This document shows, piece by piece, positions 1-64,000 of a stretch of DNA of 64,000 nucleotides. Under the pieces are notes generated by a model. That model searched no databases and was not told where the DNA came from. It saw nothing but the letters and a program-made list of their open reading frames with translations. How positions within the stretch are numbered: the first letter of the stretch is position 1; every line of letters begins with the position of its first letter. Origin of the DNA: a bacterium (GTDB lineage: Bacteria > Patescibacteriota > Minisyncoccia > Phycocordibacterales > UBA1006); assembly GCA_030433255.1 (NCBI GenBank), contig JAUIMI010000001.1, positions 311,362-375,361 on the forward strand, given 5' to 3'. Made by a program: the position numbers and the translations under genes.

Positions 1-43
1 AAGTATTTCGTATGATAAATAAACTCATGATATAATCATATTT

Positions 44-1384
44 ATGAAAAGAATTTCATTAAAATTCTTTATACTTTTATTTATAACAATATTTTCAGGT
101 ATTGGTTTTTTATCATTTACTTATGCGCAAAGTGTTTCAGAGCTTGAACAACAAATAAAAGACCGTGAGCAGGAACGTGCTGAATTAGAAAAAGAAGCAG
201 AGCGTATACAACAAGAGCTCAGTACTACTCAAGGTGAAAAATCAGCACTAACAGCAGAACTTAATCGAATTAATGGTGAACGTAAAAGTCTAGAAAATAC
301 AATTAAAAAAACCGAAAATCAAATTGCAAGTTTAGATTTAAAAATTGATAAATCTCAAAAGGAAATTTCTCGTTATTCTTCAGAAATTCAAAGCCATGTG
401 GGGAAAATTGCTGGATTATTGCGAGGTATTGATAGGTACAACTCACTTTCTATATTAGAAGTATTAGCTTCTTCGGGTGATTTTTCTGATGTTTTTCTTG
501 CTCGTGATTCATATACTCGATTACAAAATCCTTTGGTTAGTCTTACTCATGAACTTGAACTTAAAAAAATAGATTTAAGAAAAGAAAATGAATTACTAGC
601 ATTGGAACAATCAGAATTAGAAGAGGAAAAAAATATTCTTGGGGATCAACGATCAATAATTAAAACAAAAGAAGAAGAGAAAAATAAGGTATTATCTGAA
701 ACAACAAAAAAGGAATCTTCATACCAACAATCTCTCTCTCAAACACTTGCAACAATTGATGCTCTCGATAAAGAAATTCGTGATTTTGAGTCAAAATTAG
801 AGTTTGCATTAAACCCAAATTCAATACCACAAAAGGGATCAGCAGTACTTGATTGGCCACTACAATCGGTTTTGATTACACAGCGTTTTGGAAAAACTGT
901 TTCCTCTGAACGTTTATATGTTTCAGGTTCACATAGTGGTATGGATTTTCGTGCAGCTGTTGGAACTCCGGTATATGCGGTAGCAGACGGTATTGTAAAA
1001 GGTGTTGGAGATACAGATACTATTTGCCCAAATGCGTCGTTTGGTAAGTGGGTATTTATTGAACATAATGTAGGATTATCGACCACATCAGGTCATTTAT
1101 CAAAATATATTGTAAAAGAAGGCCAGGCTGTAAAGAAAGGTGATGTTATTGCATACTCAGGAAATACTGGTCGTAGTACTGCTCCACACTTGCATTTAAC
1201 GGTTTATGCAACAAAAGGGGTCAATGGTGAAACAGGAGCTCGTGTTACTGATAGGCCAAGTGCAGCGTGTGCAGGTAAAACGTACCGTATGCCGTTGGCA
1301 CCTACGAGTGCATATTTAGATCCAATTGATTATTTACCAAAAACAGATACCTCTTATTTTAAACACCCATCATTGGTAATTTAA
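44..1384 (+). CDS. M23 family peptidoglycan metalloendopeptidase with a long N-terminal coiled coil (EnvC-like)
   Basis: The N-terminus is a signal/TM segment followed by about 250 aa of E/K/L-rich heptad sequence. The C-terminal domain carries the LytM/M23 motifs GSHSGMDF and APHLHL. A TATAAT at 31..36 sits only 7 nt upstream of the ATG. Confidence 0.8.
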   Translation: MKRISLKFFILLFITIFSGIGFLSFTYAQSVSELEQQIKDREQERAELEKEAERIQQELSTTQGEKSALTAELNRINGERKSLENTIKKTENQIASLDLKIDKSQKEISRYSSEIQSHVGKIAGLLRGIDRYNSLSILEVLASSGDFSDVFLARDSYTRLQNPLVSLTHELELKKIDLRKENELLALEQSELEEEKNILGDQRSIIKTKEEEKNKVLSETTKKESSYQQSLSQTLATIDALDKEIRDFESKLEFALNPNSIPQKGSAVLDWPLQSVLITQRFGKTVSSERLYVSGSHSGMDFRAAVGTPVYAVADGIVKGVGDTDTICPNASFGKWVFIEHNVGLSTTSGHLSKYIVKEGQAVKKGDVIAYSGNTGRSTAPHLHLTVYATKGVNGETGARVTDRPSAACAGKTYRMPLAPTSAYLDPIDYLPKTDTSYFKHPSLVI

Positions 1385-1392
1385 TTTATTTA

Positions 1393-1737
1393 TTGTATAG
1401 TTTTTTTATGATATATACTCAGAACATGGCGGGGAATAGAGGTTCTATAAAATGGATTATTCTTATTATTCTTGGAATTATTATTGCATCTTATTTTTTT
1501 GATTTTAGTGTACAAGATGCAGTAGAAGATGAACAGACTCAAGAAAATTTCTCATATATTAAATCCCATTTTCTCAATTTCTATAATCTTTATTTACAAA
1601 ATTTTACAGAGCCAATAATTAATTTTTTTAATGAATATATTTGGTCAGTGTTCATTGAAAATATGGAGAATGTTCAAAACGGAGAAACAACCGTGTTTGA
1701 TGAAGCTGCAGCAAACGTAACTATTAATTATAATTAA
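1393..1737 (+). CDS. hypothetical small membrane protein
   Basis: The ORF has a single hydrophobic helix (WIILIILGIIIASYFF) and no recognisable domain. The true start may be an internal Met. Confidence 0.35.
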   Translation: MYSFFMIYTQNMAGNRGSIKWIILIILGIIIASYFFDFSVQDAVEDEQTQENFSYIKSHFLNFYNLYLQNFTEPIINFFNEYIWSVFIENMENVQNGETTVFDEAAANVTINYN

Positions 1738-1799
1738 GGAACCTTATATGTTAGGTTTTTTAATTTACTTTTTAATTAAAGAACCTTAAGATACTAGTT

Positions 1800-2396
1800 A
1801 TGAACATACATTCGGCACAATTTATAAAAGGAGTAGTAGGTGAAGATGGAATTATGTACGACGGAACACCGCACGTTGCTTTTATCGGTAGATCTAATGT
1901 CGGAAAATCCAGTACACTTAATGCAATATTGGAACGAAAGAAATTAGTTAAAACTGGAAGAACTCCAGGGAAAACTCGAGAGATTAACTTCTTTAAGTTA
2001 ATTACAGATAAGCAACAGGTATCGTATTTTGTTGATTTACCAGGATATGGATATGCAAAGCTATCAAAAAAACAGCGTGAAGAGCTTGCAGATTTAATTA
2101 GATGGTATATTACTCATCCTGAGGCCGATACGGCTCTTATTTGCTTAATTATTGATTCAAAGGTAGGTTTATCGGCCATAGATAAGGAATTCATTCATTT
2201 AATGGATATCGCAGGTAAAGACTATATTATAGCCGCAAACAAAATCGATAAAATAAATCAAAAATCTCAAAATAAACTTAAAAAAGAATTATTAGCTGAA
2301 ATTAAACCAGGTACAAAGATTTTTTATTACTCGGCACATAAAGGCAAAAATATTAATCTACTGCGTGAATATTTATTTAGTGGTAGTAGAGAATAA
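1800..2396 (+). CDS. engB: ribosome biogenesis GTP-binding protein EngB/YihA
   Basis: The G1 motif GRSNVGKSS, a DLPGYG G3 motif and an NKIDK G4 motif are present. The size of about 198 aa is typical of EngB. Confidence 0.85.
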   Translation: MNIHSAQFIKGVVGEDGIMYDGTPHVAFIGRSNVGKSSTLNAILERKKLVKTGRTPGKTREINFFKLITDKQQVSYFVDLPGYGYAKLSKKQREELADLIRWYITHPEADTALICLIIDSKVGLSAIDKEFIHLMDIAGKDYIIAANKIDKINQKSQNKLKKELLAEIKPGTKIFYYSAHKGKNINLLREYLFSGSRE

Positions 2397-2402
2397 CCAG
2401 AA

Positions 2403-2437
2403 ATACCTTGAATTCTTTGAAACAAGGTATTTTTTAT
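2403..2437 (+). terminator. rho-independent terminator downstream of engB
   Basis: A 10-bp stem (AAATACCTTG ... CAAGGTATTT) is followed by a T-run. Confidence 0.6.
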
Positions 2438-2478
2438 TGATATACCTGTTATTATATAATATAACGTCGTAAAATATA

Positions 2479-2493
2479 TGTTGTGCGACGTTA
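2479..2493. repeat. left copy (attL-like) of a perfect 15-bp direct repeat TGTTGTGCGACGTTA
   Basis: The 15-mer is identical to the one at 19203..19217. It lies inside a short imperfect palindrome (TAACGTCG ... CGACGTTA) and sits 180 bp from an integrase pseudogene. Confidence 0.55.
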
Positions 2494-2675
2494 ATACAAG
2501 ATGTTTTTATGCCCTTTTAAGGGCATTTGACGTACATGCTTATTGAAACGGTGGTAACCTAAACATAAAGCATTATACTTTATAAAGATATTTCCGCTTT
2601 TGAGATATATTCATAGTTAAAAGTACATTTTGAATTATATCGCAATCCAACAAAAAAACAACCCTAAGGTCACTT

Positions 2676-3170
2676 TTACGAAGCCTGAAGTAGAACATCC
2701 CTCAATTTTAAGGCTTCCAATAATGAAGAGTCCAAGGTTAATGTTGGTTTGTTTTGGTTCAAATTGGATACTTCAGACTGTTGCCCTCCTTTTCTAGACA
2801 TATACTTTCCTGCCAATTCCTGATGACGGTTCGCACATAAATGTGTATAAGTAAATGAAGATTCAGGTTTTACATGTCTCAGAATCACCGAGACGTCTCT
2901 CATATTACCTCCCTGTTCTAAAATGCTATTCGCCTTGCCATGCCTAAAGCTGTGCGGTGTATAATTCTTGTCGATATTGGCATCTTCACACAGTAATTTC
3001 ATCCAACGTTGTACACTTCGCTGCGTGAATGGTTTCTTCGTTTTTGGATTAATCAAAAGTTCATCATGGTCAGTATCGAACCCTAGCCGTATCCCTAAAT
3101 AAATATTGAGCAAGAGAAGAGTAAATACAGCGATAGCTTCGAATTTGAAATAATTAAAGCCTATAACGAA
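2676..3170 (-). pseudogene. tyrosine recombinase / phage-type integrase, N-terminally disrupted
   Basis: The C-terminal catalytic region contains HSFRHG (the HxxR box) and a tyrosine in FTYTHL. A box I-like LNIYLGIRLG is present. The frame begins with TTG and an in-frame stop lies about 20 codons upstream. No core-binding domain can be recovered upstream. Confidence 0.6.
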
Positions 3171-3347
3171 TTATAGGCTAAACAATCAGTAGTGTTGGGA
3201 TATAGAATTCAACACCTTGTTTTTTGAATTAAGGTACTCGTACCCGTTTGGAGTTAGCTGATTAAGCTTTATTGTCTAACGTATTAAATATACTTGGTAA
3301 GCTTCTTCATTAGATCGTTTCATAACAGAACATTTAAAAAAGGAAAG

Positions 3348-3545
3348 TTATTTTACAAAAAGAAAATGAATAAAATAATTTGTCAAAAATTTCACTTCTT
3401 GTTTGGTCGGTCTTATAATACCAACATTGAATCCTATTTGGTTCAAGCGTGCTTGTAGAATTTTTACCTCAGTTGCCACATCTTTGGTATAGAAATGGTA
3501 ACGACCATCTCTGGCACCTGCTTTGACGTTTTGAGGCACTAACAT
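3348..3545 (-). pseudogene. orphan fragment of a peptidoglycan-binding (PG_binding_1-like) domain
   Basis: The segment TEVKILQARLNQIGF closely matches TEVKILQAHMNRLGF in the C-terminal PG-binding domain of the neighbouring 1020-aa protein. It is only 65 aa and has no signal peptide. Confidence 0.4.
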
Positions 3546-3679
3546 TGATCAGCGTAAGTATTACGTATTCGGACACTACCTTGAATTCTGCGAATACTAG
3601 TTTAAGTAATATAGGCTCTGTTTCAAAATGTTAACTTTCAATTTATATTAAAAAACACCATTTGGTGTTTTTTAAGTAA

Positions 3680-6600
3680 CTAATTCAATGATGTAACTCC
3701 ATCTAATGCCACTCCAGAAAGAGCATTTAAATGCCCTGCGGTTTCAGGTCCAATAATTCCATCAAGGATTAAGTTATTAGCTTGTTGGTATGAACGAATA
3801 CCTGCGTAGGTAAGCCCTCCGTAAATACCATCAAATGGTCCAATGGAATGGCCAAGTGAAGCAATACATTCTTGTGCTTGACGTATGTCATTTCCTGTCA
3901 TTCCTCGTTTGATTAATCGTCTGTAATTGATGAAACATTTGGCATCTTCTACAACAGGAGTTGATTCTACTTCTATTACTTCTTTCCCACAACTATTGTT
4001 AATCAATGATCTTGTAATTGGTCCAACATATCCGTCCTGAGTTGTACCTAGATATGCTTGCATACGTTTAATAGCTCCGTCAGTAATTGGTCCCAAGATC
4101 CCATCTACTTTCCCTGATGCAAACCCTAATCTATTCATATGTGCTTGAAGAATTTTAACTTCCGTTATGGTTTCATTTTCCCATGATGAGAAGCTTCCGT
4201 TGCGGTCTCCTACTTTCATGTTTTGATTTAGTATTTGAGATGATGGACATTGTTCCCCTTTTCCAAGCTCTTCAGAAACAGGAGTTCCAAAAATTTCTGC
4301 TAACTTTTCTTTTGATACACGCCTTGAACTTCCTTTTGAAGTTGAAGTCGTAGCATCATCATCCGTTAGCGTTACGATATGTGCTTGGTCAGCAACCGCA
4401 TCATACTCATCAGCACTTGCAGCAGCATTGATGCTAGCGGTGATACTTGCGGTGTCGGTTTGCACAAGGTCATCGTCAACACCTGTGACGGTAACCGTTT
4501 GAGGTGTATCCCAGTTTGCTGGTGTAAAGGTCAGTGAGCTTGGTGATACCGTTGCTTCGTTGGTGTCACTTGAACTCAGGTCGATGACAACATCTGAGGT
4601 TGGTTCAGCATCAAGCACAATGGTGTAGCTTGCTGTTCCTGCGTTTTCTGAAGCTGTTGATGTGTTTGATGATTGAGTGAAATCAGCCATATCATCATCA
4701 GTGATGATAATTGAAGCGGTTGCATCTGCTACCCCATCATAGGTATCATCAGAGGCAGCATCATTTACCGAAATCGTAAGTGTAGCTGAGTCATCACGGT
4801 CAAGATCATCGTTAACTGCTGTTACGGTGATGGTTTGGTTGACGTTCCAGTTACCTGTAGTAAAAGTCAGTGAACTTGGCGAGACGGTGGCTTCCCCAGT
4901 GTCACTTGAACTCAGGTCGATGACAACATCAGTAAGTGGCTGTGAACCCAACCGAACATTGAAACTCCCAGTTCCTGCATTTTCAAGAATGGTTAATCCA
5001 GTTGTGGTAATTCCACTTGGGTCGATGATAATAGAAGCGGCATCATCATCCGTTAGCGTTACGATATGTGCTTGGTCAGCAACCGCATCATACTCATCAG
5101 CACTTGCAGCAGCATTGATGCTAGCGGTGATACTTGCGGTGTCGGTTTGCACAAGGTCATCGTCAACACCTGTGACGGTAACCGTTTGAGGTGTATCCCA
5201 GTTTGCTGGTGTAAAGGTCAGTGAGCTTGGTGATACCGTTGCTTCGTTGGTGTCACTTGAACTCAGGTCGATGACAACATCTGAGGTTGGTTCAGCATCA
5301 AGCACAATGGTGTAGCTTGCTGTTCCTGCGTTTTCTGAAGCTGTTGATGTGTTTGATGATTGAGTGAAAGAAGTAACCACATTTACAATACGTGTTACTT
5401 CGATAGCATCATTTCCAGCCGCATCAGCTACATTATATGTGATAGTGTAACTACCAAGAGTGGATGTATCTACTGGATTTACAGTTACAATATTTACTGT
5501 GATATCTCCATCAAGATTATCTGTTGCAGCCGCTCCAGCATCTGAATATGGAGTATTTACAGGGACTGTTACAGGGTCACTCCCTGTAAGTGTTATAACA
5601 GGGGGTGTTGTATCTTGTAACCATAGTCTATTTTGAAAATCACCATTATCCCCATTGACTACGTAAACATCAATTTCCCCATCATTGTTTACGTCCCCAG
5701 TTGTAACCCCAAATGATTCCCCAGTATCTCCTGTAATGTTGTTTTGTGTAAAGTTTCCAGATCCATCATTTTCCCAAATAATATTCTGAAAACCAAAATA
5801 CATTGCAATAAGGATATCCAAATCACCATCACCATCAAAATCAACAATTTCTGAATCTTGAGCAGTACCTCCATAGTCATTAGCGATATTTTGAGAGGCA
5901 AATGTCCCATCATTATTATTTATCCAAAACCGATTTAGATTAACAGGTTGGTCATCATAGTATGAGGTTAGGTATAAATCAATATCATTATCACCATCTA
6001 TGTCACCGACAACTACTGAACGACCTGGGCAACCATTATTTTGATCCGTACATATATCACCAGTTATGTTACCACTTACAAAAGTTCCATCCCCATTTCC
6101 GAGCCATAATTTGTTCTGGTTATTATACGCTGCTCGTGAAGCGTAAATGTCTAGGTTTCCATCGTTATTAAAATCAGCCATTGCTACATCATCAGCAATA
6201 CCATCTCCTGAAATACTTCCATCAATGAAATTCCCAGTCCCATCATTTATCCAAAGAACATTGGTTCCGCCACTAAATGCTCCTACATAAATATCTAAAT
6301 CGCCATCATTATCAACATCGCCAATAACAACCGAACTAGACCGAGAAGTTGTTGAGTCAGCTGGAATATCGGCATTTGTAAATGTACCATCTCCATTTCC
6401 AAGCCATAGTTTATTTTTACTAAAACTATTGGTGACATAGATATCCAAATTCCCATCACCGTTAAGGTCTGCCATAGCTGCATCGGTAGTGTTTCCTTGG
6501 TCATCACCTAGAATATCAGAATTGGTAAAAGTTCCATCCCTATTTCCGATCCATAATTTATTTTGCTCTAATCGAGCACCTACATATATGTCTAAGTTTC

Positions 6601-6742
6601 CATCGTTGTTAACGTCACCCATTATGGCTGAACGTGAATTTCCTAAATCATTAGGAATATCTTGTGAAACGAATTCGGCATAAGCGCCTTGAGCACTAAA
6701 AGCAAGCGCAAGTAATAAAATAATCTTTGTATAATACTTCAT
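3680..6742 (-). CDS. large secreted FG-GAP/VCBS beta-propeller adhesin-like protein with Ig-like repeats and two C-terminal peptidoglycan-binding domains
   Basis: A signal peptide is present. There are seven or more D-x-N-x-D-G-x-L-D-I-Y-V calcium-binding FG-GAP repeats, a HYR/Ig-like segment, three beta-sandwich repeats of about 110 aa (two identical) and two PG_binding_1-like modules at the C-terminus. Confidence 0.8.
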   Translation of the reverse strand: MKYYTKIILLLALAFSAQGAYAEFVSQDIPNDLGNSRSAIMGDVNNDGNLDIYVGARLEQNKLWIGNRDGTFTNSDILGDDQGNTTDAAMADLNGDGNLDIYVTNSFSKNKLWLGNGDGTFTNADIPADSTTSRSSSVVIGDVDNDGDLDIYVGAFSGGTNVLWINDGTGNFIDGSISGDGIADDVAMADFNNDGNLDIYASRAAYNNQNKLWLGNGDGTFVSGNITGDICTDQNNGCPGRSVVVGDIDGDNDIDLYLTSYYDDQPVNLNRFWINNNDGTFASQNIANDYGGTAQDSEIVDFDGDGDLDILIAMYFGFQNIIWENDGSGNFTQNNITGDTGESFGVTTGDVNNDGEIDVYVVNGDNGDFQNRLWLQDTTPPVITLTGSDPVTVPVNTPYSDAGAAATDNLDGDITVNIVTVNPVDTSTLGSYTITYNVADAAGNDAIEVTRIVNVVTSFTQSSNTSTASENAGTASYTIVLDAEPTSDVVIDLSSSDTNEATVSPSSLTFTPANWDTPQTVTVTGVDDDLVQTDTASITASINAAASADEYDAVADQAHIVTLTDDDAASIIIDPSGITTTGLTILENAGTGSFNVRLGSQPLTDVVIDLSSSDTGEATVSPSSLTFTTGNWNVNQTITVTAVNDDLDRDDSATLTISVNDAASDDTYDGVADATASIIITDDDMADFTQSSNTSTASENAGTASYTIVLDAEPTSDVVIDLSSSDTNEATVSPSSLTFTPANWDTPQTVTVTGVDDDLVQTDTASITASINAAASADEYDAVADQAHIVTLTDDDATTSTSKGSSRRVSKEKLAEIFGTPVSEELGKGEQCPSSQILNQNMKVGDRNGSFSSWENETITEVKILQAHMNRLGFASGKVDGILGPITDGAIKRMQAYLGTTQDGYVGPITRSLINNSCGKEVIEVESTPVVEDAKCFINYRRLIKRGMTGNDIRQAQECIASLGHSIGPFDGIYGGLTYAGIRSYQQANNLILDGIIGPETAGHLNALSGVALDGVTSLN
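4354..4682. repeat. intragenic direct repeat, copy 1 (about 329 bp, identical to 5041..5369)
   Basis: Read by eye, the nucleotide sequence is identical to copy 2, offset by 687 bp (229 codons), inside the 3680..6742 CDS. Confidence 0.85.
5041..5369. repeat. intragenic direct repeat, copy 2 (about 329 bp, identical to 4354..4682)
   Basis: Same evidence as copy 1. The domain copy between the two (about 4700..5040) is diverged. Confidence 0.85.
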
Positions 6743-6857
6743 ATCAATTTAAATATTAACCTAAGTCATTATTATTTACAATATCCTTGAACGAAAATTT
6801 GACTTGCAAAAATTGCTTATTGAAGTATAGTTGTATTAAATTTTAAACAAGTAAATT

Positions 6858-7352
6858 ATGAAACAATTATTTCTTCTAGTATTGGTATTTTTCTCTATTA
6901 CAGTGCAAGCTCAAGTTGGGCTAGGTACCAACACCCCAGACCCTAATTCTATATTGGATTTAACAAGTAACAATAAGGGATTGCTTATCCCTCGAATGCT
7001 AACTAGTGATCGTTTAGCTATTACATCACCACCAAACGGGTTAATCGTATTTGATGTTGATACCAATGGCATATGCTATTTTTCCTCTACTTTGGATTGG
7101 GTTTGCATTGATGCAGAGTCTACTAATGGATGGGTGCAATCTGTTGATGGCACAACACCAGCAAGTGATGCAACTCAATCCATTGAGCGTTCTGGTGACC
7201 TAGAAATTTCAACCACAAGTTTTCAGATTAGTATCTCTGAGTCAGGTGGGATTACACTCAAAAACACCTCAAGTAATTCAAGTATAGAAATACAAAGCGA
7301 CGGTAAGATAAAGATGACCGGAGCAAGTGGAAGTTTTGTATACATTAATTAG
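6858..7352 (+). CDS. secreted hypothetical protein
   Basis: A signal peptide (MKQLFLLVLVFFSITVQAQ) is present. A conserved N-terminal block VGLGTNTPDPNSILDL..GLLIPRM..DRLAI..P.NGLIVFDVDTN resembles a motif I recall from Bacteroidetes surface proteins, but the family identity is uncertain. Confidence 0.5.
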   Translation: MKQLFLLVLVFFSITVQAQVGLGTNTPDPNSILDLTSNNKGLLIPRMLTSDRLAITSPPNGLIVFDVDTNGICYFSSTLDWVCIDAESTNGWVQSVDGTTPASDATQSIERSGDLEISTTSFQISISESGGITLKNTSSNSSIEIQSDGKIKMTGASGSFVYIN

Positions 7353-7450
7353 TTGAAAATTGAATTTAGAAAAGCCCTTACACTCGTATAGGCTTTTTTT
7401 TAAATTACTTAAAGGACATTTAATACAAGGATTACAATATCTAAAGGACA

Positions 7451-7490
7451 TTTAAAAACAGGCTATTTTTAAGTAGCCTGTTTGTTATTT
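7451..7490. terminator. bidirectional terminator between the convergent genes 6858..7352 and 7493..8863
   Basis: The hairpin ACAGGCTA-tttttaag-TAGCCTGT is flanked by an A-run and a T-rich run. A second, weaker hairpin lies at about 7371..7402. Confidence 0.5.
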
Positions 7491-7492
7491 AG

Positions 7493-8863
7493 TTAACGTA
7501 TAATTAATTTTTTAGATATTATCTTGTTGCTTGTAAGTATACTCACATGATACATTCCAGATGATAGATTAGGTAATTGTAAGCTTGTATTATCCGCCAA
7601 TAAACTACTATCATAATAAGCCATGGTTTTACCCAATGGATTATAGATAGTCACCTCTTGTATTGTAATAGCTTCGGGTAAGATAAAATGTATCTCTGTT
7701 GTTGCAGGATTTGGATATAAACGAATACTGTCAGTGGAGTCCTCAATATCTGAAACTCCCAAAGTAGCTTCATTTATGACATACATCTCAGTGATTAATT
7801 CATTTTCATATTGACCAACACCAATGTTGCCAGAAGTTAAGAGAACATTTGAAACTATCCCTTGATAAGGCATCTTTACAATAACGGATGAACCATATGC
7901 TCTATCAGCCGGAATAAAATTAGGATCTAGCGTCAAATTTGAGCCAGTATCGATGTAAATTCCTGCACTGGGATTCGGTTGTGATTGAAAACCAGCTACA
8001 TAATAGTCAAAACTTCCATCACTATTAAAATCATGTTCAAGAATATTAGCCTGTATATGATTAGGAATTACACTCGAACTTAACTCCGTAACACCATCTG
8101 AATCCACAAAATAAATATCAGATGTGTTGTTGTTAGTTTTAAGAATATACCTTCCAAATTCATTAAACACCAAAATGGTATCTGAACCCAATAAGCCTCT
8201 TGTACCTCTCAAGACATTATACGTGCCATTGTTGTTGCTAACCATAACATAACAATTATTATTCACATCATTGTTTGGTGTTGAGTTAAGAGAACTGGTA
8301 TCATCTACTATTTTTGTAAAGAATCCATTGGAATTTTCATAAATAATAGAACGTAAACGAAAACTTGCATCACGACCACTTGTTCGTAAATCAAGATCGC
8401 CATCATTATCAACATCGAAAAAATCAGCTATAACATCGTAAAGTCCAATGAGGTTTTGGGATACATTGTACCCTCCATTCCCGTCATCCATACGAATTTC
8501 TGCAAAAGGATTTGAATTGGGCAAATTAAGATTTGGCGTACCGATAATAAGAATATCTGGACCATACAGCCCATCAAGATCAGCCTGAAGTATTTTTCCA
8601 TACCCCACATCTGGCAATGTTCCCGTCTGAGCAAACATGTCATTTGTGTCATCAAAGTCGTAAATGCGAGTCCCAAGAATAGAATTATCCTCTATTCCAT
8701 ATCCGATTAATCGATTATGTAAACCATCTCCGTTAGTGTCGATAGGTAGAAATTCTCCTTTGACAGGAACGAGATTGTGCTGAATAGTTCCATAATTTAG
8801 TTGAGCACACACATTGAAAATAGGTGCAATTGCCATCATCAAAAACAAAATAATTTTTTTCAT
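7493..8863 (-). CDS. secreted FG-GAP-like repeat protein with a T9SS (Por) C-terminal sorting domain
   Basis: A signal peptide is present. Calcium-binding D-x-D-x-D-G repeats occur (FDVDNDGDLDL). The C-terminal 75 aa (LYPNPATTEIHF ... GMYHVSILTSNKIISKKLIIR) matches the type IX secretion CTD pattern. Confidence 0.7.
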   Translation of the reverse strand: MKKIILFLMMAIAPIFNVCAQLNYGTIQHNLVPVKGEFLPIDTNGDGLHNRLIGYGIEDNSILGTRIYDFDDTNDMFAQTGTLPDVGYGKILQADLDGLYGPDILIIGTPNLNLPNSNPFAEIRMDDGNGGYNVSQNLIGLYDVIADFFDVDNDGDLDLRTSGRDASFRLRSIIYENSNGFFTKIVDDTSSLNSTPNNDVNNNCYVMVSNNNGTYNVLRGTRGLLGSDTILVFNEFGRYILKTNNNTSDIYFVDSDGVTELSSSVIPNHIQANILEHDFNSDGSFDYYVAGFQSQPNPSAGIYIDTGSNLTLDPNFIPADRAYGSSVIVKMPYQGIVSNVLLTSGNIGVGQYENELITEMYVINEATLGVSDIEDSTDSIRLYPNPATTEIHFILPEAITIQEVTIYNPLGKTMAYYDSSLLADNTSLQLPNLSSGMYHVSILTSNKIISKKLIIR

Positions 8864-9037
8864 CTTTTTAAATTTTAAGGTTTATTTGATTTGATATTAC
8901 CATGAACTCTTTCTTTTTACTATAAACTGAAAAAGCCTAACACTATATGATTATATATTTACAGGATAACTGTATATTCCCTTGCTTTGTTCAAACACTT
9001 GTTTTAGTTTAGCTTTCATCCATAAAACAAAGAATAC

Positions 9038-10978
9038 ATGAAAAAGCGAGTTGGCGTGTGGATACGAGTTTCCACAAAATTACAGCAGAATTCAGATAGC
9101 CCTGAACATCATTTGCAAAAAGCAAAAATGTACGCAGAGCTAAAAGATTGGGATATTGTAGAAGAGTACCACTTAGAAGCTGTTAGCGGCAAAAGCGTGA
9201 TGGAACACCATGAAGCCCAGCGTATGATGCGAGATATTCAAAGTGGTCATATTGAAGGTTTGATCTTCTCGAAGATTGCCCGCTTTGCTCGTAACGTAAA
9301 AGAACTTTTGGAATTCTCAAAACACTTTCAAAAGTATAAGGGAGATATGATTTCCTTGAGTGAATCTATAGATACCAGTACACCTTCTGGTCGCTTTTTC
9401 TTCACCATGATTTCTGCTATGGGTCAGTGGGAACGTGAAAATATTGTTGAACGTATTAAATCATCTGTAGAAGTCAGAGCCAAAATGGGAAAAATAATGG
9501 GTGGTATTCCATTTGGGTATAAACGAGTAGGTAAAGATGATATGGCACTTGATGAACACGAAGCTCCAATTCGTAAAATGATGTTTGACTTGTTTTTGGA
9601 GCATGAACGGCATGCAACCGTAGCCAACATTCTTAACGAAAAAGGATATCGCACCAAACGAAAAAGTAAATTCACCGGTACTACGGTTAAACGACTATTA
9701 CAAGACCCAACTGCAAAAGGTATTAGACGTTCTCATTGCACTAAGATAGATGAAAATGGAAAAACCGTAATGAGGGATAAGTCGGAATGGTACATCCACG
9801 AAGCACCACGAATCGTATCAGACGAAGTATGGGACACCGTAAATGATATTATCCGTAAACAGGAAAAAGAAAAGGTACAACCATTAAATAAAAAGGTGCA
9901 TTTGTTTACAAGCTATTTATTTTGTGAATGCGGTGGCGGTATGTATGTGCCATCGTCAAACCCAAAATACACTTGTAAGAAGTGTAAACGCAAAATCCAT
10001 GTCGAAGATATTGAAGCGATCTTTAAAGAACAGCTCACCGAGTTCATCATTTCAGAAGAAGAAGTAAAACGTTACTTTAATGGCACACACACCATCATCA
10101 GAGAAAAGCAACAAGAGATTGAAAATGTGAAATCAGAAATACTAAAACTTGAAGATAAGATTGAAAAGCTATTTGAACTTCACGAAAAAGGGCAAATTGA
10201 GACTGATAGATTTAAAGATTTCTACGATAAACCAAACAACCAAGTGCAACAATTAAAACTCAGAATCCCACGAATTGAAGGCGAAATCTATGCCTTGAAA
10301 GACCAATTTAAATCAAGTGGATATATTATTGAAGAAGCTCGTTCGTTATATGAAAACTGGCATAAACTCACCAAAAGGCAAAAACGTAACATCATAGAAA
10401 TCATTACCGAAAAGATAGTGGTATCAGAGCAGGAAGTGAACATCACACTTAACTATATTCTTCCAAAGACACCATCTTTGAAAACGACTGCAAATGGTAC
10501 TCATGGACTATACTCAATGAGTACCATTTGCAGTTTTAAACTGAAACCAAAGTTACGCAAAATACCTAAAGCAAAACCCTTTACCCACTCACTTGGAGAG
10601 TACATCCGACACGAAAGGCTAAAAAAGCACATTTCACAAGAAGCATTAGCAAAACAGTTTGGTGTTAATGGAGTTGCTTTATCTATGTGGGAACTAAAAC
10701 GTAAGCCAGTACATCCAAAACGTTTTCAATCGGTGATTGATTTTCTTGATTACGTTCCTAAAAAGTCATCGAAGTTTGATAAGCTAGGAACACGCACTCA
10801 ATTATGGCGATTACAAAATGAGGTGAGCCTCCAAGAGTTTTCAGAATTGGTACATGTTCCCATAGAAGAAATTACACGAATAGAAACAGCTAGATATTGT
10901 AAAATTGACAGTAAGGTATCTGAAATCATCAACGCATTCATCAAACACTCTATTTCTTCCCACGAAGTGCTTTCATAA
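9038..10978 (+). CDS. large serine recombinase (resolvase/invertase N-terminal domain, recombinase domain and zinc ribbon) with a C-terminal HTH extension
   Basis: The N-terminal VGVWIRVSTKLQ carries the serine nucleophile context. A Cys4 zinc ribbon (CECGGG ... CKKCKRK) and coiled-coil segments follow. One or two XRE-like HTH motifs sit at the C-terminus (ISQEALAKQFGVNGVALSMWE). Confidence 0.85.
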   Translation: MKKRVGVWIRVSTKLQQNSDSPEHHLQKAKMYAELKDWDIVEEYHLEAVSGKSVMEHHEAQRMMRDIQSGHIEGLIFSKIARFARNVKELLEFSKHFQKYKGDMISLSESIDTSTPSGRFFFTMISAMGQWERENIVERIKSSVEVRAKMGKIMGGIPFGYKRVGKDDMALDEHEAPIRKMMFDLFLEHERHATVANILNEKGYRTKRKSKFTGTTVKRLLQDPTAKGIRRSHCTKIDENGKTVMRDKSEWYIHEAPRIVSDEVWDTVNDIIRKQEKEKVQPLNKKVHLFTSYLFCECGGGMYVPSSNPKYTCKKCKRKIHVEDIEAIFKEQLTEFIISEEEVKRYFNGTHTIIREKQQEIENVKSEILKLEDKIEKLFELHEKGQIETDRFKDFYDKPNNQVQQLKLRIPRIEGEIYALKDQFKSSGYIIEEARSLYENWHKLTKRQKRNIIEIITEKIVVSEQEVNITLNYILPKTPSLKTTANGTHGLYSMSTICSFKLKPKLRKIPKAKPFTHSLGEYIRHERLKKHISQEALAKQFGVNGVALSMWELKRKPVHPKRFQSVIDFLDYVPKKSSKFDKLGTRTQLWRLQNEVSLQEFSELVHVPIEEITRIETARYCKIDSKVSEIINAFIKHSISSHEVLS

Positions 10979-13900
10979 TAATATTAGTTATCGAAGCCTG
11001 CTTATTGGTGTCATTGTCTGTTTTGTAATCCACGTTTACACGGTAGCCACGTACACGCTTTACTTTGGTTTTTGGTTGAATTAAGGCATCAAGATACAGC
11101 AGTAATTCTTCAGATTTGAAGAAGTGGATTTTTAAGTGTTGTTTTTTAGAAATATTCTTTAAGGCTTGTTCCTTGATATTCTTAAGATGCTTTTCGTCCT
11201 CTGAAATCATATATACCAAAGAGTAGTTATCATCCAAGCACTTTTGAATATTTTGTACTTCATAATCTACTCTATTAGTTACTGAAATTTCAATGGCAAT
11301 ACGAATATCATCTTTTAACAGCGATACATCAACTTTGCCACCATTTAATGTTGAATCTTCAAGTGTTGCCTTAAACCCTCGCTGGAGAGCCATAGAACGA
11401 ATGTAATTTTGAATTGAACGATGCTGACGGACAATCTCCTGTTCTTCGGCTTGTTGTAAGTATTTTTCTTTACGAGCTTCTAAATCATCAGTCTTTTCTA
11501 AATTTTCAGTTTTTGGAGATGGTTTTGTTTCAGTAATGGGCTTTTCAACTTCACTTTTCTTATCTTCAACAATTACGGGTTCAACAGATTTTTCAATTTT
11601 GGGTTCTGTTGTTTTAGTTTTGAGTTTAGTCTTTTGGGGTGTTTGCTTAGGAAGCAAGGAAGCTAACAACTCATCAAGTTCTGCTTTAGATTTGCTGTAG
11701 CTTTTTCTTGTATGAGCAACAATACTATCTCTATTTACTTCGGCATTAGTTTCAGCTATAGACAATGGAAAGGTTGAAATATTAAAATCATCACTTGAAG
11801 AACCTACGCGCATAATGGCTTGTCCGATACCGAGACTCTGTAAATCATCTTGCTCAAAATATGAAAAACCAGACTCCAATCGTTTCGCATCGCTATCGCC
11901 TAGACGAAAACAAATCCGTGTTTTTGGATTTGATAAAACAGAGTTCAACAATTTTGCATCTTCAATTTGAGCCAATTCTTGATGAGCAATGGTAATACCT
12001 AAACCATATTTTCTAGCACCACTTAATATACGTTCAATACTTGGTGTGATGAAATTTTGGAACTCATCTAGGTATAACATAAAAGGTTTACGGCTATCCT
12101 TACCTTTAGATTGCCTTGCCAATGCCGATTGATTAAATTTTGCCAAGAACAATGAGCCTAATAAATAGGAATTCTGTTCTCCAATAAGGCCTTGCGATAA
12201 TTTCAGTAAAACAATTTTGTTGGTATTAAGGCAATTTGCTACATCAACACCTTTGTTTTGAGCTAACATATAGCGCACCAATTTTGGACGTAAAAATGTA
12301 TCTATACGAGTAAGTAGTGGTGCAATACCTTTTCGTACCAAAGGATATTCATTATTCCAATAGTAATGTAACGAAGGGTCGTTGACCGTTTTTAAGTATT
12401 GAACTCTATAAGGTTCTTCAAGTAGAAAACGCTTTAATTCAATAAGCGTTCCACCTTGAGTGCTCTCTAACATGGTATTTACAGCGTTTTGCAATACCGC
12501 AGTCATATTATCTCCCCAAGCAGTGGCATGACGTTTAAATGCCGAAACTAAATCTGATGAGAGTACAATTTTTTCAGCATCGGTATGCGCTTCTAATAGA
12601 TTGAATCCAATAGGGAAGTCAGCATCGGAAGGGTCTATTAAAACTACATCATTAATCCTGTTTTCTGGAATACGCTCTAAAATATCATCAATGATGTCGC
12701 CATGTGGATCGAACATAGCACAACCCATTCCATTTTCAATATCGGCAAGCATCATATTTGCCAGTAGAGTACTTTTACCAACGCCTGTGGCTCCTATTAC
12801 GTGTGTATGGGACAAACGTGTTTCATAGCTTAATTGAACAGGAATATCTTCTTGATTATGGGTATTGACTCCAATTAGGATGCCTTGATTGTCCTTTTGG
12901 TGTATACGTTTGGTTTTACCAACTTGCCATTGTAGTTTTTTAGAAACCACCGTTTTATTGGGATAGTGCAAAAAGGTATTCAGTTCCTTGGAATTCAATA
13001 CAAAGCCCAATCGGTTACTGAGGCGATGATGTAGATTGTATTTATGGAAATCATAATCATACCCTTCATTGGATAAAGGGATGAGTTTGTTATGCTGAGA
13101 GGTTGAAACTGCCGAAATACTTCGTGCTAACTCTTGTGCCAGATACTGACTCCTGTAATTGTCCTTGCCTTGAGTAGCTATACGCATCACCACTGAAAAT
13201 AGTGGATGTGCTATTTTTTCTTTGGCACACTGTGGCATTTCAGGAGCATCCGAAAAAAAAGAACCGCCAGCACCATCATTTACCGAATACATTGTATCCT
13301 TTGCTAAAGGAGAACTAATACCTTTAAACAGAATTTGAAAAACAGCAACATCATCATCCTGCAAAGCTTCCATAGTTGCGATGACTGAAGTTAATGGGTC
13401 TATGTTAAAAGAATCAGACGTAACTATGCTTCGCATATATTCACTATTAAGCCCAAAGTCTGCAATAGCGATATCATTTTTGTTTGAAAATCCAAAATCA
13501 TCAACTTCAATAGTTTTAATTATAACCATTGGAAAGTATGCCGATAATTGCGATTTCAATCTGCCTCTATCCTGTTTACTACATACCATTTGAATTTGGA
13601 TAGTATCTGAATTACCAATAATTTCAAAGGACAGTAAATGTTCTGTAAAGGATAGTAGATTGAGAAGTTCGATATTCCTGCTTGGATTGATTTCAGTCCC
13701 ATACGGAAAGGAAATTGAGAGACCAACAAGTTGAGGCTTTTCTGAAACTTCAAGAAAACGAGGTTTAACCTCTATTAAATCTTCTTCTGGTTCTTCTTCT
13801 TTAGGAGGAGCAAGTAATTTGGTTACTTGTTTGAATAATGAAGGTGCTCTACCATCATCTTGTATTGAAGGTCGGTTTTGGCTTACATGCTGAAAGGGAA

Positions 13901-14009
13901 CATAGGGAACCTCAATATCAATAGGAGTATCGAAATTGTAATACCCACGAAATCGATACTCCCAATTATAGAAATTAAGGGTTGCTTGTTCACTTCTTGT
14001 TAAACCCAT
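10950..14009 (-). CDS. FtsK/HerA/TrwB-superfamily P-loop ATPase (DUF87 or type IV coupling-protein-like) with an unknown 400-aa N-terminal domain, a K/E/P-rich linker and a C-terminal possible nuclease-like domain
   Basis: Walker A GATGVGKST is present, then FDPHGD, Walker B LYLDEFQNF and an AHQ motif. No TM helices are evident. The C-terminal roughly 120 aa show a D...E-I-S pattern weakly reminiscent of PD-(D/E)xK folds. Confidence 0.65.
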   Translation of the reverse strand: MGLTRSEQATLNFYNWEYRFRGYYNFDTPIDIEVPYVPFQHVSQNRPSIQDDGRAPSLFKQVTKLLAPPKEEEPEEDLIEVKPRFLEVSEKPQLVGLSISFPYGTEINPSRNIELLNLLSFTEHLLSFEIIGNSDTIQIQMVCSKQDRGRLKSQLSAYFPMVIIKTIEVDDFGFSNKNDIAIADFGLNSEYMRSIVTSDSFNIDPLTSVIATMEALQDDDVAVFQILFKGISSPLAKDTMYSVNDGAGGSFFSDAPEMPQCAKEKIAHPLFSVVMRIATQGKDNYRSQYLAQELARSISAVSTSQHNKLIPLSNEGYDYDFHKYNLHHRLSNRLGFVLNSKELNTFLHYPNKTVVSKKLQWQVGKTKRIHQKDNQGILIGVNTHNQEDIPVQLSYETRLSHTHVIGATGVGKSTLLANMMLADIENGMGCAMFDPHGDIIDDILERIPENRINDVVLIDPSDADFPIGFNLLEAHTDAEKIVLSSDLVSAFKRHATAWGDNMTAVLQNAVNTMLESTQGGTLIELKRFLLEEPYRVQYLKTVNDPSLHYYWNNEYPLVRKGIAPLLTRIDTFLRPKLVRYMLAQNKGVDVANCLNTNKIVLLKLSQGLIGEQNSYLLGSLFLAKFNQSALARQSKGKDSRKPFMLYLDEFQNFITPSIERILSGARKYGLGITIAHQELAQIEDAKLLNSVLSNPKTRICFRLGDSDAKRLESGFSYFEQDDLQSLGIGQAIMRVGSSSDDFNISTFPLSIAETNAEVNRDSIVAHTRKSYSKSKAELDELLASLLPKQTPQKTKLKTKTTEPKIEKSVEPVIVEDKKSEVEKPITETKPSPKTENLEKTDDLEARKEKYLQQAEEQEIVRQHRSIQNYIRSMALQRGFKATLEDSTLNGGKVDVSLLKDDIRIAIEISVTNRVDYEVQNIQKCLDDNYSLVYMISEDEKHLKNIKEQALKNISKKQHLKIHFFKSEELLLYLDALIQPKTKVKRVRGYRVNVDYKTDNDTNKQASITNIIMKALRGKK

Positions 14010-14014
14010 GTCAT

Positions 14015-14599
14015 CTATCTGATAAATACATCATTTAACATAGGCTTACGCTCTGCCTCACTGATAGAGCGGATTCCTTTATCGTTGGTAATGTCATCAA
14101 TGACTTTTAACACCGAAGATTGAGCGTAGCTCATAAACATACTGGCAGTATCTATCCTGTAATAGGTTACTGGATACAATTTTCTTGCAAGCCAACCACC
14201 TATAAATGGAATTTTAGCAACCAATATCTTGCCAATGGAATCTTTATACAATAACCACCAAGACACGAAAAAGCCATGACCAAACTTGGCTCCACAAATA
14301 TCATATTGGTAATCTTTCCATATAGCTCGTAAATAGATGCGAGAATGAGACATCGCTCCTCCTTCTTTAATGAATTTTTCTTTGATATTGATTTTTGTAA
14401 TGCCGTGAGATTCCAGTTCGGTTTTTAATAAGGCATAAAACTCTTTAGGTGAGTATTCAAAGTTATCAATAAGGGTACTCCACCGTGAGTGATAGTTTTT
14501 TCTGGTTTTACTGAAAATAAATCTTAAAACTAGAAAAGCAACAATTCCAGCTAGGACATACATCCCATATTTTGTTAGATAAAAAGTGAATTCATTCAT
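14015..14599 (-). CDS. hypothetical membrane-anchored protein
   Basis: It has a single N-terminal TM helix. It lies 5 bp upstream of the ATPase gene and 26 bp downstream of the AlaX-like gene on the same strand. Confidence 0.45.
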   Translation of the reverse strand: MNEFTFYLTKYGMYVLAGIVAFLVLRFIFSKTRKNYHSRWSTLIDNFEYSPKEFYALLKTELESHGITKINIKEKFIKEGGAMSHSRIYLRAIWKDYQYDICGAKFGHGFFVSWWLLYKDSIGKILVAKIPFIGGWLARKLYPVTYYRIDTASMFMSYAQSSVLKVIDDITNDKGIRSISEAERKPMLNDVFIR

Positions 14600-14625
14600 A
14601 GGGTTTCAAGTTTTAGTTGTTAGAC

Positions 14626-15534
14626 TTATATTAATTGTGTCTTTATTGATAAGGTTTTTTCCTCTTCATTATAGAAGCAGTCTACAGTAACTTTAGGTAA
14701 TTGGGACAAAGAGCTAACATGAGTTCCTCCACAAGGGATAGTAACAAATCTATCATTTATTTTTACTTTAAAATTTCGTTTAGCCCCTAATTGAATATTA
14801 TCTCCGAACATACTTACTTTAGAAGATTTATTGATATCTATAAGTTTGTTTAAACTACTCGACAACTCAATAGAAAACTTTTTAAAATCTAAGCTTTTGA
14901 ATTTAACTAAGTCAAACCCTTTCTTTGATAAACTTTTACCAATACGATATACATCAGTAGCATAATAAGTGTAGATTTTTGATTTCTGTATTGCTAAGGC
15001 ATCAAAATTTGGATTATTAAGATCATCTTTAAAATCCACCTCTTTTTTCCAAAATGAAGCTAGTTCTTCATTAAGAATTATTGACATCAAATGAACGGTA
15101 GTGTGTGTTTTAGAGAGATTTTCTCTAAATTTTTCGTCTACATATAACTCGCAATCTAAATCAATTAATGAGTTTTCATTTAATGAGTTTAAATCGTCAA
15201 TAATAAAATGCCCTATCATGGCAATATATATACCTTCTTGAAGCCCTTTATAAAAAGCACTTTTACTTTTGGGAAATACATTCTTTCTAGTATTTATGTC
15301 TATAATTATAATACGAGAGTCTTCAACCTTATATGTTTTTCCTTGAATGACTATTTTTCCTTTATCTCCTGGTTGATCTCCACCTAGATAATCTTCAGGG
15401 TGAAATGGACTCATGTCTGTACAAACATATAGACCCTCAGGAAAAGAAAAGACACCTTTTATTTTAGCTTTAGAATAGGTTGAATTTTCATAATATAATG
15501 CTTGGCTAGTTGTTGTTCTATTTGAGATTTTCAT
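14626..15534 (-). CDS. AlaX-M-type alanyl-tRNA synthetase-like trans-editing domain protein
   Basis: The N-domain signature is ALYYENS ... FSFPEGLYVCTDMSPFHPEDYLGGDQPGDKG, of the LYY ... FYP.GGGQP.D.G type. The editing-site zinc motifs HTTVHLM (HxxxH) and CGGTHV (CxxxH) are separated by about 115 aa, as in AlaRS/AlaX editing domains. Confidence 0.7.
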   Translation of the reverse strand: MKISNRTTTSQALYYENSTYSKAKIKGVFSFPEGLYVCTDMSPFHPEDYLGGDQPGDKGKIVIQGKTYKVEDSRIIIIDINTRKNVFPKSKSAFYKGLQEGIYIAMIGHFIIDDLNSLNENSLIDLDCELYVDEKFRENLSKTHTTVHLMSIILNEELASFWKKEVDFKDDLNNPNFDALAIQKSKIYTYYATDVYRIGKSLSKKGFDLVKFKSLDFKKFSIELSSSLNKLIDINKSSKVSMFGDNIQLGAKRNFKVKINDRFVTIPCGGTHVSSLSQLPKVTVDCFYNEEEKTLSIKTQLI

Positions 15535-16553
15535 AAGTTAATTATATAAGGATTAGTACTTTTTACAAACTGCATCTTCACTTTTGACCTAAGAGTCACT
15601 ATTCTTTGAAGCCAACGATCGTGTCCATCAAATTTTGCGGGGAACAATGATCTACCATGGACTGCTTTATCATTATCTATAATTAATAAATCGCCTGGTT
15701 TAAGAGCTATCTTTATAGCGCTTTCATGTATAAGTAATTTTAATTCTTTAAATGCTGTTTCTGCTTTTTTTGTTAAGAACTTGGTAGTATATAATGGATC
15801 ATACCTCAAGGTAAGTGTCTTTTTAAATTCTAATATTGACACCTTAACTTCTTTTTGAACACCATGGGCTTCGTCTGAAGAAATAATAAAATTGGGCATT
15901 AGTAATTGTTCAATTGTTTGTGGTTTTAACTTATAAAAGTCTATTTTAGAAATTAACGTATAAGCTTCTGGTGTTCCTCTTAAACATAATAATAGTATAT
16001 GATTGCACCTAAGGTTGTGAAATGCATCTTCTGTATGCCAATCTAAATAGACTCTCCCCGTTCCTAATTGTTTATTTTGGTCTTTTATTTTGGGAAAAAG
16101 ATTTTGTATTACAAGTCCTTTTCTTTGCGAAAAATAGCCATAAGGATATCCTATTAAATTAGCTATAGCAATAAGAATGATTTCACTGTAAGATGTCATT
16201 TTTAAATCTAAATTTCCAGTTGGCCCAAGATGTTGGTCTAGCAATAAATTTTCAATTAAAAAAGCACCTATAGTATTAGATTTATTTGCAAACTCAACAA
16301 TAGAATCTTCTAATTCATTAGGAAGCACATCTGAAACATCATCACTCGCCCTAGAAATATTGAAGTAATTTTTTTGATTAAACTTTTTTTCCGCTTTGAT
16401 GGAAACTTTATTTTTTATGAACTTATTTTCATCAGATGACAGTCTATAAAAAGATTCAAATTTTGTTAGCTGAATTTTTTCATGAATTTTTCTTAAGTCT
16501 TTCACTATATCTCTTTTTTTAGTAAAATTAGATTTATAACTATTTGTAACCAA
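15531..16553 (-). CDS. Fe(II)/2-oxoglutarate-dependent oxygenase of the TauD/TfdA/clavaminate-synthase-like family (putative amino-acid hydroxylase)
   Basis: WHTEDAFH (an HxE/D facial-triad motif) is followed by LLLCLR. The C-terminal GDLLIIDNDKAVHGRS ... RWLQR supplies the second His and an Arg, as in TauD/CAS-like enzymes. A 4-bp ATGA overlap links it to the downstream AlaX-like gene. Confidence 0.6.
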   Translation of the reverse strand: MVTNSYKSNFTKKRDIVKDLRKIHEKIQLTKFESFYRLSSDENKFIKNKVSIKAEKKFNQKNYFNISRASDDVSDVLPNELEDSIVEFANKSNTIGAFLIENLLLDQHLGPTGNLDLKMTSYSEIILIAIANLIGYPYGYFSQRKGLVIQNLFPKIKDQNKQLGTGRVYLDWHTEDAFHNLRCNHILLLCLRGTPEAYTLISKIDFYKLKPQTIEQLLMPNFIISSDEAHGVQKEVKVSILEFKKTLTLRYDPLYTTKFLTKKAETAFKELKLLIHESAIKIALKPGDLLIIDNDKAVHGRSLFPAKFDGHDRWLQRIVTLRSKVKMQFVKSTNPYIINL

Positions 16554-16630
16554 TACGGATTTTCCCTTAATTTTTAATGCTGATTATCTGAAAGACAATA
16601 ATTTCAAGTAGATTTACTTCATTATTCGAA

Positions 16631-17320
16631 ATGATGAACATCAGATTATTAATATTCGTAATCTTTCTTGCTCTTGGAATTGGATGCCATGCGGGCTCTT
16701 ATGCCTTCAATAATGAAAAACTTTTAGAACTATTATCGCAGGCTGAAAAACTGGAACAGAACAAGGAGTATTCAACCGCATTGAATGTATATAATGAGGC
16801 TCTGAAAATTGCATCCAAAGAAGAGCGTATTGAAGACGCCAGTTACATTTACAATAAAATAGGATTAGTCTATTACAGACAAAAGCAATACGAAACAGCA
16901 AAATCCAATTTTAAGACCAGCATCCTAAAATCCAATATTTCTAATAGTGCTGCAGATTCTTATTTCAATCTCTCGCTGATTTACAGAAAACAAAACTCAA
17001 AGGATAGCCTTCTATGGTCATTGAATAGGTCTTTGGAAATTTATGGTGGTTTGGAAGATAGCAACAGTAAATTTTCAACCTATTCCAAAGCTGGAATTCT
17101 CTATAAACAGCTGGGTATGTATGACAAAGCCATTGAATATTTGCTTTTGGCTTATGACGGATTAGATAATAAAGAAAATGAGTCCCAAAAAACTTCGGTT
17201 TGCTACACCATTGGTGAGACGCAACGCCTTTTGGGAAATTTAGACATTGCTAAAACTTATCTAAAAGAAAGCCTTCAGATTAGAAATAGACTTAATGATT
17301 CTCTTAAAACGTCTTCATAG
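16631..17320 (+). CDS. TPR-repeat lipoprotein
   Basis: A lipobox (LALGIGC) is present. Several 34-aa TPR-like repeats with an A/Y/L pattern follow. Confidence 0.6.
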   Translation: MMNIRLLIFVIFLALGIGCHAGSYAFNNEKLLELLSQAEKLEQNKEYSTALNVYNEALKIASKEERIEDASYIYNKIGLVYYRQKQYETAKSNFKTSILKSNISNSAADSYFNLSLIYRKQNSKDSLLWSLNRSLEIYGGLEDSNSKFSTYSKAGILYKQLGMYDKAIEYLLLAYDGLDNKENESQKTSVCYTIGETQRLLGNLDIAKTYLKESLQIRNRLNDSLKTSS

Positions 17321-17622
17321 TTAGCAGTGTTTTCGGCTATGGCTAATGCTTGACCACTATGAACTATATCATTATCCTTTACGAGAAGATTGCTAATTTC
17401 ACCACTCATTCTTGCATATTCCTTTTGAGGTGGAATTGTAGTAGTTATTATTACCTGTGACTGAATAATATCAGGATACTTAATATACCATGTTGCTAAA
17501 AACAATAAAAATATAACTACAAAAATTACCGTTATCCCCCATTTTAAAAAAACATTTGGTTGCTTTTCTAAAATTTCTCTAATTTGCTCACTGTGATTAT
17601 CGATTTCGTCAATTTTCATCAT
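17275..17622 (-). pseudogene. N-terminal fragment of an HlyD-family bacteriocin or peptide secretion accessory protein
   Basis: A TM helix is followed by IIQSQVIITTT-PPQKEYARMSGEISNLLVKDNDIVHSGQALA, typical of the first 110 aa of LcnD/ComB-type HlyD proteins. The ORF ends after 115 aa and overlaps the convergent TPR gene. Confidence 0.5.
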
Positions 17623-17876
17623 TAACTTCCTAATTCTAATTGATCTTTAACTAACTTATAATAGACTCCTTTATTATTTACTAACTTTTGATGATCACCT
17701 TCCTCAATTATTTCTCCTTTTTCTAAACAGCTCCCTAAATAATCTTTAATCTTAGCCCATGTACCATCACACCCATGACAATCAGACCAGTCACCTCCTT
17801 GAACTTTTTCAAGTACATCACTAGTGTTTACGTTTTCTGCTTTTGCTTTAAAAGCTTCAAGACTTAATCTCTTCAT
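17622..17876 (-). CDS. double-glycine-leader peptide-like ORF fused in frame to the C-terminal tail of a bacteriocin-type ABC exporter (remnant)
   Basis: The N-terminus MKRLSLEAFKAKAENVNTSDVLEKVQGG resembles a GG-type leader. The Cys-rich DWSDCHGCDGTWAKIKDYLGSC follows. The last 34 aa (LEKGEIIEEGDHQKLVNNKGVYYKLVKDQLELGS) match the conserved C-terminus of C39-peptidase ABC exporters. Confidence 0.45.
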   Translation of the reverse strand: MKRLSLEAFKAKAENVNTSDVLEKVQGGDWSDCHGCDGTWAKIKDYLGSCLEKGEIIEEGDHQKLVNNKGVYYKLVKDQLELGS

Positions 17877-17962
17877 AATAAAAAGTTTTATATAGTTTAC
17901 TTGCCTACTCTTTTAGCTTTTCGGCTCCCGCTATTATTATTTTCTAAATAAACGAAAAATAT

Positions 17963-17979
17963 TGGTCATTATTGACCAA
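17963..17979. promoter_or_regulatory. palindromic operator-like site TTGGTCA-tta-TTGACCAA overlapping a putative -35 element
   Basis: This is a near-perfect inverted repeat in the divergent intergenic region between the GG-leader ORF and the XRE regulator gene. TTGACC is followed about 15-17 nt later by TATATT. Confidence 0.4.
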
Positions 17980-18044
17980 ATAATTAAAAATTTATATTGT
18001 TAACTGTTTTTTGAGTTTCTCATAGAGTTTTTTCAGGTAATAAC

Positions 18045-18350
18045 ATGTTATGTTTTATCTTGCAATTGCTATTAATCATGTTTCCTATGAACTCATTACC
18101 CTTTGAGATTCTCTTTGAAGTTCTCGGCAATCGTATTCGTGATCTTCGACAATCAAAAAAGCTTTCACAAATTGAAGTAGCAGCAAGATGTGGACTGGAC
18201 GTTTCTAACTATAATAAAATTGAATTTAACAAAAGGCCACCATCACTACGTACGCTATTTAAAATTGCCATTGCTCTAGATGAACCTATCTCTAATTTCT
18301 TTAATGATGAAGTGTTTCTCTCATTTATCGAAGAACATGTGAAAGCTTAA
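18045..18350 (+). CDS. XRE-family helix-turn-helix transcriptional regulator
   Basis: HTH_3 signature LSQIEVAARCGLDVSNYNKIE is present. The likely true start is an internal Met at about 18087 (MNSLPFEIL). Confidence 0.7.
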   Translation: MLCFILQLLLIMFPMNSLPFEILFEVLGNRIRDLRQSKKLSQIEVAARCGLDVSNYNKIEFNKRPPSLRTLFKIAIALDEPISNFFNDEVFLSFIEEHVKA

Positions 18351-18572
18351 TAAAAATGTTGTTTTTAATAAATCAGTCTATCAAGTCTAAAGTTGTAATC
18401 TCATTAAATAGCTTTTAAATATGCTTGCTTTTTGGTTCTAGCAGTATTGTGTAGCAATGGCATTAAGTAAGTATTAGGCTAATGTCCACAGATATACTTT
18501 AAATTCTATTTTTTTAATTACGAAACCAAAAAAAAGCGTTAGCTTTTTAAAACAGCCAAACCAAAGAGATAG

Positions 18573-18899
18573 CTATAACCAGCTATCTCTTTGTAATTGC
18601 TTTCGTTCTTGTTCCTGTTTTATTTGTTCTATTCGGATATGGTCTGGAATGCGTTCATTTGCGTTGTACTTTGGTAAAGAAATTTCTTTTGTAGAACGCA
18701 TTTTTTGCGTTTCGAATTGTGAATGAGATATCCAGTCCCGTCGCTTAACCTTTCCAAACTCATCTCGCCATCCCAAAAGATTCCTCACAATCTTAAGATA
18801 CACACGCACCGCAGATCCACTCATACTTCCAATATGCTTATCAAAAAAAGCATTAGGCACTGGAGTCGTATTATTCAGTCGCATGAGCTTCAAAATCAA
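18573..18899 (-). CDS. truncated phage/plasmid replisome-organiser-like protein (N-terminal winged-helix domain only)
   Basis: VPNAFFDKHIGSMSGSAVRVYLKIVRNLLGW resembles Phage_rep_org_N/DnaD-like N-domains. It is only 108 aa. A 12-bp stem hairpin (AAAGAGATAGCT ... AGCTATCTCTTT) overlaps its 3' end. Confidence 0.35.
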   Translation of the reverse strand: MILKLMRLNNTTPVPNAFFDKHIGSMSGSAVRVYLKIVRNLLGWRDEFGKVKRRDWISHSQFETQKMRSTKEISLPKYNANERIPDHIRIEQIKQEQERKQLQRDSWL

Positions 18900-19197
18900 T
18901 TACTGGTAAATTATCATTATGATTTGGAAAGATCATAAAATTAGTATCTGGTTGATGATACAACTGTAAAAACCAACCGCCGTTGTTGGTTACTTTTACA
19001 ACACCTACTTTATGATAAATATGTTTGTCGTTATCAACCTTATTAACAGTTTTACGAGTAACAACGTTATAAAATTTAGTCATACTAAAATTCAATTTTA
19101 TGTACGTTTTAACCTTAGGGAAAACCCAATACAAATCAAAATCGAAAATATTTTGTTTCAATAGAAAGTCGCAAAACCCTTGACTTTTGTCGGACAA
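18871..19197 (-). CDS. hypothetical protein
   Basis: The ORF shows no similarity I can recognise. It is adjacent to the right-hand repeat. Confidence 0.3.
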   Translation of the reverse strand: MSDKSQGFCDFLLKQNIFDFDLYWVFPKVKTYIKLNFSMTKFYNVVTRKTVNKVDNDKHIYHKVGVVKVTNNGGWFLQLYHQPDTNFMIFPNHNDNLPVIDFEAHATE

Positions 19198-19202
19198 GTA
19201 GT

Positions 19203-19217
19203 GTTGTGCGACGTTAT
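19203..19217. repeat. right copy (attR-like) of the 15-bp direct repeat TGTTGTGCGACGTTA
   Basis: The 15-mer is identical to the one at 2479..2493. Confidence 0.55.
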
Positions 19218-19271
19218 ATTAAAATGACATATTTTATAAAAACCACCCTATTTACATACTTTTCCTAAAAT

Positions 19272-19305
19272 AAAAACCACCTAGTTTCTAAGGTGATGGT
19301 TTTTA
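19272..19305. terminator. bidirectional terminator downstream of rplI
   Basis: The hairpin AAACCACCT-agtttcta-AGGTGATGGTTT is flanked by A- and T-runs. Confidence 0.55.
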
Positions 19306-19435
19306 TCCCTCACAAGAAATACAAACATTCATTTCTTGTTCTTTTTGTTTACCTGCTACCTCTTCACTGGTAAATGGATCAATATAGGTATCTTTCATAA
19401 TTTTAATTATATTAAACGTGTATACAATAATTATA

Positions 19436-19879
19436 CTATTTTTTCTCTATTACTAAAAATAGCTGGCTCTTTGTGTTGTATGCTTCGAGGGTTAAGGTAT
19501 ACTTGCCTGCCTCTTTGAATGCGTACTTCTCTTTATATAAGGTGTTGGGTGTATTTAAGTGTAACTGCTCGTGTACAGCTCTTATAATTTCTTTTAAACC
19601 TAGCGCATGATATAGAGAACCTTTTTCATTTAATTTCTCTCTTATGGTTATGGTTTTACCATTAATCAGGGATAGTGTTGTTTCTATTTTTTCCTGTTCC
19701 TTTTCTGCCTTATTAAGAGCAGCTGTTTTTGCTTGTTTGATTTTATTTAATGCTGTATTGGTAGCAACCTTTGCCAAACCTTTCGGGATAAGAGAGTTTT
19801 GAGCGTATCCATCTGAAACTTCAACAACCTCTCCTTTTTTACCAATACCTTTTATATGCTGTGTTAAAATAATTTTCAT
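19436..19879 (-). CDS. rplI: 50S ribosomal protein L9
   Basis: MKIILTQHIKGIGKKGEVVEVSDGYAQNSLIPKGLA is the canonical L9 N-domain. The length of 147 aa fits. Confidence 0.85.
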   Translation of the reverse strand: MKIILTQHIKGIGKKGEVVEVSDGYAQNSLIPKGLAKVATNTALNKIKQAKTAALNKAEKEQEKIETTLSLINGKTITIREKLNEKGSLYHALGLKEIIRAVHEQLHLNTPNTLYKEKYAFKEAGKYTLTLEAYNTKSQLFLVIEKK

Positions 19880-19881
19880 AC

Positions 19882-21063
19882 TTACTTTTCTTTAAACATA
19901 GTAATTGCTTCTTGTAATTGAATATCTGTATCAAATGATTGATTTGATTCAATATATACATCAGGTTCAATGCCTATTTCTGATATGTGTTCTTTGTTTG
20001 GTGTTAACCAACGTGCCACTGTTACCTTTAGTGATGTTTTATTTGGTAAATTAATTAATTCTTGTACTGAACCCTTCCCGTAACTCGTCTCCCCTACTAT
20101 TGTTGCAACATTATTGTCTCTGAGTGCCCCAGCGACGATTTCTGATGCTGAAGCAGAGCCTTGGTTAATAAGGACTACAGTTTCATACTCGTGATCGTTT
20201 AATAAGTCATATCCAAAACTTCGATAGATAGTTTCTTCTTCTAAGTCTATACCAAATTGTTCACGTAAAACAACTGTTCCTTGCGGCAAGAAATAGCTTG
20301 CTAGTGTAACAGATGATGACAAGAATCCTCCTGGGTTATTTCTTAAATCAATAAGAAGTTTTGAGTAACCACCTTCTTTGAATTCAGTGAGTGCGTCTTT
20401 AAAACGATTATCTACTGTTTCATTAAAATTATATGAATGGATAATAAACACACCATCAATTACTTCCGTATCAAGTACTGGGATAGTGACAACATCTCTT
20501 GTTATATCTATATCCTGCGCTTCCGCTTCATCAAAACGAACAATCGTAAGAGTGACTTCTGTATTAATTTCACCTCTGATATAGCTAATAGCTTCATCAA
20601 GAGTTTTACCTGTTATATCTAGTCCATCAACGTGGGTAATAATATCGCCAGATTCTAATCCTGATAATTCTGCTGGAGAATCTTTGAGTGGGCTAATTAC
20701 GGTTAAATAGCCGTTACGTATTCCTATTTCAGCTCCGATACCTCCAAATTCACCTGAAATGGTTTCATCAAAGAATTGACTTGTAACAGGTGGAAGAAAT
20801 GCTGAGTAATCATCATGGTAAGAGTTTACGAGTCCTTCAATAGCTCCATAAATTTTTTCTTGATCTGTTGGTTCTTCAAAAGGATATTTTTTTTCTATTG
20901 TTGACCAAACCTCCCAAAATAAATCAAAATTCTCTTGGGAAGGTCGCTCATGTTTTATGGATTGAATATGGTTATATGAAAAATATCCAATTATAAAAAA
21001 AACAACTGCTAATAGAACATTATGAAAGGAAAATTTATTTTTTTGTGAATTATTATTATCCAT
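19882..21063 (-). CDS. S41 family C-terminal processing peptidase (CtpA-like) with a PDZ domain
   Basis: An N-terminal TM helix is present. The PDZ segment is GDIITHVDGLDITGK and the catalytic region reads NQGSASASEIVAGAL. Confidence 0.85.
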   Translation of the reverse strand: MDNNNSQKNKFSFHNVLLAVVFFIIGYFSYNHIQSIKHERPSQENFDLFWEVWSTIEKKYPFEEPTDQEKIYGAIEGLVNSYHDDYSAFLPPVTSQFFDETISGEFGGIGAEIGIRNGYLTVISPLKDSPAELSGLESGDIITHVDGLDITGKTLDEAISYIRGEINTEVTLTIVRFDEAEAQDIDITRDVVTIPVLDTEVIDGVFIIHSYNFNETVDNRFKDALTEFKEGGYSKLLIDLRNNPGGFLSSSVTLASYFLPQGTVVLREQFGIDLEEETIYRSFGYDLLNDHEYETVVLINQGSASASEIVAGALRDNNVATIVGETSYGKGSVQELINLPNKTSLKVTVARWLTPNKEHISEIGIEPDVYIESNQSFDTDIQLQEAITMFKEK

Positions 21064-21068
21064 AATTA

Positions 21069-22247
21069 TTATTTGTACGCCTCTTTAGTATACCTGTTTT
21101 TTGGATCCCATGACATATATGAGTCTAAACTAATATCGTAAGTAGCATTTATTTGAGCTTTAACTTCATTAATTCCATATGTAGGAGTACCAAGATTAAA
21201 ATCTTGAATCCATGTACGTAGTTTATCTGGATCTTCATCTATTGAATGAGCTTTATCTATAGCTCCCTGCATTGCTGCACGTACAACTTCGTATGGATGT
21301 GCATTTGGGTTAGTATATCCAAAGAATCCAGAGCTGTAATGTGATGGATATACCATAGGTGCAATAGCATCAAAGTGCGGATAGATATCTTCAAAAACCT
21401 GACCAATACCAATGTCATCTTGAGCTGTTGTAACGAGCCCAAAAATATCTGCTGAAATAGGTATTCCTTTTGAGCGTAAACGATTGTCTATGTATTCATA
21501 GAAAGATTTCATTGTTGTTGCCCTGCTCTCCCCTTCAGCAATTTCATAATTAATATTATGAATAGATCCATCAGATGGGTATCTGATATAGTCAAAATTA
21601 ATTTCATCAAATCCTATTGCGTATGAATATTCTGCAATATCAGCTATGTAATCCCACGCAGCCTCCTTGTTTGGGTTTATAAATGCAAGACCTTTTCTAT
21701 CAGTCCATACCTCGTTATTATCAATTCTTTTAAAAGACCAGTCAGGATTTTTCTTTGATAAAAGAGGATCTTGAAATGTTGTTAGTCTTCCTATGACGTA
21801 AATATTATTATCATGAAGTCTTTCTATAAGGCTATTGATGTCACGAATACGTGTCGAATCAGTAGAATACTTTTGGACCAAAGGGATATCAGTTGGGAAT
21901 GAAATTACTCCAGTTGAGTCCTTAATATCGATTACTACGGCATTAATATCTGACTCTGTTACAAAGTCAATTAACTTATTAATAAGTGATGGTGTTCCAG
22001 CAACCCAGCTTGAGATATAAATTGCTCGTACAGAGTCTGGTGTTGCTATGTGGCCTGCATTAGTACGTGTTCTGTATTCTTCTACTTTTTTAATAAAAGA
22101 ATAATTTCTATGTGTTGTTTCGAGAAAGGTGTTTTCATACGTATTAACTATATTGTATTGTTCTGCATTATACTCAACAAAAACAACTAGCGAAATGATA
22201 GTTGTCATAACAAAGAGTGGTGTTGTAAAATATGACCTTTTAGTCAT
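21069..22247 (-). CDS. putative TIM-barrel glycoside-hydrolase-like protein (GHL/DUF4015-like)
   Basis: An N-terminal TM helix is present. The soluble domain has motifs of the putative glycosyl hydrolase-like family (VVIDIKD ... GFDEINFDYIRYP). The family assignment is from memory. Confidence 0.4.
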   Translation of the reverse strand: MTKRSYFTTPLFVMTTIISLVVFVEYNAEQYNIVNTYENTFLETTHRNYSFIKKVEEYRTRTNAGHIATPDSVRAIYISSWVAGTPSLINKLIDFVTESDINAVVIDIKDSTGVISFPTDIPLVQKYSTDSTRIRDINSLIERLHDNNIYVIGRLTTFQDPLLSKKNPDWSFKRIDNNEVWTDRKGLAFINPNKEAAWDYIADIAEYSYAIGFDEINFDYIRYPSDGSIHNINYEIAEGESRATTMKSFYEYIDNRLRSKGIPISADIFGLVTTAQDDIGIGQVFEDIYPHFDAIAPMVYPSHYSSGFFGYTNPNAHPYEVVRAAMQGAIDKAHSIDEDPDKLRTWIQDFNLGTPTYGINEVKAQINATYDISLDSYMSWDPKNRYTKEAYK

Positions 22248-22533
22248 GATTATTTATGACCACATCAGAAATACGTGATTGTTTTGAGGATTCTTCTGTT
22301 TTATTTTGCTCTTTGAATCGTTCTTGTAGTTCTTTTACATAGTCTTGAAGAGATGTTTCCTCATCGACATCTTGAATGATCCCTGATTTGTGACGGAGAA
22401 AAAGTGTAGCGCTTCCAATAATGAATGCTAAAACGATTACATATAAATTCTCCCACAATTCAGGAAACCCTAAAAAGGGAAATATAAGTAGGAGTAAACT
22501 GGAAATAAGTATAATACGGGTATATTTTTTCAT
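22240..22533 (-). CDS. small membrane protein
   Basis: Two hydrophobic helices are present. It overlaps the upstream gene by 8 bp. Confidence 0.4.
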   Translation of the reverse strand: MKKYTRIILISSLLLLIFPFLGFPELWENLYVIVLAFIIGSATLFLRHKSGIIQDVDEETSLQDYVKELQERFKEQNKTEESSKQSRISDVVINNHD

Positions 22534-22585
22534 ACAAAGATTATATCAAAAAAGACAAAATGATTCATCTTGTCTTATATCTAAA

Positions 22586-23275
22586 TTATTTATCAATAAT
22601 AATTACACATTCACCACGAACATGTTCAGGATTTTCTTTAAAAAAAAGATATACCTCTTGTGCAGTACCTCGTACTGTTTCCTCAAATAGCTTTGTTAAT
22701 TCTCTTCCTACGGCAATATTTCTATTATCACCAAAACGATTATTCAGTTCTAATAGAGTTTTTAACAAACGATGTGGCGATTCATAAAATACACTCATTC
22801 TTGAAGATTGTTCAATTTCATTAAATATTTTATTCCGCCCTTTTTTATGAGGGAGGAAGCCATAAAAGGTAAATTGATTTCCGATAAACCCAGTTGTGGT
22901 AATTGCTGTGATGAGTGCAGATGCTCCAGGTATTGAAGTAATCTTTGTGCTAGGACATTCTTCCCATAAACGATGTATTAAACGAACACCAGGATCAGAG
23001 ATGGTTGGTGTCCCTGCATCAGAAACAAGTCCAAAAGTCATTCCGTTGTTAATACGTTCAATAATAGAGTTTTCTTTATTCTCGCTTGCTTGTGCGTGAT
23101 AGCTTTCCGTGGGTGTTGTAATCGAATAATGTTGCAAAAGTTTTCGGGTAACACGAGTATCTTCACATAAAATAGTATCTACTTCAGTAAGAATTTTCAG
23201 TGCTCTGTGAGTAATATCCTCTAGATTCCCTATTGGCGTTGCTATGATATAAAATTCGTTTTTGTGTTCTTTCAT
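22586..23275 (-). CDS. rsmI: 16S rRNA (cytidine1402-2'-O)-methyltransferase RsmI
   Basis: The tetrapyrrole-methylase fold begins YIIATPIGNLEDITHRALKIL, with DTRVT further on. Confidence 0.85.
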   Translation of the reverse strand: MKEHKNEFYIIATPIGNLEDITHRALKILTEVDTILCEDTRVTRKLLQHYSITTPTESYHAQASENKENSIIERINNGMTFGLVSDAGTPTISDPGVRLIHRLWEECPSTKITSIPGASALITAITTTGFIGNQFTFYGFLPHKKGRNKIFNEIEQSSRMSVFYESPHRLLKTLLELNNRFGDNRNIAVGRELTKLFEETVRGTAQEVYLFFKENPEHVRGECVIIIDK

Positions 23276-23280
23276 ATAAT

Positions 23281-23631
23281 CTATAATTCTCTTCCCTCAA
23301 CGTCTATCGTTGATGATGTATTGATACGATTTTTAACGGTATCAGTTATTTGCTTACTTAATTTTTCTGTTATTTTTTTTAAAAAACGAAAAAGAATAAT
23401 ATCAAAAACTAAAATTACAAGCAGTATAAACCCGAATATTTTAAAAAATAAGTACCCATAGTGAAAACCCACAAATAATGATCCACCCGAGAGAACACCT
23501 AAAGCAATGAAACTTATAACAAAAAAACCTTCAATAAAACCAAATGAGGTATCAGCAAGAAGTTCATCAGGAGCATTATACCCTTGTCGTGCTTTTAATG
23601 CGTAGTCAATATATTTAAAAAACCCAAACAT
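23281..23631 (-). CDS. hypothetical membrane protein
   Basis: Three hydrophobic helices are present and no recognisable domain. Confidence 0.35.
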   Translation of the reverse strand: MFGFFKYIDYALKARQGYNAPDELLADTSFGFIEGFFVISFIALGVLSGGSLFVGFHYGYLFFKIFGFILLVILVFDIILFRFLKKITEKLSKQITDTVKNRINTSSTIDVEGREL

Positions 23632-23689
23632 ACAAAAAGTATAACAAAGACTCTGTTTTTTTCATATTTTCATGTTATCATCTCTGTAT

Positions 23690-23771
23690 GCCCAGATGGT
23701 GGAATTGGTATACACACATGGTTGAGGGCCATGGCTCATTGAGCATGCGGGTTCGAGCCCCGCTTTGGGCA
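23690..23771 (+). tRNA. tRNA-Leu (anticodon GAG)
   Basis: The cloverleaf was folded by hand. The acceptor stem is GCCCAGA/TTTGGGC. The anticodon arm is CATGG-TTGAGGG-CCATG. A long variable arm (GCTCA-TT-TGAGC) is present. The T-arm is GCGGG-TTCGAGC-CCCGC and the discriminator is A. No CCA is encoded. Confidence 0.85.
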
Positions 23772-23778
23772 CAAAACA

Positions 23779-23808
23779 AAAAAGACATATTCGATATGTC
23801 TTTTTTTT
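23779..23808. terminator. bidirectional rho-independent terminator
   Basis: The hairpin AGACATAT-tcg-ATATGTCT is flanked by an A-run and a T-run. It lies between tRNA-Leu (+) and the Excalibur gene (-). Confidence 0.6.
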
Positions 23809-23810
23809 GC

Positions 23811-24251
23811 TTAAGCTTCTTGTGGTAGATGTTCACAAACAATACCATCTTTATCTCCATCTAATCTATTAACATCAGTTCCACACTGTTCGTATACTCG
23901 TTGTGCCTCTGGTTGAGTTGCAAAATCATCACAATTATAATCATAATAATCTGCATTCTGAGCATCACAAATCATTCCAATATTAATTAAATTTCCATCT
24001 TCATCACGTTCGAGAAGTGCTTCTTTTAATGATCCAGTTTTCCATAGTGTTTGAAGATCAAAATCCTTGTCGGCTACTTCTAGTCCAGTAGCTAAACCAG
24101 CGACACCTCCAACAACTGCTGCGCCAGTCTGAAGTGTTTTATTTTCAGTCTTATCTCCATGCCACCACATTACAGCAGCAATAGCGATAATAATTAATAA
24201 TACAATTAATCGAGTGTTTTTATTTCCTCGAGATTTTTGAAATTTACTCAT
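23811..24251 (-). CDS. membrane-anchored protein with a C-terminal Excalibur calcium-binding domain
   Basis: An N-terminal TM helix is present. The C-terminal segment [35 protein letters not shown] matches the Excalibur DxDxDGxxCE motif. Confidence 0.7.
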
Positions 24252-24307
24252 ACTTACCTATTATACAAATAATTTAATATTTTTGTCATTTGTTAAAGTA
24301 AAAATAT

Positions 24308-24718
24308 TTGGTAAAATTAATAAAAAAAATAAACACTATGACGTTAAAAATTGAATCTTCTGATCTTGATATTGGTACCTGTTATTGTGTGTTGCATAAG
24401 CTACTAAAACCTATTATTAAACCAAAAAATAAAGACATTTTTTTAAAAATTAATAGGGTTATTGATATTTCTGAGAGAAATCCAGAAACATTGAGAAAGT
24501 TTATATCTTATATTCTTGGTGGTTTTAATTACCAAACACAACCAAGAAAACCATTTGTTAATCATTTACTCAAACAAATAGAGGGGAATAAGGCGTTTAT
24601 TGCTGGAGGAACACACGAAGAGGGAATGTTTTTATTTTTGTATATTGAAAATAAAGATTACATAACCTGCAAAATATCAACTCCAGACCTTTTTTTAAAA
24701 AAATATCTAATTAATTAA
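24308..24718 (+). CDS. hypothetical protein
   Basis: The ORF has no recognisable domain. Confidence 0.3.
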   Translation: MVKLIKKINTMTLKIESSDLDIGTCYCVLHKLLKPIIKPKNKDIFLKINRVIDISERNPETLRKFISYILGGFNYQTQPRKPFVNHLLKQIEGNKAFIAGGTHEEGMFLFLYIENKDYITCKISTPDLFLKKYLIN

Positions 24719-24742
24719 CAAAAAGCACTCTTTCTGAGTGCT

Positions 24743-25321
24743 TTATTTTTTAAAGAAATTTGCTGCCATTCCAAGAATATCATCAACAACACTTCCGTCA
24801 TTATCTTTATCAAGAAGGGATGTGGCAATGTTTGATAGCATTCCTGAATCCTTAAGTGTTTGTTTTTCACTCTGGAGGAGGTCAAAAATACCACCTGCAT
24901 CTAGGTTAGATGAGCTTTTTTTAGAGCCAATTTGACCAAGAATAAGAGGAGCTGCCATTTCTAATAATTTAGAGGTGGAACCTGAATCAGTATTGTTATT
25001 CTTAGCTAAAACAGTTGTTAAATCTTCAGCACTTGAACCAAAGATGTGCCCGAGTATTTTACCACCCTTTGTATCTACTTCGGGGTTAACTAAATCATCA
25101 ATATTATCTAGAATTGAACCATCATGGCTATCAAGAGCTGTATTTAATGATGATAATCCTTCTTTCGATTTTGTATTATCTGCAATTTTAGTAAGAATAA
25201 TTGGACCAGCCTGAGAGAGGATTGATTGTGCAGTAGAGCTATCAACTCCTGCTGACTGTGCTATTTTTTCTATCCCTTGATCCCCAACTTTTGATAGTAT
25301 TCCTGTTAGTAATGATTCCAT
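24743..25321 (-). CDS. DUF937-like hypothetical protein
   Basis: The composition is low-complexity and Ser/Gly/Asp-rich. The C-terminal LLDKDNDGSVVDDILGMAANFF resembles DUF937-family proteins, recalled from memory. Confidence 0.4.
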   Translation of the reverse strand: MESLLTGILSKVGDQGIEKIAQSAGVDSSTAQSILSQAGPIILTKIADNTKSKEGLSSLNTALDSHDGSILDNIDDLVNPEVDTKGGKILGHIFGSSAEDLTTVLAKNNNTDSGSTSKLLEMAAPLILGQIGSKKSSSNLDAGGIFDLLQSEKQTLKDSGMLSNIATSLLDKDNDGSVVDDILGMAANFFKK

Positions 25322-25323
25322 AT

Positions 25324-26697
25324 TTATATTTGTTCGTTAATTTCTTTAATAATTTTTTGCGCTAATGAATCAGCCTTATCTTGAGAGGTTGCTTCTGTGT
25401 ATATTCTCATGATAGGTTCTGTGTTTGATTTACGCAAGTGGACCCATGATTCTTCAAAATCAATTTTAACCCCATCAATGTTTGAAATTTTTTCGGATTG
25501 ATAAGTGCTCAAAAAATGATCTAAAATATCATCAACGTTGATATTTGGACCTAATACAACTTTTTCTTTTGCCATAAAATAATCAACATAACGTGAACGT
25601 AATTCACTTGTTGATGTTTTTTCTTCACTCATGAATGTTAAAAACAAGGCTATTCCAACCAGTGCATCGCGCCCATAGTGAAGCGGAGGGTAAATAACAC
25701 CACCACTTCCCTCACCTCCAAATACTGCACTTACCTCTTTCATTTTTTCTACAACATTTTTTTCACCTACAGCTGAAGCAAAATATGGTTGATTATGTTT
25801 TTTTGCGATATCCGATAATGCTCGTGATGATGAAAGATTCGATACTGTTGGTCCTGGTGTTTTTGATAAAATATAATCAGCAATAGCAACGATAGTGTAC
25901 TCTTCTCCAAACATCTTCCCTTTTTCATCAACAAGAACAAGGCGATCAACATCAGGGTCGACAGCAATCCCTAAGTCTGATTCCGTTTGAAGTACCAGAG
26001 ACCTTAAATCACTTAGATTTTCTTTGAGTGGTTCTGGTGTATGTTTAAATTCTCCATTACATTCACAGTTAAGTCCGACTACTTCAACGCCAAGTTTTTC
26101 AAGAAGCATTGGAACAGCAATACCTCCTACTGAGTTAATAGCATCAACTGAAATTTTCAATTTTTGCGATTGAATTAATTCAACATTTACAAGATCAAGT
26201 GCACATATTTTTTCGATGTGTTCTTTAGTATGGTTGTAATACTTTGTTTCAGTACCCAGAGCATCAACACCAGCAAAGCTTATTTCTTTTGATTGTGAAA
26301 TAGTTAATATTGCCTCACCTTCTTCTGCTGATAAAAATTCACCATGTTCATTTAACATTTTTAAGCCATTATACTCTTTTGGATTATGACTTGCTGTGAT
26401 AATAATTGCTCCATCTGCCTTATGTTGAATAACCTGCATCTCGACGGTTGGTGTTGTTGCATAATCTAAATTAATAACGTTAACACCAAGCCCAATAAGT
26501 GTTTGAACCGTAATATCTAGTATCATTTTTCCTGATACCCTTCCGTCACGCCCAACTACAACAGTAGGGGTTGATTCTTTGTTTAATACCCATGTCCCGT
26601 AAGCTGACACAAAAGAAGTAATGTCGATAGGGGTTAGGTTTTCTTTTGGAATCCCGCCAATTGTTCCACGGATTCCTGAAATAGATGTAATTAACAT
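25324..26697 (-). CDS. glmM: phosphoglucosamine mutase / phosphohexomutase family
   Basis: The active-site loop reads TASHNPKEYNGLK. The metal-binding segment is DPDVDR. Four alpha-D-phosphohexomutase domains are present in about 457 aa. Confidence 0.8.
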   Translation of the reverse strand: MLITSISGIRGTIGGIPKENLTPIDITSFVSAYGTWVLNKESTPTVVVGRDGRVSGKMILDITVQTLIGLGVNVINLDYATTPTVEMQVIQHKADGAIIITASHNPKEYNGLKMLNEHGEFLSAEEGEAILTISQSKEISFAGVDALGTETKYYNHTKEHIEKICALDLVNVELIQSQKLKISVDAINSVGGIAVPMLLEKLGVEVVGLNCECNGEFKHTPEPLKENLSDLRSLVLQTESDLGIAVDPDVDRLVLVDEKGKMFGEEYTIVAIADYILSKTPGPTVSNLSSSRALSDIAKKHNQPYFASAVGEKNVVEKMKEVSAVFGGEGSGGVIYPPLHYGRDALVGIALFLTFMSEEKTSTSELRSRYVDYFMAKEKVVLGPNINVDDILDHFLSTYQSEKISNIDGVKIDFEESWVHLRKSNTEPIMRIYTEATSQDKADSLAQKIIKEINEQI

Positions 26698-26699
26698 AT

Positions 26700-26960
26700 T
26701 TATGTTCGCTTAAACCATCCGGTAATATTAATATTAAAATACTGAAGTACGGAAATAAATAATCCAGTCATAAGTGCTTCATCAATATTCCCTAAAAATG
26801 GGAGTGTGTCAGGCAAAATCTCAATGAAACCAAAGGTAAAATTAAGCAGGTAAACTATTGATACTATTCCTAATACAAGCATTCCGTAATCTTTTGGTTG
26901 AGTAAAGAAGTTTTTCTTTTTTTTATTAATTTTGATATCTGGTTGTTGTTGAGTATTCAT
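26700..26960 (-). CDS. small membrane protein (YkvA/DUF1232-like)
   Basis: Two TM helices are present. It is tightly coupled to glmM. Confidence 0.4.
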   Translation of the reverse strand: MNTQQQPDIKINKKKKNFFTQPKDYGMLVLGIVSIVYLLNFTFGFIEILPDTLPFLGNIDEALMTGLFISVLQYFNINITGWFKRT

Positions 26961-26977
26961 GATACTAAGTATACCAA

Positions 26978-27667
26978 TTATTTTCGTTCTGAAATACGTT
27001 TTGGAAGTGGTGGTAACTTAAATGATGCTTTTGGGTAAATTGCAGTAAGCTCATCGTGTACCTCTTTTGCGTGTGCTGGTGCGTAATAGCGTCCATAGAG
27101 TACGAGATAGTGGTTCATATTTCCCCATTCTGATTGAGGTACCAACTCCATTAAATCACGTTCAATTGAAACAGGTGTGTATGGTGCATCTACTAAATCA
27201 AATTTTCGTGCGATACGTATTGCATGGGTATCAATGGCAATACCTTCATGTATTCCATAGAGATTAGAAAGAACAACACAGGCAGTTTTATGACCTGCGC
27301 CAGGAATCATTTCTAATTCTCGTAATGTTCTTGGCAACTCTCCATCCCATTTTTCTAATACCATATTTGCAGCAGCAATGATATTTTTAGCCTTGTTTCT
27401 GTAAAAACCTGTAGAATAAATATCTTGTTCAAATTCTTTAATCTGCGCATCGGCATAGGATTGAATAGTTGGATATTTTTTAAATAATTTTCTTGTGACA
27501 ATATTTACTCGTTTGTCAGTGCATTGTGCAGATAAAATTACTGCAACAAGAAATTCAAAATCAGTTGTGTACTGTAAGTCGGAAACAGGATCAGGAAATT
27601 TTCTTCGAAAAATTTCAAGCATCTTATTCATTCGTTCTTTTCGTATTTTTTTCTTGTAAGGAGTCAT
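26978..27667 (-). CDS. nth: HhH-GPD superfamily DNA glycosylase, endonuclease III-like
   Basis: The HhH-GPD segment reads ELEMIPGAGHKTACVVL, with a catalytic Lys/Asp context. The C-terminal Cys4 Fe-S cluster motif is not evident. Confidence 0.7.
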   Translation of the reverse strand: MTPYKKKIRKERMNKMLEIFRRKFPDPVSDLQYTTDFEFLVAVILSAQCTDKRVNIVTRKLFKKYPTIQSYADAQIKEFEQDIYSTGFYRNKAKNIIAAANMVLEKWDGELPRTLRELEMIPGAGHKTACVVLSNLYGIHEGIAIDTHAIRIARKFDLVDAPYTPVSIERDLMELVPQSEWGNMNHYLVLYGRYYAPAHAKEVHDELTAIYPKASFKLPPLPKRISERK

Positions 27668-27735
27668 ACTACTAGTCTAGAATTGATTCAAAAAAGCGCA
27701 AGAAAAGAGTGCCTAAAAACACTCTTTTTGATTCA

Positions 27736-28263
27736 TTAATTTTGAATTGTAATTTCATCACCATCAAACAACAACGAATTTCCTATAGATTGAGTAAATA
27801 ATTCACTTCTTTCTTTTGAAATAATTTGAGAATTATATAAAAAATTTAAAAAATTTATTGCTTCATATTTATATTTAAACACATGACTCAGGGTAATATG
27901 CTCCCCTTCTTCTTCAAGAGTAAACGCATACTCTCGCGTTTTCTTTGAAAAAGCAAAGAAAATATTATTTTCATCCCTATCTTTATTAGATACGTTAATT
28001 TGTAAATCAGGTAATAAGCTGTAGATAGTAAAATATACGCTAAATATACCAGGTAATTTTGATATTAATTTAGGACTTGATAAAAAATATTGAACATGAA
28101 TCTGAACTTCTTCTAATGATATTAGATTATCATTATAAAATTCTGCAATTTGTTGAATAAACTTCTCAGCCAAGGTAAATGGTCCACAAGAAGCGCCCTC
28201 TCCAATTTTCATACATACCTGTAAATTGTCTTTAGAGTAAACAACAGTAAGTCTTTTGCTCAT
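27736..28263 (-). CDS. hypothetical protein
   Basis: The ORF has no recognisable domain. Confidence 0.35.
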   Translation of the reverse strand: MSKRLTVVYSKDNLQVCMKIGEGASCGPFTLAEKFIQQIAEFYNDNLISLEEVQIHVQYFLSSPKLISKLPGIFSVYFTIYSLLPDLQINVSNKDRDENNIFFAFSKKTREYAFTLEEEGEHITLSHVFKYKYEAINFLNFLYNSQIISKERSELFTQSIGNSLLFDGDEITIQN

Positions 28264-28356
28264 AATGTTTTTATTTTTTGTATTTATTTAATTAAAACAT
28301 AATTTTATTAAATAACAAAATTAAATAAAATAACTTCCATATTGGAAGTTATTTTA

Positions 28357-29034
28357 TTAAACTTTGTAATCATAGTTAGTTATTTTTCCATCTTCAAGAT
28401 AAATAATTCTATCACAGTATTTTGTATACTCTGGTTCGTGTGTCACCATTACAATAGTCTGACCTTTTTTATGTAATTCATGAAGTAATTCTATGACTTG
28501 TTTTGATGATGTTGAATCCAAGTTAGCAGTTGGTTCATCAGCAAATAAAATTTCTGGTTGTTGTACAATTGCACGAGCCACTGAAACTCGTTGTTGTTGG
28601 CCACCAGAAAGTTGGTTTGGCCTATTAGAATATTTCCCTTTCATGTCGATTGAATCAATTATGGTACGAGCTTTTTCTTTAGCTTTCTCATATGGTACAC
28701 CTTGCATAATTAATGGAATTGCAACATTTTCTTCTGCTGTTAATTCCGGAACAAGCGCGTAATCTTGAAAAATATATCCTAACTTACGTAAACGAAAATC
28801 TGTCCGTTCTGTTTCTGATAATTTTAAAATATCAATTTCATTAACGGCTATTGCACCAGTTGTTGGTTTATCTAATAAACTTATCTGATACAGTAACGTT
28901 GATTTCCCGGCTCCAGATTTACCCATAATAGCGATAAATTCTCCTGTATTAATTTCTAAATCAATACCCTTGAGTACTGGTGTTACTATTTCACCATTTA
29001 TATATGTTTTTGTGAGATTTTTTACAGTAATCAT
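28357..29034 (-). CDS. ABC transporter ATP-binding protein (MacB/LolD-like)
   Basis: Walker [10 protein letters not shown], the signature LSGGQQQRV and Walker B ILFADEPT are present. Confidence 0.85.
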
Positions 29035-29039
29035 AATGT

Positions 29040-30371
29040 TTATCGTTGAAGAATACTATCTAAGGTATTTTGCCTAACAATTATTCGTGCGGGTAGGAAT
29101 CCAGCAATCATAGTAACAAGTATTAATATAAAGGCTCGAATAAGAGTTGGCCCAACCTTAGCAACAAGTATTCCATCCGAAAATGGAAAATCTATTGGAT
29201 TTTGAATGAAAAACGGAACTAAAAATCCATAAAGAATAATTAATCCAAAACCAATCCCTAGTAATGCATAAAAAATTGATTGCATTACATAAGCAAATTC
29301 AATGGCACCTTCTGAAATCCCGATACCCTTAAGAATTCCAATGAATTTACGACGGGTAAGTGCATTAATATAAATAACAATAAAAATAGTAATTGATGAA
29401 ACGACTATACCGATAGCACCAATCATATTACCCAGCAAACCAAATGTCTCCTGAACATCAGAAAGAAATTTAGGAATAGCTTCAGTTGCTGTTTGGACTT
29501 TTGCATAAGTATCAAAACCATAAAAAAGTGCTAATTCCTTAAATTGTTCATCGGTAATAGTATCTGTGTGTTTAATTGCTATCTGTTGAGCTTGAAGACT
29601 TGTTTTTCGTGCTATACGTCTATAATCTTGCTCATTCATAAAAATTGCAGTTGATAATTCTCCAACCTTTGAATCAAGAATCCCCTTAACAATAAATTCA
29701 GAGGTTTGACCTGGTCTACTATCACCTTCTAAGAAGGCTTGATCTCGCTCAAGACCTTGAAGAGCATTACCTTGCAATGTTATACGAACAGGTTCCCCAA
29801 CTTCTACATTTTTCAATGGCTCAAATAAATCAGAGAATGCAGAATATTTTTCGAGAAGTGTCGCTCCGACGAGAACGTATCCTGATTCATTACTTTTTAA
29901 CATCTCACCCTCAACAATAAAATTTGAAATATTTGTAGTCTCTTCTTCTTGTTCTGGATGAATAGCATATGCAGAAATACTTAAATTCTCTGCATCTTTA
30001 GTAAAATCATCTCTTTTTATGTAACCAGCTTCAACGGTTGAACCTATTTGATAACGAACGGAGTAACTTTGAACCTCTGGTAGTGTATCTAGAACACGAA
30101 TAATATCCTGCGTATTGATAATACTTTCCTTATCACTTAGCGTTGTTAAATAGAGGTCACCAGTTAAGTGCTCTCTATTTTGTTCAAAGCTACCTTCTGT
30201 TAAACCAATCAGAATCCCAGGAATAACAACAAGAGAAAGAAATGTTAGGGTCATTATAGATATAATAAGAAGGTTAATCCAAATACTTCCATGTTTAATC
30301 TGACGTATCCCTAAAAAAGAACCTACTTTTGAAAAACGAAGATATTTTTTAATCAATGAAAGTGCTGCCAT
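29040..30371 (-). CDS. ABC transporter permease, FtsX/MacB-like
   Basis: An N-terminal TM helix is followed by a large periplasmic domain and three C-terminal TM helices, typical of MacB_PCD + FtsX. It is operonic with the ATPase. Confidence 0.8.
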   Translation of the reverse strand: MAALSLIKKYLRFSKVGSFLGIRQIKHGSIWINLLIISIMTLTFLSLVVIPGILIGLTEGSFEQNREHLTGDLYLTTLSDKESIINTQDIIRVLDTLPEVQSYSVRYQIGSTVEAGYIKRDDFTKDAENLSISAYAIHPEQEEETTNISNFIVEGEMLKSNESGYVLVGATLLEKYSAFSDLFEPLKNVEVGEPVRITLQGNALQGLERDQAFLEGDSRPGQTSEFIVKGILDSKVGELSTAIFMNEQDYRRIARKTSLQAQQIAIKHTDTITDEQFKELALFYGFDTYAKVQTATEAIPKFLSDVQETFGLLGNMIGAIGIVVSSITIFIVIYINALTRRKFIGILKGIGISEGAIEFAYVMQSIFYALLGIGFGLIILYGFLVPFFIQNPIDFPFSDGILVAKVGPTLIRAFILILVTMIAGFLPARIIVRQNTLDSILQR

Positions 30372-30372
30372 A

Positions 30373-31824
30373 TTAATTATTCTCTAATACAACAATATCA
30401 CCGGTTGTTAAACCATCTACAATTTCGACAAGCCCTTCATTCCCTTGTAATCCAATAGTTACCTTTCGTTTCTCAAATTTATATGGCGTATCGCTTGTCT
30501 TAATAAGAACTGAAGAACTATCTGATTCATTTGTAATATAGTGTACTGGAATAGCAAGAACATCATTTCGTTCTTCAGATATAATTTCTGCTTTAGCGTT
30601 CATTCCTACTCGTATTCGTGGGTCGTCCCCAGAAATTGTTATCTCAGTTTCATATACAGGGATACCATCGACTTCAGTATCTATAAAATCAATAAAAGAA
30701 ACTTCACCATCAAATATGATATCTTCATATGCATCAAGTGTTATTGAAACAGTATCACCAACTTGAATTTTATTAATATAAATTTCTGGAGTTTTTAGGT
30801 TTAATTCTTTGGTCTCGTCTTTAAACATAACAATCTGTGGTGTAAATGCACTAACAATTTCTCCTTGGATAAGTTCATTTTTTGCAATAATTCCATCAAA
30901 AGGAGCACGAATCTTCCCGTCTCCAAGTTGTGCAGCAACAGCATTTACTTGCGCACGAGCCTGAGCTTGCCGTGCCTCATCGCGTGTTACGAGGGTTTGA
31001 TTATCGGTTCCTGTTATTCGATCTACATTATTTTTTGCATCATTAATAAGACGTTCCCTAGTTGCAACAGCTGATTGATAGGCATTTTTACGTGTTGTGT
31101 ATGTTGTTGAACGTGTATTAGGTACTGGTACAATCCATTCTGTATTCGAGTATGAGGTATCAGGATCAATTTGAATATATAACCCTAGTTCACCTAATTT
31201 ACCTGCTTGAAACTCTTCAGCTGTATATGTTCCCGATTCTAAGCCAGACAGTTTAAATGAATATCCAGATGGTGCAGATGATTTATACATTTCAATAATA
31301 TATTCACCTTCTACTTCACCAAGGTATGAACCACTGATAGTTGGTGCGATTTTATTTGTTGGATTTTCATCTAAATCGTAGGCTTGCAAATCACCTGAAA
31401 GATATTGAGTGTATAGACCACTGACAATAGTGTTTTGTTCTTGGGTCAAAGTCTCAAGGCTTGTTTGTGCTGAAATTATATCAGAAGAAGTATCAACACG
31501 CGTAAGTGAATAATTAGCTTGAGCTTGTGAAAGATCTGCGGTTAATCTATTTTGTTCAATTTCAGCAATAATTTGACCTTCTTTTACATAATCGCCAACA
31601 TTATAATTAACATTTTTAACTCGGCCGGATGAAGCAAACCCGAGATCAACACGTTTTGTAGCATCAATAGTTCCAGCTAAAAGCAAGGTATCAGATACCG
31701 TAGTTTTTTTAACATAGTATTCTGTATAGTTATTATTATTTTTTTTTGCAAAAACAATTAATCCAAGAACAACGAGTAAAATAATTACCAAGATAATATA
31801 TCGTTTTTTTATTTTTTTTATCAT
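30373..31824 (-). CDS. HlyD/MacA-like periplasmic adaptor (efflux membrane fusion protein)
   Basis: An N-terminal TM helix is present. Coiled-coil segments (LTADLSQAQANYSL) and a C-terminal beta-barrel follow. It is the first gene of the three-gene efflux operon. Confidence 0.75.
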   Translation of the reverse strand: MIKKIKKRYIILVIILLVVLGLIVFAKKNNNNYTEYYVKKTTVSDTLLLAGTIDATKRVDLGFASSGRVKNVNYNVGDYVKEGQIIAEIEQNRLTADLSQAQANYSLTRVDTSSDIISAQTSLETLTQEQNTIVSGLYTQYLSGDLQAYDLDENPTNKIAPTISGSYLGEVEGEYIIEMYKSSAPSGYSFKLSGLESGTYTAEEFQAGKLGELGLYIQIDPDTSYSNTEWIVPVPNTRSTTYTTRKNAYQSAVATRERLINDAKNNVDRITGTDNQTLVTRDEARQAQARAQVNAVAAQLGDGKIRAPFDGIIAKNELIQGEIVSAFTPQIVMFKDETKELNLKTPEIYINKIQVGDTVSITLDAYEDIIFDGEVSFIDFIDTEVDGIPVYETEITISGDDPRIRVGMNAKAEIISEERNDVLAIPVHYITNESDSSSVLIKTSDTPYKFEKRKVTIGLQGNEGLVEIVDGLTTGDIVVLENN

Positions 31825-31829
31825 ATTTT

Positions 31830-32123
31830 TTAATTTAAATAGGTATTAAGACCAAGCCACGCAACTACAGTATTTAACCACTCTGCGTCTGATGTTTTTA
31901 TTAAATAACTAAACAATGCAATAAATACAGCGAAAATGATAGTTGCCCCAATAGTTCTTCCTAGTCCTGAGATAATACCATTCCAAAAAATTCGTATTTG
32001 TGAATTTTGTTTGTGAACCTCTTTGTTTAACTCCTCTACTTCATGACTTAACTCTTCAGCAAGTTCAACAGTATGTTCCATATTGAGTTTTTTAGAAATT
32101 TCTACATCCTTATCCATGTACAC
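31830..32123 (-). CDS. small membrane protein
   Basis: A coiled-coil N-terminus and a C-terminal TM helix are present. Confidence 0.35.
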   Translation of the reverse strand: MYMDKDVEISKKLNMEHTVELAEELSHEVEELNKEVHKQNSQIRIFWNGIISGLGRTIGATIIFAVFIALFSYLIKTSDAEWLNTVVAWLGLNTYLN

Positions 32124-32404
32124 TATTATATCAAAATTATTATTTTGTGGATAAATTATTAGACAATAGAGATTATTTAATTAATATAATACATAGATTA
32201 CTTCATAAAACGATGTCAGGTATGAAGTATCCTTCAATTTAATATTTTGTTAAGGCACCTTTTTCTGTAAGATTAAGTATTATTCAAATTATTTTTTAAG
32301 TGTTAGTAAGTTTAATTCGAAAACTTAGTTGGATACCAAAAAAGACCTTAACCTTATAAACCTCTTACTCTTTGTTCTAAAGAATAAGAGGTTTTTTCTT
32401 TATT

Positions 32405-32437
32405 ATAAAAAAACACCATAAGGTGTTTTTTTAATTG
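32405..32437. terminator. terminator overlapping the stop of 32431..33105
   Basis: The hairpin AAACACC-ataa-GGTGTTT is flanked by A/T runs. A second hairpin with a 12-14-bp stem lies at about 32359..32392. Confidence 0.5.
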
Positions 32438-33105
32438 AGAAGGTATCGTAATGTTGAAACAACTCGGATTTTTTTATACTCTGGTGAACCTGGGTCTTTG
32501 TCGGTAATACTAAACACGCCTTGGTTTGCTCGAGCAATATCACCAACACGAACCCCTGAATCATTTGCAAATTGCTCTGCTGAATCTCGAGCATTTGCAA
32601 TTGCCTCTGCTAACATTTCTGGTTTTATTGAATTTAAATCAGAGAATTCAAAATTGATATATGAACCGCTCATAACAATCCCTTTTTGAACTAGACTGAG
32701 GGTGTTTTGAGATGTTGTTCGTACTAAATCAACCTTATCGGTGTAAATAGACATAGAAACCCGAGCATTATATCGATACTGTGCTCCTTGGTAGGTGTCC
32801 TGGTAGGTATCAACTGGTGCTACAGAAATTTCTGAATCTTCAAATCCTGCCTCTTTCAGAAATTGCTCTACGTTATTAATATTTTTTTCAATTTGATTAA
32901 ATAAATCACTACTATCATTTGATTTAACTTCAAAATTAATTGGCCAAATAGCACGATCTGCCTTAACAATTCGTTCCGAGAGACCTTTTACCTCTACATA
33001 TTTTCCTTGATTTGAGAAACGTTTTGCCGAAATTGAGAATATCAAACTGGCAATGATAATTGCCCCTGCAATTATTCCTATAATTATTTTAGTATTTTTG
33101 TTCAT
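32431..33105 (-). CDS. SIMPL/DUF541-domain periplasmic protein
   Basis: An N-terminal TM/signal segment is present. The central beta-rich region (ISVAPVDTYQD ... ARVSMSIYTDKVDL) resembles SIMPL-family proteins. Confidence 0.5.
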   Translation of the reverse strand: MNKNTKIIIGIIAGAIIIASLIFSISAKRFSNQGKYVEVKGLSERIVKADRAIWPINFEVKSNDSSDLFNQIEKNINNVEQFLKEAGFEDSEISVAPVDTYQDTYQGAQYRYNARVSMSIYTDKVDLVRTTSQNTLSLVQKGIVMSGSYINFEFSDLNSIKPEMLAEAIANARDSAEQFANDSGVRVGDIARANQGVFSITDKDPGSPEYKKIRVVSTLRYLLN

Positions 33106-33157
33106 ATATCGTGATTATATCACTAGAAAAAACAAAAACCAGAAATAAATCTGATTT

Positions 33158-33583
33158 TTATCTTCGTTGATTTTTTTCGGTAAGCTTTACTCGATTTAAC
33201 TCCTTAGCAATATCGCGCTCTAGTTTATTATAATCAACGTTATCAACATCTGATGAATTGTTTTTAATATCCTCTGCACGTTTTAGAGCTTCTTTTGCAC
33301 GCTCGATATCAATTTCACTTGCGTTCTCACTTCTGTCAGAGAGAATAACAACCTTGTTATCGTGACGTACCTCTAGAATTCCTCCATCAATTGCATAGTA
33401 TACTTCATGACCATCATTTTTTACCATTACTTGACCTATTTCTAGTGTCGTAATTAATGGAATATGGTCAGGAAGAATAGTTAATTCACCAACTGATGTA
33501 GTGACCGTTAATTGATCAATATCGTTAGTGTAAACCGTTCTCAGTGGAGTTGTAATCGTAAGGTGTAGTTTTTTATCTGACAT
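33158..33583 (-). CDS. atpC: ATP synthase F1 epsilon subunit
   Basis: LHLTITTPLRTVYTNDIDQLTVTTSVGELTILPDHIPLITTL is the epsilon beta-sandwich. It sits directly downstream of atpD. Confidence 0.8.
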   Translation of the reverse strand: MSDKKLHLTITTPLRTVYTNDIDQLTVTTSVGELTILPDHIPLITTLEIGQVMVKNDGHEVYYAIDGGILEVRHDNKVVILSDRSENASEIDIERAKEALKRAEDIKNNSSDVDNVDYNKLERDIAKELNRVKLTEKNQRR

Positions 33584-33595
33584 ACTCCTCGTTGA

Positions 33596-35008
<1,413 letters not shown>

Positions 35009-35023
35009 TTAATGTTTCCGAGA

Positions 35024-35905
35024 TTATGACACTGCCGCAGATCCTCCAACAATTTCTGAGATTTCTTGGGTAATTGCAGCTTGTCGTGCTCGGTTATAGT
35101 TCAGTTTGAGTTCATCTAGCATTTCAACAGCATTATCTGAGGCATTTCTCATTGCCATAACACGAGAGCTATGCTCTGAGGCTAGTGACTCAAGTAGTAA
35201 TTGATAGATAACAGTCATAAGAACTGCAGGTACTGCCTTATTGAGTACTTCTTGTTCATTTGGTTCAAAACTATATAAAGCAAACTTTCGTTTTGCGTTT
35301 GTAGTATTTTCAATATGAGCTAATTTTTCTGCAGTATCAACATTAAGTGGAATAAATGGTGTTATCTGGGCTTCAAAAGCAAGCGATGATACAAATTTTG
35401 TATACGCAATAACAACCTCTCGATAATTATCATTATCATATTGTTGTGTTATGGAGTGAAGGAATGAACGTACTTCACTAGCAGTGTAATAATCAGAAAA
35501 TTCAGTAAAGCTTGCAACAATATTGATATTATTTCGTTTCGCTATTTTTTCTGATTGTTTACCTACCACAATTGCATCAATTGTTACTTCGCTATTTGTA
35601 TCGATAAAACGAGTAACTTGTTTTGATACGTTCATATTGTATCCACCACAGAGTCCTTTGTTTGAAGCAATAATTACCATTAATACCTTATTTCCATCTC
35701 GGGATTCGAGGTATGGATGTGATAACTTTTTATGAACATGTAAATTTTCAAGTAGTTCGAATGAACGTTCAGCAAACACATCAGATGCTAATCGTTTTTG
35801 AACTGATTTTTTCATTTTTGATACTGAAATCATTTCCATTGCTTTGGTAATTTTTCCAATGTTTTGAACTGATTTCATTTTTTGTTTAATCGTTTTTGTT
35901 TGCAT
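35024..35905 (-). CDS. atpG: ATP synthase F1 gamma subunit
   Basis: The N-terminal KTIKQKMKSVQNIGKITKAMEMISVSKMKK and the C-terminal EISEIVGGSAA are canonical gamma sequence. Confidence 0.9.
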   Translation of the reverse strand: MQTKTIKQKMKSVQNIGKITKAMEMISVSKMKKSVQKRLASDVFAERSFELLENLHVHKKLSHPYLESRDGNKVLMVIIASNKGLCGGYNMNVSKQVTRFIDTNSEVTIDAIVVGKQSEKIAKRNNINIVASFTEFSDYYTASEVRSFLHSITQQYDNDNYREVVIAYTKFVSSLAFEAQITPFIPLNVDTAEKLAHIENTTNAKRKFALYSFEPNEQEVLNKAVPAVLMTVIYQLLLESLASEHSSRVMAMRNASDNAVEMLDELKLNYNRARQAAITQEISEIVGGSAAVS

Positions 35906-35930
35906 AGCCTTGTATTATGGCGTAAGCCGA

Positions 35931-37427
35931 TTAAGCATTAAATGTATCGTTAAATTCCTTGATTGCTTGCTGTAATTCTGATTGAACGTCATCCGTCCAA
36001 CCTGAAGCAATTCCATCAAGTAGTGATGATTTTGATGCGTCTAAAAATGAATAAAATCCTTCTTCCCACTTTTGAACTTCTTCTTTTTTAACAGAATCCA
36101 ATAACCCATTATTAAGTGCATAAATTGATGCTACTTGCTTTGACATAATGATTGGACTGTATTGTTTTTGCTTCAGTAGTTCTACAGATTTTGCTCCATG
36201 ATCAAGAGTTTTCTTGGTTTGTGGATCAAGATCAGAACCAAATTGAGCAAATGACTCTAATTCTCGATATTGAGCAAGTCCTAGCTTCATTGGACCAGCT
36301 GTTTTTTTCATTGCTTTAGCTTGGGCAGAACCTCCAACACGAGATACTGATAATCCTACATTAATCGCAGGTCGAATACCTTTGTTAAATAGTCCAGCTT
36401 CCAAGAAAATTTGACCGTCAGTAATAGAAATCACATTGGTTGGAATATAAGCTGAAACATCTCCTCCTTGTGTCTCAATAACTGGTAATGCAGTAATTGA
36501 ACCACCTCCATTTTCGTTATTTAAACGACATGCTCGTTCTAGTAAACGTGAGTGAAGATAGAAAACATCTCCCGGGTATGCTTCACGCCCTGGTGGACGT
36601 CGTAATAATAGTGAAATTTCACGATATGCTGCAGCGTGTTTGGTTAAATCATCATAAATAACCAATACATCTTCTCCTTTGTCTAAAAAGTATTCTGCAA
36701 TAGCAACTCCTGCGTATGGTGCAATATACTGTAACGATGACGGATCAGAAGCTCCAGCTAACACTACCGTGGTGTAGTCCATTGCTCCAGCCTCTTCAAG
36801 CTTTTGAACAACACGCATTACTTTTGATTTCTTTTGACCAATAGCAACATATACACATTTCATATTTTGCCCTTTTTGATTGATAATTGTATCAATTGCA
36901 AGTGCAGTTTTACCAGTTTGACGATCTCCAATGATTAATTCACGTTGACCTCTCCCAACTGGAACCAATGCGTCAATTACCTTGATACCTGTTTGCATAG
37001 GAACTGAAACTGGTTCACGTGTCATAACTCCTGGCGCAACACGTTCAATCAATTGCTCCGTATCAGTAGCAATGTCACCTTTTCCATCGATAGCTTTTGC
37101 TAGTGGGTTAACCACACGACCAATAATTGCATCTCCTACTGGAATTGAAAGGATTTTTCCTGTTCGTTTTGCTGTATCACCTTCTTTCACTGAAAGATAA
37201 TCACCAAGAACAATAATACCAACCGTATCTTCTTCCAGGTTCAGAGCAACACCTATTGTTCCATTCTGAAACTCAATCATTTCCGAAGCCTTACATTGTG
37301 AAAGCCCTGATACACGCGCAATACCATCTCCGATAGCTTGTACGATACCGTATTCCGTAACATCAACATCAGGTTGAAAATTTGAGATTTCTTTTTCTAG
37401 TTTTTTTACAAGTGTTTCTGTATTCAT
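35931..37427 (-). CDS. atpA: ATP synthase F1 alpha subunit
   Basis: Walker A is GDRQTGKTA. Conserved alpha-subunit blocks are present. The length is 498 aa. Confidence 0.95.
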
Positions 37428-37433
37428 AATAAA

Positions 37434-37811
37434 TTATTTTGTTAACACATTTTTAAATTGAGTTAATTGATTGTCTAAACTACCATCATAAAGAAATCCT
37501 TTATAAGTTGCAGAAAAACCTCCAATAACTGATTCATCAATGTGTTGCTCTATGTGTGCAGATTCTGCACCTGTTAGAGTTTGAATATGCTGTATATCAG
37601 CTTCTGATAGTTCAAATTTACTACGAATTCGTAATACGTTTGATTCAGCTGATTGTTTAGTTATTCGCTCTACATGAGCAATAACTTGTGGTAAGAGACC
37701 TCGTAAATTGTTTTTTTCAAGGTACTCTATAAATTTTTTGATGCGCTCATCTGCATCTGGCTTGGTAGCAAGCTCAAGCACAGTACGTGCAAGGGTTCGT
37801 GAATCTACCAT
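37434..37811 (-). CDS. atpH: ATP synthase F1 delta (OSCP) subunit
   Basis: Position (between atpF and atpA) and size support the call. It is a short 125-aa form. Confidence 0.7.
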   Translation of the reverse strand: MVDSRTLARTVLELATKPDADERIKKFIEYLEKNNLRGLLPQVIAHVERITKQSAESNVLRIRSKFELSEADIQHIQTLTGAESAHIEQHIDESVIGGFSATYKGFLYDGSLDNQLTQFKNVLTK

Positions 37812-37814
37812 AGA

Positions 37815-38318
37815 TTATTTTTGATTAAGTAAATCAAGTGCTCGTTTTGATAATTCAGCGTTCTTTGATTCAGTAACATCTTCACCAAGAATCTTTTGAA
37901 CACCAAGAGCAACTAAACCAGCTGTTTTCTCAAACAACTCTTTTTCCATAGCTGTTTTATTTTTATCAATTTGTGCTTGAGCCTTATCTAAAATAGCTTG
38001 TGCTTCATTGGTAGCTGTATCTTGTGCATGGGCTACCTGATCATCAGCTGTTTCTTTGGCTTTCGCTACAATTTGATTTGCTTCGTTTCGTGCTGATTTA
38101 ATTAATTCTTCTGCTTTTTGTTTTGCAACAAGAAGCTCTGTTTCTGATTGTTGTGCTTGATCGATTCCAGCTTGGATTTTTTCTGTTCGAGCTGCAATAG
38201 TTTTACGTACTGGCCCAAATACCCACTTTTTGAGAATCCAAAAAATAATCAGAAAATTAATAAAATTTACAAGCGCAATTTGCCAATCAAAACCAATATT
38301 ATTTAATACTTCCATCAT
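37815..38318 (-). CDS. atpF: ATP synthase Fo subunit b
   Basis: An N-terminal TM helix is followed by a long Ala/Glu/Lys-rich helix. Confidence 0.8.
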   Translation of the reverse strand: MMEVLNNIGFDWQIALVNFINFLIIFWILKKWVFGPVRKTIAARTEKIQAGIDQAQQSETELLVAKQKAEELIKSARNEANQIVAKAKETADDQVAHAQDTATNEAQAILDKAQAQIDKNKTAMEKELFEKTAGLVALGVQKILGEDVTESKNAELSKRALDLLNQK

Positions 38319-38350
38319 AGTGGTTTAGTTTGTTATGCGTGTAATTATCC

Positions 38351-38566
38351 CTAGATAAGGAAGAATGCTACTAATGCGTAAATAGCTGCTGACTCAACAA
38401 GAGCTACTCCAACAATCATTTTAGTAAAGATATCTCCAGCTGCTTCTGGGTTTCGACCCATTGCTTCTAATGCTTTTCCTACTAAGTACCCTTCCCCAAT
38501 CGCTGAACCAAACATTGATAATGTTGCCATTCCTTTTGCGATGTATTTTGCTGCTTCTGCTTCCAT
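38351..38566 (-). CDS. atpE: ATP synthase Fo subunit c
   Basis: It is a 71-aa hairpin with the conserved carboxylate in VALVESAAIYALV. Confidence 0.85.
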   Translation of the reverse strand: MEAEAAKYIAKGMATLSMFGSAIGEGYLVGKALEAMGRNPEAAGDIFTKMIVGVALVESAAIYALVAFFLI

Positions 38567-38647
38567 AATATGTTTTAAAAAATAAATTAAATAAATTAAA
38601 TAAATGTTATTTGTTATTCAAATTAATATACGATTTTGAATAACAAA

Positions 38648-39448
38648 TTAATTGTTTTTTTTGCTTAACTCTTCTATTGGTTTTAAAGAAAGAGTGTAGT
38701 ATACCGCTACCAGCGATGCAAACACCATTCCTTGAAGAATTCCTGTAAAGCCACTCATAATTGTCCATACTGCAGGTAATACATATGCAAATGAACCAAT
38801 GATGATAATAGCGAGTACCTGACCTGCATAGACATTACCAAATAAACGAAATGATAATGAAACAATCTTTGCTAATTCTCCAATGATATCCAAAAGTCCA
38901 ACAAAAAATTTAATAAAACCAACAAACCCTTCCATTAATCCTTGCTTAAACCCTTTAATAATTTCTTTAAAATTAAAGAAATTACCTAGGTACCCAAGGA
39001 AACCATACTCTTGCAAAGAAATATAGTTCAATGCAATAACTGATGCCAATGAAACACCAAGAGCTGTATTAAAATCAGATGTTGGTGTTCTAAAGATAGC
39101 AATACCATTATATGTAATATCAGTAAGACCAGGTATAATAGCAATTACATTTGCAACTGCAAAATATACAAGTATGGTCGCTATAACAGGAAAAATCCTT
39201 TCTGCGTGATAGCGGTTACCGGTAATTTGTTCAACAAGACCAACGATTGATTCATATATCATTTCAATAATTGATTGAAATGATCCAGGAATAAGGGTAA
39301 ATTTACGTACAACAAATATTCCAAGTGCTAAAAATAATAAAGCAATAAAAATAATCATTAAGGTTGAATTTGCAATTCCGAAATTACCAATAGAAAATAC
39401 AATGTCAGGTTGGATTGGAGTTAATGCTCTTTCAAATCCTAAACTCAT
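38648..39448 (-). CDS. atpB: ATP synthase Fo subunit a
   Basis: There are five or six TM helices. The conserved Arg context reads LSFRLFGNVYAGQ. Confidence 0.85.
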   Translation of the reverse strand: MSLGFERALTPIQPDIVFSIGNFGIANSTLMIIFIALLFLALGIFVVRKFTLIPGSFQSIIEMIYESIVGLVEQITGNRYHAERIFPVIATILVYFAVANVIAIIPGLTDITYNGIAIFRTPTSDFNTALGVSLASVIALNYISLQEYGFLGYLGNFFNFKEIIKGFKQGLMEGFVGFIKFFVGLLDIIGELAKIVSLSFRLFGNVYAGQVLAIIIIGSFAYVLPAVWTIMSGFTGILQGMVFASLVAVYYTLSLKPIEELSKKNN

Positions 39449-39454
39449 AAATAA

Positions 39455-39769
39455 CTATTTGTTTTCAAGGAGGCTATTGCTCTCCTCTGATTTACTTTCT
39501 TGTTCACGTAGCTCTTTAATCTTGTTATCAAGCTCACGTACCTCTTTTGAAATTTTTCTATAAAGAATAATAACGCCAGTCCAAGAAATAATAAAAGCCA
39601 GAGGAAATAAATAAAAATACGATATGTCTAGATACCAGTGTATTACTATAGCTAACACTATTGGTACGAGAAATATAGCTGCTATTTGTATACCTAAATG
39701 TAAAATTTTACCAGCATACGCATCACGTTTTTTTATAAGTTTCTCTAGCTCCATAATAAAATATGACAT
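39455..39769 (-). CDS. AtpI/AtpZ-like small membrane protein upstream of atpB
   Basis: Two TM helices are present. Its position at the head of the atp operon supports the call. Confidence 0.5.
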   Translation of the reverse strand: MSYFIMELEKLIKKRDAYAGKILHLGIQIAAIFLVPIVLAIVIHWYLDISYFYLFPLAFIISWTGVIILYRKISKEVRELDNKIKELREQESKSEESNSLLENK

Positions 39770-39840
39770 CGCGTCTAAACAATGTCGCGCTCAGTATAGC
39801 ATGAGAGTTGATATGGGCAAGAAAAAACCCATATATTAAA

Positions 39841-40218
39841 TTAATATGGGTTCTCATTTGGTTTTAATGAAATTGGTTCAAAAATTAATGATACATTTTG
39901 TTCATAATGAACTTGTTGTTTGTTTTTAAAAGATATAAAACTATCTTTTAAATCTAAAAATTTAACTTTTTTAACCTCAACCAGATAAATCTTATTATAA
40001 ATTACATAACCAAAAATTTTTCTCTGAATTTTGCGTTTTTTATAAATAGATTTAAACCTTCTTAATACCTCTGTCTTGGTAATTTCACGCATTGGTGAAC
40101 CTTCTCTTACAAGACATTCATCATCCACATCAACATACACATATGCAGTGGATTCATCTAGTAACTCATCTTGTTCTTTTCCAAAAACAAAATAAAAGAA
40201 TTTCAAAAATCTGTTCAT
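39841..40218 (-). CDS. hypothetical protein
   Basis: The ORF has no recognisable domain. Confidence 0.3.
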   Translation of the reverse strand: MNRFLKFFYFVFGKEQDELLDESTAYVYVDVDDECLVREGSPMREITKTEVLRRFKSIYKKRKIQRKIFGYVIYNKIYLVEVKKVKFLDLKDSFISFKNKQQVHYEQNVSLIFEPISLKPNENPY

Positions 40219-40271
40219 ATTATTTAATTTTAGGGAGTAAAAATTATTTATCTAAATTATAACAAACAAAA

Positions 40272-40300
40272 AACAACATAACAAAATTATGTTGTTTTTT
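40272..40300. terminator. hairpin terminator adjacent to tRNA-Ile
   Basis: A 10-bp stem AACAACATAA-caaaat-TTATGTTGTT is followed by a T-run on the plus strand and TTTGTTTGTT on the minus strand. Confidence 0.45.
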
Positions 40301-40302
40301 TG

Positions 40303-40376
40303 TGCGCATGCTAGGACTTGAACCTAGGACCTCGTCATTATCAGTGACGCGCTCTAACCACCTGAGCTACACGCGC
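40303..40376 (-). tRNA. tRNA-Ile (anticodon GAU)
   Basis: The reverse complement folds as acceptor GCGCGTG/CATGCGC and D-arm GCTC-AGGTGGTTA-GAGC. The anticodon arm is CGTCA-CTGATAA-TGACG and the T-arm CTAGG-TTCAAGT-CCTAG. No CCA is encoded. Confidence 0.85.
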
Positions 40377-40454
40377 AAATTCAATTAACTGAAACCTCAG
40401 TCGATTGAAATAGTATATCAAAAATATGATTTTTGCAAATACAAAATATTATGA

Positions 40455-41069
40455 CTATTTGGTAATATTCTCAAATAATTCTGGAAACGTTTCATCAAGA
40501 AAATGAAAACGATTACTAAATACATGTAATTGTGATTTTGGTAAATGTTCGTGATATTTTTTAGACTCCGAAAAAGGAACAATGGTGTCGTCTGTGGAAT
40601 GGTAAATATGAATATTTTCAATATTATTCTCAAAAAAATTTTTTGGAAATTCTTGTATTTTAAAATCAGCTAATTGCTCTATGTCATCTTCATAATCATA
40701 GACTGCCGCAACTAGATGTAATTGTTTAATATTAATAGGTAATTTGTTTTCAGATAAATATTTTCCTAAAAAGGTACCACCCAAAGAGTGGCCAATCAAA
40801 ATTACATTTTCATTAAGAAATGGGATTAATTTTTCAAACCATATTTTCCATTCTATATATTTAGCATTATTTTTACTTGGCATTATTGGTGCATAGACTT
40901 CATATAAATTAGTATCTAAATACCGATAGTAATTTTTACTCCAGCGACTTTGATCTTGGGGATGCTCAAAAGAAATATCAAGTTCATTTTTTAAAATAGA
41001 CAAATATCTTTCATACGAATTAAAGGCCATTCCACCATGTATATGTACTATCTGTTGTTTTTGACTCAT
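40455..41069 (-). CDS. alpha/beta hydrolase fold protein (lipase/esterase-like)
   Basis: The nucleophile elbow is LIGHSLGG. Its size of about 200 aa fits. Confidence 0.6.
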   Translation of the reverse strand: MSQKQQIVHIHGGMAFNSYERYLSILKNELDISFEHPQDQSRWSKNYYRYLDTNLYEVYAPIMPSKNNAKYIEWKIWFEKLIPFLNENVILIGHSLGGTFLGKYLSENKLPINIKQLHLVAAVYDYEDDIEQLADFKIQEFPKNFFENNIENIHIYHSTDDTIVPFSESKKYHEHLPKSQLHVFSNRFHFLDETFPELFENITK

Positions 41070-41098
41070 TGAATTAAGTATAACAAAAAAAACAAAGA

Positions 41099-42100
41099 TT
41101 ACTCTTCGTTTTCTAATTCATCTTGTTTTTCTAAGATAACGTCTATAACCTTTGCTAACGAACCTGTCATAATACCATTGATATTTGACCATGATTCTTT
41201 AATCCGATGGTCGGTAATGCGATCTTGTGGAAAATTATACGTTCGAATTTTTTCAGACCTATCTCCTGTTCCAATTTGTTTACGTCTCATTCCATCTTGT
41301 TTTGCTCGGTCTTCTTCATCTTTGATGGCTTGTAATTTAGATTTTAAAATTGAAAGCGCAGCTTCTTTGTTTTTTAACTGTGTTCTATGTGCTGTTGATC
41401 GAACATCTAAACCAGATGGTTTATGGATAACCCGTACTGCTGTTTCTACCTTATTAACGTTTTGTCCACCAGCTCCACCTGAACGCGAAGTTTCAAATTC
41501 CAAATCTCCTGGGTTAAGTTCAATAGTGGTTCTTTTAAACAATGGCATAACCGCAACAGAAACAGTTGAGGTGTGAATGCGGCCTTGTTTTTCAGTTGCC
41601 GGAATACGTTGTACTCGATGCACTCCTGTTTCCCATTGTAGGTATTTATAGACATCTTCACCTTTAATTTCAAATGAGGCTTCTTTGTATCCACCTAATT
41701 CATTCAAGGATGTATCAATGAGTGACCATGACCACGGCATTGTTTCTGCATACCGTTCATACATTTCTGCTATTTCTTTTGCAAACAATGATGCCTCATC
41801 GCCACCAGCTCCAGCACGAATTTCCAAAATAATTTCACGTGGAGATTCTTTATCTGCTTCTTCTTCTTTTGCGATGATGTCATTGGCCTGAGTAATAAAT
41901 CCATTAATTTGTTTAACAAGCGTATTAATTTCTTCCTTAACAAGGTCTTCCATTCCTGGTTCTTTTGCCATGTTTTTTGTTTCGTCTAATTTCCAACCAA
42001 GTTCTATAATTTGAGTTGCAAAATAATTTGTACTTGGACTAGATTTAATTTTTTCAATATCGTGTTCAATAATTTCCATAGATACCATACAGCATAGCAA
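41099..42100 (-). CDS. prfA: peptide chain release factor 1
   Basis: The GGQ motif (RSGGAGGQNVNKVETAVR) is present. The tripeptide anticodon PAT (PxT) is of the RF1 type. The true start may be the internal Met at MEIIEHD. Confidence 0.85.
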   Translation of the reverse strand: MLCCMVSMEIIEHDIEKIKSSPSTNYFATQIIELGWKLDETKNMAKEPGMEDLVKEEINTLVKQINGFITQANDIIAKEEEADKESPREIILEIRAGAGGDEASLFAKEIAEMYERYAETMPWSWSLIDTSLNELGGYKEASFEIKGEDVYKYLQWETGVHRVQRIPATEKQGRIHTSTVSVAVMPLFKRTTIELNPGDLEFETSRSGGAGGQNVNKVETAVRVIHKPSGLDVRSTAHRTQLKNKEAALSILKSKLQAIKDEEDRAKQDGMRRKQIGTGDRSEKIRTYNFPQDRITDHRIKESWSNINGIMTGSLAKVIDVILEKQDELENEE

Positions 42101-42151
42101 AAATAGGCAAATAAAAAACCCAATACCTGGTAGGTATTGGGTTTTTTCTAA

Positions 42152-42655
42152 TTAGATTTTCTTAGAAACAAGTTCTTTATTATTTTTTGATTTTTCTTTT
42201 TTAATTTCCTTAGCTAAAAGTAAAAAGTTTCTGATTTTTTTCTCATACAAGTTTAACTGCTCAAGATACTCGATTTTATACTTAATTTCTCCTGTTCCAA
42301 AATCAGGTAACAACATACCAGATTGAATGAATCCATAATATTCCTTAACAAAAACACCTTTATCTTCTATTGATATTTCTCTTAAATTATAATAATCATA
42401 ACGATCCAAGGAATTTTCAAAAAATAGTAGAGTTGTTTCTGATTTTTTTTGAACACCTATAATAAATAGATTGTTATTATAATCACGCGCACTCACAAAC
42501 ATCATTTTCTCATCGCCAAGAAAATCAAAAACAGTATCAAAACTGTTTTCAAAACCTGCTTTTAAATATTGTTCCGATACTTTTGTTTGTGAAAAAGCAA
42601 ATATCGGAAAGTATAAGATCAAAAGAAATAATTTAAGAATGATTATTTTTTTCAT
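42152..42655 (-). CDS. secreted hypothetical protein
   Basis: A signal peptide is present and no recognisable domain. Confidence 0.35.
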   Translation of the reverse strand: MKKIIILKLFLLILYFPIFAFSQTKVSEQYLKAGFENSFDTVFDFLGDEKMMFVSARDYNNNLFIIGVQKKSETTLLFFENSLDRYDYYNLREISIEDKGVFVKEYYGFIQSGMLLPDFGTGEIKYKIEYLEQLNLYEKKIRNFLLLAKEIKKEKSKNNKELVSKKI

Positions 42656-42708
42656 AACATCTCATTGTTAAGACTTTATTTGATTAAATCATATAAATAA
42701 AAAACCAC

Positions 42709-43038
42709 CTAGTCTTTTTTCTGGTAGTTTTCTAGAAGAACTTCAAAATTAGGAATTTCAATCTCAGCATCATAATTATCTTGAACATGTTTTGCAGCGT
42801 GCACAACACGACGTTTACATTGTTCAACATCAAATGACAATTGATTGTGAAGTTCGAAATCATATTTATCACTCTTAAAATTTTTATGCTCAACCTGTTC
42901 TAAATATTGATCATATAAGTCATACATTCTGTGCACTTCTTCAACAACAATTTCACGATAATTTTCAACAGCTTGTTCTTTTTCTCTATTACTGTATTGA
43001 TGATCTGTTTTTTTAGATTTTTTAATATCTACACTCAT
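42709..43038 (-). CDS. hypothetical protein
   Basis: The protein is charged and helical with no recognisable domain. Confidence 0.35.
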   Translation of the reverse strand: MSVDIKKSKKTDHQYSNREKEQAVENYREIVVEEVHRMYDLYDQYLEQVEHKNFKSDKYDFELHNQLSFDVEQCKRRVVHAAKHVQDNYDAEIEIPNFEVLLENYQKKD

Positions 43039-43110
43039 TACGTACGTTATTATATCATTTTATAAAAAATAAAAAAATCAAACCATACAAATATATGGTT
43101 TGATTTTTTA

Positions 43111-43374
43111 TTATTTTTTTGATGCTTCCATTCGTTTTCGGAATTTCTCTGCTCGTCCTGCAGTATCAAGACGTTTTTCTGTTCCTGTATAAAAAGGATG
43201 AGAAGCAGAAGAAATTTCAACTTTTACTAATGGGTACTCATTTCCATCTTCCCATTTTACCATCTCTTCAGATGGCATTGTTGATGAGATAAGAAATTGT
43301 TCTCCACTTGCATTATCATGGAATACTACCTTTCGGTAATCTTGTGGGTGAATATCATTCTTCATAATGCCCAA
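43111..43374 (-). CDS. rpmE: 50S ribosomal protein L31 (type B, non-zinc form)
   Basis: [15 protein letters not shown] ... HPFYTG ... RFRKR is the L31 pattern. The Cys-x-x-Cys pairs are absent. Confidence 0.8.
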
Positions 43375-43412
43375 ATACTATCATATTGTTTGAATTATAC
43401 AAGTAATTAATA

Positions 43413-44774
43413 TTATTTGATTAAATCAATATTAGATTGGATTTTAATGGCACGATTCATTACCCCATTTCCGTAAAATGCATTTTGAACACTTGGATCA
43501 GAACAACTTCTTCCTGAATAATATTTACATGCAGCGTCTTTCTCAGCACTGTATGTCTGTGCTCCTGCACCTAAATCAGCCACATAAAGTGCTGTTGCAT
43601 GGATTGCGTGACGTGCATTCCATGGATCTGCAGTTGTTGCACCAACAGAACGAGCAATTCTACTTTCATAGCTTGTCCATGTTGCTGGAATAAATTGCGA
43701 AGGTCCCATGGCTCCACCCCAACCTGAATAACTACCATTGATTTTAATAGGACATGACAGTGGTGTCCCAATAAGTGGTCTACCTAATTTTTTCATAAGT
43801 GCCTTATAAATAGTTTGGTCATCTCGCCACGAACCACTATTAGGACCAGGCATTATGTCGCTCCAAATTGGTTCACTCGTATTTCGGTTACAGGTTCCTA
43901 CATTTTTTCCAAGGTTTGATTCTTGCTCTAGAATTGCCAAAATAAATGCTGGACGTACACCTGTTTTATCACCTGCTTCTTTTGCATATTGATACGCAGT
44001 ACCAAATTCAATTCCACCACCAGCAAGATCTCTCAATTCAAATAATTTACTTGCAATCTCAGCAGCCTCTGCTTCTCGAAGTTTTTGTAGTTCAGCTAAG
44101 GATGCTTCTTTTTGCTCACTAACAGCAAGTGCTTGGTCACGTTGTTTTTTTTGATCTTCAATTTTTTTCTGTTCTACCTGCAAACTATACTTTGCTGCTG
44201 CTTCATCTTCTCGTTTTTGTTCAAGTGCAGATTTTTGTCCGTAAATATCAACCTTAAGTTGATCAATAATCTGAAATGAGTCTGAAAGCGAGCTTTGCAC
44301 GTATGAAAAAGCTGGAGCGTCTTCATAAAAATCAGAAACCTGTTCTGAACTTAAAATAAGCTCAAAGAGTGTTGCGTCATCTAATTCATAACGTTTCCTT
44401 AGAATCTTTTCAAGTGATTCTTTTTCTCGCCGTAATTTAGCATTTAAATCGTCTAGACTTTTTTCTTTGTCGACAATATCGTCCTTGATATTGTTAATAA
44501 GGCTATTTTTTTTATTAATTTCTGAAGAAGTTTTTTGTATTTCCCCTGTTAATTTATTGATTTCTGTTCCAAGTTCTTGCTGGATTTCAACTTCTACCTG
44601 TTTACCTGCTTGAATAATAACGATTTCCTTACTAATTTCTTGAATACGTTTTCGACAATCTTCTTCATTTTCTTCTTGATTACATTTACTTGTATCAAAC
44701 TGTGCATCTACCGGTAAGGTAGATAACAAAGCAAAAAAAAGCAGTACGCTCAGTATTTGATAATATTTGTTCAT
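43413..44774 (-). CDS. secreted coiled-coil protein with a C-terminal MltB-like lytic transglycosylase (SLT_2) domain
   Basis: A signal peptide and about 250 aa of coiled coil are present. The C-terminal domain has LAILEQESNLG (catalytic Glu-Ser) and GWGGAMGPSQFIPATW. Confidence 0.65.
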   Translation of the reverse strand: MNKYYQILSVLLFFALLSTLPVDAQFDTSKCNQEENEEDCRKRIQEISKEIVIIQAGKQVEVEIQQELGTEINKLTGEIQKTSSEINKKNSLINNIKDDIVDKEKSLDDLNAKLRREKESLEKILRKRYELDDATLFELILSSEQVSDFYEDAPAFSYVQSSLSDSFQIIDQLKVDIYGQKSALEQKREDEAAAKYSLQVEQKKIEDQKKQRDQALAVSEQKEASLAELQKLREAEAAEIASKLFELRDLAGGGIEFGTAYQYAKEAGDKTGVRPAFILAILEQESNLGKNVGTCNRNTSEPIWSDIMPGPNSGSWRDDQTIYKALMKKLGRPLIGTPLSCPIKINGSYSGWGGAMGPSQFIPATWTSYESRIARSVGATTADPWNARHAIHATALYVADLGAGAQTYSAEKDAACKYYSGRSCSDPSVQNAFYGNGVMNRAIKIQSNIDLIK

Positions 44775-44819
44775 AGCAATATTATATCAAAAATAAAAAA
44801 CATACCTACTTGGTATGTT

Positions 44820-45098
44820 TTATGCTTGTACTAAAAAATCAATATGTAATATTTTTCCTGAAACAACATGAACTTGCATGTCTTTCATGATAACTGTTTT
44901 TGTAGTACCTTCGATATTTAACGTAAATGGTTCTGTATCGCGAACGTCTCGCCAAACTGAACGAACTTCATTTTCCATAACTGATACTGGAATATTTTCA
45001 ATCCCTTTTCCGTATACAATTGCTGGAACTGCACCTTCTGATCGAATTGCATCTAATGATACGCTTACATCTCGTTTTTTTGCTTCCAAAGTTTTCAT
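44820..45098 (-). CDS. rplY: 50S ribosomal protein L25 (short form)
   Basis: LEAKKRDVSVSLDAIRSEGAVPAIVYGKG is the L25/Ctc N-domain pattern. The length is 92 aa. Confidence 0.7.
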   Translation of the reverse strand: MKTLEAKKRDVSVSLDAIRSEGAVPAIVYGKGIENIPVSVMENEVRSVWRDVRDTEPFTLNIEGTTKTVIMKDMQVHVVSGKILHIDFLVQA

Positions 45099-45156
45099 AT
45101 GCTGAGCATTATAGATAGATTGTCATAAATTGCAAGAATAAATCATTCTAAAGATT

Positions 45157-47076
45157 TTATCTTATTTCTGCACCAATTTTTTCTAATTCAGAAATAACAT
45201 TATTCATATCATTATCAACCTCATCATCCGTAAGTGTTTTTTCGTTTGATTGAAATACAAGTGAAAATGCAAATGAAGTCTTTCCTTCCTTTTCAAAGGT
45301 GTCAAATAAGAATACTTTTTGCAAGAAATTTGTCTTTGTACTTAATATAAGAGATTGTAACCCTTCTTCTGAATATCCTTCGGGAGACCAAAATGAAACA
45401 TCACGCGTAATAAAAGGATAGATTGATATACTGTGGAACACATCTGATTCGGTGTAACTTTTATTATTAAATAGTTCATCATATTCATCAGGAGTAGTTA
45501 ATTTCTCTGCAACCTCTGAAAGATTAATATTTAAGGTATTTCCATGAAATTCAGTAATTACATCAAAAGCAAATAGTTCTTTAATTTCCTTCAGTAATAT
45601 CTCTAACTGAACATGTTCTAATCCGTATTTTTTATTGGCTGATTTTCCATTATTTTGAATACCAATACTACATATAGCTTGCTCTTCCTCCTTTGTATAC
45701 ACTCGTCCAATTTCAAAAATTTTAATTTGGTTGGTACCAAAATAATCGACATTACGTATATTTTTTTCTAGAGACTCGTTTATCTGTTTATGTAGTGTTT
45801 TACGTAACGATTTTTTATCGCTTGCTATTGGATTAAACATTTCGATATCACCTTTTTTAACAAAAGAATAGGTCATAACATCAGAAAAACCTTTCTGAAT
45901 TAAAAAATTACGTAATTGCTGTTCAACAAAAATATTTTTATTAATTTTTGGGGTAAATATATAATTATCTAGTGATTTCGCTTTAATATTATGATATCCA
46001 TAAATACGACCAATTTCTTCGATAATATCTTCAGTAATAGTTATATCCAAACGATTATACGGAACATGTACTGTATATACTCCATCATGGTAATGATTTT
46101 GATAATTTAAACGCTCTAAAATAGCATCAACATCTGATTGATTAATTGAAACACCAAGTAGTGATTGAATTTGAGTTAGACTAACCATTACAGTCGTTTG
46201 TGGCTCTTGCTTAGGATAGATATCATTTAGTTCACCTAATACTAACTCATCAGTATGCGCACAATCAGAAACAAGACGAGACACTGATTCCATAGCAATA
46301 GGAGCTAATTCTGAACTTATCCCATTCTCAAAACGCTTTGATGCATCAGTTAATATTTTCACACGTCGTGCTGTTGTTCTGGTCGTTGTTGGATTAAAGT
46401 TAGCCACCTCAAGAACAATGTTTTTTGTATTTTCGTCCACTTCTGCTTTTGTTCCACCTTTTACCCCAGCAAGTGCCAAAATACCTTCATCATCAGCAAC
46501 AACCAAATCAGTCTCTAACAACTCAATAGTTTCCCCCGACAAGGTATCCATAGTTTCTCCTGCGTGAGCATTTCGAATAGTAATGTCTCCAGTAACTTTA
46601 TCAGCATCAAAAGCATGCATTGGGTTTCCAGTATCGAACATTACATAATTAGTTGCATCAACAATATTATTAATAGAACGTTGACCTATTGATGCTATGC
46701 GTTCCTGTAACCACCTTGGTGAATCATGGACTGATATATTATTGATAGTCCGTGCAATATATCTATAACACTGTTCAGTGTTTGTAATGGTTACCGAAAT
46801 ACTATCATGAGCGTGCGAAACAGAATTATGATAATGATAACGCTCTTTTTTTAGTTCATACCCGGTAAGAGCCTTGTACTCATGTGCTATCCCGGAATAC
46901 GACAAACAATCATGTGCACGATTTGGAAGTACATCAATGTCAATAACTGCATCATTATCAGTATATTCAATTCCCTCTATCTCAAAAGAATGCAGCATTA
47001 AGGTATCTGCAATAGATTGTGCGTCAGGTAATTCAGTTTCAAAATAGCTTTGCAGCCAGTTTCGTGAAATAAGCAT
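45157..47076 (-). CDS. pheT: phenylalanine--tRNA ligase beta subunit (short form lacking the N-terminal tRNA-binding domain)
   Basis: The B3/B4 and B5 domains are present. The C-terminal FDX-ACB domain reads FLFDTFEKEGKTSFAFSLVFQS. The length is 639 aa against a typical figure of about 800. It is tightly coupled to pheS. Confidence 0.9.
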   Translation of the reverse strand: MLISRNWLQSYFETELPDAQSIADTLMLHSFEIEGIEYTDNDAVIDIDVLPNRAHDCLSYSGIAHEYKALTGYELKKERYHYHNSVSHAHDSISVTITNTEQCYRYIARTINNISVHDSPRWLQERIASIGQRSINNIVDATNYVMFDTGNPMHAFDADKVTGDITIRNAHAGETMDTLSGETIELLETDLVVADDEGILALAGVKGGTKAEVDENTKNIVLEVANFNPTTTRTTARRVKILTDASKRFENGISSELAPIAMESVSRLVSDCAHTDELVLGELNDIYPKQEPQTTVMVSLTQIQSLLGVSINQSDVDAILERLNYQNHYHDGVYTVHVPYNRLDITITEDIIEEIGRIYGYHNIKAKSLDNYIFTPKINKNIFVEQQLRNFLIQKGFSDVMTYSFVKKGDIEMFNPIASDKKSLRKTLHKQINESLEKNIRNVDYFGTNQIKIFEIGRVYTKEEEQAICSIGIQNNGKSANKKYGLEHVQLEILLKEIKELFAFDVITEFHGNTLNINLSEVAEKLTTPDEYDELFNNKSYTESDVFHSISIYPFITRDVSFWSPEGYSEEGLQSLILSTKTNFLQKVFLFDTFEKEGKTSFAFSLVFQSNEKTLTDDEVDNDMNNVISELEKIGAEIR

Positions 47077-47077
47077 A

Positions 47078-47806
47078 TTATTTATTATCGTTTACATCTG
47101 AGTAAATAGCATCATGAAGTTTTAAATCTCCTTGGTACATAAGTCGAATATCTTCTACATTATATTTCATCATGGTTAATCTATCGATGCCAACACCAAA
47201 AGCGAAACCAGAATATTTTTCAGGATCGATACCAACATTACGTAATACATTCGGGTGTACCATTCCTGCCCCTAAGACCTCCATCCAGGTATCACCAAAT
47301 TTCAAATCAATCTCAATACCTGGCTCAACAAAAGGAAAATATCCTGGCCTGAAACGAAATTCAATAGGTCGACCATAGTAATTATGCAAAAACGTCTCTA
47401 GTGTGCCTTTCAGGTGAGCCAACGAGATTCCTTCCCCCACAACGAGACCTTCAACTTGATAAAATTGCACTTCATGTGTTTTATCAGTCGCTTCTTGTCT
47501 AAAAACTTTCCCAGGAGCAATAATTTTTAAAGGAAGTTCTCGTCCTGACTTAATAAATTCTTCCATAAAACGAATTTGTACAGAAGATGTATGCGTACGC
47601 AAAACTTTTTTTTCTTTACCTCGAACAAAAAATGTATCCTGCATATCACGTGCTGGGTGATTTTTTGGAACGTTGAGTGCGTCAAAATTATGCCACTCAT
47701 CTTCAATATGTGGACCGTCCGCAATCTCAAACCCCATATCAACAAAAATATTGCTAATAGTTCTAATTGTTTGTGAAAGTGGATGTAATTTTCCTGTATT
47801 TTTCAT
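47078..47806 (-). CDS. pheS: phenylalanine--tRNA ligase alpha subunit (catalytic core only)
   Basis: Class II motifs are present (FRPGYFPFVEPGIEIDL, GAGMVHP, GFAFGVGIDRL). The length is 242 aa, so the usual N-terminal extension is absent. Confidence 0.9.
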   Translation of the reverse strand: MKNTGKLHPLSQTIRTISNIFVDMGFEIADGPHIEDEWHNFDALNVPKNHPARDMQDTFFVRGKEKKVLRTHTSSVQIRFMEEFIKSGRELPLKIIAPGKVFRQEATDKTHEVQFYQVEGLVVGEGISLAHLKGTLETFLHNYYGRPIEFRFRPGYFPFVEPGIEIDLKFGDTWMEVLGAGMVHPNVLRNVGIDPEKYSGFAFGVGIDRLTMMKYNVEDIRLMYQGDLKLHDAIYSDVNDNK

Positions 47807-47902
47807 ACTATCGAGTGTACCTGAAATAGAACTATTTATAAATATATTGACATAAATATTTATACGTGATATAAAATTAAAAACACATTAAAATTAACCA
47901 TT

Positions 47903-48178
47903 ATGAAAAAATCTGATTTTATAACAATAGGACATTGTTTTTTTATGCTTATTCTTCTTTTGTGGTTTGTAACAGGTGCGAGTGCTGTAGTTAGCACAGA
48001 TCCAAACAATTGGAGTGCTGAAATATATTTAGGCACATGCCTTCTTACAATTTATATTTATAAAAAAATATTTAATAAAAAAATAAAAAAAATATTTAAT
48101 GCCATAGAGCGAGCAGGAGACAAATTCGATGAAGACATAGAAACAATTACTAATTTTTTTGAGACAAAAAACAAATAA
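47903..48178 (+). CDS. hypothetical small membrane protein
   Basis: Two hydrophobic helices are present. Confidence 0.3.
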   Translation: MKKSDFITIGHCFFMLILLLWFVTGASAVVSTDPNNWSAEIYLGTCLLTIYIYKKIFNKKIKKIFNAIERAGDKFDEDIETITNFFETKNK

Positions 48179-48225
48179 GAAGATTAAATTCACAATAAAA
48201 ACCCTTAGAGATTCTTAAGGGTTTT

Positions 48226-49662
48226 TTATTTCAATAATTCAGTAAATAGTTCGGTAAGAATTTTAGGATTTCCTGCCCCTTTTGTTTCCTTCATTCCCAT
48301 TCCTACAAAGAATTTCATTAAGGTCTCCTTTCCTGCTTTATAATCTGCAACTTGATTAGGATTTGATTCAATAATCGATTGTACAACAGCTTTTAATACC
48401 TCAGGATCATTATCTTGAATAAGCCCTTTTTCGTTTGCAATAGTTTCTGGATCTCCACCGTCTTTAATTAAGATGGCCAAAATATCTTTACCACCACGGG
48501 AATTCAAATCCCCACCGTCAACCATAGTGATAAGTTTTGCGAACATTTTAGAATCTAATGTTTTCCATATATTCTTATTGAAATCCTTGAAATCATCTGA
48601 TTTTAAAATCCCAATAATATCAGACGTAATGTAGTTTGAAGCAGTCTTAATTAATTCTTTATCTTCATTAAAGTGAGATACAACTGACTCAAAGAACTGT
48701 GCCATCTCTTCATTTTGAATATACGATTCGATATCTTCTGCCTTAATTCTATATTCATTTTCATATCGAATACGTTTTGCTGGTGCTAATTCAGGTAATT
48801 CTGATTTCATTTTTTCTAAATCAAAAATTTCATGAAGATACAATTTTGGTAAATCTGGCTCTGGAAAATAACGATAATCTTTGGCGTTTTCTTTTGATCG
48901 TTGAGAGAAGGTAATTTGTTTTTGGTCATCCCACCCACGTGTTTCTTGAACTAACTCTTCTCCGTTTTCTAGTGCTTCAATCTGACGTCTAATTTCAAAT
49001 TCCGTTGCTTTACCAGCAGAGGCAATTGAACCAATATTCTTAACTTCAACTTTTGTTCCCAGTGTATCTGTTTTTGAAACAGATAAATTTACCTCAATAC
49101 GCATCTCCCCTTTTTCAATATTTGCATCTCCAGCATCAAGGTATCGTAATAGTAACTGTAATTCACGAGCAAAATTCATTACGTCATCACTGGTATGTAG
49201 TACTGGTTCAGTAACTAATTCCATTAGTGGCGCTCCTGCACGATTAAAATCAACCAATGAATAATCATCAAAGTGTTTTGAGGTTGCGGTATCTTCTTCT
49301 AGATGAATACGAGTTAACTCAAACCCAGCCAAGGAACCTCCAGAAACAATAGGATATTTATACTGTGATATTTGATACCCTTTTGGTATATCTGGATAAA
49401 AATAATTTTTTCTATCAAATTCAGTAAAGTTTGCAATAGTTCCATCAACAGCCAACCCAATACGGACCATATGTTCAACAGCCTTTTTATTAATAGTTGG
49501 TAGTGTTCCTGGGTGAGCTAGGTCAACAGGAGATATATTTTGATTTGGCCCTGCATGATGTGGATCATTTAATGACATTGAAAACATTTTTGTTTTTGTT
49601 TTTAAATGAGCGTGGATTTCTAATCCAATAGTTGCAGTATAACCTTTCATTTCTATATTCAT
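48226..49662 (-). CDS. gatB: Asp/Glu-tRNA amidotransferase subunit B
   Basis: The N-terminal GLEIHAHLKTKTKMF and the C-terminal GatB_YqeY domain are present. The length is 478 aa. Confidence 0.9.
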   Translation of the reverse strand: MNIEMKGYTATIGLEIHAHLKTKTKMFSMSLNDPHHAGPNQNISPVDLAHPGTLPTINKKAVEHMVRIGLAVDGTIANFTEFDRKNYFYPDIPKGYQISQYKYPIVSGGSLAGFELTRIHLEEDTATSKHFDDYSLVDFNRAGAPLMELVTEPVLHTSDDVMNFARELQLLLRYLDAGDANIEKGEMRIEVNLSVSKTDTLGTKVEVKNIGSIASAGKATEFEIRRQIEALENGEELVQETRGWDDQKQITFSQRSKENAKDYRYFPEPDLPKLYLHEIFDLEKMKSELPELAPAKRIRYENEYRIKAEDIESYIQNEEMAQFFESVVSHFNEDKELIKTASNYITSDIIGILKSDDFKDFNKNIWKTLDSKMFAKLITMVDGGDLNSRGGKDILAILIKDGGDPETIANEKGLIQDNDPEVLKAVVQSIIESNPNQVADYKAGKETLMKFFVGMGMKETKGAGNPKILTELFTELLK

Positions 49663-49754
49663 GTTTTCTATTCTAAAGGATGAGTAAGAAAATACAATGT
49701 TATTTGATTTTAATAAAAAAAGTGGTATTTTGAGTAAAAAATAAATAAATAATT

Positions 49755-50129
49755 ATGATATTGTATGCACCACAAGATTGGAAGAAAAAAAATACTCACT
49801 TTCCTATTTTGATTACCTATGAAACAGGGATACTTATAGAGAGAGAAGTGGCTAAGCAACTGCTTGAAATGTATCCTGACATTAATGACCTTTCGCAATT
49901 ACACAAAGAAAAAATTTCTGCTGATCGTTATCAAATAAATCTCAGATTTGATAAGTTAGATGTAATAGCTGGTTTTTCAACTAATATCTTCATTGTTAAA
50001 AATAGTATAACCAAAGAAAAATTATATGAATTTCTTAATTGGGATATATGTCAGAAAGAAAAAAATAAACGAATACGAAAAAAACTTTCTGGAAACATAT
50101 TCTTAAAACTGTTACGTACTTCCGCCTAA
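49755..50129 (+). CDS. hypothetical protein
   Basis: The ORF has no recognisable domain. Confidence 0.3.
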   Translation: MILYAPQDWKKKNTHFPILITYETGILIEREVAKQLLEMYPDINDLSQLHKEKISADRYQINLRFDKLDVIAGFSTNIFIVKNSITKEKLYEFLNWDICQKEKNKRIRKKLSGNIFLKLLRTSA

Positions 50130-50159
50130 AGAAAAACCCAACGAGAGTTGGGTTTTAAA

Positions 50160-51137
50160 TTATTTATTATCTAGGTATTGAGTCAGTATTGATTTAAATT
50201 CTTTTATTGAATCATCATCATATGCGGTCATAGTGTAAATATGATTGTGTCCAGTAGTCTTTTTAAAATCATCTATTATTTTTTCAAGATCATTTTTTTC
50301 AACAAGATCATTTTTGGATAACAAGATAATTTCATCTTTCTGGGTAAGAGATAGATCGTAATCTTCAAGTTCTTTTCGAATTGTCGTGTAATCATCCAGT
50401 GGGTTTTCAGAATCAAGTCCTACAACATGTACCAAAGCTTTTGTTCGCTTAATATGTCGTAAAAATTTATAACCAAGCCCTTTTCCTTCTGAAGCTCCTT
50501 TAATAATACCAGGAATATCAGCAAGAATATAACCATGCATATCACCAAGATGTGGATCAAGTGTTGTAAAATGGTACGCTGCAACTTTTGATTTTGCATT
50601 AGTGAGGGCGTTTAATAACGTTGATTTTCCGGCACTTGGCAAACCAACAAAACCAATATCAGCAAACAATCGGAGTTCTACGTTAAAATTACCTTCTTGT
50701 CCTGGTGTTCCGGGTGTCCATTCATAAGGTGTTGTGTTTGTTGAAGATTTAAAGTGAGTATTTCCTAAACCTCCACGTCCACCCTCTAAGATGAGAACCT
50801 TCTCTCCAATTTCAGCAACTTCAAATTCTTGTCCTGTTTCAGTATTAGTGAGAACCGTTCCTCGTGGAAATTTCAAAGTTAAATCATCACCATTTCGACC
50901 TTCTTTTTCATTATTACCTCCAGGTACACCATCTTCTGCTGCAAAATGTTTTTTATGAAGATAGTAGTCAAGGTAACCTAAATCAGGAACGGCTTCTATG
51001 TAAACATTTCCACCAGCACCACCATTTCCTCCTCCTGGACCTCCTTTTGGACGAAATTTTTCTTGTTTCCAGCGAACAACACCATCACCTCCATCGCCAG
51101 CTTTAATATCTAATTGTACTTCATCTATAAAAGCCAT
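50160..51137 (-). CDS. obg: GTPase Obg (short form lacking the C-terminal OCT domain)
   Basis: The N-terminal glycine-rich Obg fold begins MAFIDEVQLDIKAGDGGDGVV. G1 is GLPSAGKST and G4 is NKID. The protein ends at 325 aa, immediately after the G domain. Confidence 0.9.
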   Translation of the reverse strand: MAFIDEVQLDIKAGDGGDGVVRWKQEKFRPKGGPGGGNGGAGGNVYIEAVPDLGYLDYYLHKKHFAAEDGVPGGNNEKEGRNGDDLTLKFPRGTVLTNTETGQEFEVAEIGEKVLILEGGRGGLGNTHFKSSTNTTPYEWTPGTPGQEGNFNVELRLFADIGFVGLPSAGKSTLLNALTNAKSKVAAYHFTTLDPHLGDMHGYILADIPGIIKGASEGKGLGYKFLRHIKRTKALVHVVGLDSENPLDDYTTIRKELEDYDLSLTQKDEIILLSKNDLVEKNDLEKIIDDFKKTTGHNHIYTMTAYDDDSIKEFKSILTQYLDNK

Positions 51138-51358
51138 ATCTACACATATAGTATTGTTTTAAGAGTATTTTGCAAGATATCTAAAATAATGTATAACTAT
51201 CCTAAATATTACGTTTAATTAATTACATATGTTTTCTTATTTTAATTACCGAAACCAAACTCCAGAATTTTCTTATGCGGAAATTGAAGCCATAGATATG
51301 GCATTTAAAAATTTAACAAACTCTTAAAAACAAAAAACTCTCATCATAATGAGAGTTT

Positions 51359-52282
51359 TTATTTTTCAGCAAGTGCAAGTTCTGCAAGTTTCCAAGCACC
51401 TTCCTTCGATTCTGCAACTGCCATCCATACAGCATTGTGACAAAAAAGTGCATCTGAAACACCAGTAATTTCAGCAAGTTCTTCTCCTCTTTTTCCAGCC
51501 CATGCATCCGGAAGCGACTTCCTGTTTTCAAATGAACAAGCTTCTTTTCTCATGGCAAGAGCTTTCCAATTTTTATTACTCCTACATACAATAAACATAA
51601 CTTCTTTATGTTTATGGAGAACCTGAATAAGCGCGCTCACTGTTACATGGTATGGGATTTCTAGAATTACTTTATTTTCTGCAGTGTCATAGATTTCTTG
51701 GATGGTATCAATCATCTCAAGACGATGAAAAGATCTATCTATCTCGCGAGATAATAATTGTTTGAAAAAGTTAACTAAATACAGAAAATTTGATAACTGC
51801 ATTGAATCTTCACCGGCTTCTTTCCATGTGTTTTGATAAGCACCAATGATTCCATACATACCATAATCACACAAACCAGTATCTGATGGTTCTGTGATGC
51901 TAATACCGTTATCAATAGCATCAATTGGTTGAACAATACGTCTATCGATATCTTCAATTATGGTTTCATTATTACACAATAATGGACCATATTTTTCCCA
52001 AATAAGTCCAAATGATGCATATGGAATTCCATTAGTACGTTTTCCTGCACCACCTGGTTGATGATGATCATAACGCTCTAAATCAGAGTCGTACACACCA
52101 CCCACATCAATAACATAATCTGCTGATGAAATAATTTCTTCATCTCGCGTTCGGATAATTGTATACGGTTGTTTTTTTCTGTCTAAATACAAACTTAATG
52201 TAGCACATGCAAAAATATCATCAGCATGAAATGAACCATTATGGGTTACAATAGTTTTTTTATTTTTTAAAAATCGAAACAT
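51359..52282 (-). CDS. MYG1/UPF0160 family metal-dependent hydrolase
   Basis: THNGSFHADDIFA ... DVGG ... YDHHQ are hallmark MYG1 motifs. Confidence 0.75.
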   Translation of the reverse strand: MFRFLKNKKTIVTHNGSFHADDIFACATLSLYLDRKKQPYTIIRTRDEEIISSADYVIDVGGVYDSDLERYDHHQPGGAGKRTNGIPYASFGLIWEKYGPLLCNNETIIEDIDRRIVQPIDAIDNGISITEPSDTGLCDYGMYGIIGAYQNTWKEAGEDSMQLSNFLYLVNFFKQLLSREIDRSFHRLEMIDTIQEIYDTAENKVILEIPYHVTVSALIQVLHKHKEVMFIVCRSNKNWKALAMRKEACSFENRKSLPDAWAGKRGEELAEITGVSDALFCHNAVWMAVAESKEGAWKLAELALAEK

Positions 52283-52325
52283 ACTTATAGTATATAGGAA
52301 AAAACACTAAATAAAAAAACAAGTA

Positions 52326-52667
52326 TTAACTTGTTAATTTATCAAGAAGCCAATTTGCCACCGTTAGAGCTAATGCTCCCCAGAATGCAGCTATAAATGT
52401 AGATACGGTAAATCCTGTAATAAGAGATGCTACAAACCAAAACAAGAGTACATTAACCAATAAACCAAACAATCCAAAAGATAAAATGTTTAATGGTAAG
52501 GTGATAATTTTTAAAATTGGTTTAACAGCAAAATTAATTACAGCAAAGAGTACTGCTGCAATAATTGCTGCTTGTGGTTCACTAATACTAATACCCGTAA
52601 TAATAGATGGGAGTACGTAATACACCACTAATCCAAGCCCAATAACTTGTAAAATAAATTTTTTCAT
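52326..52667 (-). CDS. small four-helix membrane protein (phage holin 4_2 / YvlD-like)
   Basis: Its size and TM pattern fit. Similarity to the family is recalled from memory. Confidence 0.45.
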   Translation of the reverse strand: MKKFILQVIGLGLVVYYVLPSIITGISISEPQAAIIAAVLFAVINFAVKPILKIITLPLNILSFGLFGLLVNVLLFWFVASLITGFTVSTFIAAFWGALALTVANWLLDKLTS

Positions 52668-52727
52668 ACTTTTTAATTGTAAGACTATTAAAATTCTATT
52701 GCAAGTTTAAAATAAAAAACTTGCAAA

Positions 52728-53213
52728 TTATGCAAGTAATTCATCAACAATAGTTTTTACATCGTTTCCATCAGCCTTTCCTTTTAATTCACCCATTAAC
52801 ATACCCATTACTTGCCCCTTATTTACATCTGCTCCAAGCTCTGCAATCTTTGTAGATACCATAGATCGGATTTCATCTAAGGACATCATTTCTGGTAGAA
52901 ATGATTCAATAATAGCAAGCTCTGTCTTCTCGTCTTCTGCTAACTCAGGACGTCCAGCATCTTCGTATTGTTTAATTGAATCTTTTCGTTTTTTTGATTC
53001 TTTTGTTAAAACATCCATTGCCATAGTATCATCTACTGGTGTATCAGGAGATTTCCCAGCCGCAACAACAGCATTTGTCATAGCTGACATGAGTCCACGA
53101 TAGGTCGTAACTGCCGCCATGTTTCGTTCTTTCATAGCTGCTTTCATATTTTCTTTCATTTGTTCTTGTAGTGTCATATGTTTCAAGTATAGATGAAATA
53201 GTTTTAGATTCAA
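52728..53213 (-). CDS. GatB/YqeY domain-containing protein
   Basis: LKEQMKENMKAAMKERN ... E.EL.IIESFLPEMMS is the YqeY pattern. Confidence 0.75.
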   Translation of the reverse strand: MNLKLFHLYLKHMTLQEQMKENMKAAMKERNMAAVTTYRGLMSAMTNAVVAAGKSPDTPVDDTMAMDVLTKESKKRKDSIKQYEDAGRPELAEDEKTELAIIESFLPEMMSLDEIRSMVSTKIAELGADVNKGQVMGMLMGELKGKADGNDVKTIVDELLA

Positions 53214-53857
53214 GCTTATTTCGCTATAATGAAATCATGATGCATTCAAAACTACATATCAATCAATTTTATAGACAAACAAAGCGTGGTCATGTTTTAC
53301 GTGCACTCGCTCTTGATGATGTTTCGTTCTGGGGGGCAGATCGATTAATTAGTGTAATTTTTGCCCTCTTTATTGTTTCCAATATTACTGGAGGATCAGC
53401 AACACATGTTGGAATTGCCTTAATGATACGACAACTCGTAATTGCTTTTTTGAGTGTACCTGTTGGGCGGTTGCTAGATAAACATAAGGGATACATAGAT
53501 GAGGTTTATTTTTTAGCACTTTCTGGAATCCTCGCTGGAGTTGCCTATATATTCCTTGGATTCTCTACTCAGCTGTGGCAAGTATATATATTAATGGCAT
53601 GTATTGGTGTTGCTCATACCTTCAACCTAGATACATGGCGAGTACTATTTTATGGACTTATTAAAAAAGGAGAGCAAGGAGAAACAACAGGGATCTACCA
53701 AACAATTATGTCAGTCACAGGTGCTCTTATTTTAGTTATTGGAGGTATCGTAGCTGATAAATACGGATATTCAACAATTATGTGGATTGGTGCAGTGATG
53801 ACAATTATTGCAGGTATCATCCCATTATCTATTAAACATCTAGTCCCGAAAAAGTAA
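53171..53857 (+). CDS. six-helix membrane protein resembling the C-terminal half of an MFS transporter
   Basis: Six predicted TM helices follow a QTKRGH cytoplasmic-loop-like N-terminus. The annotated start overlaps the divergent YqeY gene, so the real start is probably an internal Met (about 53237 or later). The N-terminal half is absent. Confidence 0.45.
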   Translation: MSYVSSIDEIVLDSSLFRYNEIMMHSKLHINQFYRQTKRGHVLRALALDDVSFWGADRLISVIFALFIVSNITGGSATHVGIALMIRQLVIAFLSVPVGRLLDKHKGYIDEVYFLALSGILAGVAYIFLGFSTQLWQVYILMACIGVAHTFNLDTWRVLFYGLIKKGEQGETTGIYQTIMSVTGALILVIGGIVADKYGYSTIMWIGAVMTIIAGIIPLSIKHLVPKK

Positions 53858-53858
53858 C

Positions 53859-54581
53859 ATGAAACATACTCTTATTTTTATAGATACCGAAACCACAGGA
53901 ACAGGCTCTAACGATAGGCTGATTCAGGTAGGATATCGTACAACTGATGGAAATGATGTGAATGAATTTTATAGCACTAATAAGAAGATTGAAATTGGAG
54001 CTATGGCAACACATCATATCACCGAGAAAATGATTGCTAATAAGCCAAAATTTAAAGATAGTCCGATCTATTTCGAATTAAAAGAACGATTCAAAAAAAA
54101 CCATGTATTTGTTGCTCATAATGCAAAATTTGATGTTGCAATGATTGAACGTGAAGGATTACATGTTGGCCCTGTTATTGATACCTTAAAAATTGCACGT
54201 ATTCTTGATCCAAATGAAAAGATTGAATCATACGCACTACAATATCTACGTTATTTATTAGGAATTGAAGTTGAAGCGGTTGCGCATGACGCATGGGGAG
54301 ATATTCTTGTTTTGGAACAATTATTCTATCGACTATTAAAAAAAATAATGGACGAAAAAAATATTTCACAAGATGAAGCTATTGATTGGATGATAGATGA
54401 ATCAAAAAAACCAACATTATTCCGAAGTATTCGTTTTGGTAAACATGCAGGTAAAAAGTTTACAGATATAGCAAATGAAGATCCTGGGTACCTACGTTGG
54501 TTATTAGGACAAAAGGAACAAGAAGAAGAAATTGATGAGGATTGGGTATACACTTTGAAACATTATTTGCATCTCAATTAA
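53859..54581 (+). CDS. DnaQ-like 3'-5' exonuclease (DEDDh) with a C-terminal DUF3820-like domain
   Basis: Exo I is IFIDTETTG and Exo III is HDAWGD. The C-terminal FGKHAGKKFTDIANEDPGYLRWLL resembles DUF3820. Confidence 0.75.
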   Translation: MKHTLIFIDTETTGTGSNDRLIQVGYRTTDGNDVNEFYSTNKKIEIGAMATHHITEKMIANKPKFKDSPIYFELKERFKKNHVFVAHNAKFDVAMIEREGLHVGPVIDTLKIARILDPNEKIESYALQYLRYLLGIEVEAVAHDAWGDILVLEQLFYRLLKKIMDEKNISQDEAIDWMIDESKKPTLFRSIRFGKHAGKKFTDIANEDPGYLRWLLGQKEQEEEIDEDWVYTLKHYLHLN

Positions 54582-54645
54582 AATTTAATATACCTGTCAT
54601 TGTGAGACACGAAGCAATCTTTATAAATAAACCTTATGTAGGTTT

Positions 54646-54680
54646 GGAAAAGGACGGTCACGAAGCGACTGTCCTTTTCC
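54646..54680 (+). terminator. hairpin downstream of the exonuclease gene
   Basis: A 14-bp stem GGAAAAGGACGGTC-acgaagc-GACTGTCCTTTTCC has one mismatch. The trailing T-run is weak. Confidence 0.4.
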
Positions 54681-54701
54681 ATTTAAACTTCATTTAAAAA
54701 C

Positions 54702-54730
54702 TTGACAATGTAATAATAATTTGCTATTAT
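54702..54730 (+). promoter_or_regulatory. sigma70-type promoter (TTGACA-17-TATTAT)
   Basis: A consensus -35 TTGACA is followed by an exact 17-nt spacer and the -10 TATTAT. It lies about 75 nt upstream of the 54808 start. Confidence 0.5.
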
Positions 54731-54743
54731 ATATTCAAATCTG

Positions 54744-54797
54744 TTTTTAAGGTTAGTTTTGTTTAGAATTTTTTATAAATAAAACTAACCTTAAAAA
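54744..54797 (+). promoter_or_regulatory. 5'-UTR stem-loop with a perfect 17-bp inverted repeat
   Basis: TTTTTAAGGTTAGTTTT (54744..54760) and AAAACTAACCTTAAAAA (54781..54797) are separated by a 20-nt loop. The structure ends 10 nt before the ATG at 54808. Confidence 0.45.
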
Positions 54798-54807
54798 CAA
54801 TCAAAAA

Positions 54808-55146
54808 ATGAAAAATTTAATAAAATTAGTACTTGCTTGTATTTTTATCTCTTTTATTTCTTGTAAAGAAAAACCTGGACATAATCCGAATTCTGGAATA
54901 GAACCACAAACAATTTATATTTATGGTTTAGGTGAAGACGGTGAAATCACTATATTTAAACATGGTTGGAATGATAGTATTTGTAAAAAAAACGCGGATT
55001 TACTTTTTAATGAAATTTTAAAAAATTATCAAGAAAAAGAATTTAATCATAATCCACCAAGTGATTCAATAATTAAGGTTGATATTGATGGTGATAGTGA
55101 TTTAGATATTATTGAAATAGGAATATCTCATAACCTACAGGATTAA
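54808..55146 (+). CDS. hypothetical lipoprotein
   Basis: A lipobox (FISFISC) is present. An Asp-rich calcium-binding-like segment (VDIDGDSDLDI) occurs near the C-terminus. Confidence 0.4.
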   Translation: MKNLIKLVLACIFISFISCKEKPGHNPNSGIEPQTIYIYGLGEDGEITIFKHGWNDSICKKNADLLFNEILKNYQEKEFNHNPPSDSIIKVDIDGDSDLDIIEIGISHNLQD

Positions 55147-55226
55147 TAGTAAAAAACTAAATAGATTGCCTTGAATATTTATTCAAGGTTTTTCTTTTAC
55201 AAAAATCTCCATGTTATAATAACTTC

Positions 55227-56309
55227 ATGACAACTATGTTACTTATTTTAGGGATTGCTATTGTTGGTTTGTTGATTTTTCTTATTATCGAAACACGAAA
55301 AAATCGCAAACCAACAGAAGATTCAAACGCAATGCAAATGTTATTACAGCAGATGAATGATTTACGTTCAAATATGGATGAAAAAATTTCTGGATCAAAC
55401 CGTGATATGTCACGTGCGGTACAAAATCAATTTTCAGAGTCACAAAAACTCATTCAAAATATCAACAAACAAATGTCTGAAAATTTATTACATGTAGCGC
55501 GCGAAATAACCGAGACCAAGGAAACAAACAAACAAGTTTTTGAATTAGCAGGTCAATTGTCTGATTTGGAAAAAGTTCTTAAAAATCAAAAAACACGCGG
55601 TAATCTAGGCGAAATGGGATTAGAACTGATTCTTTCAAACATTCTAGCACCAACAAATTACCAGATGCAATATCTCTTTGCTGATGGGAAACAAGTCGAT
55701 GCAATTATTAAAACTGAGCAAGATAAGTTTATTCCTGTTGATGCTAAATTCTCGCTAGATAATTATCGTAGACTCGTTGACGAAACTGATGATGAAAAAC
55801 GTACTGAATTAGAAAAAGCATTCAAAACAGACTTGAAAAAACGTATTGATGAAACGGCTCAATACATTCGCCCTGATGAAGGAACACTTCCCTTTGCATT
55901 TATGTTTATTCCTGCGGAAGGAATCTATTATGATTTGTTAGTAAACGAAGTTGGGGCAGTCAAGGCAAATACGCGAAACCTTATTGATTACGCCTACCAC
56001 GATAAAAAAGTTATTATTGTTTCACCAACAACTTTTTCTGCATATTTACAGTCAGTACTCTATGGATTCAAGGCATTCCAGATTGAAAAATCTGCAGTAG
56101 AAATTCAAAAGAATGTCCAAAAATTAGGACGGCATTTATCTGCATACAACGAAGTATTCAACAAAATAGGAAACACCCTCGGAACAACGGTTAATCATTA
56201 CAACCGAGCAACCAAAGAATTAGGAAAAATTGATAAAGATATAACTAAAATAACAGGAGAATCTCCAGAACTAGAAACAAACCTATTAGACAAACCAAGT
56301 AAAGAATAG
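55227..56309 (+). CDS. rmuC: DNA recombination protein RmuC
   Basis: An N-terminal TM helix and a long coiled coil are followed by the RmuC C-terminal nuclease-like domain (FAFMFIPAEGIYYD ... IIVSPTTFSAYLQ). Confidence 0.8.
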   Translation: MTTMLLILGIAIVGLLIFLIIETRKNRKPTEDSNAMQMLLQQMNDLRSNMDEKISGSNRDMSRAVQNQFSESQKLIQNINKQMSENLLHVAREITETKETNKQVFELAGQLSDLEKVLKNQKTRGNLGEMGLELILSNILAPTNYQMQYLFADGKQVDAIIKTEQDKFIPVDAKFSLDNYRRLVDETDDEKRTELEKAFKTDLKKRIDETAQYIRPDEGTLPFAFMFIPAEGIYYDLLVNEVGAVKANTRNLIDYAYHDKKVIIVSPTTFSAYLQSVLYGFKAFQIEKSAVEIQKNVQKLGRHLSAYNEVFNKIGNTLGTTVNHYNRATKELGKIDKDITKITGESPELETNLLDKPSKE

Positions 56310-56401
56310 AAAACACCTCATTAAAGGTGTTTTTGACTTATTAAATAAAAAATGTTACTATAATCATTAAGTAACATATAACAATTTAAAAACTAACCTT
56401 T

Positions 56402-56698
56402 ATGATGACAACAACAGTATCCCTTGTCGCTCTTTTTATTATTTTATCTCTTCCTGTGTCTATTTTAATTAGAAAAAAAATTCAGCTGAAAAATGAAAAA
56501 TATCTGGAAAAACTTCCAGACTTACGAGATATTCGACACACCATTGATGGTGAATGGGATTTAATTAAGGAAAAAAAGATTAATGGTTGGCATGTTTATA
56601 CAATAGAAATAGACTTGCAAAAACCTGGCTCATTAATCGTTTCTGAAACAAAAACATTTAAAACAAAACAAAGGCTCATACCAGAAGTTTTGTACTAA
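56402..56698 (+). CDS. hypothetical small membrane protein
   Basis: An N-terminal TM helix is present. Confidence 0.3.
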   Translation: MMTTTVSLVALFIILSLPVSILIRKKIQLKNEKYLEKLPDLRDIRHTIDGEWDLIKEKKINGWHVYTIEIDLQKPGSLIVSETKTFKTKQRLIPEVLY

Positions 56699-56732
56699 CA
56701 TTAAAAACCACTCCATAAAGGAGTGGCATTTT

Positions 56733-58244
56733 TTATATATTAAGTAATTGTTCAAGGTAATCACGTTTATTTGATAATCGTGGAACCTTATGTTGTCCAC
56801 CTAATTTACCTCTTTGCTCCATCCATTTTATAAATGTTCCTTTTGGTACAAAATTCAGTTTTAATTCCTGTAGCGCAATATCTCCTTGTCGTTTTGCTGC
56901 GTAATCAGAATTTATTGTTTGTAACTCCTTATCAAGAGCAGCTGTAAAACTTACTATATCAATGGGCTCTTTACCAAATTCAACAACCCATTCATGTCCT
57001 CCCTTCCCTTTATCGTTCATGAATATTGGTCCAGCTGTATAGTGATCAATAATACAATCAAATGTATTTGAAACTTTAGCTATGGCTTCGTCCGTATTTC
57101 CCACCATAAGCTCTTCTCCAAAAACATTAATGAAATGTTTTGTTCTTCCGGAAATTTTAATACGATAGGGATCAACACTCGTGAATTGAATAGTATCTCC
57201 AATATCATACCGCCACAATCCTGCATTTGTTGTGATTATCATCGCATAATCAATACCTACAGTAACATCTTTTAGAGTTATGGCTTGTGCGTTATTTTTT
57301 CCGTATTCATCCATTGGAATAAATTCATAGAAAATCCCATGATCAGTTAATAACACCATTTCTCCTTTTTTATGCATATCGTCTTGAATAGCAAAAAAAC
57401 CTTCTGATGCATTGTATACTTCTAAATATTTCATATCAGAAAAAGGTAATAATTTTTTAAAGATAGCCTGATACGGACCAAAAGCGACAGCTCCATGGAT
57501 AAATAATTCTATATTCGGCCAGATATCTCGTAGAGTAGTATAAGGATGTTGTTTTTGCATTTCATCAAAAAGACTTACAAACCACGTTGGAACACCAGAT
57601 AAATGTGTTATGTTTTTCCCAATAGTATCTTGTATCATTGCTGGTATTTTATGTTTCCATTCTGACATAAGAGCAACATCTATTGATGGTTCACGATATT
57701 TTTCAGCCCACGAAGGTAATTCAGATGTAATAATAGCTGAAATATCTCCAATTTTTGAACCGTATTCATTTTTTATAAAACTCCCAGAAAGAGAAAAAAC
57801 AGCACCATTATTTTTAAATAAATCACTTTCAGGATAATTATCAAAAAAAATAGTATAAATATCTCTTCCTGCCTTATAATTCCCTTTGTATAAAGAATCA
57901 TGAGATACAGGAATGTATTTACTAGTATCACCTGTAGTTCCTGATGATTTTGAAAAAGAAGAGATAACTCCTGGCCATAAAACATCAGGCTTTCCTTCTA
58001 TCATTTCTTGAATGTATTTCTTAATATCATTGTATTCAAATATTGGAACCATATTTTGATAATCTTCAAAAGAATTAATAGCAGAAAAATTATACATGCT
58101 ACCAAATTTTGTATGTTGAGCCTTATTAAGTAAGTCAAAAAAAATAAATTCTTGCGAGGCACAAGCATTTTTTTTCCAAGAATCAACCTTATATTTTCTA
58201 ATTTGAAAATATTTTTTCATTGATGTTTCAATGATAGTATTCAT
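56733..58244 (-). CDS. GH3 family (acyl-acid amido synthetase-like) protein
   Basis: FSKSSGTTGDTSKYIPV is the GH3/ANL adenylation P-loop analogue. The 503-aa length is typical of bacterial GH3 proteins. Confidence 0.75.
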   Translation of the reverse strand: MNTIIETSMKKYFQIRKYKVDSWKKNACASQEFIFFDLLNKAQHTKFGSMYNFSAINSFEDYQNMVPIFEYNDIKKYIQEMIEGKPDVLWPGVISSFSKSSGTTGDTSKYIPVSHDSLYKGNYKAGRDIYTIFFDNYPESDLFKNNGAVFSLSGSFIKNEYGSKIGDISAIITSELPSWAEKYREPSIDVALMSEWKHKIPAMIQDTIGKNITHLSGVPTWFVSLFDEMQKQHPYTTLRDIWPNIELFIHGAVAFGPYQAIFKKLLPFSDMKYLEVYNASEGFFAIQDDMHKKGEMVLLTDHGIFYEFIPMDEYGKNNAQAITLKDVTVGIDYAMIITTNAGLWRYDIGDTIQFTSVDPYRIKISGRTKHFINVFGEELMVGNTDEAIAKVSNTFDCIIDHYTAGPIFMNDKGKGGHEWVVEFGKEPIDIVSFTAALDKELQTINSDYAAKRQGDIALQELKLNFVPKGTFIKWMEQRGKLGGQHKVPRLSNKRDYLEQLLNI

Positions 58245-58339
58245 AGTTCTATCCTATCATGTAGTTATTCATACTCAAGATACTTGATTTATTTTAAAAA
58301 TATGTGAAAATAAATACAAATCAATAAATCTTAAAGATT

Positions 58340-58873
58340 ATGAAAAAATTAATATTACTATTATTTTCTTTCTTGTTTCTTGTCTCTTGTGGTAGAAATA
58401 CCTATGAAGTAATCAATAGAACAAGTGCTGTTTTAGACGCTACGACATATGCCTTAAATGGTAACAGATACTATACTGGATACTACAGAACAAGCGGATA
58501 TTATAGACCTACGATACAGAGGAGATATCCATACAATCAATATTACAATAGAGTGCCTCAACATGTTAGGTATACGTCACTACATGATGGGAATGTCTAT
58601 TGCAGGTCGTACTGTCCAGGTATCACTGCTCATTTTTTTGAACCAGTACAGATACACCAAGAACAAAACTTTTTTGTAGAGTATGTTTATAATAATCGAT
58701 CTTATTTCTACCCAACATATTGGGATGGTCATACGTATAAAACAAATTTTTCAAGAATAGCTAGAATAGAAAATAGAAGCCAAGTGAGTGTTCAAGCAAC
58801 CCACTACCACAAACCATTCTTCTATAGAAGAAGTAGACAGATACAGAACTCCTGTAATCACTACTGTAGATAA
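58340..58873 (+). CDS. Tyr/Arg-rich hypothetical lipoprotein
   Basis: A lipobox (LFLVSC) is present. The mature part is strongly biased, rich in Tyr, Arg and Asn, with YY and RR runs and four Cys. Confidence 0.45.
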   Translation: MKKLILLLFSFLFLVSCGRNTYEVINRTSAVLDATTYALNGNRYYTGYYRTSGYYRPTIQRRYPYNQYYNRVPQHVRYTSLHDGNVYCRSYCPGITAHFFEPVQIHQEQNFFVEYVYNNRSYFYPTYWDGHTYKTNFSRIARIENRSQVSVQATHYHKPFFYRRSRQIQNSCNHYCR

Positions 58874-58905
58874 TAATAAAAACGACTTAATAAACTTAAG
58901 TCGTT

Positions 58906-60699
58906 TTATTTTTTCATCATTTTTAAAAATACATCATGAGAAATATTAACTTTCCCCATAGCTGCCATTTTCTTTTTTCCCTTCTTTTGTTTTTCTCGTA
59001 ATTTCATTTTTCGTGTGATATCTCCACCATATAATTTTGCTGTTACATCTTTTTTCATAGCCGAGAGTTTACGCGAAGCAACAATTTTCCCGAGAACTTT
59101 TGCTTGAATTTTTACCACAAACATTTGACGTGGCAGTGCCTTATAGAGTTTTTCTACTGTTTCATCTGCTTCTTGATCAGCCCGTCTTGTTGAAACAATA
59201 CGAGAGAATGCAGCTACTGGTTCTTCGGCAACAAGCACATCTAACCGTGTAACATCAGCGCTGCGCATTTCATTTATTTCGTAGGAAATAGATGCATAAC
59301 CAGATGATACTGATTTAAGTGCATCAAAAAAATTCCGCATAAGTTCTCGGAGTGGCATATGGACAATAATTTGCGTTCGACCATCTCCAAAAGTGATAGT
59401 CTCTCCTGTTTCTCCTTCATGTTCATAGAGTAACTGCATAATATTACCTAAATATTCTGAAGGAGAAATAATTTTCATTTCAACCCATGGTTCTTCTATC
59501 ATTGCCACGTCACCATGATCTGGAAATAGTGCAGCAGAATAAACAGTAACCATATCTCCATTTTTCTTCATCACTTCATAAGTAACTGATGGAGACGTAA
59601 CGATGAGATCTAAGTTAAATTCCCTACGCAACCTTTCTGAAATAATTTCTAAATGGAGCATACCAAGACACCCAACACGAAAACCACGACCTAGTGTCCC
59701 AGACACCTCTTCTTCAAAAGATAAAGATGAATCAGATAATTGCAATCTACCAAGTGCTGTTTTTAATAGTTCAAAATCATCAGTCGATTCTGGGTATACT
59801 GAAGCCCACACGACAGGTGTTGGTTCCATGTACCCAGACAGTGTTTCCAGTTGATTTTTAAAGAGTGTTACCGTATCACCAACCTGTGCCACTTTTGCCT
59901 CTTTGATTCCGGTAACAACATACCCAATTTCTCCAGCAGAAATACAATCGGTTGACTGTGCGTCAGGTTTAAATACCCCAACATCGAGTGCAAAGAATTT
60001 CTTTTTTGAGGTTCCAAAAATCATCTGATCGCCTTTTTTTATTTGACCATCCATGAGACGTACATAGATAATGACACCCTTGTGGTTTGAATATTCAAAA
60101 TCAAACACGAGACCACGAGAACTTGTTGTGTCTGCAATAATCTCTGTTGGCGGTTCAACTTGCTCTATAATCCTTTCGATAAGTTCTGGAACACCTTCAC
60201 CTGTTTTACCTGAAACGAGCAGTATGTCATCAGGATCAATATCAAGTAAGTTCATTACTTCTTCTTTAATTTCTTCAACGCGAGCAAGTGGAGAATCAAC
60301 CTTTGAAAGAGCTGGAATAATTTTTAATCCAGCTTTTTTTGCCATTTCTAAGGTTGTAAATGTTTGTGCTTGCACTCCTTGAGTTGCATCAACAAGAAGA
60401 ATTGAGCCTTCTACCGCTTTGAGTGCACGAGAAACTTCATATGAAAAATCAATATGACCAGGAGTATCAATAAGGTTAAGAATATAGTTTTGATTATTAT
60501 ACCCATATTCCATACGGACTGGTTGCATTTTAATGGTGATACCGCGCTCTTGTTCTAATTCCATCGTATCAAGCATTTGATCACGCATTTTACGTTCTGG
60601 AATTGTATGAGTCACTTCCAACATGCGATCAGCAAGTGTTGATTTACCATGATCAATATGAGCAATAATAGAAAAATTTCTAATGTGAGATAAATTCAT
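58906..60699 (-). CDS. lepA: translation elongation factor 4 (LepA)
   Basis: NFSIIAHIDHGKSTLADR is the G1 motif. DTPGHIDF and NKVD are present. The LepA-specific C-terminal domain is present. The length is 597 aa. Confidence 0.95.
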   Translation of the reverse strand: MNLSHIRNFSIIAHIDHGKSTLADRMLEVTHTIPERKMRDQMLDTMELEQERGITIKMQPVRMEYGYNNQNYILNLIDTPGHIDFSYEVSRALKAVEGSILLVDATQGVQAQTFTTLEMAKKAGLKIIPALSKVDSPLARVEEIKEEVMNLLDIDPDDILLVSGKTGEGVPELIERIIEQVEPPTEIIADTTSSRGLVFDFEYSNHKGVIIYVRLMDGQIKKGDQMIFGTSKKKFFALDVGVFKPDAQSTDCISAGEIGYVVTGIKEAKVAQVGDTVTLFKNQLETLSGYMEPTPVVWASVYPESTDDFELLKTALGRLQLSDSSLSFEEEVSGTLGRGFRVGCLGMLHLEIISERLRREFNLDLIVTSPSVTYEVMKKNGDMVTVYSAALFPDHGDVAMIEEPWVEMKIISPSEYLGNIMQLLYEHEGETGETITFGDGRTQIIVHMPLRELMRNFFDALKSVSSGYASISYEINEMRSADVTRLDVLVAEEPVAAFSRIVSTRRADQEADETVEKLYKALPRQMFVVKIQAKVLGKIVASRKLSAMKKDVTAKLYGGDITRKMKLREKQKKGKKKMAAMGKVNISHDVFLKMMKK

Positions 60700-60752
60700 G
60701 ATTTGTATTCTAACAGAAAGGTAAAAAGTATAAAGAAAATATATAAAATATA

Positions 60753-60776
60753 AAACGTCGAATATTCGACGTTTTA
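60753..60776. terminator. perfect palindrome / bidirectional terminator
   Basis: AAAACGTCGAATATTCGACGTTTT lies between a 45-codon ORF (60786..60923, minus) and the lepA start. Confidence 0.45.
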
Positions 60777-61028
60777 TTTCTTATCCTAAAATAGGACAAT
60801 TCTTAAATTTTTCATCAACCTCTAAACTAATAAGATTACCAATTGCTTGTAAAACTTGTTTTTGTTCAAATCCAGAAGTATTCTCTAAAATTTCTGAAAT
60901 TTCTTTTTGAGTGTAGTTCATACTTTATAAAATTTTATTTGTAAAATATTTTAATACAAAGTAAACAAAATGCAATTTTCTAAATAGATAACTTTACAAT
61001 TTTATTAAAATCAGTATATTAAAATAAT

Positions 61029-61604
61029 ATGAAATGGTTTACTGAAACAATTATTACACTTACACCACTATCACTTGCAATACTTCTGGTAGCAGCAATG
61101 TGTTTAGGTTGGGTGATTTATGGACTACGAGGTTATAAATATTGGTGGCGACGATTCCATCGATACAAAACAGTTCCATCACGTAAGCAATTAAAACGAA
61201 ATTATGGATATGTAGAGTATGTTCCTGAAGTAATAAATCATGTAGTACCTGTTGCACCACAACCAGTAAAACGTGCACCACAGATTATTACAAAACAACC
61301 AGTTACGTATAATACTGAACAAGTACCAATGGAGAAACCATCAACATATTCAACAAAAGATGATTTACAAGTCATTGAAGGAATTGGTCCTAAAATTGAA
61401 GATATTCTTAATATGAATGGAATCTATACATGGCAAGAATTATCACAAACACCAGTTGATAATATAAAGGTTATGCTAGAGCGTTCAGGGAAACAATTTC
61501 AAATGCACGAACCAAAAACGTGGCCAGAGCAAGCACATATGGCATATACCGGACAATGGGATGAACTAAAGGCTTATCAAGACTTTCTTCATAAGGGAAA
61601 ATAA
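61029..61604 (+). CDS. membrane-anchored protein with a C-terminal helix-hairpin-helix (DUF4332-like) domain
   Basis: An N-terminal TM helix is present. The C-terminal DLQVIEGIGPKIEDILNMNGIYTWQEL is an HhH motif. Confidence 0.45.
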   Translation: MKWFTETIITLTPLSLAILLVAAMCLGWVIYGLRGYKYWWRRFHRYKTVPSRKQLKRNYGYVEYVPEVINHVVPVAPQPVKRAPQIITKQPVTYNTEQVPMEKPSTYSTKDDLQVIEGIGPKIEDILNMNGIYTWQELSQTPVDNIKVMLERSGKQFQMHEPKTWPEQAHMAYTGQWDELKAYQDFLHKGK

Positions 61605-61628
61605 AAACAGCATTATTGCTGTTTTTTA
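61603..61628. terminator. bidirectional terminator between 61029..61604 (+) and murJ (-)
   Basis: AAAAACAGCA-ttat-TGCTGTTTTTT is a hairpin flanked by A- and T-runs. Confidence 0.55.
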
Positions 61629-63338
61629 CATATCTTCATATGAACTAATTGATGTCTTCCATATTTTTTTACGAAGTGCACGAATTAACAGTCGTATTTC
61701 TTCATTCCTTATAAAATAAAGAACAAAAAAACCAATAATAAGGGCAACACAACCCGATACAAATCCATGACCAAATACTCCAAACACTGTCTCTTGGCTA
61801 AAGAGTGGATCGGTTAACTGTAACATACTATAGGCAATGACACCCATTAATATGGATGTAGAAAAAGATTGCCAAAAAGATTTTTTAATTCCATATCCAC
61901 CAACATATTTGAAGTCTTTTTTGAAAACAAATAGTAGAAGTCCTAAGTTAATAAACATACCAACAGAATACGCCAGAGAGAGCATAATCACATTTGAACC
62001 AGAAACACCCTTAATTCTCAAAAGACTTTCAAAGAAATCTTGTATTCCAGGAATATCAGCATACAAATATATAAACAAATACGCACAACCTATAGTTACA
62101 GCTGATGAACCTAATGTAATCCAAAGAGGTTTCCACGTCCTTCCTGAAGCATAATATGCACGGATAAGTAGTAGAATAATACTTTGAGCTATTACGGAAA
62201 TAATAAATAGAGCAAGTGAAGCAGCTGTCAAACGAGTATCTGACCAATCAAAGTTTCCTGTACCGAGAATAACACGAACAATTTGTGCTCTTAATACAAC
62301 AAAAAGTGAAATAACTGGTAGTGACCAAAATACAATCTGACGAATAGGGACCATAACATGTGCCATAAACTCTTCAAAATTTTCTTTATTAAAATACTCA
62401 ACAAGTACGGGAAAAGCAGCAACTGAATATGATACCCCTATGATAGCTAAGGGTACAGATTGTAAGTTGTAAGAGAGATTAAATACAGAGATAGTTCCCG
62501 AAGCTAAGGTAGAGGCAATTGATACAAAAACAAGGAATACAATTTTAGACATTGAAAGTGTTATTGTTCGTGGTAATGAATGACCAACAACAACCCCAAC
62601 ATGAGACCAATCAATATTTCTTGTCAAAGAAGGTCGTAACCCTTGGCCTATTACAACAGGTAGTTGAATACCCATGTGCATCAATGCCCCTAGAATAACA
62701 CCATACCCTAACCCTTCAATTCCAAATATAGGATATAAAACCACGATACCTAAAATAATTCCAATATTATAAAAAACAGGTGCAATTGCATATACAAAAA
62801 ATTTCTTAAATGACTGAGTGATAGTTGCAAAAAGATTCGAAACTCCAAGAATAATTGGAGACAACAACATAATACGAGAAAGTATAATAGTCTGATCTAA
62901 TTCTTCTGAAGAAAAACCAGAAAAAAGCTGTACAACGATATGAGGCATCAATATCCATGCAAGTAACGCAAGTATACTAATACTCAAAAAAAAGACAGTA
63001 AATATTTCGTTCAAAAAACGCTTTCCTTCTTTGTGGGATTTTCCTAGTTGCGTTTTTAAAAAAGGCATAAGTATTGATACTGATACCAAAGCCGCTCCAA
63101 AGGTAAATAAAAGATCGGGAATACGAAACGCAGCATAATAAATATCAAGCGTTGTTCCAGCACCAATATGTCCAGCTAAAAATCTATCACGAAAAATACC
63201 CAAAACCTGTGAAAGTAAGGTAAAAAAACCAAGCACCAAAGCGGCTTCAGAAATTTTAGAAAATTCCCGATTAAAGAGTTTCATAATACGTTCCATATAA
63301 ACTGTACCTAGTGTACACGAAGCTTGTTCGTAAATCAA
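61626..63338 (-). CDS. murJ: lipid II flippase MurJ
   Basis: There are 14 predicted TM helices. The MurJ N-terminal pattern is EAALVLGFFTLLSQVLGIFRDRFLAGHIG. The real start is probably the internal Met (MKLFNRE, about 63284). Confidence 0.85.
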   Translation of the reverse strand: MIYEQASCTLGTVYMERIMKLFNREFSKISEAALVLGFFTLLSQVLGIFRDRFLAGHIGAGTTLDIYYAAFRIPDLLFTFGAALVSVSILMPFLKTQLGKSHKEGKRFLNEIFTVFFLSISILALLAWILMPHIVVQLFSGFSSEELDQTIILSRIMLLSPIILGVSNLFATITQSFKKFFVYAIAPVFYNIGIILGIVVLYPIFGIEGLGYGVILGALMHMGIQLPVVIGQGLRPSLTRNIDWSHVGVVVGHSLPRTITLSMSKIVFLVFVSIASTLASGTISVFNLSYNLQSVPLAIIGVSYSVAAFPVLVEYFNKENFEEFMAHVMVPIRQIVFWSLPVISLFVVLRAQIVRVILGTGNFDWSDTRLTAASLALFIISVIAQSIILLLIRAYYASGRTWKPLWITLGSSAVTIGCAYLFIYLYADIPGIQDFFESLLRIKGVSGSNVIMLSLAYSVGMFINLGLLLFVFKKDFKYVGGYGIKKSFWQSFSTSILMGVIAYSMLQLTDPLFSQETVFGVFGHGFVSGCVALIIGFFVLYFIRNEEIRLLIRALRKKIWKTSISSYEDM

Positions 63339-63368
63339 AAAAACCAGAAATTTCTGGTTTTTAGCATA

Positions 63369-63995
63369 CTATTGGTAGTATGTTTGTGTTATTGGATGTG
63401 GTTTATCAATACCGAATTCACCAACACCAAGAATAAATACTGCTGAGAGTATACCAAAGAGTGTTACGTGTGATGTAACATCTTCCCCAAAATAGAAAAA
63501 TGACATTGAGAGAATAAAGAGCGCTACAACTGAAGCTAAACGTGTTTTCCAACCGAGAATAAGTACGATACCGACAATCAATTCAATAATACCAGCTGAG
63601 AAAGCCCACATCATAGAAGAAACAGGAATCACATTAACGAGCCCAGTATTTTCAGCAACGAGAGCAGCAAGTTCAGGAGTGAGTATTTTTTCTACTATTG
63701 CTAAGTATGCCATCCCAATTCCAATTCCAACACGCAAAATAGTTGGTAAATACTTTCGCAACTTTTTGATATGAATGTGAAGAATATTAGGAATACCCAC
63801 AATATCATCAACTCCTGGTCTTCTACTGTCTAGTACAAAAATTGATAAGATGAGTGCCAAAATATCAAATGAACCAATGAGGTAAATATCTTGAGTAAGT
63901 GCAAAAATAAACAACAAGAGTGCAACCAGTGCAGAAAGACTTGTTAAGAATCCAGCCATTAAAAAGAAACCAATAACAAGCTGAAGAAGATTCAT
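63369..63995 (-). CDS. DoxX-family membrane protein
   Basis: A four-helix DoxX-like topology is present. The gene ends near the window edge. Confidence 0.55.
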   Translation of the reverse strand: MNLLQLVIGFFLMAGFLTSLSALVALLLFIFALTQDIYLIGSFDILALILSIFVLDSRRPGVDDIVGIPNILHIHIKKLRKYLPTILRVGIGIGMAYLAIVEKILTPELAALVAENTGLVNVIPVSSMMWAFSAGIIELIVGIVLILGWKTRLASVVALFILSMSFFYFGEDVTSHVTLFGILSAVFILGVGEFGIDKPHPITQTYYQ

Positions 63996-64000
63996 CCATT

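What the first reader, a model, noticed from the sequence alone, without database searches (positions are those of the whole stretch)
2479..19217. Integrative element of about 16.7 kb bounded by a perfect 15-bp direct repeat, inserted between convergent engB and rplI
TGTTGTGCGACGTTA occurs at 2479..2493 and again at 19203..19217, and I did not see it anywhere else in the window. A tyrosine-integrase pseudogene lies immediately inside the left repeat. The interior also holds an intact large serine recombinase, a replisome-organiser fragment, an XRE regulator and secreted cargo. Base composition shifts visibly upward across 3.7-8.9 kb. engB and rplI each retain their own intrinsic terminators just outside the repeats, as expected for an insertion into an intergenic site. 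The element looks partly decayed, with integrase and HlyD fragments, yet keeps several large intact ORFs.
Basis: partly seen in the sequence, partly recalled or inferred. Interest (0 to 1): 0.75.

Follow-up and report, generated by a model that had tools for sequence, protein, structure and literature searches.

The report
Mobile element inserted at candidate dif
A 16.7-kb decayed mobile element, of a kind otherwise seen mostly in marine Flavobacteriaceae, sits in the chromosome of an ultra-small (CPR/Patescibacteria) bacterium. It is inserted exactly in a conserved 28-bp site at the replication terminus that looks like this lineage's undescribed chromosome-dimer-resolution (dif) site.

Summary
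A 15-bp repeat alone proves little, since the window holds 28 exact direct-repeat pairs of at least 15 bp.

Comparison settles it. Two conspecific metagenome contigs (97.5-98.4% identical flanks) carry the empty site: engB, one 15-mer, a 31-aa micro-ORF, rplI. Their sequence equals the window's two outer flanks joined.

The 15-mer is the right arm, plus two central bases, of a 28-bp site: ACGTCGTAAAA-TATATG-TTGTGCGACGT. Ten more distant relatives keep this site, with only the central hexamer varying. In every case it lies where gene orientation converges and GC skew flips from plus to minus. I read it as the lineage's dif (inferred).

The island is a circular permutation of an element whose core is a Xer-like integrase, a dif-like site, a 70-aa protein and a RepO-like initiator. 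That core is unsplit in Winogradskyella, Polaribacter and other Flavobacteriaceae.

In the window copy the integrase keeps only its last third and RepO has an internal deletion. Cargo includes a protein with a T9SS sorting domain.

The parts
1800..2396 (+). engB-like GTPase, the last gene of the left replichore
   Evidence: Pfam MMR_HSR1. The synteny M23 peptidase - 114-aa ORF - engB is conserved in CPR MAG contigs.
2403..2435 (+). Terminator-like hairpin after engB (ATACCTTG, 12-nt loop, CAAGGTAT, T-run)
   Evidence: Read directly from the sequence. Not called by the scanner because of the loop length. Conserved in L125 and L126.
2464..2491 (+). Intact 28-bp dif-like site (attL): ACGTCGTAAAA TATATG TTGTGCGACGT
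   Evidence: 22/22 arm matches. Identical to the empty sites of L125 and L126. Arms are invariant in L004-L013. Lies at the GC-skew and gene-orientation switch.
2479..2493 (+). Direct-repeat copy 1 (last 2 nt of the centre, the right arm, then TA)
2676..3113 (-). Remnant of the element's Xer-like tyrosine recombinase. Only residues ~186-293 of ~303 are kept, plus a 40-aa tail.
   Evidence: Pfam Phage_integrase positions 85-169/172. Alignment to full-length relatives. Full-length relatives match the XerA, XerC and XerD models end to end but below their cut-offs.
3348..3545 (-). PG_binding-like gene fragment
   Evidence: tblastn hits overlap those of the C-terminal domain of the FG-GAP protein, in the same frame, in L013 and L015.
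3680..6742 (-). 1020-aa FG-GAP / Ig-like / peptidoglycan-binding surface protein (cargo). It contains a 330-bp perfect internal repeat.
6858..7352 (+). 164-aa ORF, no family match
7493..8863 (-). 456-aa protein ending in a T9SS type A sorting domain (cargo carrying a Bacteroidota-type secretion signal)
   Evidence: PF18962 at 1e-10. TIGR04183 scores 48.5 bits against a cut-off of 23.
9038..10978 (+). Large serine recombinase with a C-terminal HTH. It lies inside the element, not at a junction.
   Evidence: Resolvase, Recombinase and HTH_3 domains; CcrB- and XisF-like. 40% identical to the recombinase of the related element L099.
10950..14009 (-). 1019-aa DUF87/TrwB/TraG-type ATPase (putative DNA translocase or coupling protein)
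   Evidence: 54% amino-acid identity to L099, 71% DNA identity to L119. The same gene occurs in L119, L120 and L123.
14015..14599 (-). 194-aa ORF upstream of the ATPase, shared with related elements
   Evidence: The DNA alignment to L119 runs through it. No family match.
14626..16553 (-). Two cargo genes: a 302-aa protein with weak AlaX-like similarity, and a 340-aa VioC/GntD-like Fe(II)/2-oxoglutarate hydroxylase
16631..17320 (+). TPR protein
17275..17876 (-). Decayed peptide-export locus: an 84-aa ORF whose last 30 aa are the C-terminus of an ABC exporter, followed by a HlyD-type adaptor fragment
18045..18350 (+). XRE-family regulator
18573..18899 (-). RepO-like replication initiator with an internal deletion (residues ~59-122 of 170 are missing)
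   Evidence: phrog_18020 'replication initiation O-like'. Split alignments to the 170-aa relatives.
18871..19083 (-). 70-aa conserved protein of unknown function ('o70'), always the first gene after the element's site
   Evidence: 96% identical to a Winogradskyella litorisediminis protein. The AF2 model is four beta strands with no fold match.
19187..19214 (+). Hybrid dif-like site (attR): TTGTCGGACAA GTAGTG TTGTGCGACGT. Left arm 7/11, centre 2/6, right arm 11/11.
   Evidence: The left arm, centre and inner flank match the attP of L095 and L094.
19202..19216 (+). Direct-repeat copy 2
19276..19297 (-). Terminator-like hairpin downstream of the micro-ORF and rplI
19303..19398 (-). Conserved 31-aa micro-ORF (..YIDPFT..NVCISCEG*), the true right-hand neighbour of the site
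   Evidence: Called as a gene in L002, L125 and L126.
19436..19879 (-). rplI (ribosomal protein L9), the first large gene of the right replichore
   Evidence: synteny.

Best explanation
Positions 2494-19201 are a degraded integrated copy of a plasmid-like mobile element.

The element's conserved core is: a Xer-like tyrosine recombinase (Int), a 28-bp dif-like core site about 200 bp downstream, a 70-aa protein (o70), and a RepO-like initiator. It also carries a large DUF87/TraG-type ATPase and a large serine recombinase.

The circular form recombined at its Int-adjacent site with a nearly identical 28-bp chromosomal site. That site lies between engB and a micro-ORF/rplI in a CPR (Paceibacteria-like) bacterium, at the point where the two replichores meet. 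I interpret it as the lineage's dif site.

The two partner sites share only the right arm and the two adjacent central bases, which together give the 15-bp repeat. The exchange therefore happened on the right-arm side. It left an intact dif next to engB and a hybrid site next to rplI.

Shown:
- The insertion, and an empty site in conspecifics.
- The exact junctions.
- Colinearity of the rejoined island ends with the unsplit Int-site-o70 region of relatives.
- Conservation of the chromosomal site and its position at the terminus.
- The decay of int and repO.

Inferred:
- That the chromosomal site functions as dif.
- Which recombinase did the work. One option is the element's Int, tolerant of heterology in the centre as IntDOT is. 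The other is the host Xer making one strand exchange, finished by replication, as for CTX-phi.
- That in Flavobacteriaceae the Int/site pair serves the circular form, for example in multimer resolution, while another recombinase integrates the element there.
- That the element crossed between Flavobacteriaceae and the CPR lineage.
For: Empty site. L125 and L126 have 97.5-98.4% nucleotide identity to the window flanks. They hold one 15-mer, and the left and right alignments overlap by exactly 15 bp. Both junctions are reproduced in two other assemblies. Five further relatives have engB and rplI only 127-310 bp apart, with a single site between them.

The site. The arms GTCGTAAAA and TTGTGCGAC are invariant in 11 genomes whose flanking proteins are only 45-78% identical. 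Variation is confined to the central hexamer: TATATG, TGTATA or GGTATA. In all 10 relatives and in the window, GC skew is positive to the left and negative to the right of the site. Long ORFs are almost all on the + strand to the left and on the - strand to the right. In 1.78 Mb of fetched loci, sites this good occur only at this locus, in the Int-o70 spacer of elements, and in the pattern-selected viral contigs. Only two such sites exist in the window.

The element.
- The order Int, site, o70, RepO is contiguous in at least 20 loci.
- The window's rejoined ends align colinearly with that spacer across the junction.
- Int relatives match the Xer models along their full length.
- o70 homologues are named from cultured Flavobacteriaceae; the closest, at 96% identity, is from Winogradskyella.
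- The o70/RepO DNA is 88-91% identical to that of L118-L123.
- One cargo protein carries a T9SS sorting domain.

Host. The closest EngB relatives and the syntenic contigs are Patescibacteria MAGs.

Precedent. The same line of reasoning identified dif in Legionella through the element LME-1 (PMC9765430).
Against: No xer gene of the host was seen; none is in the window. No complete genome could be scanned, so 'one site per chromosome, opposite the origin' was not verified. That the site works as dif is inference only.

The site differs from the canonical XerCD dif predicted for Flavobacteria and other bacteria. So its assignment to a Xer system rests on architecture and position.

In Flavobacteriaceae chromosomes the Int-site-o70 region is unsplit, even on contigs of 119-875 kb. 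The site is therefore not their integration junction, and its normal role in the element is unknown.

No circular contig of the element was found.

The window copy lacks a functional Int. Either the decay followed integration or another enzyme did the integration.

The CPR assignment of the host rests on MAG labels and synteny, not on a phylogeny made here. One syntenic contig (L004) is labelled Crocinitomicaceae.
Confidence: 0.72

Rival explanations
1. The island is a site-specific insertion as described, but the conserved chromosomal site is not dif. It would be some other conserved element, such as a protein-binding palindrome, a regulatory hairpin or part of a bidirectional terminator, that the element's integrase happens to use as attB.
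For: No Xer gene and no functional data are available. The outer parts of the site form a 13-bp perfect palindrome around a 16-nt spacer in the empty site, so it could fold as a hairpin between convergent genes. The sequence is unlike the canonical XerCD dif.
Against: engB and the rplI side each have their own terminator-like hairpins apart from the site. No Rfam family matches there. Invariant arms with a free 6-nt centre are the signature of a tyrosine-recombinase core site, not of a hairpin, where the loop would be free and the stem would covary. The site sits exactly at the skew and orientation switch in 11 genomes. The element's cognate recombinase is Xer-like.
Confidence: 0.2
2. This is a strict IMEX. 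The host's own Xer recombinase(s) integrated an already defective, integrase-less element through its dif mimic, and the element's Int played no part.
For: The integrated copy has only the last third of Int, yet the insertion is polymorphic among strains about 98% identical. So the copy may have been defective on arrival. Identity between the partner sites is limited to one arm plus 2 nt of the centre. That is the pattern of the one-sided exchanges used by CTX-phi-type IMEXs (PMC3442271, PMC4246890). One intact and one modified dif flank the element, as for LME-1.
Against: Every related element keeps a full-length Xer-like Int immediately upstream of the site, which argues that Int is the cognate enzyme. 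Rearrangement after integration explains the truncation equally well: a PG-binding fragment and cargo now abut the int remnant.
Confidence: 0.25
3. The large serine recombinase (9038-10978) integrated the element, and the 15-bp repeat is incidental.
For: It is the only intact recombinase in the island. In L120 and L123 a homologous serine recombinase lies at the edge of the element next to chromosomal genes.
Against: It lies 6.5 kb or more from either junction. The junctions fall exactly in the Int-adjacent core site of the family. Established knowledge of the family is that serine integrases exchange at a 2-bp crossover and do not leave 15-bp repeats. The partner sites have the 11-6-11 architecture of tyrosine-recombinase sites.
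Confidence: 0.03
4. The repeat is a chance match and the 16.7 kb is ancestral DNA lost in other genomes, or an assembly chimera.
For: A window of this composition has 28 exact repeats of at least 15 bp by chance-level processes.
Against: The conspecific empty sites are joined precisely at the 15-mer. Rejoining the island ends reconstitutes the attP region of related elements. Both junctions appear in independent assemblies.
Confidence: 0.01

Closest known systems
LME-1 of Legionella pneumophila and the XerL/dif system (Nicholson et al. 2022, PMC9765430)
   Same: A mobile element carries a partial mimic of a conserved ~29-bp intergenic site that lies at the GC-skew inflection. Integration duplicates the att sequence and leaves one intact and one modified dif. 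In that study the element's att site is what revealed a previously unrecognised dif in the lineage.
   Different: In that paper the chromosomal recombinase XerL is necessary and sufficient for recombination at the site, and this was shown experimentally. Here the element family encodes its own Xer-like recombinase next to the site, the host is a CPR bacterium, the arms are only partly symmetric, and nothing has been tested functionally.
Classical IMEXs: CTX-phi, TLC-phi and VGJ-phi of Vibrio (PMC4246890, PMC6744903, PMC3442271), and the gonococcal genetic island (own knowledge)
   Same: They integrate at dif through a dif-like attP. Homology is restricted to one side of the central region, implying a single strand exchange completed by replication. 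The integrated element is flanked by dif and a degenerate dif.
   Different: IMEXs are defined by lacking their own recombinase. This family has one. The element here resembles a plasmid or integrative mobilisable element (RepO-like initiator, TraG/DUF87 ATPase, relaxase in some relatives), not a filamentous phage.
dif-flanked proviruses of Bacteroidota: BMV microviruses (PMC3091885) and phiCjT23-like phages in Flavobacterium (PMC9719478)
   Same: Mobile elements from the same phylum as this element's main hosts are found flanked by dif-like repeats.
   Different: Those use the canonical Bacteroidota XerCD dif (e.g. ..CTATAATTTATATTATGTAAAAT) and have no integrase. The site here has different arms and matches the CPR terminus site, not the dif predicted for Flavobacteria.
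CTnDOT/IntDOT-type recombination with a heterologous overlap region (PMC2034462, PMC2817482)
   Same: The partner sites share only about 2 bp next to one cleavage point and differ in the rest of the central region. IntDOT makes a homology-dependent first exchange and then a homology-independent second one. After replication this would give exactly the attL and attR seen here.
   Different: Int here is a ~300-aa Xer-like enzyme with no arm-binding domain, whereas IntDOT has one. No biochemistry exists for it.
Plasmid or prophage multimer-resolution modules with an adjacent recombinase and site (Cre/loxP of P1; xerS next to difSL in streptococci, PMC1914069)
   Same: A recombinase gene lies immediately next to its ~30-bp site, which has two arms around a short spacer. 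The module sits beside the replication genes and stays unsplit while the element resides in Flavobacteriaceae chromosomes.
   Different: A resolution role is only inferred. Here the module has demonstrably been used, at least in CPR genomes, for chromosomal integration.

Membership tests
Chromosomal dif (Xer) site | About 28 bp: two ~11-bp arms with partial dyad symmetry around a ~6-bp centre, intergenic and AT-rich | tested here: met
   ACGTCGTAAAA TATATG TTGTGCGACGT. The reverse-complemented arms match 9/11. The site is intergenic.
Chromosomal dif (Xer) site | Located at the replication terminus (GC-skew switch, convergence of gene orientation) | tested here: met
   Skew is positive to the left and negative to the right, and ORF strand is + to the left and - to the right, in 10 relatives and in the window. 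This was tested only on flanks of 1.5-45 kb, not on whole chromosomes.
Chromosomal dif (Xer) site | Conserved across related genomes, with arms more constrained than the centre | tested here: met
   Eleven genomes have invariant arm cores and three variants of the centre.
Chromosomal dif (Xer) site | Single copy per chromosome | tested here: inconclusive
   There is one copy per fetched locus and none elsewhere in 1.78 Mb of loci. Whole genomes were not available.
Chromosomal dif (Xer) site | Bound and recombined by the host Xer recombinase(s), and needed for dimer resolution | not testable with these tools
   No host xer gene is in the window. This needs an experiment.
IMEX (integrative mobile element exploiting Xer) | Integrated at dif and flanked by dif and a dif-like site | tested here: met
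   attL scores 22/22 and attR 18/22. This is conditional on the site being dif.
IMEX (integrative mobile element exploiting Xer) | The element carries a dif-like attP | tested here: met
   Reconstructed attP and the sites of relatives.
IMEX (integrative mobile element exploiting Xer) | No recombinase of its own; integration depends on the host XerC/D | tested here: not met
   The family encodes a full-length Xer-like Int next to the site. The window keeps a remnant of it. I therefore do not file it as an IMEX in the strict sense.
Tyrosine-recombinase integrative (mobilisable or conjugative) element | The integrase gene is adjacent to the attachment site, and the integrated copy is bounded by a direct repeat of the shared core | tested here: met
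   The int remnant ends 185 bp from attL. The 15-bp core is repeated at both ends.
Tyrosine-recombinase integrative (mobilisable or conjugative) element | An empty attB exists in related genomes | tested here: met
   L125 and L126 are conspecific. L006, L007, L009, L010 and L012 are more distant.
Tyrosine-recombinase integrative (mobilisable or conjugative) element | Transfer functions (relaxase, coupling protein, mating-pair formation) | tested here: inconclusive
   The window has only the 1019-aa TraG/DUF87-type ATPase. Relatives L118, L121 and L122 have a T4CP plus a relaxase. No mating-pair genes were seen.
Tyrosine-recombinase integrative (mobilisable or conjugative) element | An excised circular form is detectable | not testable with these tools
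   No circular contig was found. Read-level data are needed.
Large-serine-recombinase integrative element | The recombinase lies at the element's end, and the junctions are its attL and attR with a 2-bp crossover | tested here: not met
   The gene is internal, at 9038-10978. The junctions fall in the Int core site.

The most novel reading that the evidence does not exclude
This element family moves between marine Flavobacteriaceae and CPR/Patescibacteria cells, possibly epibionts living on them. It can settle in the CPR chromosome because its own Xer-like recombinase/site pair is cognate with, or evolutionarily the source of, the CPR clade's non-canonical dif/Xer system. On this reading the island would be three things at once: the first handle on chromosome dimer resolution in CPR bacteria, a host-symbiont link written in DNA, and a natural replicon-plus-integration module for CPR genetics. 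The 17-nt identity (left arm plus centre TATATG) between the Winogradskyella-type element site and the CPR site could then be a footprint of past passage through a CPR dif.
Probability: 0.3. Interest if true: 0.85.

Novelty: new variant of a known kind. Interest (0 to 1): 0.68.

Why it matters
In the paper library I searched, I found no description of a dif site or of dif-targeting elements in Patescibacteria.

If the 28-bp site is dif, it makes chromosome dimer resolution in these reduced genomes directly testable. It also gives a one-line sequence marker for their replication terminus.

The island is strain-polymorphic. Its closest relatives are in cultured Flavobacteriaceae, and its cargo carries a Bacteroidota-only secretion signal. 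Together these are concrete evidence of recent gene flow between a CPR bacterium and a candidate host phylum.

The core module (Int, site, o70, RepO) is a candidate vector backbone for organisms that still lack genetic tools.

Tried and rejected
1. The repeat alone as evidence. Rejected, because 28 comparable repeats exist in the window.
2. Host is Bacteroidota, my first guess from the T9SS tail. Rejected, because EngB relatives and synteny are Patescibacteria MAGs.
3. The site is an RNA gene or a tRNA/tmRNA 3' end. There is no Rfam or ARAGORN hit at the site.
4. Internal extra dif-like sites or a tandem array inside the island. None rises above shuffled background.
5. The element site mimics the Flavobacteriaceae dif. 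Rejected, because the predicted Flavobacteria dif sequences differ.
6. Circular contigs of the element. None found.
7. Relatives among curated plasmids and phages. Only 22-28% identity at the protein level, and no DNA hit to the site.
9. Taxonomy of the cargo through homologues of the T9SS-tail protein. Only four hits, none named.
10. The source organism's name through exact cluster look-up. No name on record.
11. A viral-contig scan with o70. Nothing found.
12. The ORF at 3348-3545 as the integrase N-terminus. Rejected, because it is a PG_binding-like fragment.
Full report
**1. The observation**

TGTTGTGCGACGTTA is present at 2479-2493 and at 19202-19216. There is no other copy even with two mismatches, and nothing beyond the 15 bp aligns between the two places.

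The repeat alone is not significant. The window contains 28 exact direct-repeat pairs of 15 bp or more, most of them AT-rich.

One detail already pointed to a real junction. The outer left flank (2457-2469, TAATATAACGTCG) is the reverse complement of the sequence that runs from the end of the right copy into the outer right flank (19209-19221, CGACGTTATATTA). Joining the two outer flanks therefore rebuilds a symmetric site.

**2. Gene content of the interval**

Reading from left to right, the interval holds:
- An integrase C-terminal fragment at 2676-3113(-).
- A PG-binding fragment.
- A 1020-aa FG-GAP/Ig-like/PG-binding protein.
- A 456-aa protein with a T9SS type A sorting domain (TIGR04183, above its cut-off).
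- A 646-aa large serine recombinase.
- A 1019-aa DUF87/TrwB/TraG-type ATPase.
- A VioC/GntD-like hydroxylase and a TPR protein.
- Remnants of a peptide-export locus.
- An XRE regulator.
- A RepO-like remnant and a 70-aa ORF ('o70').

Outside the interval the genes are housekeeping genes: an M23 peptidase, engB, rplI, an S41 protease, ATP synthase, a release factor and Obg.

**3. The host**

A scan of one genome per species with EngB returned Patescibacteria MAGs as the closest relatives, labelled Paceibacteria or Campbellbacteria-like, at up to 73% identity. Ten of them share the synteny M23 - 114-aa ORF - engB, and seven of these (L004-L007, L009, L010, L012) continue with rplI - S41 and further downstream genes in convergent orientation. 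So the backbone is from a CPR bacterium, not from Bacteroidota as the T9SS tail had first suggested.

**4. Empty sites**

In L006, L007, L009, L010 and L012, engB and rplI are only 127-310 bp apart.

Two conspecific contigs are decisive. L125 (ERZ27309150) and L126 (ERZ28655600) are 97.5-98.4% identical to the window's flanks. They have engB, one 15-mer, a 31-aa micro-ORF and rplI. The alignments of the window's left and right flanks overlap on them by exactly the 15-mer.

Both occupied junctions are also reproduced in two other assemblies. The interval is therefore a strain-variable, site-specific insertion.

**5. What the target is**

Every relative carries, just after engB and in the same orientation, the sequence (A)CGTCGTAAAA-N6-TTGTGCGAC(G/A)T. 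The arm cores GTCGTAAAA and TTGTGCGAC are invariant in 11 genomes whose flanking proteins are only 45-78% identical. The six central bases take three forms: TATATG, TGTATA and GGTATA.

The two arms are imperfect inverted repeats, matching 9 of 11.

In all 10 relatives and in the window, GC skew is positive to the left of the site and negative to the right. Long ORFs are almost exclusively on the + strand to the left and on the - strand to the right. This is the signature of the replication terminus.

No known RNA family or tRNA lies at the site, and both neighbouring genes have separate terminator-like hairpins.

These are the criteria that identified the Legionella dif through its element LME-1: an intergenic site of about 30 bp, AT-rich, with two arms around a short centre, conserved, and at the skew inflection (PMC9765430). 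I therefore read the site as the dif of this CPR clade. That is an inference. No host xer gene was seen, and whole genomes could not be scanned.

**6. Anatomy of the junctions**

- attL (2464-2491) is the intact site.
- attR (19187-19214) is TTGTCGGACAA GTAGTG TTGTGCGACGT. Its left arm matches 7 of 11, its centre 2 of 6 and its right arm 11 of 11.

The 15-bp repeat is thus the last two central bases, the right arm, and TA. No other site above shuffled background exists in the window.

**7. The element**

Homologues of the integrase fragment are Xer-sized, about 295-314 aa once the start is placed correctly. They align end to end with the XerA, XerC and XerD models, but below the cut-offs of those families.

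In L094 and L095, then in 22 metagenome loci found with o70, and in seven loci from NCBI and Logan assemblies, the order is Int, about 200 bp, a dif-like site, about 90 bp, o70, then a RepO-like 170-aa protein.

On the window's minus strand the same genes lie at the two ends of the island. The int remnant runs into attL, and o70 and RepO run inward from attR. Rejoining the ends (reverse complement of 2494-2800, the 15-mer, reverse complement of 19061-19201) gives a sequence colinear with the Int-o70 spacer of L118-L120, L124, L096 and L095. This includes the hairpins on both sides of the site.

So the island is a circular permutation of this element, opened exactly at its Int-adjacent site.

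The window copy is decayed. Int keeps only residues ~186-293, and RepO lacks residues ~59-122.

The large ATPase, the ORF upstream of it and the serine recombinase are shared with L099, L119, L120 and L123. The rest is cargo.

**8. Two orientations**

The elements' sites come in two classes. In one, the Int-proximal arm equals the chromosomal right arm; the window, L094, L095 and L099 are of this class. In the other it equals the left arm; L096, L098, L106, L107, L118-L124 are of this class.

In L003, the closest CPR relative, the left arm after engB is followed by element-type centre and arm and then by an 80%-identical o70 pointing the other way. That is a related element inserted at the same site in the opposite orientation.

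L104 and L105 show a third case: a contig with CPR-like synteny whose chromosomal genes abut the site and o70.

**9. Where the family lives**

The named homologues of o70 are from cultured marine Flavobacteriaceae: Winogradskyella litorisediminis at 96% identity, plus Polaribacter, Dokdonia, Yeosuana, Psychroserpens and Pontimicrobium. Only one named homologue is from a Paceibacteria MAG.

In those genomes the core is unsplit inside contigs of 119-875 kb, next to defence genes. It is accompanied either by a T4CP-plus-relaxase module or by the large ATPase plus a serine recombinase. One distant relative also has a Bacteroidetes-type integrase at its end.

The predicted Flavobacteria dif (e.g. 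TTGTACTATAATTTATATTATGTAAAAT) is different from the site here (PMC3025954 supplement).

I infer from this that in Flavobacteriaceae the Int/site pair is an internal module of the circular form, for instance for multimer resolution. Another recombinase would integrate the element there. In the CPR genomes the Int/site pair met a matching chromosomal site.

The island's o70/RepO DNA is 88-91% identical to that of the Winogradskyella-type elements, the ATPase region about 71% and the int fragment about 69%. It belongs to the same family, but it is not a copy of any element sampled here.

**10. Mechanism**

The partner sites share the right arm and only two adjacent central bases. attL keeps the chromosomal centre and attR keeps the element's centre. 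Two routes give exactly this outcome:
- One strand exchange on the right-arm side, resolved by replication, as for CTX-phi (PMC3442271).
- An ordered pair of exchanges, the first homology-dependent and the second homology-independent, followed by replication of the heteroduplex, as for IntDOT (PMC2034462, PMC2817482).

Which enzyme acted, the element's Int or the host's Xer, cannot be decided here.

The hybrid attR has four mismatches in one arm and a foreign centre, and Int has been lost. Both predict a stable insertion, as shown for LME-1's modified downstream dif.

**11. Classification**

The element works like an IMEX or like LME-1, but it fails the defining IMEX criterion of having no recombinase of its own. 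It passes the tests for a tyrosine-recombinase integrative element. It is not a serine-integrase insertion.

I rate it a new variant of a known kind. I found no paper on dif or on dif-targeting elements in Patescibacteria in the library searched.

**12. Limits**

- Function as dif is untested.
- The host assignment rests on MAG labels and synteny.
- The direction and recency of the cross-phylum transfer are inferred.
- The role of o70 is unknown.

Noticed in passing
window 19303-19398 (-): A 31-aa micro-ORF (MKDTYIDPFTSEEVAGKQKEQEMNVCISCEG) lies between the dif-like site and rplI. Its YIDPFT...NVCISCEG* ends are conserved in L004, L006, L007, L125 and L126. No function is known.
   Followed up: partly
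L083-L093 (IMG/VR contigs); e.g. L084 7327-7354: Eleven 'viral' contigs carry the same two arms with various central hexamers and none of the window's genes. L084 is a tailed phage (terminase, SU10-type portal), and the site lies in the divergent intergenic region upstream of the terminase. These may be phages with a dif-like attP, or prophages lying next to a host dif.
   Followed up: partly
window 4353-4682 and 5040-5369: A 330-bp stretch is repeated with 100% identity inside the FG-GAP/Ig-like gene, with a 64%-identical copy between the two. This is either a very recent domain duplication or an assembly collapse or expansion.
   Followed up: no
window 17622-17934 (-): Rfam reports a DUF805b RNA motif at 17902-17934. 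It lies just upstream of an 84-aa ORF whose N-terminus looks like a double-glycine leader peptide (..LEKVQGG) and whose last 30 aa are the C-terminus of an ABC exporter. This looks like a deletion-fused remnant of a bacteriocin-type export locus.
   Followed up: partly
L004 10701-12757; L005 10624-11651: The interval to the right of the dif-like site varies in other relatives too. L004 has a ribBA-like gene between the micro-ORF and rplI. L005 has an HTH protein and a pilin-like protein between the site and rplI. L008, L011 and L013 have no rplI next to the site.
   Followed up: partly
L004 (JBLIKX010000004.1): A contig fully syntenic with the CPR backbone is deposited in a MAG labelled Crocinitomicaceae (Flavobacteriales). 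This is probably a binning error. It is worth a look, however, given that the island's relatives are in Flavobacteriaceae and co-abundance could cause such binning.
   Followed up: no
L118-L123, site at e.g. L118 9864-9891: The Winogradskyella-type elements carry ACGTCGTAAAA TATATG. This is identical over 17 nt, including the otherwise variable centre, to the CPR chromosomal site, and is followed by a poor right arm. It may be a footprint of earlier recombination with a CPR-type site.
   Followed up: partly
window 23690-23772 (+): ARAGORN calls a tRNA-Leu(GAG) on the + strand in a region where every other gene is on the - strand. Rfam's tRNA model does not report it at gathering threshold.
   Followed up: no
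window 14626-16553 (-): The cargo includes a VioC/GntD-like arginine or enduracididine beta-hydroxylase next to a protein with weak similarity to the AlaX editing domain. This is an unusual small biosynthetic pair for a reduced genome.
   Followed up: no
window 10487-10534: A 48-bp near-perfect palindrome (24-nt arms, 92% complementary, no spacer) lies inside the C-terminal HTH region of the serine recombinase gene. The adjacent 10509-10921 is 84% identical to a separate HTH_3 gene region in L119.
   Followed up: no

What the first reader, a model, noticed from the sequence alone, without database searches (positions are those of the whole stretch)
4354..5369. Two 100%-identical repeats of about 329 bp (687-bp period) inside the 1020-aa FG-GAP adhesin gene
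Nucleotides 4354..4682 and 5041..5369 are identical by eye over every line I compared. They encode the same 110-aa beta-sandwich unit (... VIDLSSSDTNEATVSPSSLTFTPANWDTPQTVTVTGVDDD ...), with a diverged third copy between them. Perfect identity at this length implies very recent duplication or ongoing gene conversion. It is also a substrate for RecA-mediated expansion and contraction, that is, length variation of a surface protein. Short-read assembly could have collapsed or mis-counted such repeats.
Basis: seen in the sequence. Interest (0 to 1): 0.5.

Follow-up and report, generated by a model that had tools for sequence, protein, structure and literature searches.

The report
Perfect domain repeat in stalk gene
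A 330-base stretch encoding one complete protein domain occurs twice without a single difference inside a gene for a cell-wall-tethered stalked protein; this is a well-known kind of recombination-prone repeat, and the number of copies in the assembly may be too low.

Summary
Window 4353-4682 and 5040-5369 are identical over 330 nt (offset 687 nt) and form the only long repeat in the 64 kb. Each copy (A) encodes one complete 110-aa Ig-like/Calx-beta-like beta-sandwich domain. A 56%-identical paralogue (B) lies between them. A-B-A is therefore 1.48 periods of a two-domain, 229-codon repeat.

The repeat forms the stalk of a 1020-aa protein: signal peptide, seven-blade FG-GAP propeller, Ig-like domain, A-B-A, then two peptidoglycan-binding domains.

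The closest relative of the cassette has the same gap-free 687-nt period. It was assembled twice independently as a closed 687-nt cycle, which is the mark of a collapsed perfect array. This points to recurrent homogenising recombination rather than a single accident. It also means A-B-A is only the minimum copy number.

Short-read assemblies of this same strain stop before the repeat. No second strain was available, so length variation is untested. The labels "adhesin" and "surface" are not shown, because there is no T9SS sorting domain.

Extras:
- The cassette has foreign-looking codon usage.
- It stands where orthologues carry Ig-like domains.
- A relic of an older 3' end lies just downstream.

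The finding is ordinary in kind: a new member of the high-identity-repeat stalk proteins.

The parts
3680..6742 (-). Gene for the 1020-aa protein: signal peptide, FG-GAP propeller, Ig-like domain, A-B-A stalk cassette, linker, two PG_binding_1 domains
   Evidence: ORF list, translation, Pfam hits. The identical protein P0001 is in the NCBI-derived collection on a 388-kb contig.
6674..6742 (-). N-terminal Sec-type signal peptide (MKYYTKIILLLALAFSAQGAYA; no lipobox Cys)
   Evidence: Read from the translation. This is an inference by eye; no signal-peptide predictor was available.
5618..6655 (-). FG-GAP/VCBS beta-propeller region (about aa 30-375)
   Evidence: PF13517 FG-GAP_3, E 1.2e-45, 7 stretches; PF01839 FG-GAP, E 1.2e-18. 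About 60% identical to orthologues P0003, P0004 and P0005.
5378..5596 (-). Bacterial surface Ig-like domain (aa 383-455)
   Evidence: PF16403, E 7.6e-18, profile positions 1-71 of 71.
5040..5369 (-). Repeat copy A1 (first in gene order; aa F459-A568), one complete beta-sandwich domain
   Evidence: Exact 330-nt identity with 4353-4682. Domain borders taken from the AlphaFold model.
4683..5039 (-). Unit B (aa 569-687), a diverged paralogous beta-sandwich domain with a 6-aa N-terminal insertion
   Evidence: 56% aa and 62% nt identity to A. It is the second domain of the model.
4353..4682 (-). Repeat copy A2 (aa F688-A797), identical to A1
4563..4594 (-). 32-nt run (encoding DVVIDLSSSDT) that is identical in A2, B (4899-4930) and A1 (5250-5281); a candidate short gene-conversion tract between A and B
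   Evidence: The run length was reached in 7 of 20,000 codon-column shuffles. The synonymous codons are shared within this genome and differ in the related cycle L006.
4193..4351 (-). Low-complexity linker (aa 798-850); conserved motif SKxKLxEIFG shared with orthologues
   Evidence: Alignment A1.
4007..4162 (-). PG_binding_1 domain 1 (aa 861-912)
   Evidence: PF01471, E 2.9e-26, 2 stretches.
3728..3907 (-). PG_binding_1 domain 2 (about aa 946-1005), absent from the orthologues
   Evidence: Second PF01471 stretch; NCBIfam stretches 942-1005 and 946-1005; alignment A1.
3414..3575 (-). Relic (pseudogene fragment with in-frame stops) of an older, orthologue-like peptidoglycan-binding 3' end, just downstream of the present stop codon
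   Evidence: tblastn: 45 aa, 75.6% identical to P0003 and P0007 (E 3e-19) but only 40% to this gene's own domain.
2676..3113 (-). Truncated tyrosine recombinase (C-terminal catalytic half only) flanking the gene's 3' side
   Evidence: PF00589 Phage_integrase, profile positions 85-169 of 172, E 3.7e-11.

Best explanation
The perfect repeat is two copies (A1, A2) of one whole Ig-like/Calx-beta-like beta-sandwich domain, separated by a diverged paralogous domain (B). Together they make 1.48 periods of a two-domain higher-order repeat (A-B, 687 nt = 229 codons). This repeat is the stalk between an N-terminal FG-GAP beta-propeller and two C-terminal peptidoglycan-binding domains of a Sec-exported protein.

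Shown:
- the identity of the two copies;
- the domain register of the repeat;
- the in-frame period;
- the same period in a distant relative.

Inferred:
- The identity is kept up by recurrent in-register homologous recombination between periods (unequal exchange and gene conversion, that is, concerted evolution), not by one isolated duplication.
- The same recombination would add or remove whole A-B blocks in frame, giving proteins of 791, 1020 or 1249 aa and so on. This would change stalk length by two domains at a time while leaving every domain intact.
- Because A-B-A is the shortest path through a 687-nt cycle in an assembly graph, the true number of periods in the organism may be larger than assembled.
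- The cassette as a whole looks like a swapped-in module. Orthologues carry 1-4 extra Ig-like domains in its place, its codon usage is atypical for this genome, and a relic of an older 3' end survives downstream.
For: - Exact 330-nt identity at offset 687, the only long repeat in the window.
- Simulated deletion and expansion products stay in frame, at 791 and 1249 aa.
- The closest cassette relative (P0187; contigs L006 and L007 from two assemblies) aligns gap-free with the same 229-codon period. Each contig's ends overlap by exactly the assembler's k (141 and 77), leaving an identical 687-nt cycle in both.
- A types (65.5% aa) and B types (77% aa) are closer across lineages than A is to B within the window (56%), and third-position identity is only 0.40. 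The A/B period is therefore old, while within-genome identity is perfect.
- A and B share a 32-nt exact run with genome-specific synonymous codons (7 of 20,000 shuffles).
- Short-read assemblies of this same strain end at 5420/5421 and 2742, and none retrieved spans the cassette.
- Orthologue alignment shows Ig-like domains in place of the cassette.
- Codon usage of A+B has z = 5.8, against 0.01 for the rest of the gene and a maximum of 5.11 in 117 control windows.
- Relic of the older 3' end.
- Precedent: high DNA identity between long repeats goes with intragenic recombination and length variation in 'Periscope Proteins' (PMC8201768).
Against: - No second strain or long-read assembly with the cassette could be found, so neither copy-number variation nor the true copy number was observed.
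- Two independent recent duplications with the same domain register in the two lineages would also give the shared 687-nt period.
- Only 1.48 periods are present in the assembly, and the identical copies are not adjacent.
- Other arrays of this domain family show 73-92% nt identity between neighbours rather than 100%.
- The short-read contigs break 51 nt before the repeat rather than at its border, so something besides the repeat interrupts assembly there.
- The atypical codon usage has no settled cause. It could reflect old horizontal acquisition or GC-biased conversion.
Confidence: 0.65

Rival explanations
1. A single, very recent duplication placed a second copy of domain A after B, or duplicated A-B and then lost a B. 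There has been no ongoing homogenisation, and the identity simply reflects lack of time to diverge.
For: There are 0 differences in 330 nt. Only two copies of A are present. The identity tract ends exactly at unit borders, where the flanks are unrelated, as expected for the end points of a copied segment.
Against: A-B-A contains no exact tandem square, so one simple tandem duplication cannot produce it; at least two steps are needed (reasoning). The nearest relative independently shows the same 687-nt period in perfectly repeated form despite saturated synonymous divergence. The 32-nt A/B run suggests conversion also acts between A and B.
Confidence: 0.15
2. The arrangement or the perfect identity is an assembly product. 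Either a longer or slightly heterogeneous (A-B)n array was collapsed to its minimal path with a consensus sequence, or two haplotypes were joined near 5420-5450, so the gene as written does not exist in any one cell.
For: A-B-A is exactly the minimal traversal of a 687-nt cycle in an assembly graph. The related array was collapsed into a closed cycle by MEGAHIT (k141) and by a second assembler with a 77-nt overlap. Logan assemblies of the same strain from two runs end at 5420/5421, 2742 and 9060 with 0 mismatches to the window, which indicates graph branches flanking the cassette-bearing segment. The exact protein is on one contig only.
Against: The reading frame and the Ig-like domain run smoothly through 5420-5450 (full-length PF16403 match). 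Both junction types (A to B and B to A) also exist in the independent relative, so the arrangement is biologically real in this family. A collapsed array would still contain perfect or near-perfect repeats, so the core observation would stand.
Confidence: 0.15

Closest known systems
Periscope Proteins (SasG/Aap, Rib/alpha C, Sgo_0707 SHIRT; Whelan et al. 2021, PMC8201768)
   Same: The layout is the same: an N-terminal functional head, a stalk of folded domains encoded by long repeats with very high DNA identity, and a C-terminal cell-wall attachment. High DNA identity is thought to drive intragenic recombination and in-frame length change. SasG and Aap also use a two-module (G5-E) period; that point rests on my own knowledge.
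   Different: Only 1.48 periods are assembled here. Adjacent domains are 56% identical, not 80% or more, and the identical copies are next-but-one neighbours. The anchor is non-covalent PG_binding_1, not LPXTG. The organism is a probable Bacteroidota (diderm), and surface exposure is not shown. No strain-to-strain length variation was observed.
Giant repetitive proteins built from the same ~110-aa Calx-beta-like/Ig-like unit (marine metagenome 'calcium-binding proteins')
   Same: The A and B units belong to this very large family. It has 20,031 cluster representatives at E<=1e-3, mostly proteins of 1,100-7,900 aa with 6-43 matching stretches, and about 50% identity to the best fragments. The fold is closest to Calx-beta CBD domains and S-layer Ig domains.
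   Different: Here only three units are present, as a short stalk inside a mid-sized protein with a propeller head and peptidoglycan anchors. The unit does not reach any Pfam model: Calx-beta PF03160 matches only 4 of 48 homologues and not this protein.
FG-GAP / Ig-like / PG_binding_1 orthologues in Flavobacteriaceae (e.g. Mesoflavibacter WP_106680543.1 = P0005; P0003, P0004, P0007, P0008)
   Same: They share the signal peptide, the seven-blade FG-GAP region (about 60% identity), the first Ig-like domain, the linker motif and PG_binding_1. The divergent 164-aa neighbour gene is conserved in L003 (48% identity). A serine recombinase lies nearby in both L005 and the window.
   Different: The orthologues have 1-4 further Bact_surface_Ig-like domains where this protein has A-B-A, only one PG_binding_1 domain, and no high-identity repeats.
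Concerted evolution of tandem gene or domain arrays by unequal crossing-over and gene conversion (general principle; own knowledge)
   Same: Perfect identity within a genome combined with strong divergence between lineages for the same repeat period.
   Different: It is inferred here from one genome and one collapsed relative. No population data are available.

Membership tests
Periscope Proteins (PMC8201768) | [quoted passage not shown] | tested here: inconclusive
   A1 and A2 are 110 aa and 100% identical but are separated by B, and adjacent A/B units are 56% identical. Read as a 229-aa period, only 1.48 copies are assembled.
Periscope Proteins (PMC8201768) | Repeats are folded domains forming an elongated stalk | tested here: met
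   The AlphaFold model of A+B has pLDDT 93 and shows two beta-sandwich domains in tandem. Rod-like rigidity itself was not tested.
Periscope Proteins (PMC8201768) | N-terminal functional domain and C-terminal cell-wall attachment | tested here: met
   FG-GAP propeller at the N-terminus and two PG_binding_1 domains at the C-terminus. The attachment would be non-covalent, not LPXTG.
Periscope Proteins (PMC8201768) | Repeat number varies between closely related strains | not testable with these tools
   No other protein or locus with this head plus cassette was found in the protein collection, GTDB genomes or JGI metagenomes. The same strain in two Logan assemblies is broken before the repeat.
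Periscope Proteins (PMC8201768) | Exposure on the bacterial cell surface | not testable with these tools
   A signal peptide is present, but there is no Por_Secre_tail or lipobox. A periplasmic or released location is equally possible in a diderm.
Calx-beta domain (Pfam PF03160) | Match to the family profile at its curated threshold | tested here: not met
   Neither unit gave a PF03160 hit, even at E<=10. Only 4 of 48 homologues match it.
Calx-beta domain (Pfam PF03160) | Calx-beta type beta-sandwich fold | tested here: met
Calx-beta domain (Pfam PF03160) | Ca2+ binding by acidic loops | not tested
   Asp-rich unit ends (TDDD, VDDD) are visible in the sequence. No coordination analysis was done.
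FG-GAP/VCBS beta-propeller proteins | Multiple FG-GAP repeats above the Pfam threshold | tested here: met
   PF13517: 154.3 bits against a cut-off of 26.9, 7 stretches. PF01839: 67 bits against 22.1.
T9SS cargo proteins of Bacteroidota | C-terminal Por_Secre_tail sorting domain | tested here: not met
   No PF18962 hit in this protein. The gene at 7493-8863 has one.

The most novel reading that the evidence does not exclude
The 687-nt A-B block may be an ancient, self-homogenising two-domain stalk module. It is conserved gap-free between this probable Bacteroidota genome and a bacterium that appears to read TGA as glycine (code-25 type). In this genome it may belong to a roughly 2.7-kb 3' gene segment (about 2713-5449: stalk, anchors, relic, integrase remnant) that exists in two contexts or haplotypes. 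That would make it a swappable stalk-and-anchor module for a peptidoglycan-tethered propeller protein carried next to mobile-element genes. Its raised GC3 would then be a footprint of GC-biased conversion within the array.
Probability: 0.12. Interest if true: 0.5.

Novelty: new member of a known kind. Interest (0 to 1): 0.27.

Why it matters
Practically, the gene is probably mis-measured in short-read assemblies. Its annotated length of 1020 aa should be treated as a minimum, and comparative counts of this domain in metagenome-derived genomes will be biased low.

Biologically, it adds a marine, probably Bacteroidota example with a peptidoglycan-binding anchor to the class of stalk proteins whose length can change in whole-domain steps. 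It also shows, within one locus, three layers of modular evolution:
- perfect repeats inside the stalk;
- replacement of an Ig-like stalk by a different domain type;
- a leftover of the displaced 3' end.

None of this is surprising to a specialist.

Tried and rejected
- Tandem Repeats Finder does not see the repeat, because the 687-nt period exceeds its 500 limit.
- No Pfam or NCBIfam family was found for the unit. The weak fn3_6, DUF1299 and choice_anch_T hits are below cut-off. A sequence search of the PDB found only chance hits.
- Exact look-ups of the full protein, in two forms, were not on record.
- Scans of genome contigs and metagenome contigs found no close strain. They returned only distant cassette carriers (L001, L002, L004) and one orthologue (L003).
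- I tried to fetch the short-read contigs that carry the cassette, using the 65-aa relic ORF, a guessed 233-aa 3' fragment and the serine recombinase. All were not on record.
- I looked for site-specific recombination signatures at the three contig break points. No shared direct or inverted repeat of 9 nt or more was found, and no recurring k-mer lies near 5420. A shufflon-like inversion is therefore not supported.
- The antisense ORF 4827-5189 (+) (120 aa, GTG start) lies inside the repeat region and was treated as a by-product of the coding repeat.
- A simple one-step tandem duplication was rejected, because A-B-A contains no tandem square.
- Recent transfer of the cassette from the L006 lineage was rejected, because identity is 62-68% nt and third positions are near saturation.

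Full report
**1. Observation**

Window 4354-4682 and 5041-5369 differ at 0 of 329 positions. The maximal exact repeat is 4353-4682 = 5040-5369, which is 330 nt at an offset of 687 nt. The repeat finder reports the same family, with a third in-register copy at 4689-4988 that is 64% identical. Across the whole 64-kb window this is the only direct repeat of 40 nt or more. Chance cannot produce it.

Both copies lie in ORF 3680-6742 on the minus strand, 1020 aa. In gene order the copies encode F459-A568 (A1) and F688-A797 (A2). The unit between them (B, aa 569-687) is 56% identical in protein and 62% in codon-aligned DNA. The identity tract begins and ends exactly where the flanks stop being homologous: VTS|FTQ against MAD|FTQ, and DDDA|ASII against DDDA|TTST.

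**2. What the gene is**

Pfam gives seven FG-GAP_3 stretches (E 1e-45), one Bact_surface_Ig-like domain (aa 383-455) and two PG_binding_1 domains. The N-terminus reads as a Sec signal peptide without a lipobox Cys; this is by eye. There is no T9SS sorting domain, although the gene at 7493-8863 has one. That neighbouring domain, the low G+C (33.7%) and orthologues named Mesoflavibacter and Winogradskyella point to a Bacteroidota host.

Housekeeping proteins are singletons or in very small clusters at 90% identity.

The unit family is very large. It has 20,031 cluster representatives at E<=1e-3, most of them giant proteins with 6-43 matching stretches. "Adhesin" and "surface protein" are not demonstrated.

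**3. The repeat is a two-domain period, and it is old**

The closest relative of the cassette is P0187, 73% identical. It lies on two short contigs from different assemblies, L006 and L007. Each contig's ends overlap by exactly 141 nt and 77 nt respectively, leaving the same 687-nt cycle with 0 mismatches between the two. That cycle aligns gap-free with the window's A-B-A and has the same 229-codon period.

Across the two lineages, A is 65.5% identical to A and B is 77% identical to B. Both values exceed the 56% between A and B within the window, and third-position identity is only 0.40. The A/B period therefore predates the split, yet each lineage has perfect identity between periods. That is the signature of concerted evolution. 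Two independent in-register duplications remain possible.

A further hint comes from a 32-nt exact run shared by A and B in the window. It encodes DVVIDLSSSDT at 4563-4594, 4899-4930 and 5250-5281. The synonymous codons are the same within this genome and different in L006. Only 7 of 20,000 codon-column shuffles reach that run length.

**4. Mechanism**

Shown:
- The 687-nt offset is a multiple of three.
- Recombination between A1 and A2 would give in-frame products of 791 aa (loss of A-B) or 1249 aa (gain).
- Every domain would remain intact in those products.

Inferred from established knowledge of homologous recombination between direct repeats, and from the Periscope Protein literature (PMC8201768):
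- A 330-nt perfect homology is an efficient substrate for such recombination.
- Stalk length is therefore expected to change in two-domain steps.

I could not observe variation, because no second strain with this head-plus-cassette exists in the collections searched.

**5. Assembly caveat**

A-B-A is exactly the shortest path through a 687-nt cycle entered at the start of A and left at the end of A. Any (A-B)n-A array gives the same k-mer graph. The relative's array was in fact collapsed to a bare cycle by two assemblers.

Two Logan (k=31) assemblies contain this very strain. L008 and L009 equal window 5420/5421-9060, and L010 ends at 2742, all with 0 mismatches. Nothing retrieved spans 2743-5419.

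The break at 5420 lies 51 nt before the repeat, not at its border. No local repeat explains it. This remains unexplained. It could mean that the segment of about 2713-5449 occurs in a second context or haplotype.

**6. The cassette is a swapped-in module**

- Orthologues (P0003, P0004, P0005, P0007, P0008; about 60% identity in the propeller) carry 1-4 additional Ig-like domains where this protein has A-B-A. They also have only one PG_binding_1 domain.
- GC3 is 0.35-0.37 in the three units, against 0.15-0.24 in the rest of the gene and 0.22 +/- 0.04 in the window's genes.
- Corrected for amino-acid composition, the excess of G/C-ending codons in A+B has z = 5.8. The rest of the gene has z = 0.01, and the maximum in 117 control windows is 5.11.
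- The G+C peak at 4200-5400 is the highest in the first 20 kb.
- A relic lies 105-266 nt downstream of the stop codon, at 3414-3548 and extending to 3575 with in-frame stops. It is 75.6% identical to the peptidoglycan-binding region of P0003 and P0007 but only 40% identical to this gene's own domain. This is physical evidence that an older 3' part was displaced.
- The surroundings carry mobile-element genes: a truncated tyrosine recombinase (2676-3113), a large serine recombinase (9038-10978) and a TraG/TrwB-like protein (10950-14009). The Mesoflavibacter orthologue also sits beside a serine recombinase.

The cause of the atypical codon usage is open. It could be old horizontal acquisition or GC-biased conversion in a recombining array.

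**7. Comparison and verdict**

The closest known kind is the Periscope Protein class: head, high-identity repeat stalk, wall anchor. This protein meets the architecture and folded-domain criteria. It is inconclusive on the tandem rule of 80% or more identity, because the identical copies are next-but-one neighbours. Strain variation and surface exposure could not be tested.

It has the Calx-beta fold but fails the Pfam Calx-beta profile.

The finding is real and correctly read in the main, but it is ordinary in kind: a new member of a known class. Its practical message is that the repeat count is a lower bound. Interest is 0.27.

Noticed in passing
L006:1-828 and L007:1-764 (ENA ERZ27246229 k141_417999; ERZ508505 NODE_146423): The nearest relative of the cassette is a closed 687-nt assembly cycle. 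Its open frame contains three in-frame TGA codons per period and no TAA or TAG. The TGAs fall where homologues have Gly (211 of 258), Gly (138 of 226) and Ala (105 of 148). This suggests an organism that reads TGA as glycine (genetic code 25 type, as in Gracilibacteria and Absconditabacteria).
   Followed up: partly
window 3414-3575 (-): A pseudogene relic of an orthologue-like PG_binding region (45 aa, 75.6% identical to P0003 and P0007) lies just downstream of the gene's stop codon. It is truncated after 'GII' and carries in-frame stops upstream.
   Followed up: yes
window 2742, 5420/5421 and 9060: Contigs from two independent k=31 assemblies of the same strain (SRR24442553, ERR3428547; 0 mismatches to the window) end at these positions. 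The segment between 2743 and 5419 (cassette, gene 3' end, relic, integrase remnant) was not retrievable. The break at 5420 is not at the repeat border and has no local explanation.
   Followed up: partly
window 2676-3113 (-), 9038-10978 (+), 10950-14009 (-); L005:9817-11370: Mobile-element genes surround the locus: a truncated tyrosine recombinase, a 646-aa serine recombinase with an HTH domain, and a TraG/TrwB-like coupling protein. The Mesoflavibacter orthologue also lies next to a serine recombinase, so the gene may be cargo of an integrative element.
   Followed up: partly
window 4353-5369 (-): The three-unit cassette has GC3 of 0.35-0.37 against about 0.22 for the genome's genes. The adjacent linker and PG-binding parts are typical (0.21-0.22), so the anomaly is confined to the repeat units.
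   Followed up: yes
window 6858-7352 (+); L003:3384-3878: A divergently transcribed 164-aa secreted protein (recorded Pfam hit PF26696 PTL_trimer) is conserved next to the orthologous gene in L003 (48% identity). It may be a functional partner.
   Followed up: partly
window 17902-17934 (-): Rfam DUF805b cis-regulatory RNA motif, 45.4 bits against a gathering score of 35.6.
   Followed up: no
window 23690-23772 (+): ARAGORN calls a tRNA-Leu(GAG) here, but the Rfam gathering-threshold scan listed only the tRNA-Ile at 40303-40376.
   Followed up: no
window 28295-28387: A 45-nt A+T-rich inverted repeat (76% complementary, 3-nt loop) lies in an intergenic region between two minus-strand genes. It may be a terminator.
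   Followed up: no
window 19439-19879, 33599-35002, 35934-37427, 45160-47076: Housekeeping-type proteins of the window are singletons or in very small clusters at 90% identity and carry no source name. The organism has no closely related named genome in the collection.
   Followed up: partly

What the first reader, a model, noticed from the sequence alone, without database searches (positions are those of the whole stretch)
3680..8863. Island cargo of two calcium-binding FG-GAP beta-propeller surface proteins, one with peptidoglycan-binding anchors and one with a Bacteroidetes-type T9SS sorting domain
The 456-aa protein ends in a sequence that fits the type IX secretion C-terminal domain (YPNPA ... 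G.Y ... K.I.). That export signal is only meaningful in Bacteroidetes-like hosts with a T9SS. The backbone gene set here (minimal PheS, PheT and Obg; an atp operon including atpDC) does not look Bacteroidetes-like. This suggests the cargo was acquired horizontally from a Bacteroidetes donor and may be non-functional for secretion here. The 1020-aa neighbour instead uses two PG_binding_1 modules for wall attachment.
Basis: partly seen in the sequence, partly recalled or inferred. Interest (0 to 1): 0.5.

Follow-up and report, generated by a model that had tools for sequence, protein, structure and literature searches.

The report
Flavobacterial mobile element inside a CPR genome
Two secreted beta-propeller surface proteins, one carrying a Bacteroidota-only type IX secretion tag, sit on a 16.7-kb mobile element of flavobacterial ancestry that inserted site-specifically into the chromosome of a marine ultra-small CPR bacterium (Paceibacteria), a clean case of recent DNA transfer between two phyla.

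Summary
ORF 7493-8863(-) ends in a full-length type A T9SS sorting domain (TIGR04183, 48.5 bits against a cut-off of 23). ORF 3680-6742(-) has seven FG-GAP repeats, an Ig-like domain and two PG_binding_1 domains. The host backbone is Patescibacteria, class Paceibacteria: its AtpD is 81-94% identical only to CPR proteins.

The genes lie in a 16.7-kb island (2479-19216) flanked by an exact 15-bp direct repeat. At least nine related Paceibacteria contigs show the uninterrupted site (EngB then L9). Two independent assemblies reproduce both junctions at 100% identity, so this is not a chimera.

The island backbone (serine recombinase, VirD4-like ATPase, conserved small proteins, Xer-like integrase) is 58-97% identical to elements in Flavobacteriia/Bacteroidia genomes, and those elements also carry CTD-tagged cargo. 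The window retains an intact serine-recombinase attP. The element was instead opened at a site next to the now-truncated Xer-like integrase, so it entered through its second integration module.

Whether the CTD does anything in this host is untested. No T9SS gene lies in the window, and no CTD occurs in 680 kb of related CPR DNA. The mechanism is known in kind, but the cross-phylum case is unusually well resolved.

The parts
2464..2492 (+). Complete 29-nt conserved intergenic motif ACGTCGTAAAATATATGTTGTGCGACGTT. It is the chromosomal attachment site (attB-derived, reconstituted at attL) and a candidate dif site.
   Evidence: Near-invariant (0-2 mismatches) in 14 related contigs whose EngB is only 56-78% identical, and 5 mismatches in L029. 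Single copy in the window.
2479..2493 (+). attL core: left copy of the 15-bp direct repeat TGTTGTGCGACGTTA
   Evidence: Only two matches in 64 kb even allowing 2 mismatches; 0.06 expected by chance.
2676..3113 (-). Truncated Xer-like tyrosine integrase; only the C-terminal 145 aa remain
   Evidence: Phage_integrase hit to profile positions 85-169. Best NCBIfam hits are XerA/XerC/XerD, below the equivalog cut-offs. 57% identical to residues 220-311 of the intact 314-aa integrase in L015; nothing in the window matches its N-terminal 219 aa.
3680..6742 (-). 1020-aa secreted protein: signal peptide, 7-repeat FG-GAP propeller, Ig-like/HYR domain, three ~115-aa repeat modules, two PG_binding_1 domains
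   Evidence: Closest same-architecture relatives are ~60% identical: Mesoflavibacter sabulilitoris P0147, Paceibacteria-like L097, and plasmid-like L099-101.
4353..5339 (-). Internal repeat array in the 1020-aa gene. Copies 4353-4652 and 5040-5339 are 100% identical; the middle copy is 64% identical.
   Evidence: Short-read contigs L001/L002 break inside this array.
6858..7352 (+). 164-aa small secreted protein (precomputed Pfam PF26696 PTL_trimer), divergent from the 1020-aa gene
   Evidence: It co-occurs with the CTD protein in L004 (88% identity) and with the FG-GAP/PG_binding protein in L097/L098 (48% identity).
7493..8863 (-). 456-aa secreted protein: signal peptide, divergent FG-GAP-type propeller, T9SS type A C-terminal domain
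7496..7720 (-). T9SS type A sorting domain (residues 382-456)
   Evidence: TIGR04183 model positions 1-72 of 72, 48.5 bits against a cut-off of 23. dN/dS is 0.18 against the 70%-identical homologue in L004.
9038..10978 (+). Large serine recombinase read through its own attP into an HTH_3 module (646 aa)
   Evidence: Resolvase, Recombinase and HTH_3 domains. 85-92% identical to copies in Tenacibaculum, a Bacteroidia MAG and a Paceibacterota MAG.
10488..10533 (+). Intact serine-recombinase attP: perfect 17-bp inverted repeats (CTGCAAATGGTACTCAT / ATGAGTACCATTTGCAG) around a 12-bp centre
   Evidence: In the Bacteroidia MAG the left half ends one end of the element (L007) and the right half starts the other end ~46 kb away (L015). 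The crossover lies within TATA.
10950..14009 (-). VirD4/TraG-like coupling ATPase (1019 aa)
   Evidence: TrwB_AAD_bind and TraG-D_C hits. 73% identical to L015 and L008; 50-56% to Kordia and Psychroserpens.
14015..14599 (-). Conserved element protein of unknown function
   Evidence: 48-63% identical in all related elements, always next to the coupling ATPase
14626..17934 (.). Accessory block absent from the Bacteroidia copy, partly decayed. It holds a weak AlaX-like ORF, a VioC/GntD-like hydroxylase, a TPR protein, an HlyD N-terminal fragment, an 84-aa ORF that ends in the last 30 aa of a peptide-export ABC transporter, and a DUF805b RNA hit (17902-17934, minus strand).
   Evidence: Three of these ORFs (14626-15534, 15531-16553, 17275-17622) have host-like GC3 of 0.20-0.22; the TPR gene has 0.34.
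18045..18350 (+). HTH_3 (Cro/C1-type) regulator
18573..19197 (-). Two small conserved element ORFs, 94-97% identical to the Bacteroidia MAG element
   Evidence: 88-90% nucleotide identity
19202..19216 (+). attR core: right copy of the 15-bp direct repeat, preceded by an element-derived half-similar arm (TTGTCGGACAA GTAGTG)

Best explanation
The two proteins, together with a small third one, are cargo of a 16.7-kb integrative and probably mobilisable element (window 2479-19216). The element's home is marine Flavobacteriia/Bacteroidia, and it has inserted into the chromosome of a marine Paceibacteria (CPR/Patescibacteria).

The element has two integration modules. One is a large serine recombinase whose attP lies inside the 3' end of its own gene. 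The other is a Xer-like tyrosine integrase with an adjacent attP. In a Bacteroidia genome the element is integrated through the serine-recombinase site, which splits that gene. Here that attP is intact. The element was opened instead next to the tyrosine integrase and recombined with a highly conserved 29-nt intergenic site between engB and rplI, duplicating 15 bp. The integrase has since been truncated.

In its ancestral host the 456-aa protein would be exported by Sec. Its C-terminal domain would be recognised by the type IX secretion system, and the protein would be displayed on or released from the outer membrane as a calcium-binding propeller adhesin. In the present host, which by lineage has no outer membrane and no known T9SS, the signal peptide should still drive Sec export, but the CTD cannot act as an outer-membrane translocation signal. 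It is then a retained beta-sandwich appendage. The 1020-aa protein would be Sec-exported and held on the wall by its two PG_binding_1 domains.

Shown: domain content, host identity, island borders, empty sites, junction reproducibility, relatedness to Bacteroidota elements, and the attP/att architecture. Inferred: direction of transfer, absence of a T9SS in the rest of the genome, and the fate and function of the proteins.
For: Domains.

Host: AtpD 81-94% identical to CPR proteins only. Housekeeping backbone with no T9SS family among about 50 ORFs.

Island borders: an exact 15-bp direct repeat, 2 occurrences against 0.06 expected.

Empty sites: L017, L018, L019, L020, L023, L025, L031, L049 and L095 have M23-orf-EngB> <L9-S41-DUF4015 collinear with a 126-566 bp spacer, and every spacer contains the motif.

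Not a chimera: independent Logan assemblies of SRR24442553 and ERR3428547 cross attL and attR at 100% identity.

Bacteroidota kinship: serine recombinase 85-89% (Tenacibaculum ovolyticum isolate, Bacteroidia MAG), VirD4-like 73%, small ORFs 94-97%, integrase 57-58%. Relatives at 42-56% occur in five Kordia/Psychroserpens genomes. The Bacteroidia flanks outside the element are typical of a free-living Bacteroidota and include another CTD protein.

Circular permutation: the reconstructed attP (window right arm + core + left arm) aligns contiguously with L015, score 150 against 33+-6 for shuffles and 43 for the reconstructed attB. The serine-recombinase attP is intact, with perfect 17-bp inverted repeats whose halves are ~46 kb apart in the Bacteroidia MAG.

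CTD cargo is typical of the family in Bacteroidota: a 1507-aa CARDB+CTD protein in L007, plus CTD ORFs in L010, L011, L012 and L014. By contrast there were 0 hits in 632 kb of related CPR loci and 47 kb of window backbone.

GC3 of cargo and core genes is 0.25-0.35 against 0.20+-0.04 for the backbone.

Literature: T9SS is specific to the FCB superphylum (PMC12398890). The CTD is required for T9SS cargo (PMC11285876). Patescibacteria are proposed to lack an outer membrane (PMC12102498). Bacteroidota have been inferred as HGT donors to Patescibacteria (PMC12455944).
Against: Only 64 kb (plus 4 kb from L102) of the host genome was readable, so absence of a T9SS is inferred from lineage rather than shown.

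The cargo genes themselves have no close Bacteroidota copy. The best relative of the 456-aa protein (70%, L004) is on a contig of unknown host. The 1020-aa protein is equally distant (~60%) from a Mesoflavibacter isolate, a Paceibacteria-like chromosome and a plasmid-like contig.

The Xer-like integrase/att module matches a site that is conserved in Paceibacteria and is used there by another integrase-bearing island (L029). At least that module could therefore be CPR-adapted rather than Bacteroidota-derived.

All three surface-protein genes are intact while the integrase, an ABC exporter and an HlyD gene have decayed. The CTD shows purifying selection against its nearest homologue. Both points fit retained function better than dead cargo.

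The 632 kb of CPR DNA scanned for CTDs samples the same syntenic region repeatedly, so it is not a random sample.
Confidence: 0.75

Rival explanations
1. Adaptive acquisition. The propeller proteins are functional adhesins in the Paceibacteria and are retained because they bind the surface of a Flavobacteriia host cell, or the same particles and polysaccharides that host binds. The CTD is kept as a structural or binding module rather than as a secretion signal.
For: The three surface genes have intact ORFs while other island genes have decayed. dN/dS is 0.05 for the propeller and 0.18 for the CTD against the L004 homologue. The PTL plus FG-GAP/PG_binding pair is present in a second Paceibacteria-like chromosome with no mobile-element genes nearby. 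PG_binding_1 anchoring suits a wall-exposed monoderm-type envelope. CPR bacteria are generally epibionts (PMC12102498).
Against: There is no expression or localisation data. The divergence used for dN/dS may have accumulated in Bacteroidota hosts. Only one CPR genome is shown to carry the CTD protein. No CTD was found in other CPR loci.
Confidence: 0.3
2. Reverse or bidirectional traffic. The element, or at least its Xer-like integrase/att module, is native to Paceibacteria and moved into Flavobacteriia, picking up CTD cargo there. The window copy would be a returnee or a mosaic.
For: The att site used is a sequence conserved across Paceibacteria. A related Paceibacteria contig (L029) carries a different, phage-like island with a 32%-identical Xer-like integrase in the same position and orientation. 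The Bacteroidia copy keeps a similar att-like sequence next to its intact integrase. Three accessory ORFs have CPR-like GC3.
Against: The serine recombinase, VirD4-like ATPase and o14015 core is found at 42-56% identity in five further Flavobacteriaceae genomes, and the only other CPR hit is a 19-kb contig without clear CPR backbone genes. CTD cargo makes sense only in T9SS hosts. Core-gene GC3 exceeds the CPR backbone.
Confidence: 0.12
3. Assembly or binning artefact. A flavobacterial element was wrongly joined to a CPR contig.
For: The genome is a MAG. Short-read contigs break inside the island at 2742, 5420, 9060 and 19076, which shows repeats in those communities. The second 'Paceibacterota' contig, L008, shows no clear CPR backbone genes.
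Against: Both junctions are reproduced at 100% identity in independent assemblies of two different runs. The insertion is flanked by an exact 15-bp duplication of a conserved host site, and the element is opened exactly at its att-like site. A mis-join would not produce this.
Confidence: 0.03
4. The host does have a T9SS-like export route or an outer membrane, and the CTD works as a genuine sorting signal.
For: The backbone shows two traits otherwise typical of Bacteroidota. Gln follows the predicted cleavage site in three of three clear backbone signal peptides, and Shine-Dalgarno motifs are almost absent.
Against: AtpD and synteny place the genome firmly in Patescibacteria. No T9SS family was found in the window. 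No CTD occurs in related CPR DNA. Literature reports no outer membrane in this group (PMC12102498) and restricts T9SS to the FCB superphylum (PMC12398890).
Confidence: 0.02

Closest known systems
Type A CTD cargo proteins of the Bacteroidota type IX secretion system (TIGR04183/PF18962; e.g. P. gingivalis RgpB, Flavobacterium johnsoniae adhesins)
   Same: N-terminal Sec signal peptide, a passenger domain, and a ~75-aa C-terminal beta-sandwich sorting domain that matches the full curated model above its cut-off. FG-GAP plus CTD architecture is shared with P0005-P0007.
   Different: It is encoded in a Patescibacteria chromosome, where no T9SS or outer membrane is expected. The passenger propeller is too divergent to hit Pfam FG-GAP directly. 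The family is tiny: only 7 relatives were found.
FG-GAP/VCBS (integrin-alpha-like) beta-propeller surface proteins with PG_binding_1 anchors, e.g. Mesoflavibacter sabulilitoris P0147
   Same: The same order of signal peptide, 7-repeat FG-GAP, Bact_surface_Ig-like and PG_binding_1. About 60% identity over the propeller and Ig domain and 56% over the anchor. In Mesoflavibacter the gene also lies next to a serine recombinase.
   Different: The window protein has three extra ~115-aa modules, two of them identical at the DNA level, and a second PG_binding_1 domain.
Integrative elements driven by large serine recombinases (e.g. SCCmec Ccr, Tn5397 TndX, fdxN element XisF)
   Same: Resolvase plus Recombinase domains, with best NCBIfam hits CcrB/CcrC/XisF below cut-off. 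attP has perfect inverted repeats around a central crossover. The recombinase gene sits at the end of the element.
   Different: attP lies inside the recombinase reading frame. The excised/attP form therefore encodes a 646-aa recombinase-HTH fusion, while the integrated form encodes 492 aa plus a separate 149-aa HTH protein. In this window that module was not the one used for integration.
Elements that integrate at dif or dif-like sites using Xer-type recombinases (IMEX such as CTX-phi; dif biology as in PMC3025954)
   Same: Xer-like integrase. The target is a single, highly conserved ~28-nt site with partly palindromic arms, located where gene orientation converges and GC skew changes sign. 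A complete site is reconstituted on one side and a half-similar site on the other.
   Different: The element brings its own integrase. The site's similarity to B. subtilis or E. coli dif (19/28) is no better than chance in this AT-rich window. The skew change also tracks coding strand. Identification as dif is therefore a hypothesis.
Reported horizontal transfer between Bacteroidota and Patescibacteria (MetaCHIP-based survey, PMC12455944)
   Same: Bacteroidota as donor phylum and Paceibacteria as recipient. Genomic islands in Patescibacteria MAGs.
   Different: That survey inferred mostly single genes at an average 24% divergence and found recent inter-phylum events rare. Here a whole element is resolved, with att sites, empty sites, an isolate-genome relative and up to 97% protein identity.

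Membership tests
T9SS type A C-terminal sorting domain (TIGR04183 / PF18962) | Score above the curated cut-off over the full model | tested here: met
   TIGR04183 48.5 bits (cut-off 23), model positions 1-72 of 72. PF18962 42.1 bits (cut-off 27).
T9SS type A C-terminal sorting domain (TIGR04183 / PF18962) | Domain at the extreme C-terminus of a protein with an N-terminal Sec signal peptide | tested here: met
   The domain covers residues 382-456 of 456. The N-terminus MKKIILFLMMAIAPIFNVCA|Q was read by eye; no signal-peptide predictor was available.
T9SS cargo (functional membership) | T9SS machinery (PorK/L/M/N, Sov/SprA, PorU/V) encoded in the same genome | not testable with these tools
   None was found among about 50 window ORFs scanned with Pfam, but the rest of the 388-kb contig and the genome could not be read. 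The lineage argues against it (PMC12398890, PMC12102498).
FG-GAP / VCBS beta-propeller | Multiple FG-GAP repeats detected by Pfam (1020-aa protein) | tested here: met
   PF13517 E 1e-45 in 7 stretches; PF01839 E 1e-18
FG-GAP / VCBS beta-propeller | FG-GAP repeats in the 456-aa protein | tested here: inconclusive
   No Pfam hit at E<=0.01. hhalign to the neighbour's propeller gives 98.2% probability, E 3e-14. Homologues carry FG-GAP. The AF2 model has pLDDT 50 and only propeller matches, at TM 0.2-0.3.
PG_binding_1 wall-anchored proteins | PG_binding_1 domain(s) above the gathering score | tested here: met
   PF01471 91.9 bits, two stretches
Patescibacteria (CPR) host | Conserved marker protein closest to CPR sequences; flanks collinear with CPR contigs | tested here: met
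   Named AtpD hits at 81-94% identity are all CPR. Synteny with metagenome contigs holds on both sides of the island.
Site-specifically integrated mobile element | Flanking direct repeats, an empty site in relatives, and recombinase gene(s) | tested here: met
   15-bp direct repeat. Nine or more empty sites. A serine recombinase and a truncated tyrosine integrase.
Large-serine-recombinase element | attP with inverted repeats around a central crossover; att halves at the two ends of integrated copies | tested here: met
   Window 10488-10533. The halves lie in L007 and L015, about 46 kb apart on one Bacteroidia contig.
Conjugative element (ICE) | Relaxase plus a mating-pair-formation T4SS | tested here: not met
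   Only a VirD4/TraG-like coupling ATPase was found. No relaxase or VirB4 family was detected in island ORFs. The element is at most mobilisable.
IMEX / dif-targeting element | The target is the chromosomal dif site (sequence similarity to known dif) | tested here: not met
   19/28 identity to B. subtilis dif, but shuffled windows reach 19-21
IMEX / dif-targeting element | The target is single-copy, conserved, and at the replication terminus | tested here: inconclusive
   Conserved and single-copy. Skew flips from + to - at the site in the window and in L019, L023, L027 and L029, but skew also follows coding strand. The whole-contig skew could not be read.

The most novel reading that the evidence does not exclude
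The element is a two-key shuttle that moves between marine Flavobacteriia and the Paceibacteria that live on them. It uses the serine recombinase to integrate in the flavobacterial chromosome and the Xer-like integrase to integrate at a conserved (dif-like) site in the epibiont. Its presence would then mark a physical host-epibiont pairing. The transferred propeller adhesins, including the CTD-tagged one, would be kept by the epibiont to attach to the flavobacterial surface.
Probability: 0.15. Interest if true: 0.8.

Novelty: new variant of a known kind. Interest (0 to 1): 0.6.

Why it matters
Hosts of almost all Paceibacteria are unknown, and inter-phylum transfers into CPR genomes have mostly been inferred statistically, gene by gene. 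Here a complete, recently moved element is resolved to the base pair. It has attL/attR, an intact second attP, empty sites in relatives, and near-identical core genes in cultured marine Flavobacteriaceae.

This gives a concrete and testable lead that marine Paceibacteria exchange DNA with Flavobacteriia and may live on them. It also offers a natural experiment on what becomes of a phylum-specific secretion tag once it lands in a cell without that secretion system. Finally, it shows how an element with two integration modules can cross a phylum boundary by using whichever attachment site the new genome offers.

Tried and rejected
(1) Bacteroidetes Q-rule as a marker of cargo origin. The 456-aa and 164-aa proteins have Gln at +1 (VCA|Q, VQA|Q), but so do three of three clear backbone signal peptides (M23 TYA|Q, SLT VDA|Q, ORF 42152 AFS|Q). 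The trait does not discriminate.

(2) Shine-Dalgarno usage as a foreignness marker. Island 1 of 13 genes, backbone 3 of 48. It does not discriminate.

(3) Similarity of the att motif to known dif sites. 19/28 is within the range of shuffles, so this was dropped as evidence.

(4) RNA reading of the att hairpin. No Rfam hit on empty-site contigs. Arm substitutions in L029 and L030 are not compensatory. A DNA site is more likely.

(5) AlphaFold model of the 456-aa protein. Mean pLDDT is 49.9. Foldseek hits are all propellers but at TM 0.2-0.3, so this is used only as weak support.

(6) A genome-contig scan with the 456-aa protein found nothing. The cargo has no close copy in GTDB representative genomes.

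(7) PTL164 function. No NCBIfam or local Pfam hit. PDB matches were only low-complexity beta-trefoil designs. There was one 37.5% hit to a cyanophage hypothetical protein. The function remains unknown.

(8) P0003 (L005) joins the N-terminal half of a 456-aa homologue to DnaK on a 1.7x-coverage contig. It was treated as a probable assembly chimera and not used.

(9) L008, the second 'Paceibacterota' contig with the 646-aa recombinase, has no clear CPR backbone gene in the 14 kb read. It was not counted as independent evidence of CPR residence.

(10) dN/dS on the CTD. dS is saturated and the host history of the divergence is unknown, so it supports constraint in general but not function in CPR.

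Full report
**1. What is at the coordinates**

The two ORFs are real.

ORF 3680-6742(-) encodes 1020 aa. Its parts, in order, are:
- a signal peptide;
- seven FG-GAP repeats (PF13517, E 1e-45), each with a DxDxDG-type loop;
- a Bact_surface_Ig-like/HYR domain;
- three ~115-aa modules, two of which are identical at the DNA level (4353-4652 and 5040-5339);
- two PG_binding_1 domains.

ORF 7493-8863(-) encodes 456 aa. Its only direct family hit is the T9SS sorting domain. PF18962 scores 42 bits. TIGR04183 scores 48.5 bits against a cut-off of 23, covering the whole model at residues 382-456. The isolated tail scores 54 bits.

The N-terminal 360 residues of the 456-aa protein do not reach Pfam FG-GAP. 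Four results still indicate a propeller:
- Its small family aligns to the neighbour's propeller with hhalign probability 98.2%, E 3e-14.
- Its distant full-length relatives are annotated FG-GAP plus Por_Secre_tail.
- DxDNDGDxDL loops are invariant in the family alignment.
- A low-confidence AlphaFold model (pLDDT 50) is all-beta and matches only propellers, weakly.

Between the two genes lies a 164-aa secreted ORF, 6858-7352(+), with a precomputed PTL_trimer hit.

**2. Who the host is**

AtpD from the window's atp operon is 81-94% identical to proteins named Candidatus Pacebacteria, Patescibacteria group, Minisyncoccia, Paceibacteria or Nomurabacteria, and to nothing else among the best 120 hits. 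Sources include TARA and marine metagenomes.

The rest of the window is housekeeping: short PheS and PheT, GatB, Obg, LepA, MurJ, release factor, RmuC, ATP synthase, M23 and S41 peptidases. No T9SS family appears among about 50 ORFs scanned.

The host is a marine Paceibacteria (CPR). Literature reports this group as lacking an outer membrane (PMC12102498) and restricts T9SS to the FCB superphylum (PMC12398890). The remainder of the genome could not be read, so absence of a T9SS is inferred, not shown.

**3. The genes sit in a precisely bounded island**

The island contains the following genes:

| Coordinates | Feature |
|---|---|
| 2676-3113(-) | truncated tyrosine integrase |
| 9038-10978(+) | large serine recombinase |
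| 10950-14009(-) | VirD4/TraG-like coupling ATPase |

An exact 15-bp direct repeat, TGTTGTGCGACGTTA, lies at 2479-2493 and 19202-19216. These are the only two matches in 64 kb even allowing two mismatches, against 0.06 expected.

A metagenome scan with the flanking EngB returned 80 related loci. In at least nine of them (L017, L018, L019, L020, L023, L025, L031, L049, L095) the window's left flank (M23, small ORF, EngB) and right flank (L9, S41 peptidase, DUF4015, methylase) are directly adjacent. The spacer between them is 126-566 bp.

Every such spacer contains a nearly invariant 29-nt motif, ACGTCGTAAAATATATGTTGTGCGACGTT, although the flanking proteins are only 50-78% identical. The 3' half of this motif is the 15-bp repeat. 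The full motif is present at the left junction (2464-2492), and only the core is present at the right junction.

The island (2479-19216, 16.7 kb) is therefore an insertion into a conserved chromosomal site.

Independent Logan assemblies confirm both junctions. One from SRR24442553 matches window 1-2742. One from ERR3428547 matches window 21519-19076. Both cross a junction at 100% identity. This excludes an assembly chimera.

**4. Where the island comes from**

A scan of one genome per GTDB species with the serine recombinase found nine loci:
- Tenacibaculum ovolyticum DSM 18103, an isolate (85%; the gene is frameshifted there);
- a Bacteroidia MAG (89% over residues 1-516, with residues 489-638 found ~46 kb upstream on the same contig);
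- three Kordia and two Psychroserpens genomes (42-43%);
- one 19-kb 'Paceibacterota' contig (92%).

The Bacteroidia locus L015 also carries these island genes, in the same order:

| Gene | Identity to window |
|---|---|
| coupling ATPase | 73% |
| conserved ORF o14015 | 60% |
| two small ORFs | 94-97% protein, 88-90% DNA |
| intact 314-aa Xer-like integrase | 57% to the window fragment |

The Kordia and Psychroserpens elements share the ATPase (50-56%) and o14015 (48-63%).

Outside the element, the Bacteroidia contig encodes glutathione synthetase, a dicarboxylate symporter, MacB-type transporters and another CTD protein. It is a genuine Bacteroidota genome.

The cargo slot of that element holds a 1507-aa CARDB protein with a TIGR04183 tail. 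An HMM built from 14 CTDs gave these counts:
- CTD ORFs inside the Kordia and Psychroserpens elements;
- none in 632 kb of related CPR loci;
- none in 47 kb of window backbone.

The CPR sample is biased towards one syntenic region.

GC3 of island core and cargo genes (0.25-0.35) exceeds the backbone (0.20 +- 0.04).

The element family is therefore at home in marine Flavobacteriia/Bacteroidia, CTD-tagged cargo is normal for it there, and the window copy is a recent arrival.

**5. How it integrated**

In the window the recombinase ORF runs across a perfect attP. This is two 17-bp inverted repeats around a 12-bp centre, at 10488-10533, and the ORF continues into an HTH module to give 646 aa.

In the Bacteroidia MAG the left half of this attP ends the 492-aa recombinase at one end of the element. 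The right half starts a separate 149-aa HTH ORF at the other end. Homology to the window switches within TATA. So the Bacteroidia copy is integrated through the serine recombinase, and the window copy is not.

The window order is instead a circular permutation of the Bacteroidia order. In L015 the small ORFs are followed directly by the integrase. In the window these two features are the two ends of the island.

Joining the window's right arm, the core and its left arm reconstructs a sequence that aligns contiguously with L015:16055-16390. The score is 150, against 33 +- 6 for shuffles and 43 for the reconstructed empty site.

The element was therefore opened at the att site next to its Xer-like tyrosine integrase and recombined with the host motif. 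The integrase gene now retains only its last 145 codons.

A related Paceibacteria contig (L029) has a different, phage-like island with a 32%-identical Xer-like integrase at the same place and in the same orientation. The site is an integration hotspot.

**6. Is the site dif?**

Points in favour:
- The motif is single-copy and conserved.
- It has partly palindromic arms without compensatory changes, so it is more likely a DNA site than an RNA.
- It lies where gene orientation converges and GC skew turns from + to - in the window and in four relatives.
- The integrase is Xer-like.
- dif sites sit near skew shift points (PMC3025954).

Points against:
- The 19/28 identity to B. subtilis dif is no better than shuffles.
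- Skew here also follows coding strand.

I rate 'candidate dif' as a hypothesis.

**7. The cargo itself**

The 456-aa protein has only seven detectable relatives. The closest (70%) is on a 5.5-kb contig of unknown host, with the same small PTL neighbour (88%).

The 1020-aa protein is ~60% identical to three same-architecture proteins:
- one in Mesoflavibacter sabulilitoris, next to another serine recombinase;
- one in a Paceibacteria-like chromosome (L097, AtpD 83%), where it pairs with a PTL homologue between ftsX and a SpoU methylase with no mobile-element genes nearby;
- one on a plasmid-like contig.

These surface genes thus circulate in both phyla.

Within the island the integrase, an ABC exporter and an HlyD gene are reduced to fragments, while the three surface genes are intact. 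dN/dS against L004 is 0.05 for the propeller and 0.18 for the CTD, with dS saturated. This is compatible with retained function but does not prove it in this host.

**8. Mechanism proposed**

In the ancestral host the sequence would be Sec export, CTD recognition by the T9SS, then surface display or release of a calcium-binding propeller adhesin.

In the present host, Sec export still works, but the CTD has no outer membrane to cross and no PorU/PorV to process it. It is a passenger beta-sandwich. The 1020-aa protein is retained on the wall through PG_binding_1. Both may serve adhesion. These steps are inferred from family knowledge (PMC11285876, PMC12398890), not shown here.

**9. Novelty**

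Bacteroidota-to-Patescibacteria transfer has been inferred before, mostly for single genes at ~24% divergence, with recent inter-phylum events described as rare (PMC12455944).

What is new here is the resolution and the architecture:
- a whole element with two integration modules, each seen in use in a different phylum;
- base-pair att sites and empty sites;
- an isolate-genome relative;
- a phylum-specific secretion tag stranded in a cell that should lack the machinery.

A literature search turned up no paper linking Paceibacteria to Flavobacteriaceae hosts. I rate it a new variant of a known kind, interest 0.6.

Noticed in passing
window 2464-2492; L016-L031, L049, L095 (positions): A 29-nt intergenic motif (ACGTCGTAAAATATATGTTGTGCGACGTT) between engB and rplI is almost invariant across Paceibacteria contigs whose proteins are only 50-78% identical. 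It lies where gene orientation converges and GC skew changes sign. It may be the lineage's dif site, but its similarity to known dif sequences is not above chance.
   Followed up: partly
window 9038-10978, attP at 10488-10533; L007:10001-11479; L015:10016-10465: The serine recombinase's attP lies inside its own reading frame. The attP (excised or unused) form encodes a 646-aa recombinase-HTH fusion. Integration splits it into a 492-aa recombinase and a separate 149-aa HTH protein at the opposite end of the element. This could act as a built-in switch that reports integration state.
   Followed up: partly
window 44-1384(+), 43413-44774(-), 42152-42655(-): All three backbone proteins with a clear cleavable signal peptide have Gln right after the predicted cleavage site (TYA|Q, VDA|Q, AFS|Q). 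This pattern has been described as specific to Bacteroidetes (PMC5837995), and here it appears in a CPR backbone. The sample is very small.
   Followed up: no
window backbone genes, e.g. starts at 44, 33105, 44774, 55227: Shine-Dalgarno motifs are almost absent (3 of 48 backbone genes). Several genes have a TATAAT box 6-10 nt upstream of the ATG, which suggests frequent leaderless or very short-leader mRNAs in this lineage.
   Followed up: no
window 19303-19398(-): A 31-aa ORF (MKDTYIDPFTSEEVAGKQKEQEMNVCISCEG) downstream of rplI is recognisably conserved in the spacers of L017, L019, L027 and L049. It is called as a gene in L103. No family hit.
   Followed up: partly
window 14626-17934: A decayed accessory block inside the island, absent from the Bacteroidia copy. 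It contains a VioC/GntD-like Fe/2OG hydroxylase, a TPR protein, and an 84-aa ORF whose N-terminus looks like a double-glycine leader (by eye only) and whose last 30 aa match the C-terminus of peptide-export ABC transporters. It also has an HlyD N-terminal fragment and a DUF805b RNA hit (17902-17934, 45.4 bits against 35.6). Three of the ORFs have host-like GC3.
   Followed up: partly
L029:6285-13766: A related Paceibacteria contig carries a different, phage-like island (holin-like and lysin-like small ORFs, a zeta-toxin-like P-loop protein; domain labels judged by eye only). It has a full-length Xer-like integrase at the same engB-proximal site and in the same orientation, so the site is an integration hotspot.
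   Followed up: partly
L097:7608-10705 (NCBI GCA_013558355.1): A second Paceibacteria-like chromosome (AtpD 83%) has the PTL_trimer gene and an FG-GAP/Ig/PG_binding_1 gene as a divergent pair between ftsX and a SpoU methylase, with no mobile-element genes nearby.
   Followed up: partly
window 4353-4652 and 5040-5339: Two 300-nt segments inside the 1020-aa gene are 100% identical, with a 64%-identical copy between them. This indicates a very recent internal duplication or gene conversion. Short-read contigs end inside the array.
   Followed up: yes
L005:2890-4899 (P0003): A 669-aa ORF joins the first 191 residues of a 456-aa-protein homologue (74%) to the C-terminal two-thirds of DnaK, on a 1.7x-coverage contig that also carries a relaxase. 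It is probably an assembly chimera, but it places a relative of the cargo next to mobilisation genes.
   Followed up: no
window 23690-23772(+): ARAGORN calls a tRNA-Leu(GAG) here, but the Rfam tRNA model did not report it at gathering threshold, whereas tRNA-Ile at 40303-40376 is found by both.
   Followed up: no
L001, L002, L102, L103 ends (window 2742, 5420, 9060, 19076): Independent short-read assemblies all break inside the island: at the integrase fragment, the recombinase start, the small conserved ORFs and the internal repeat. This suggests that other copies or variants of the element coexist in the same samples.
   Followed up: no
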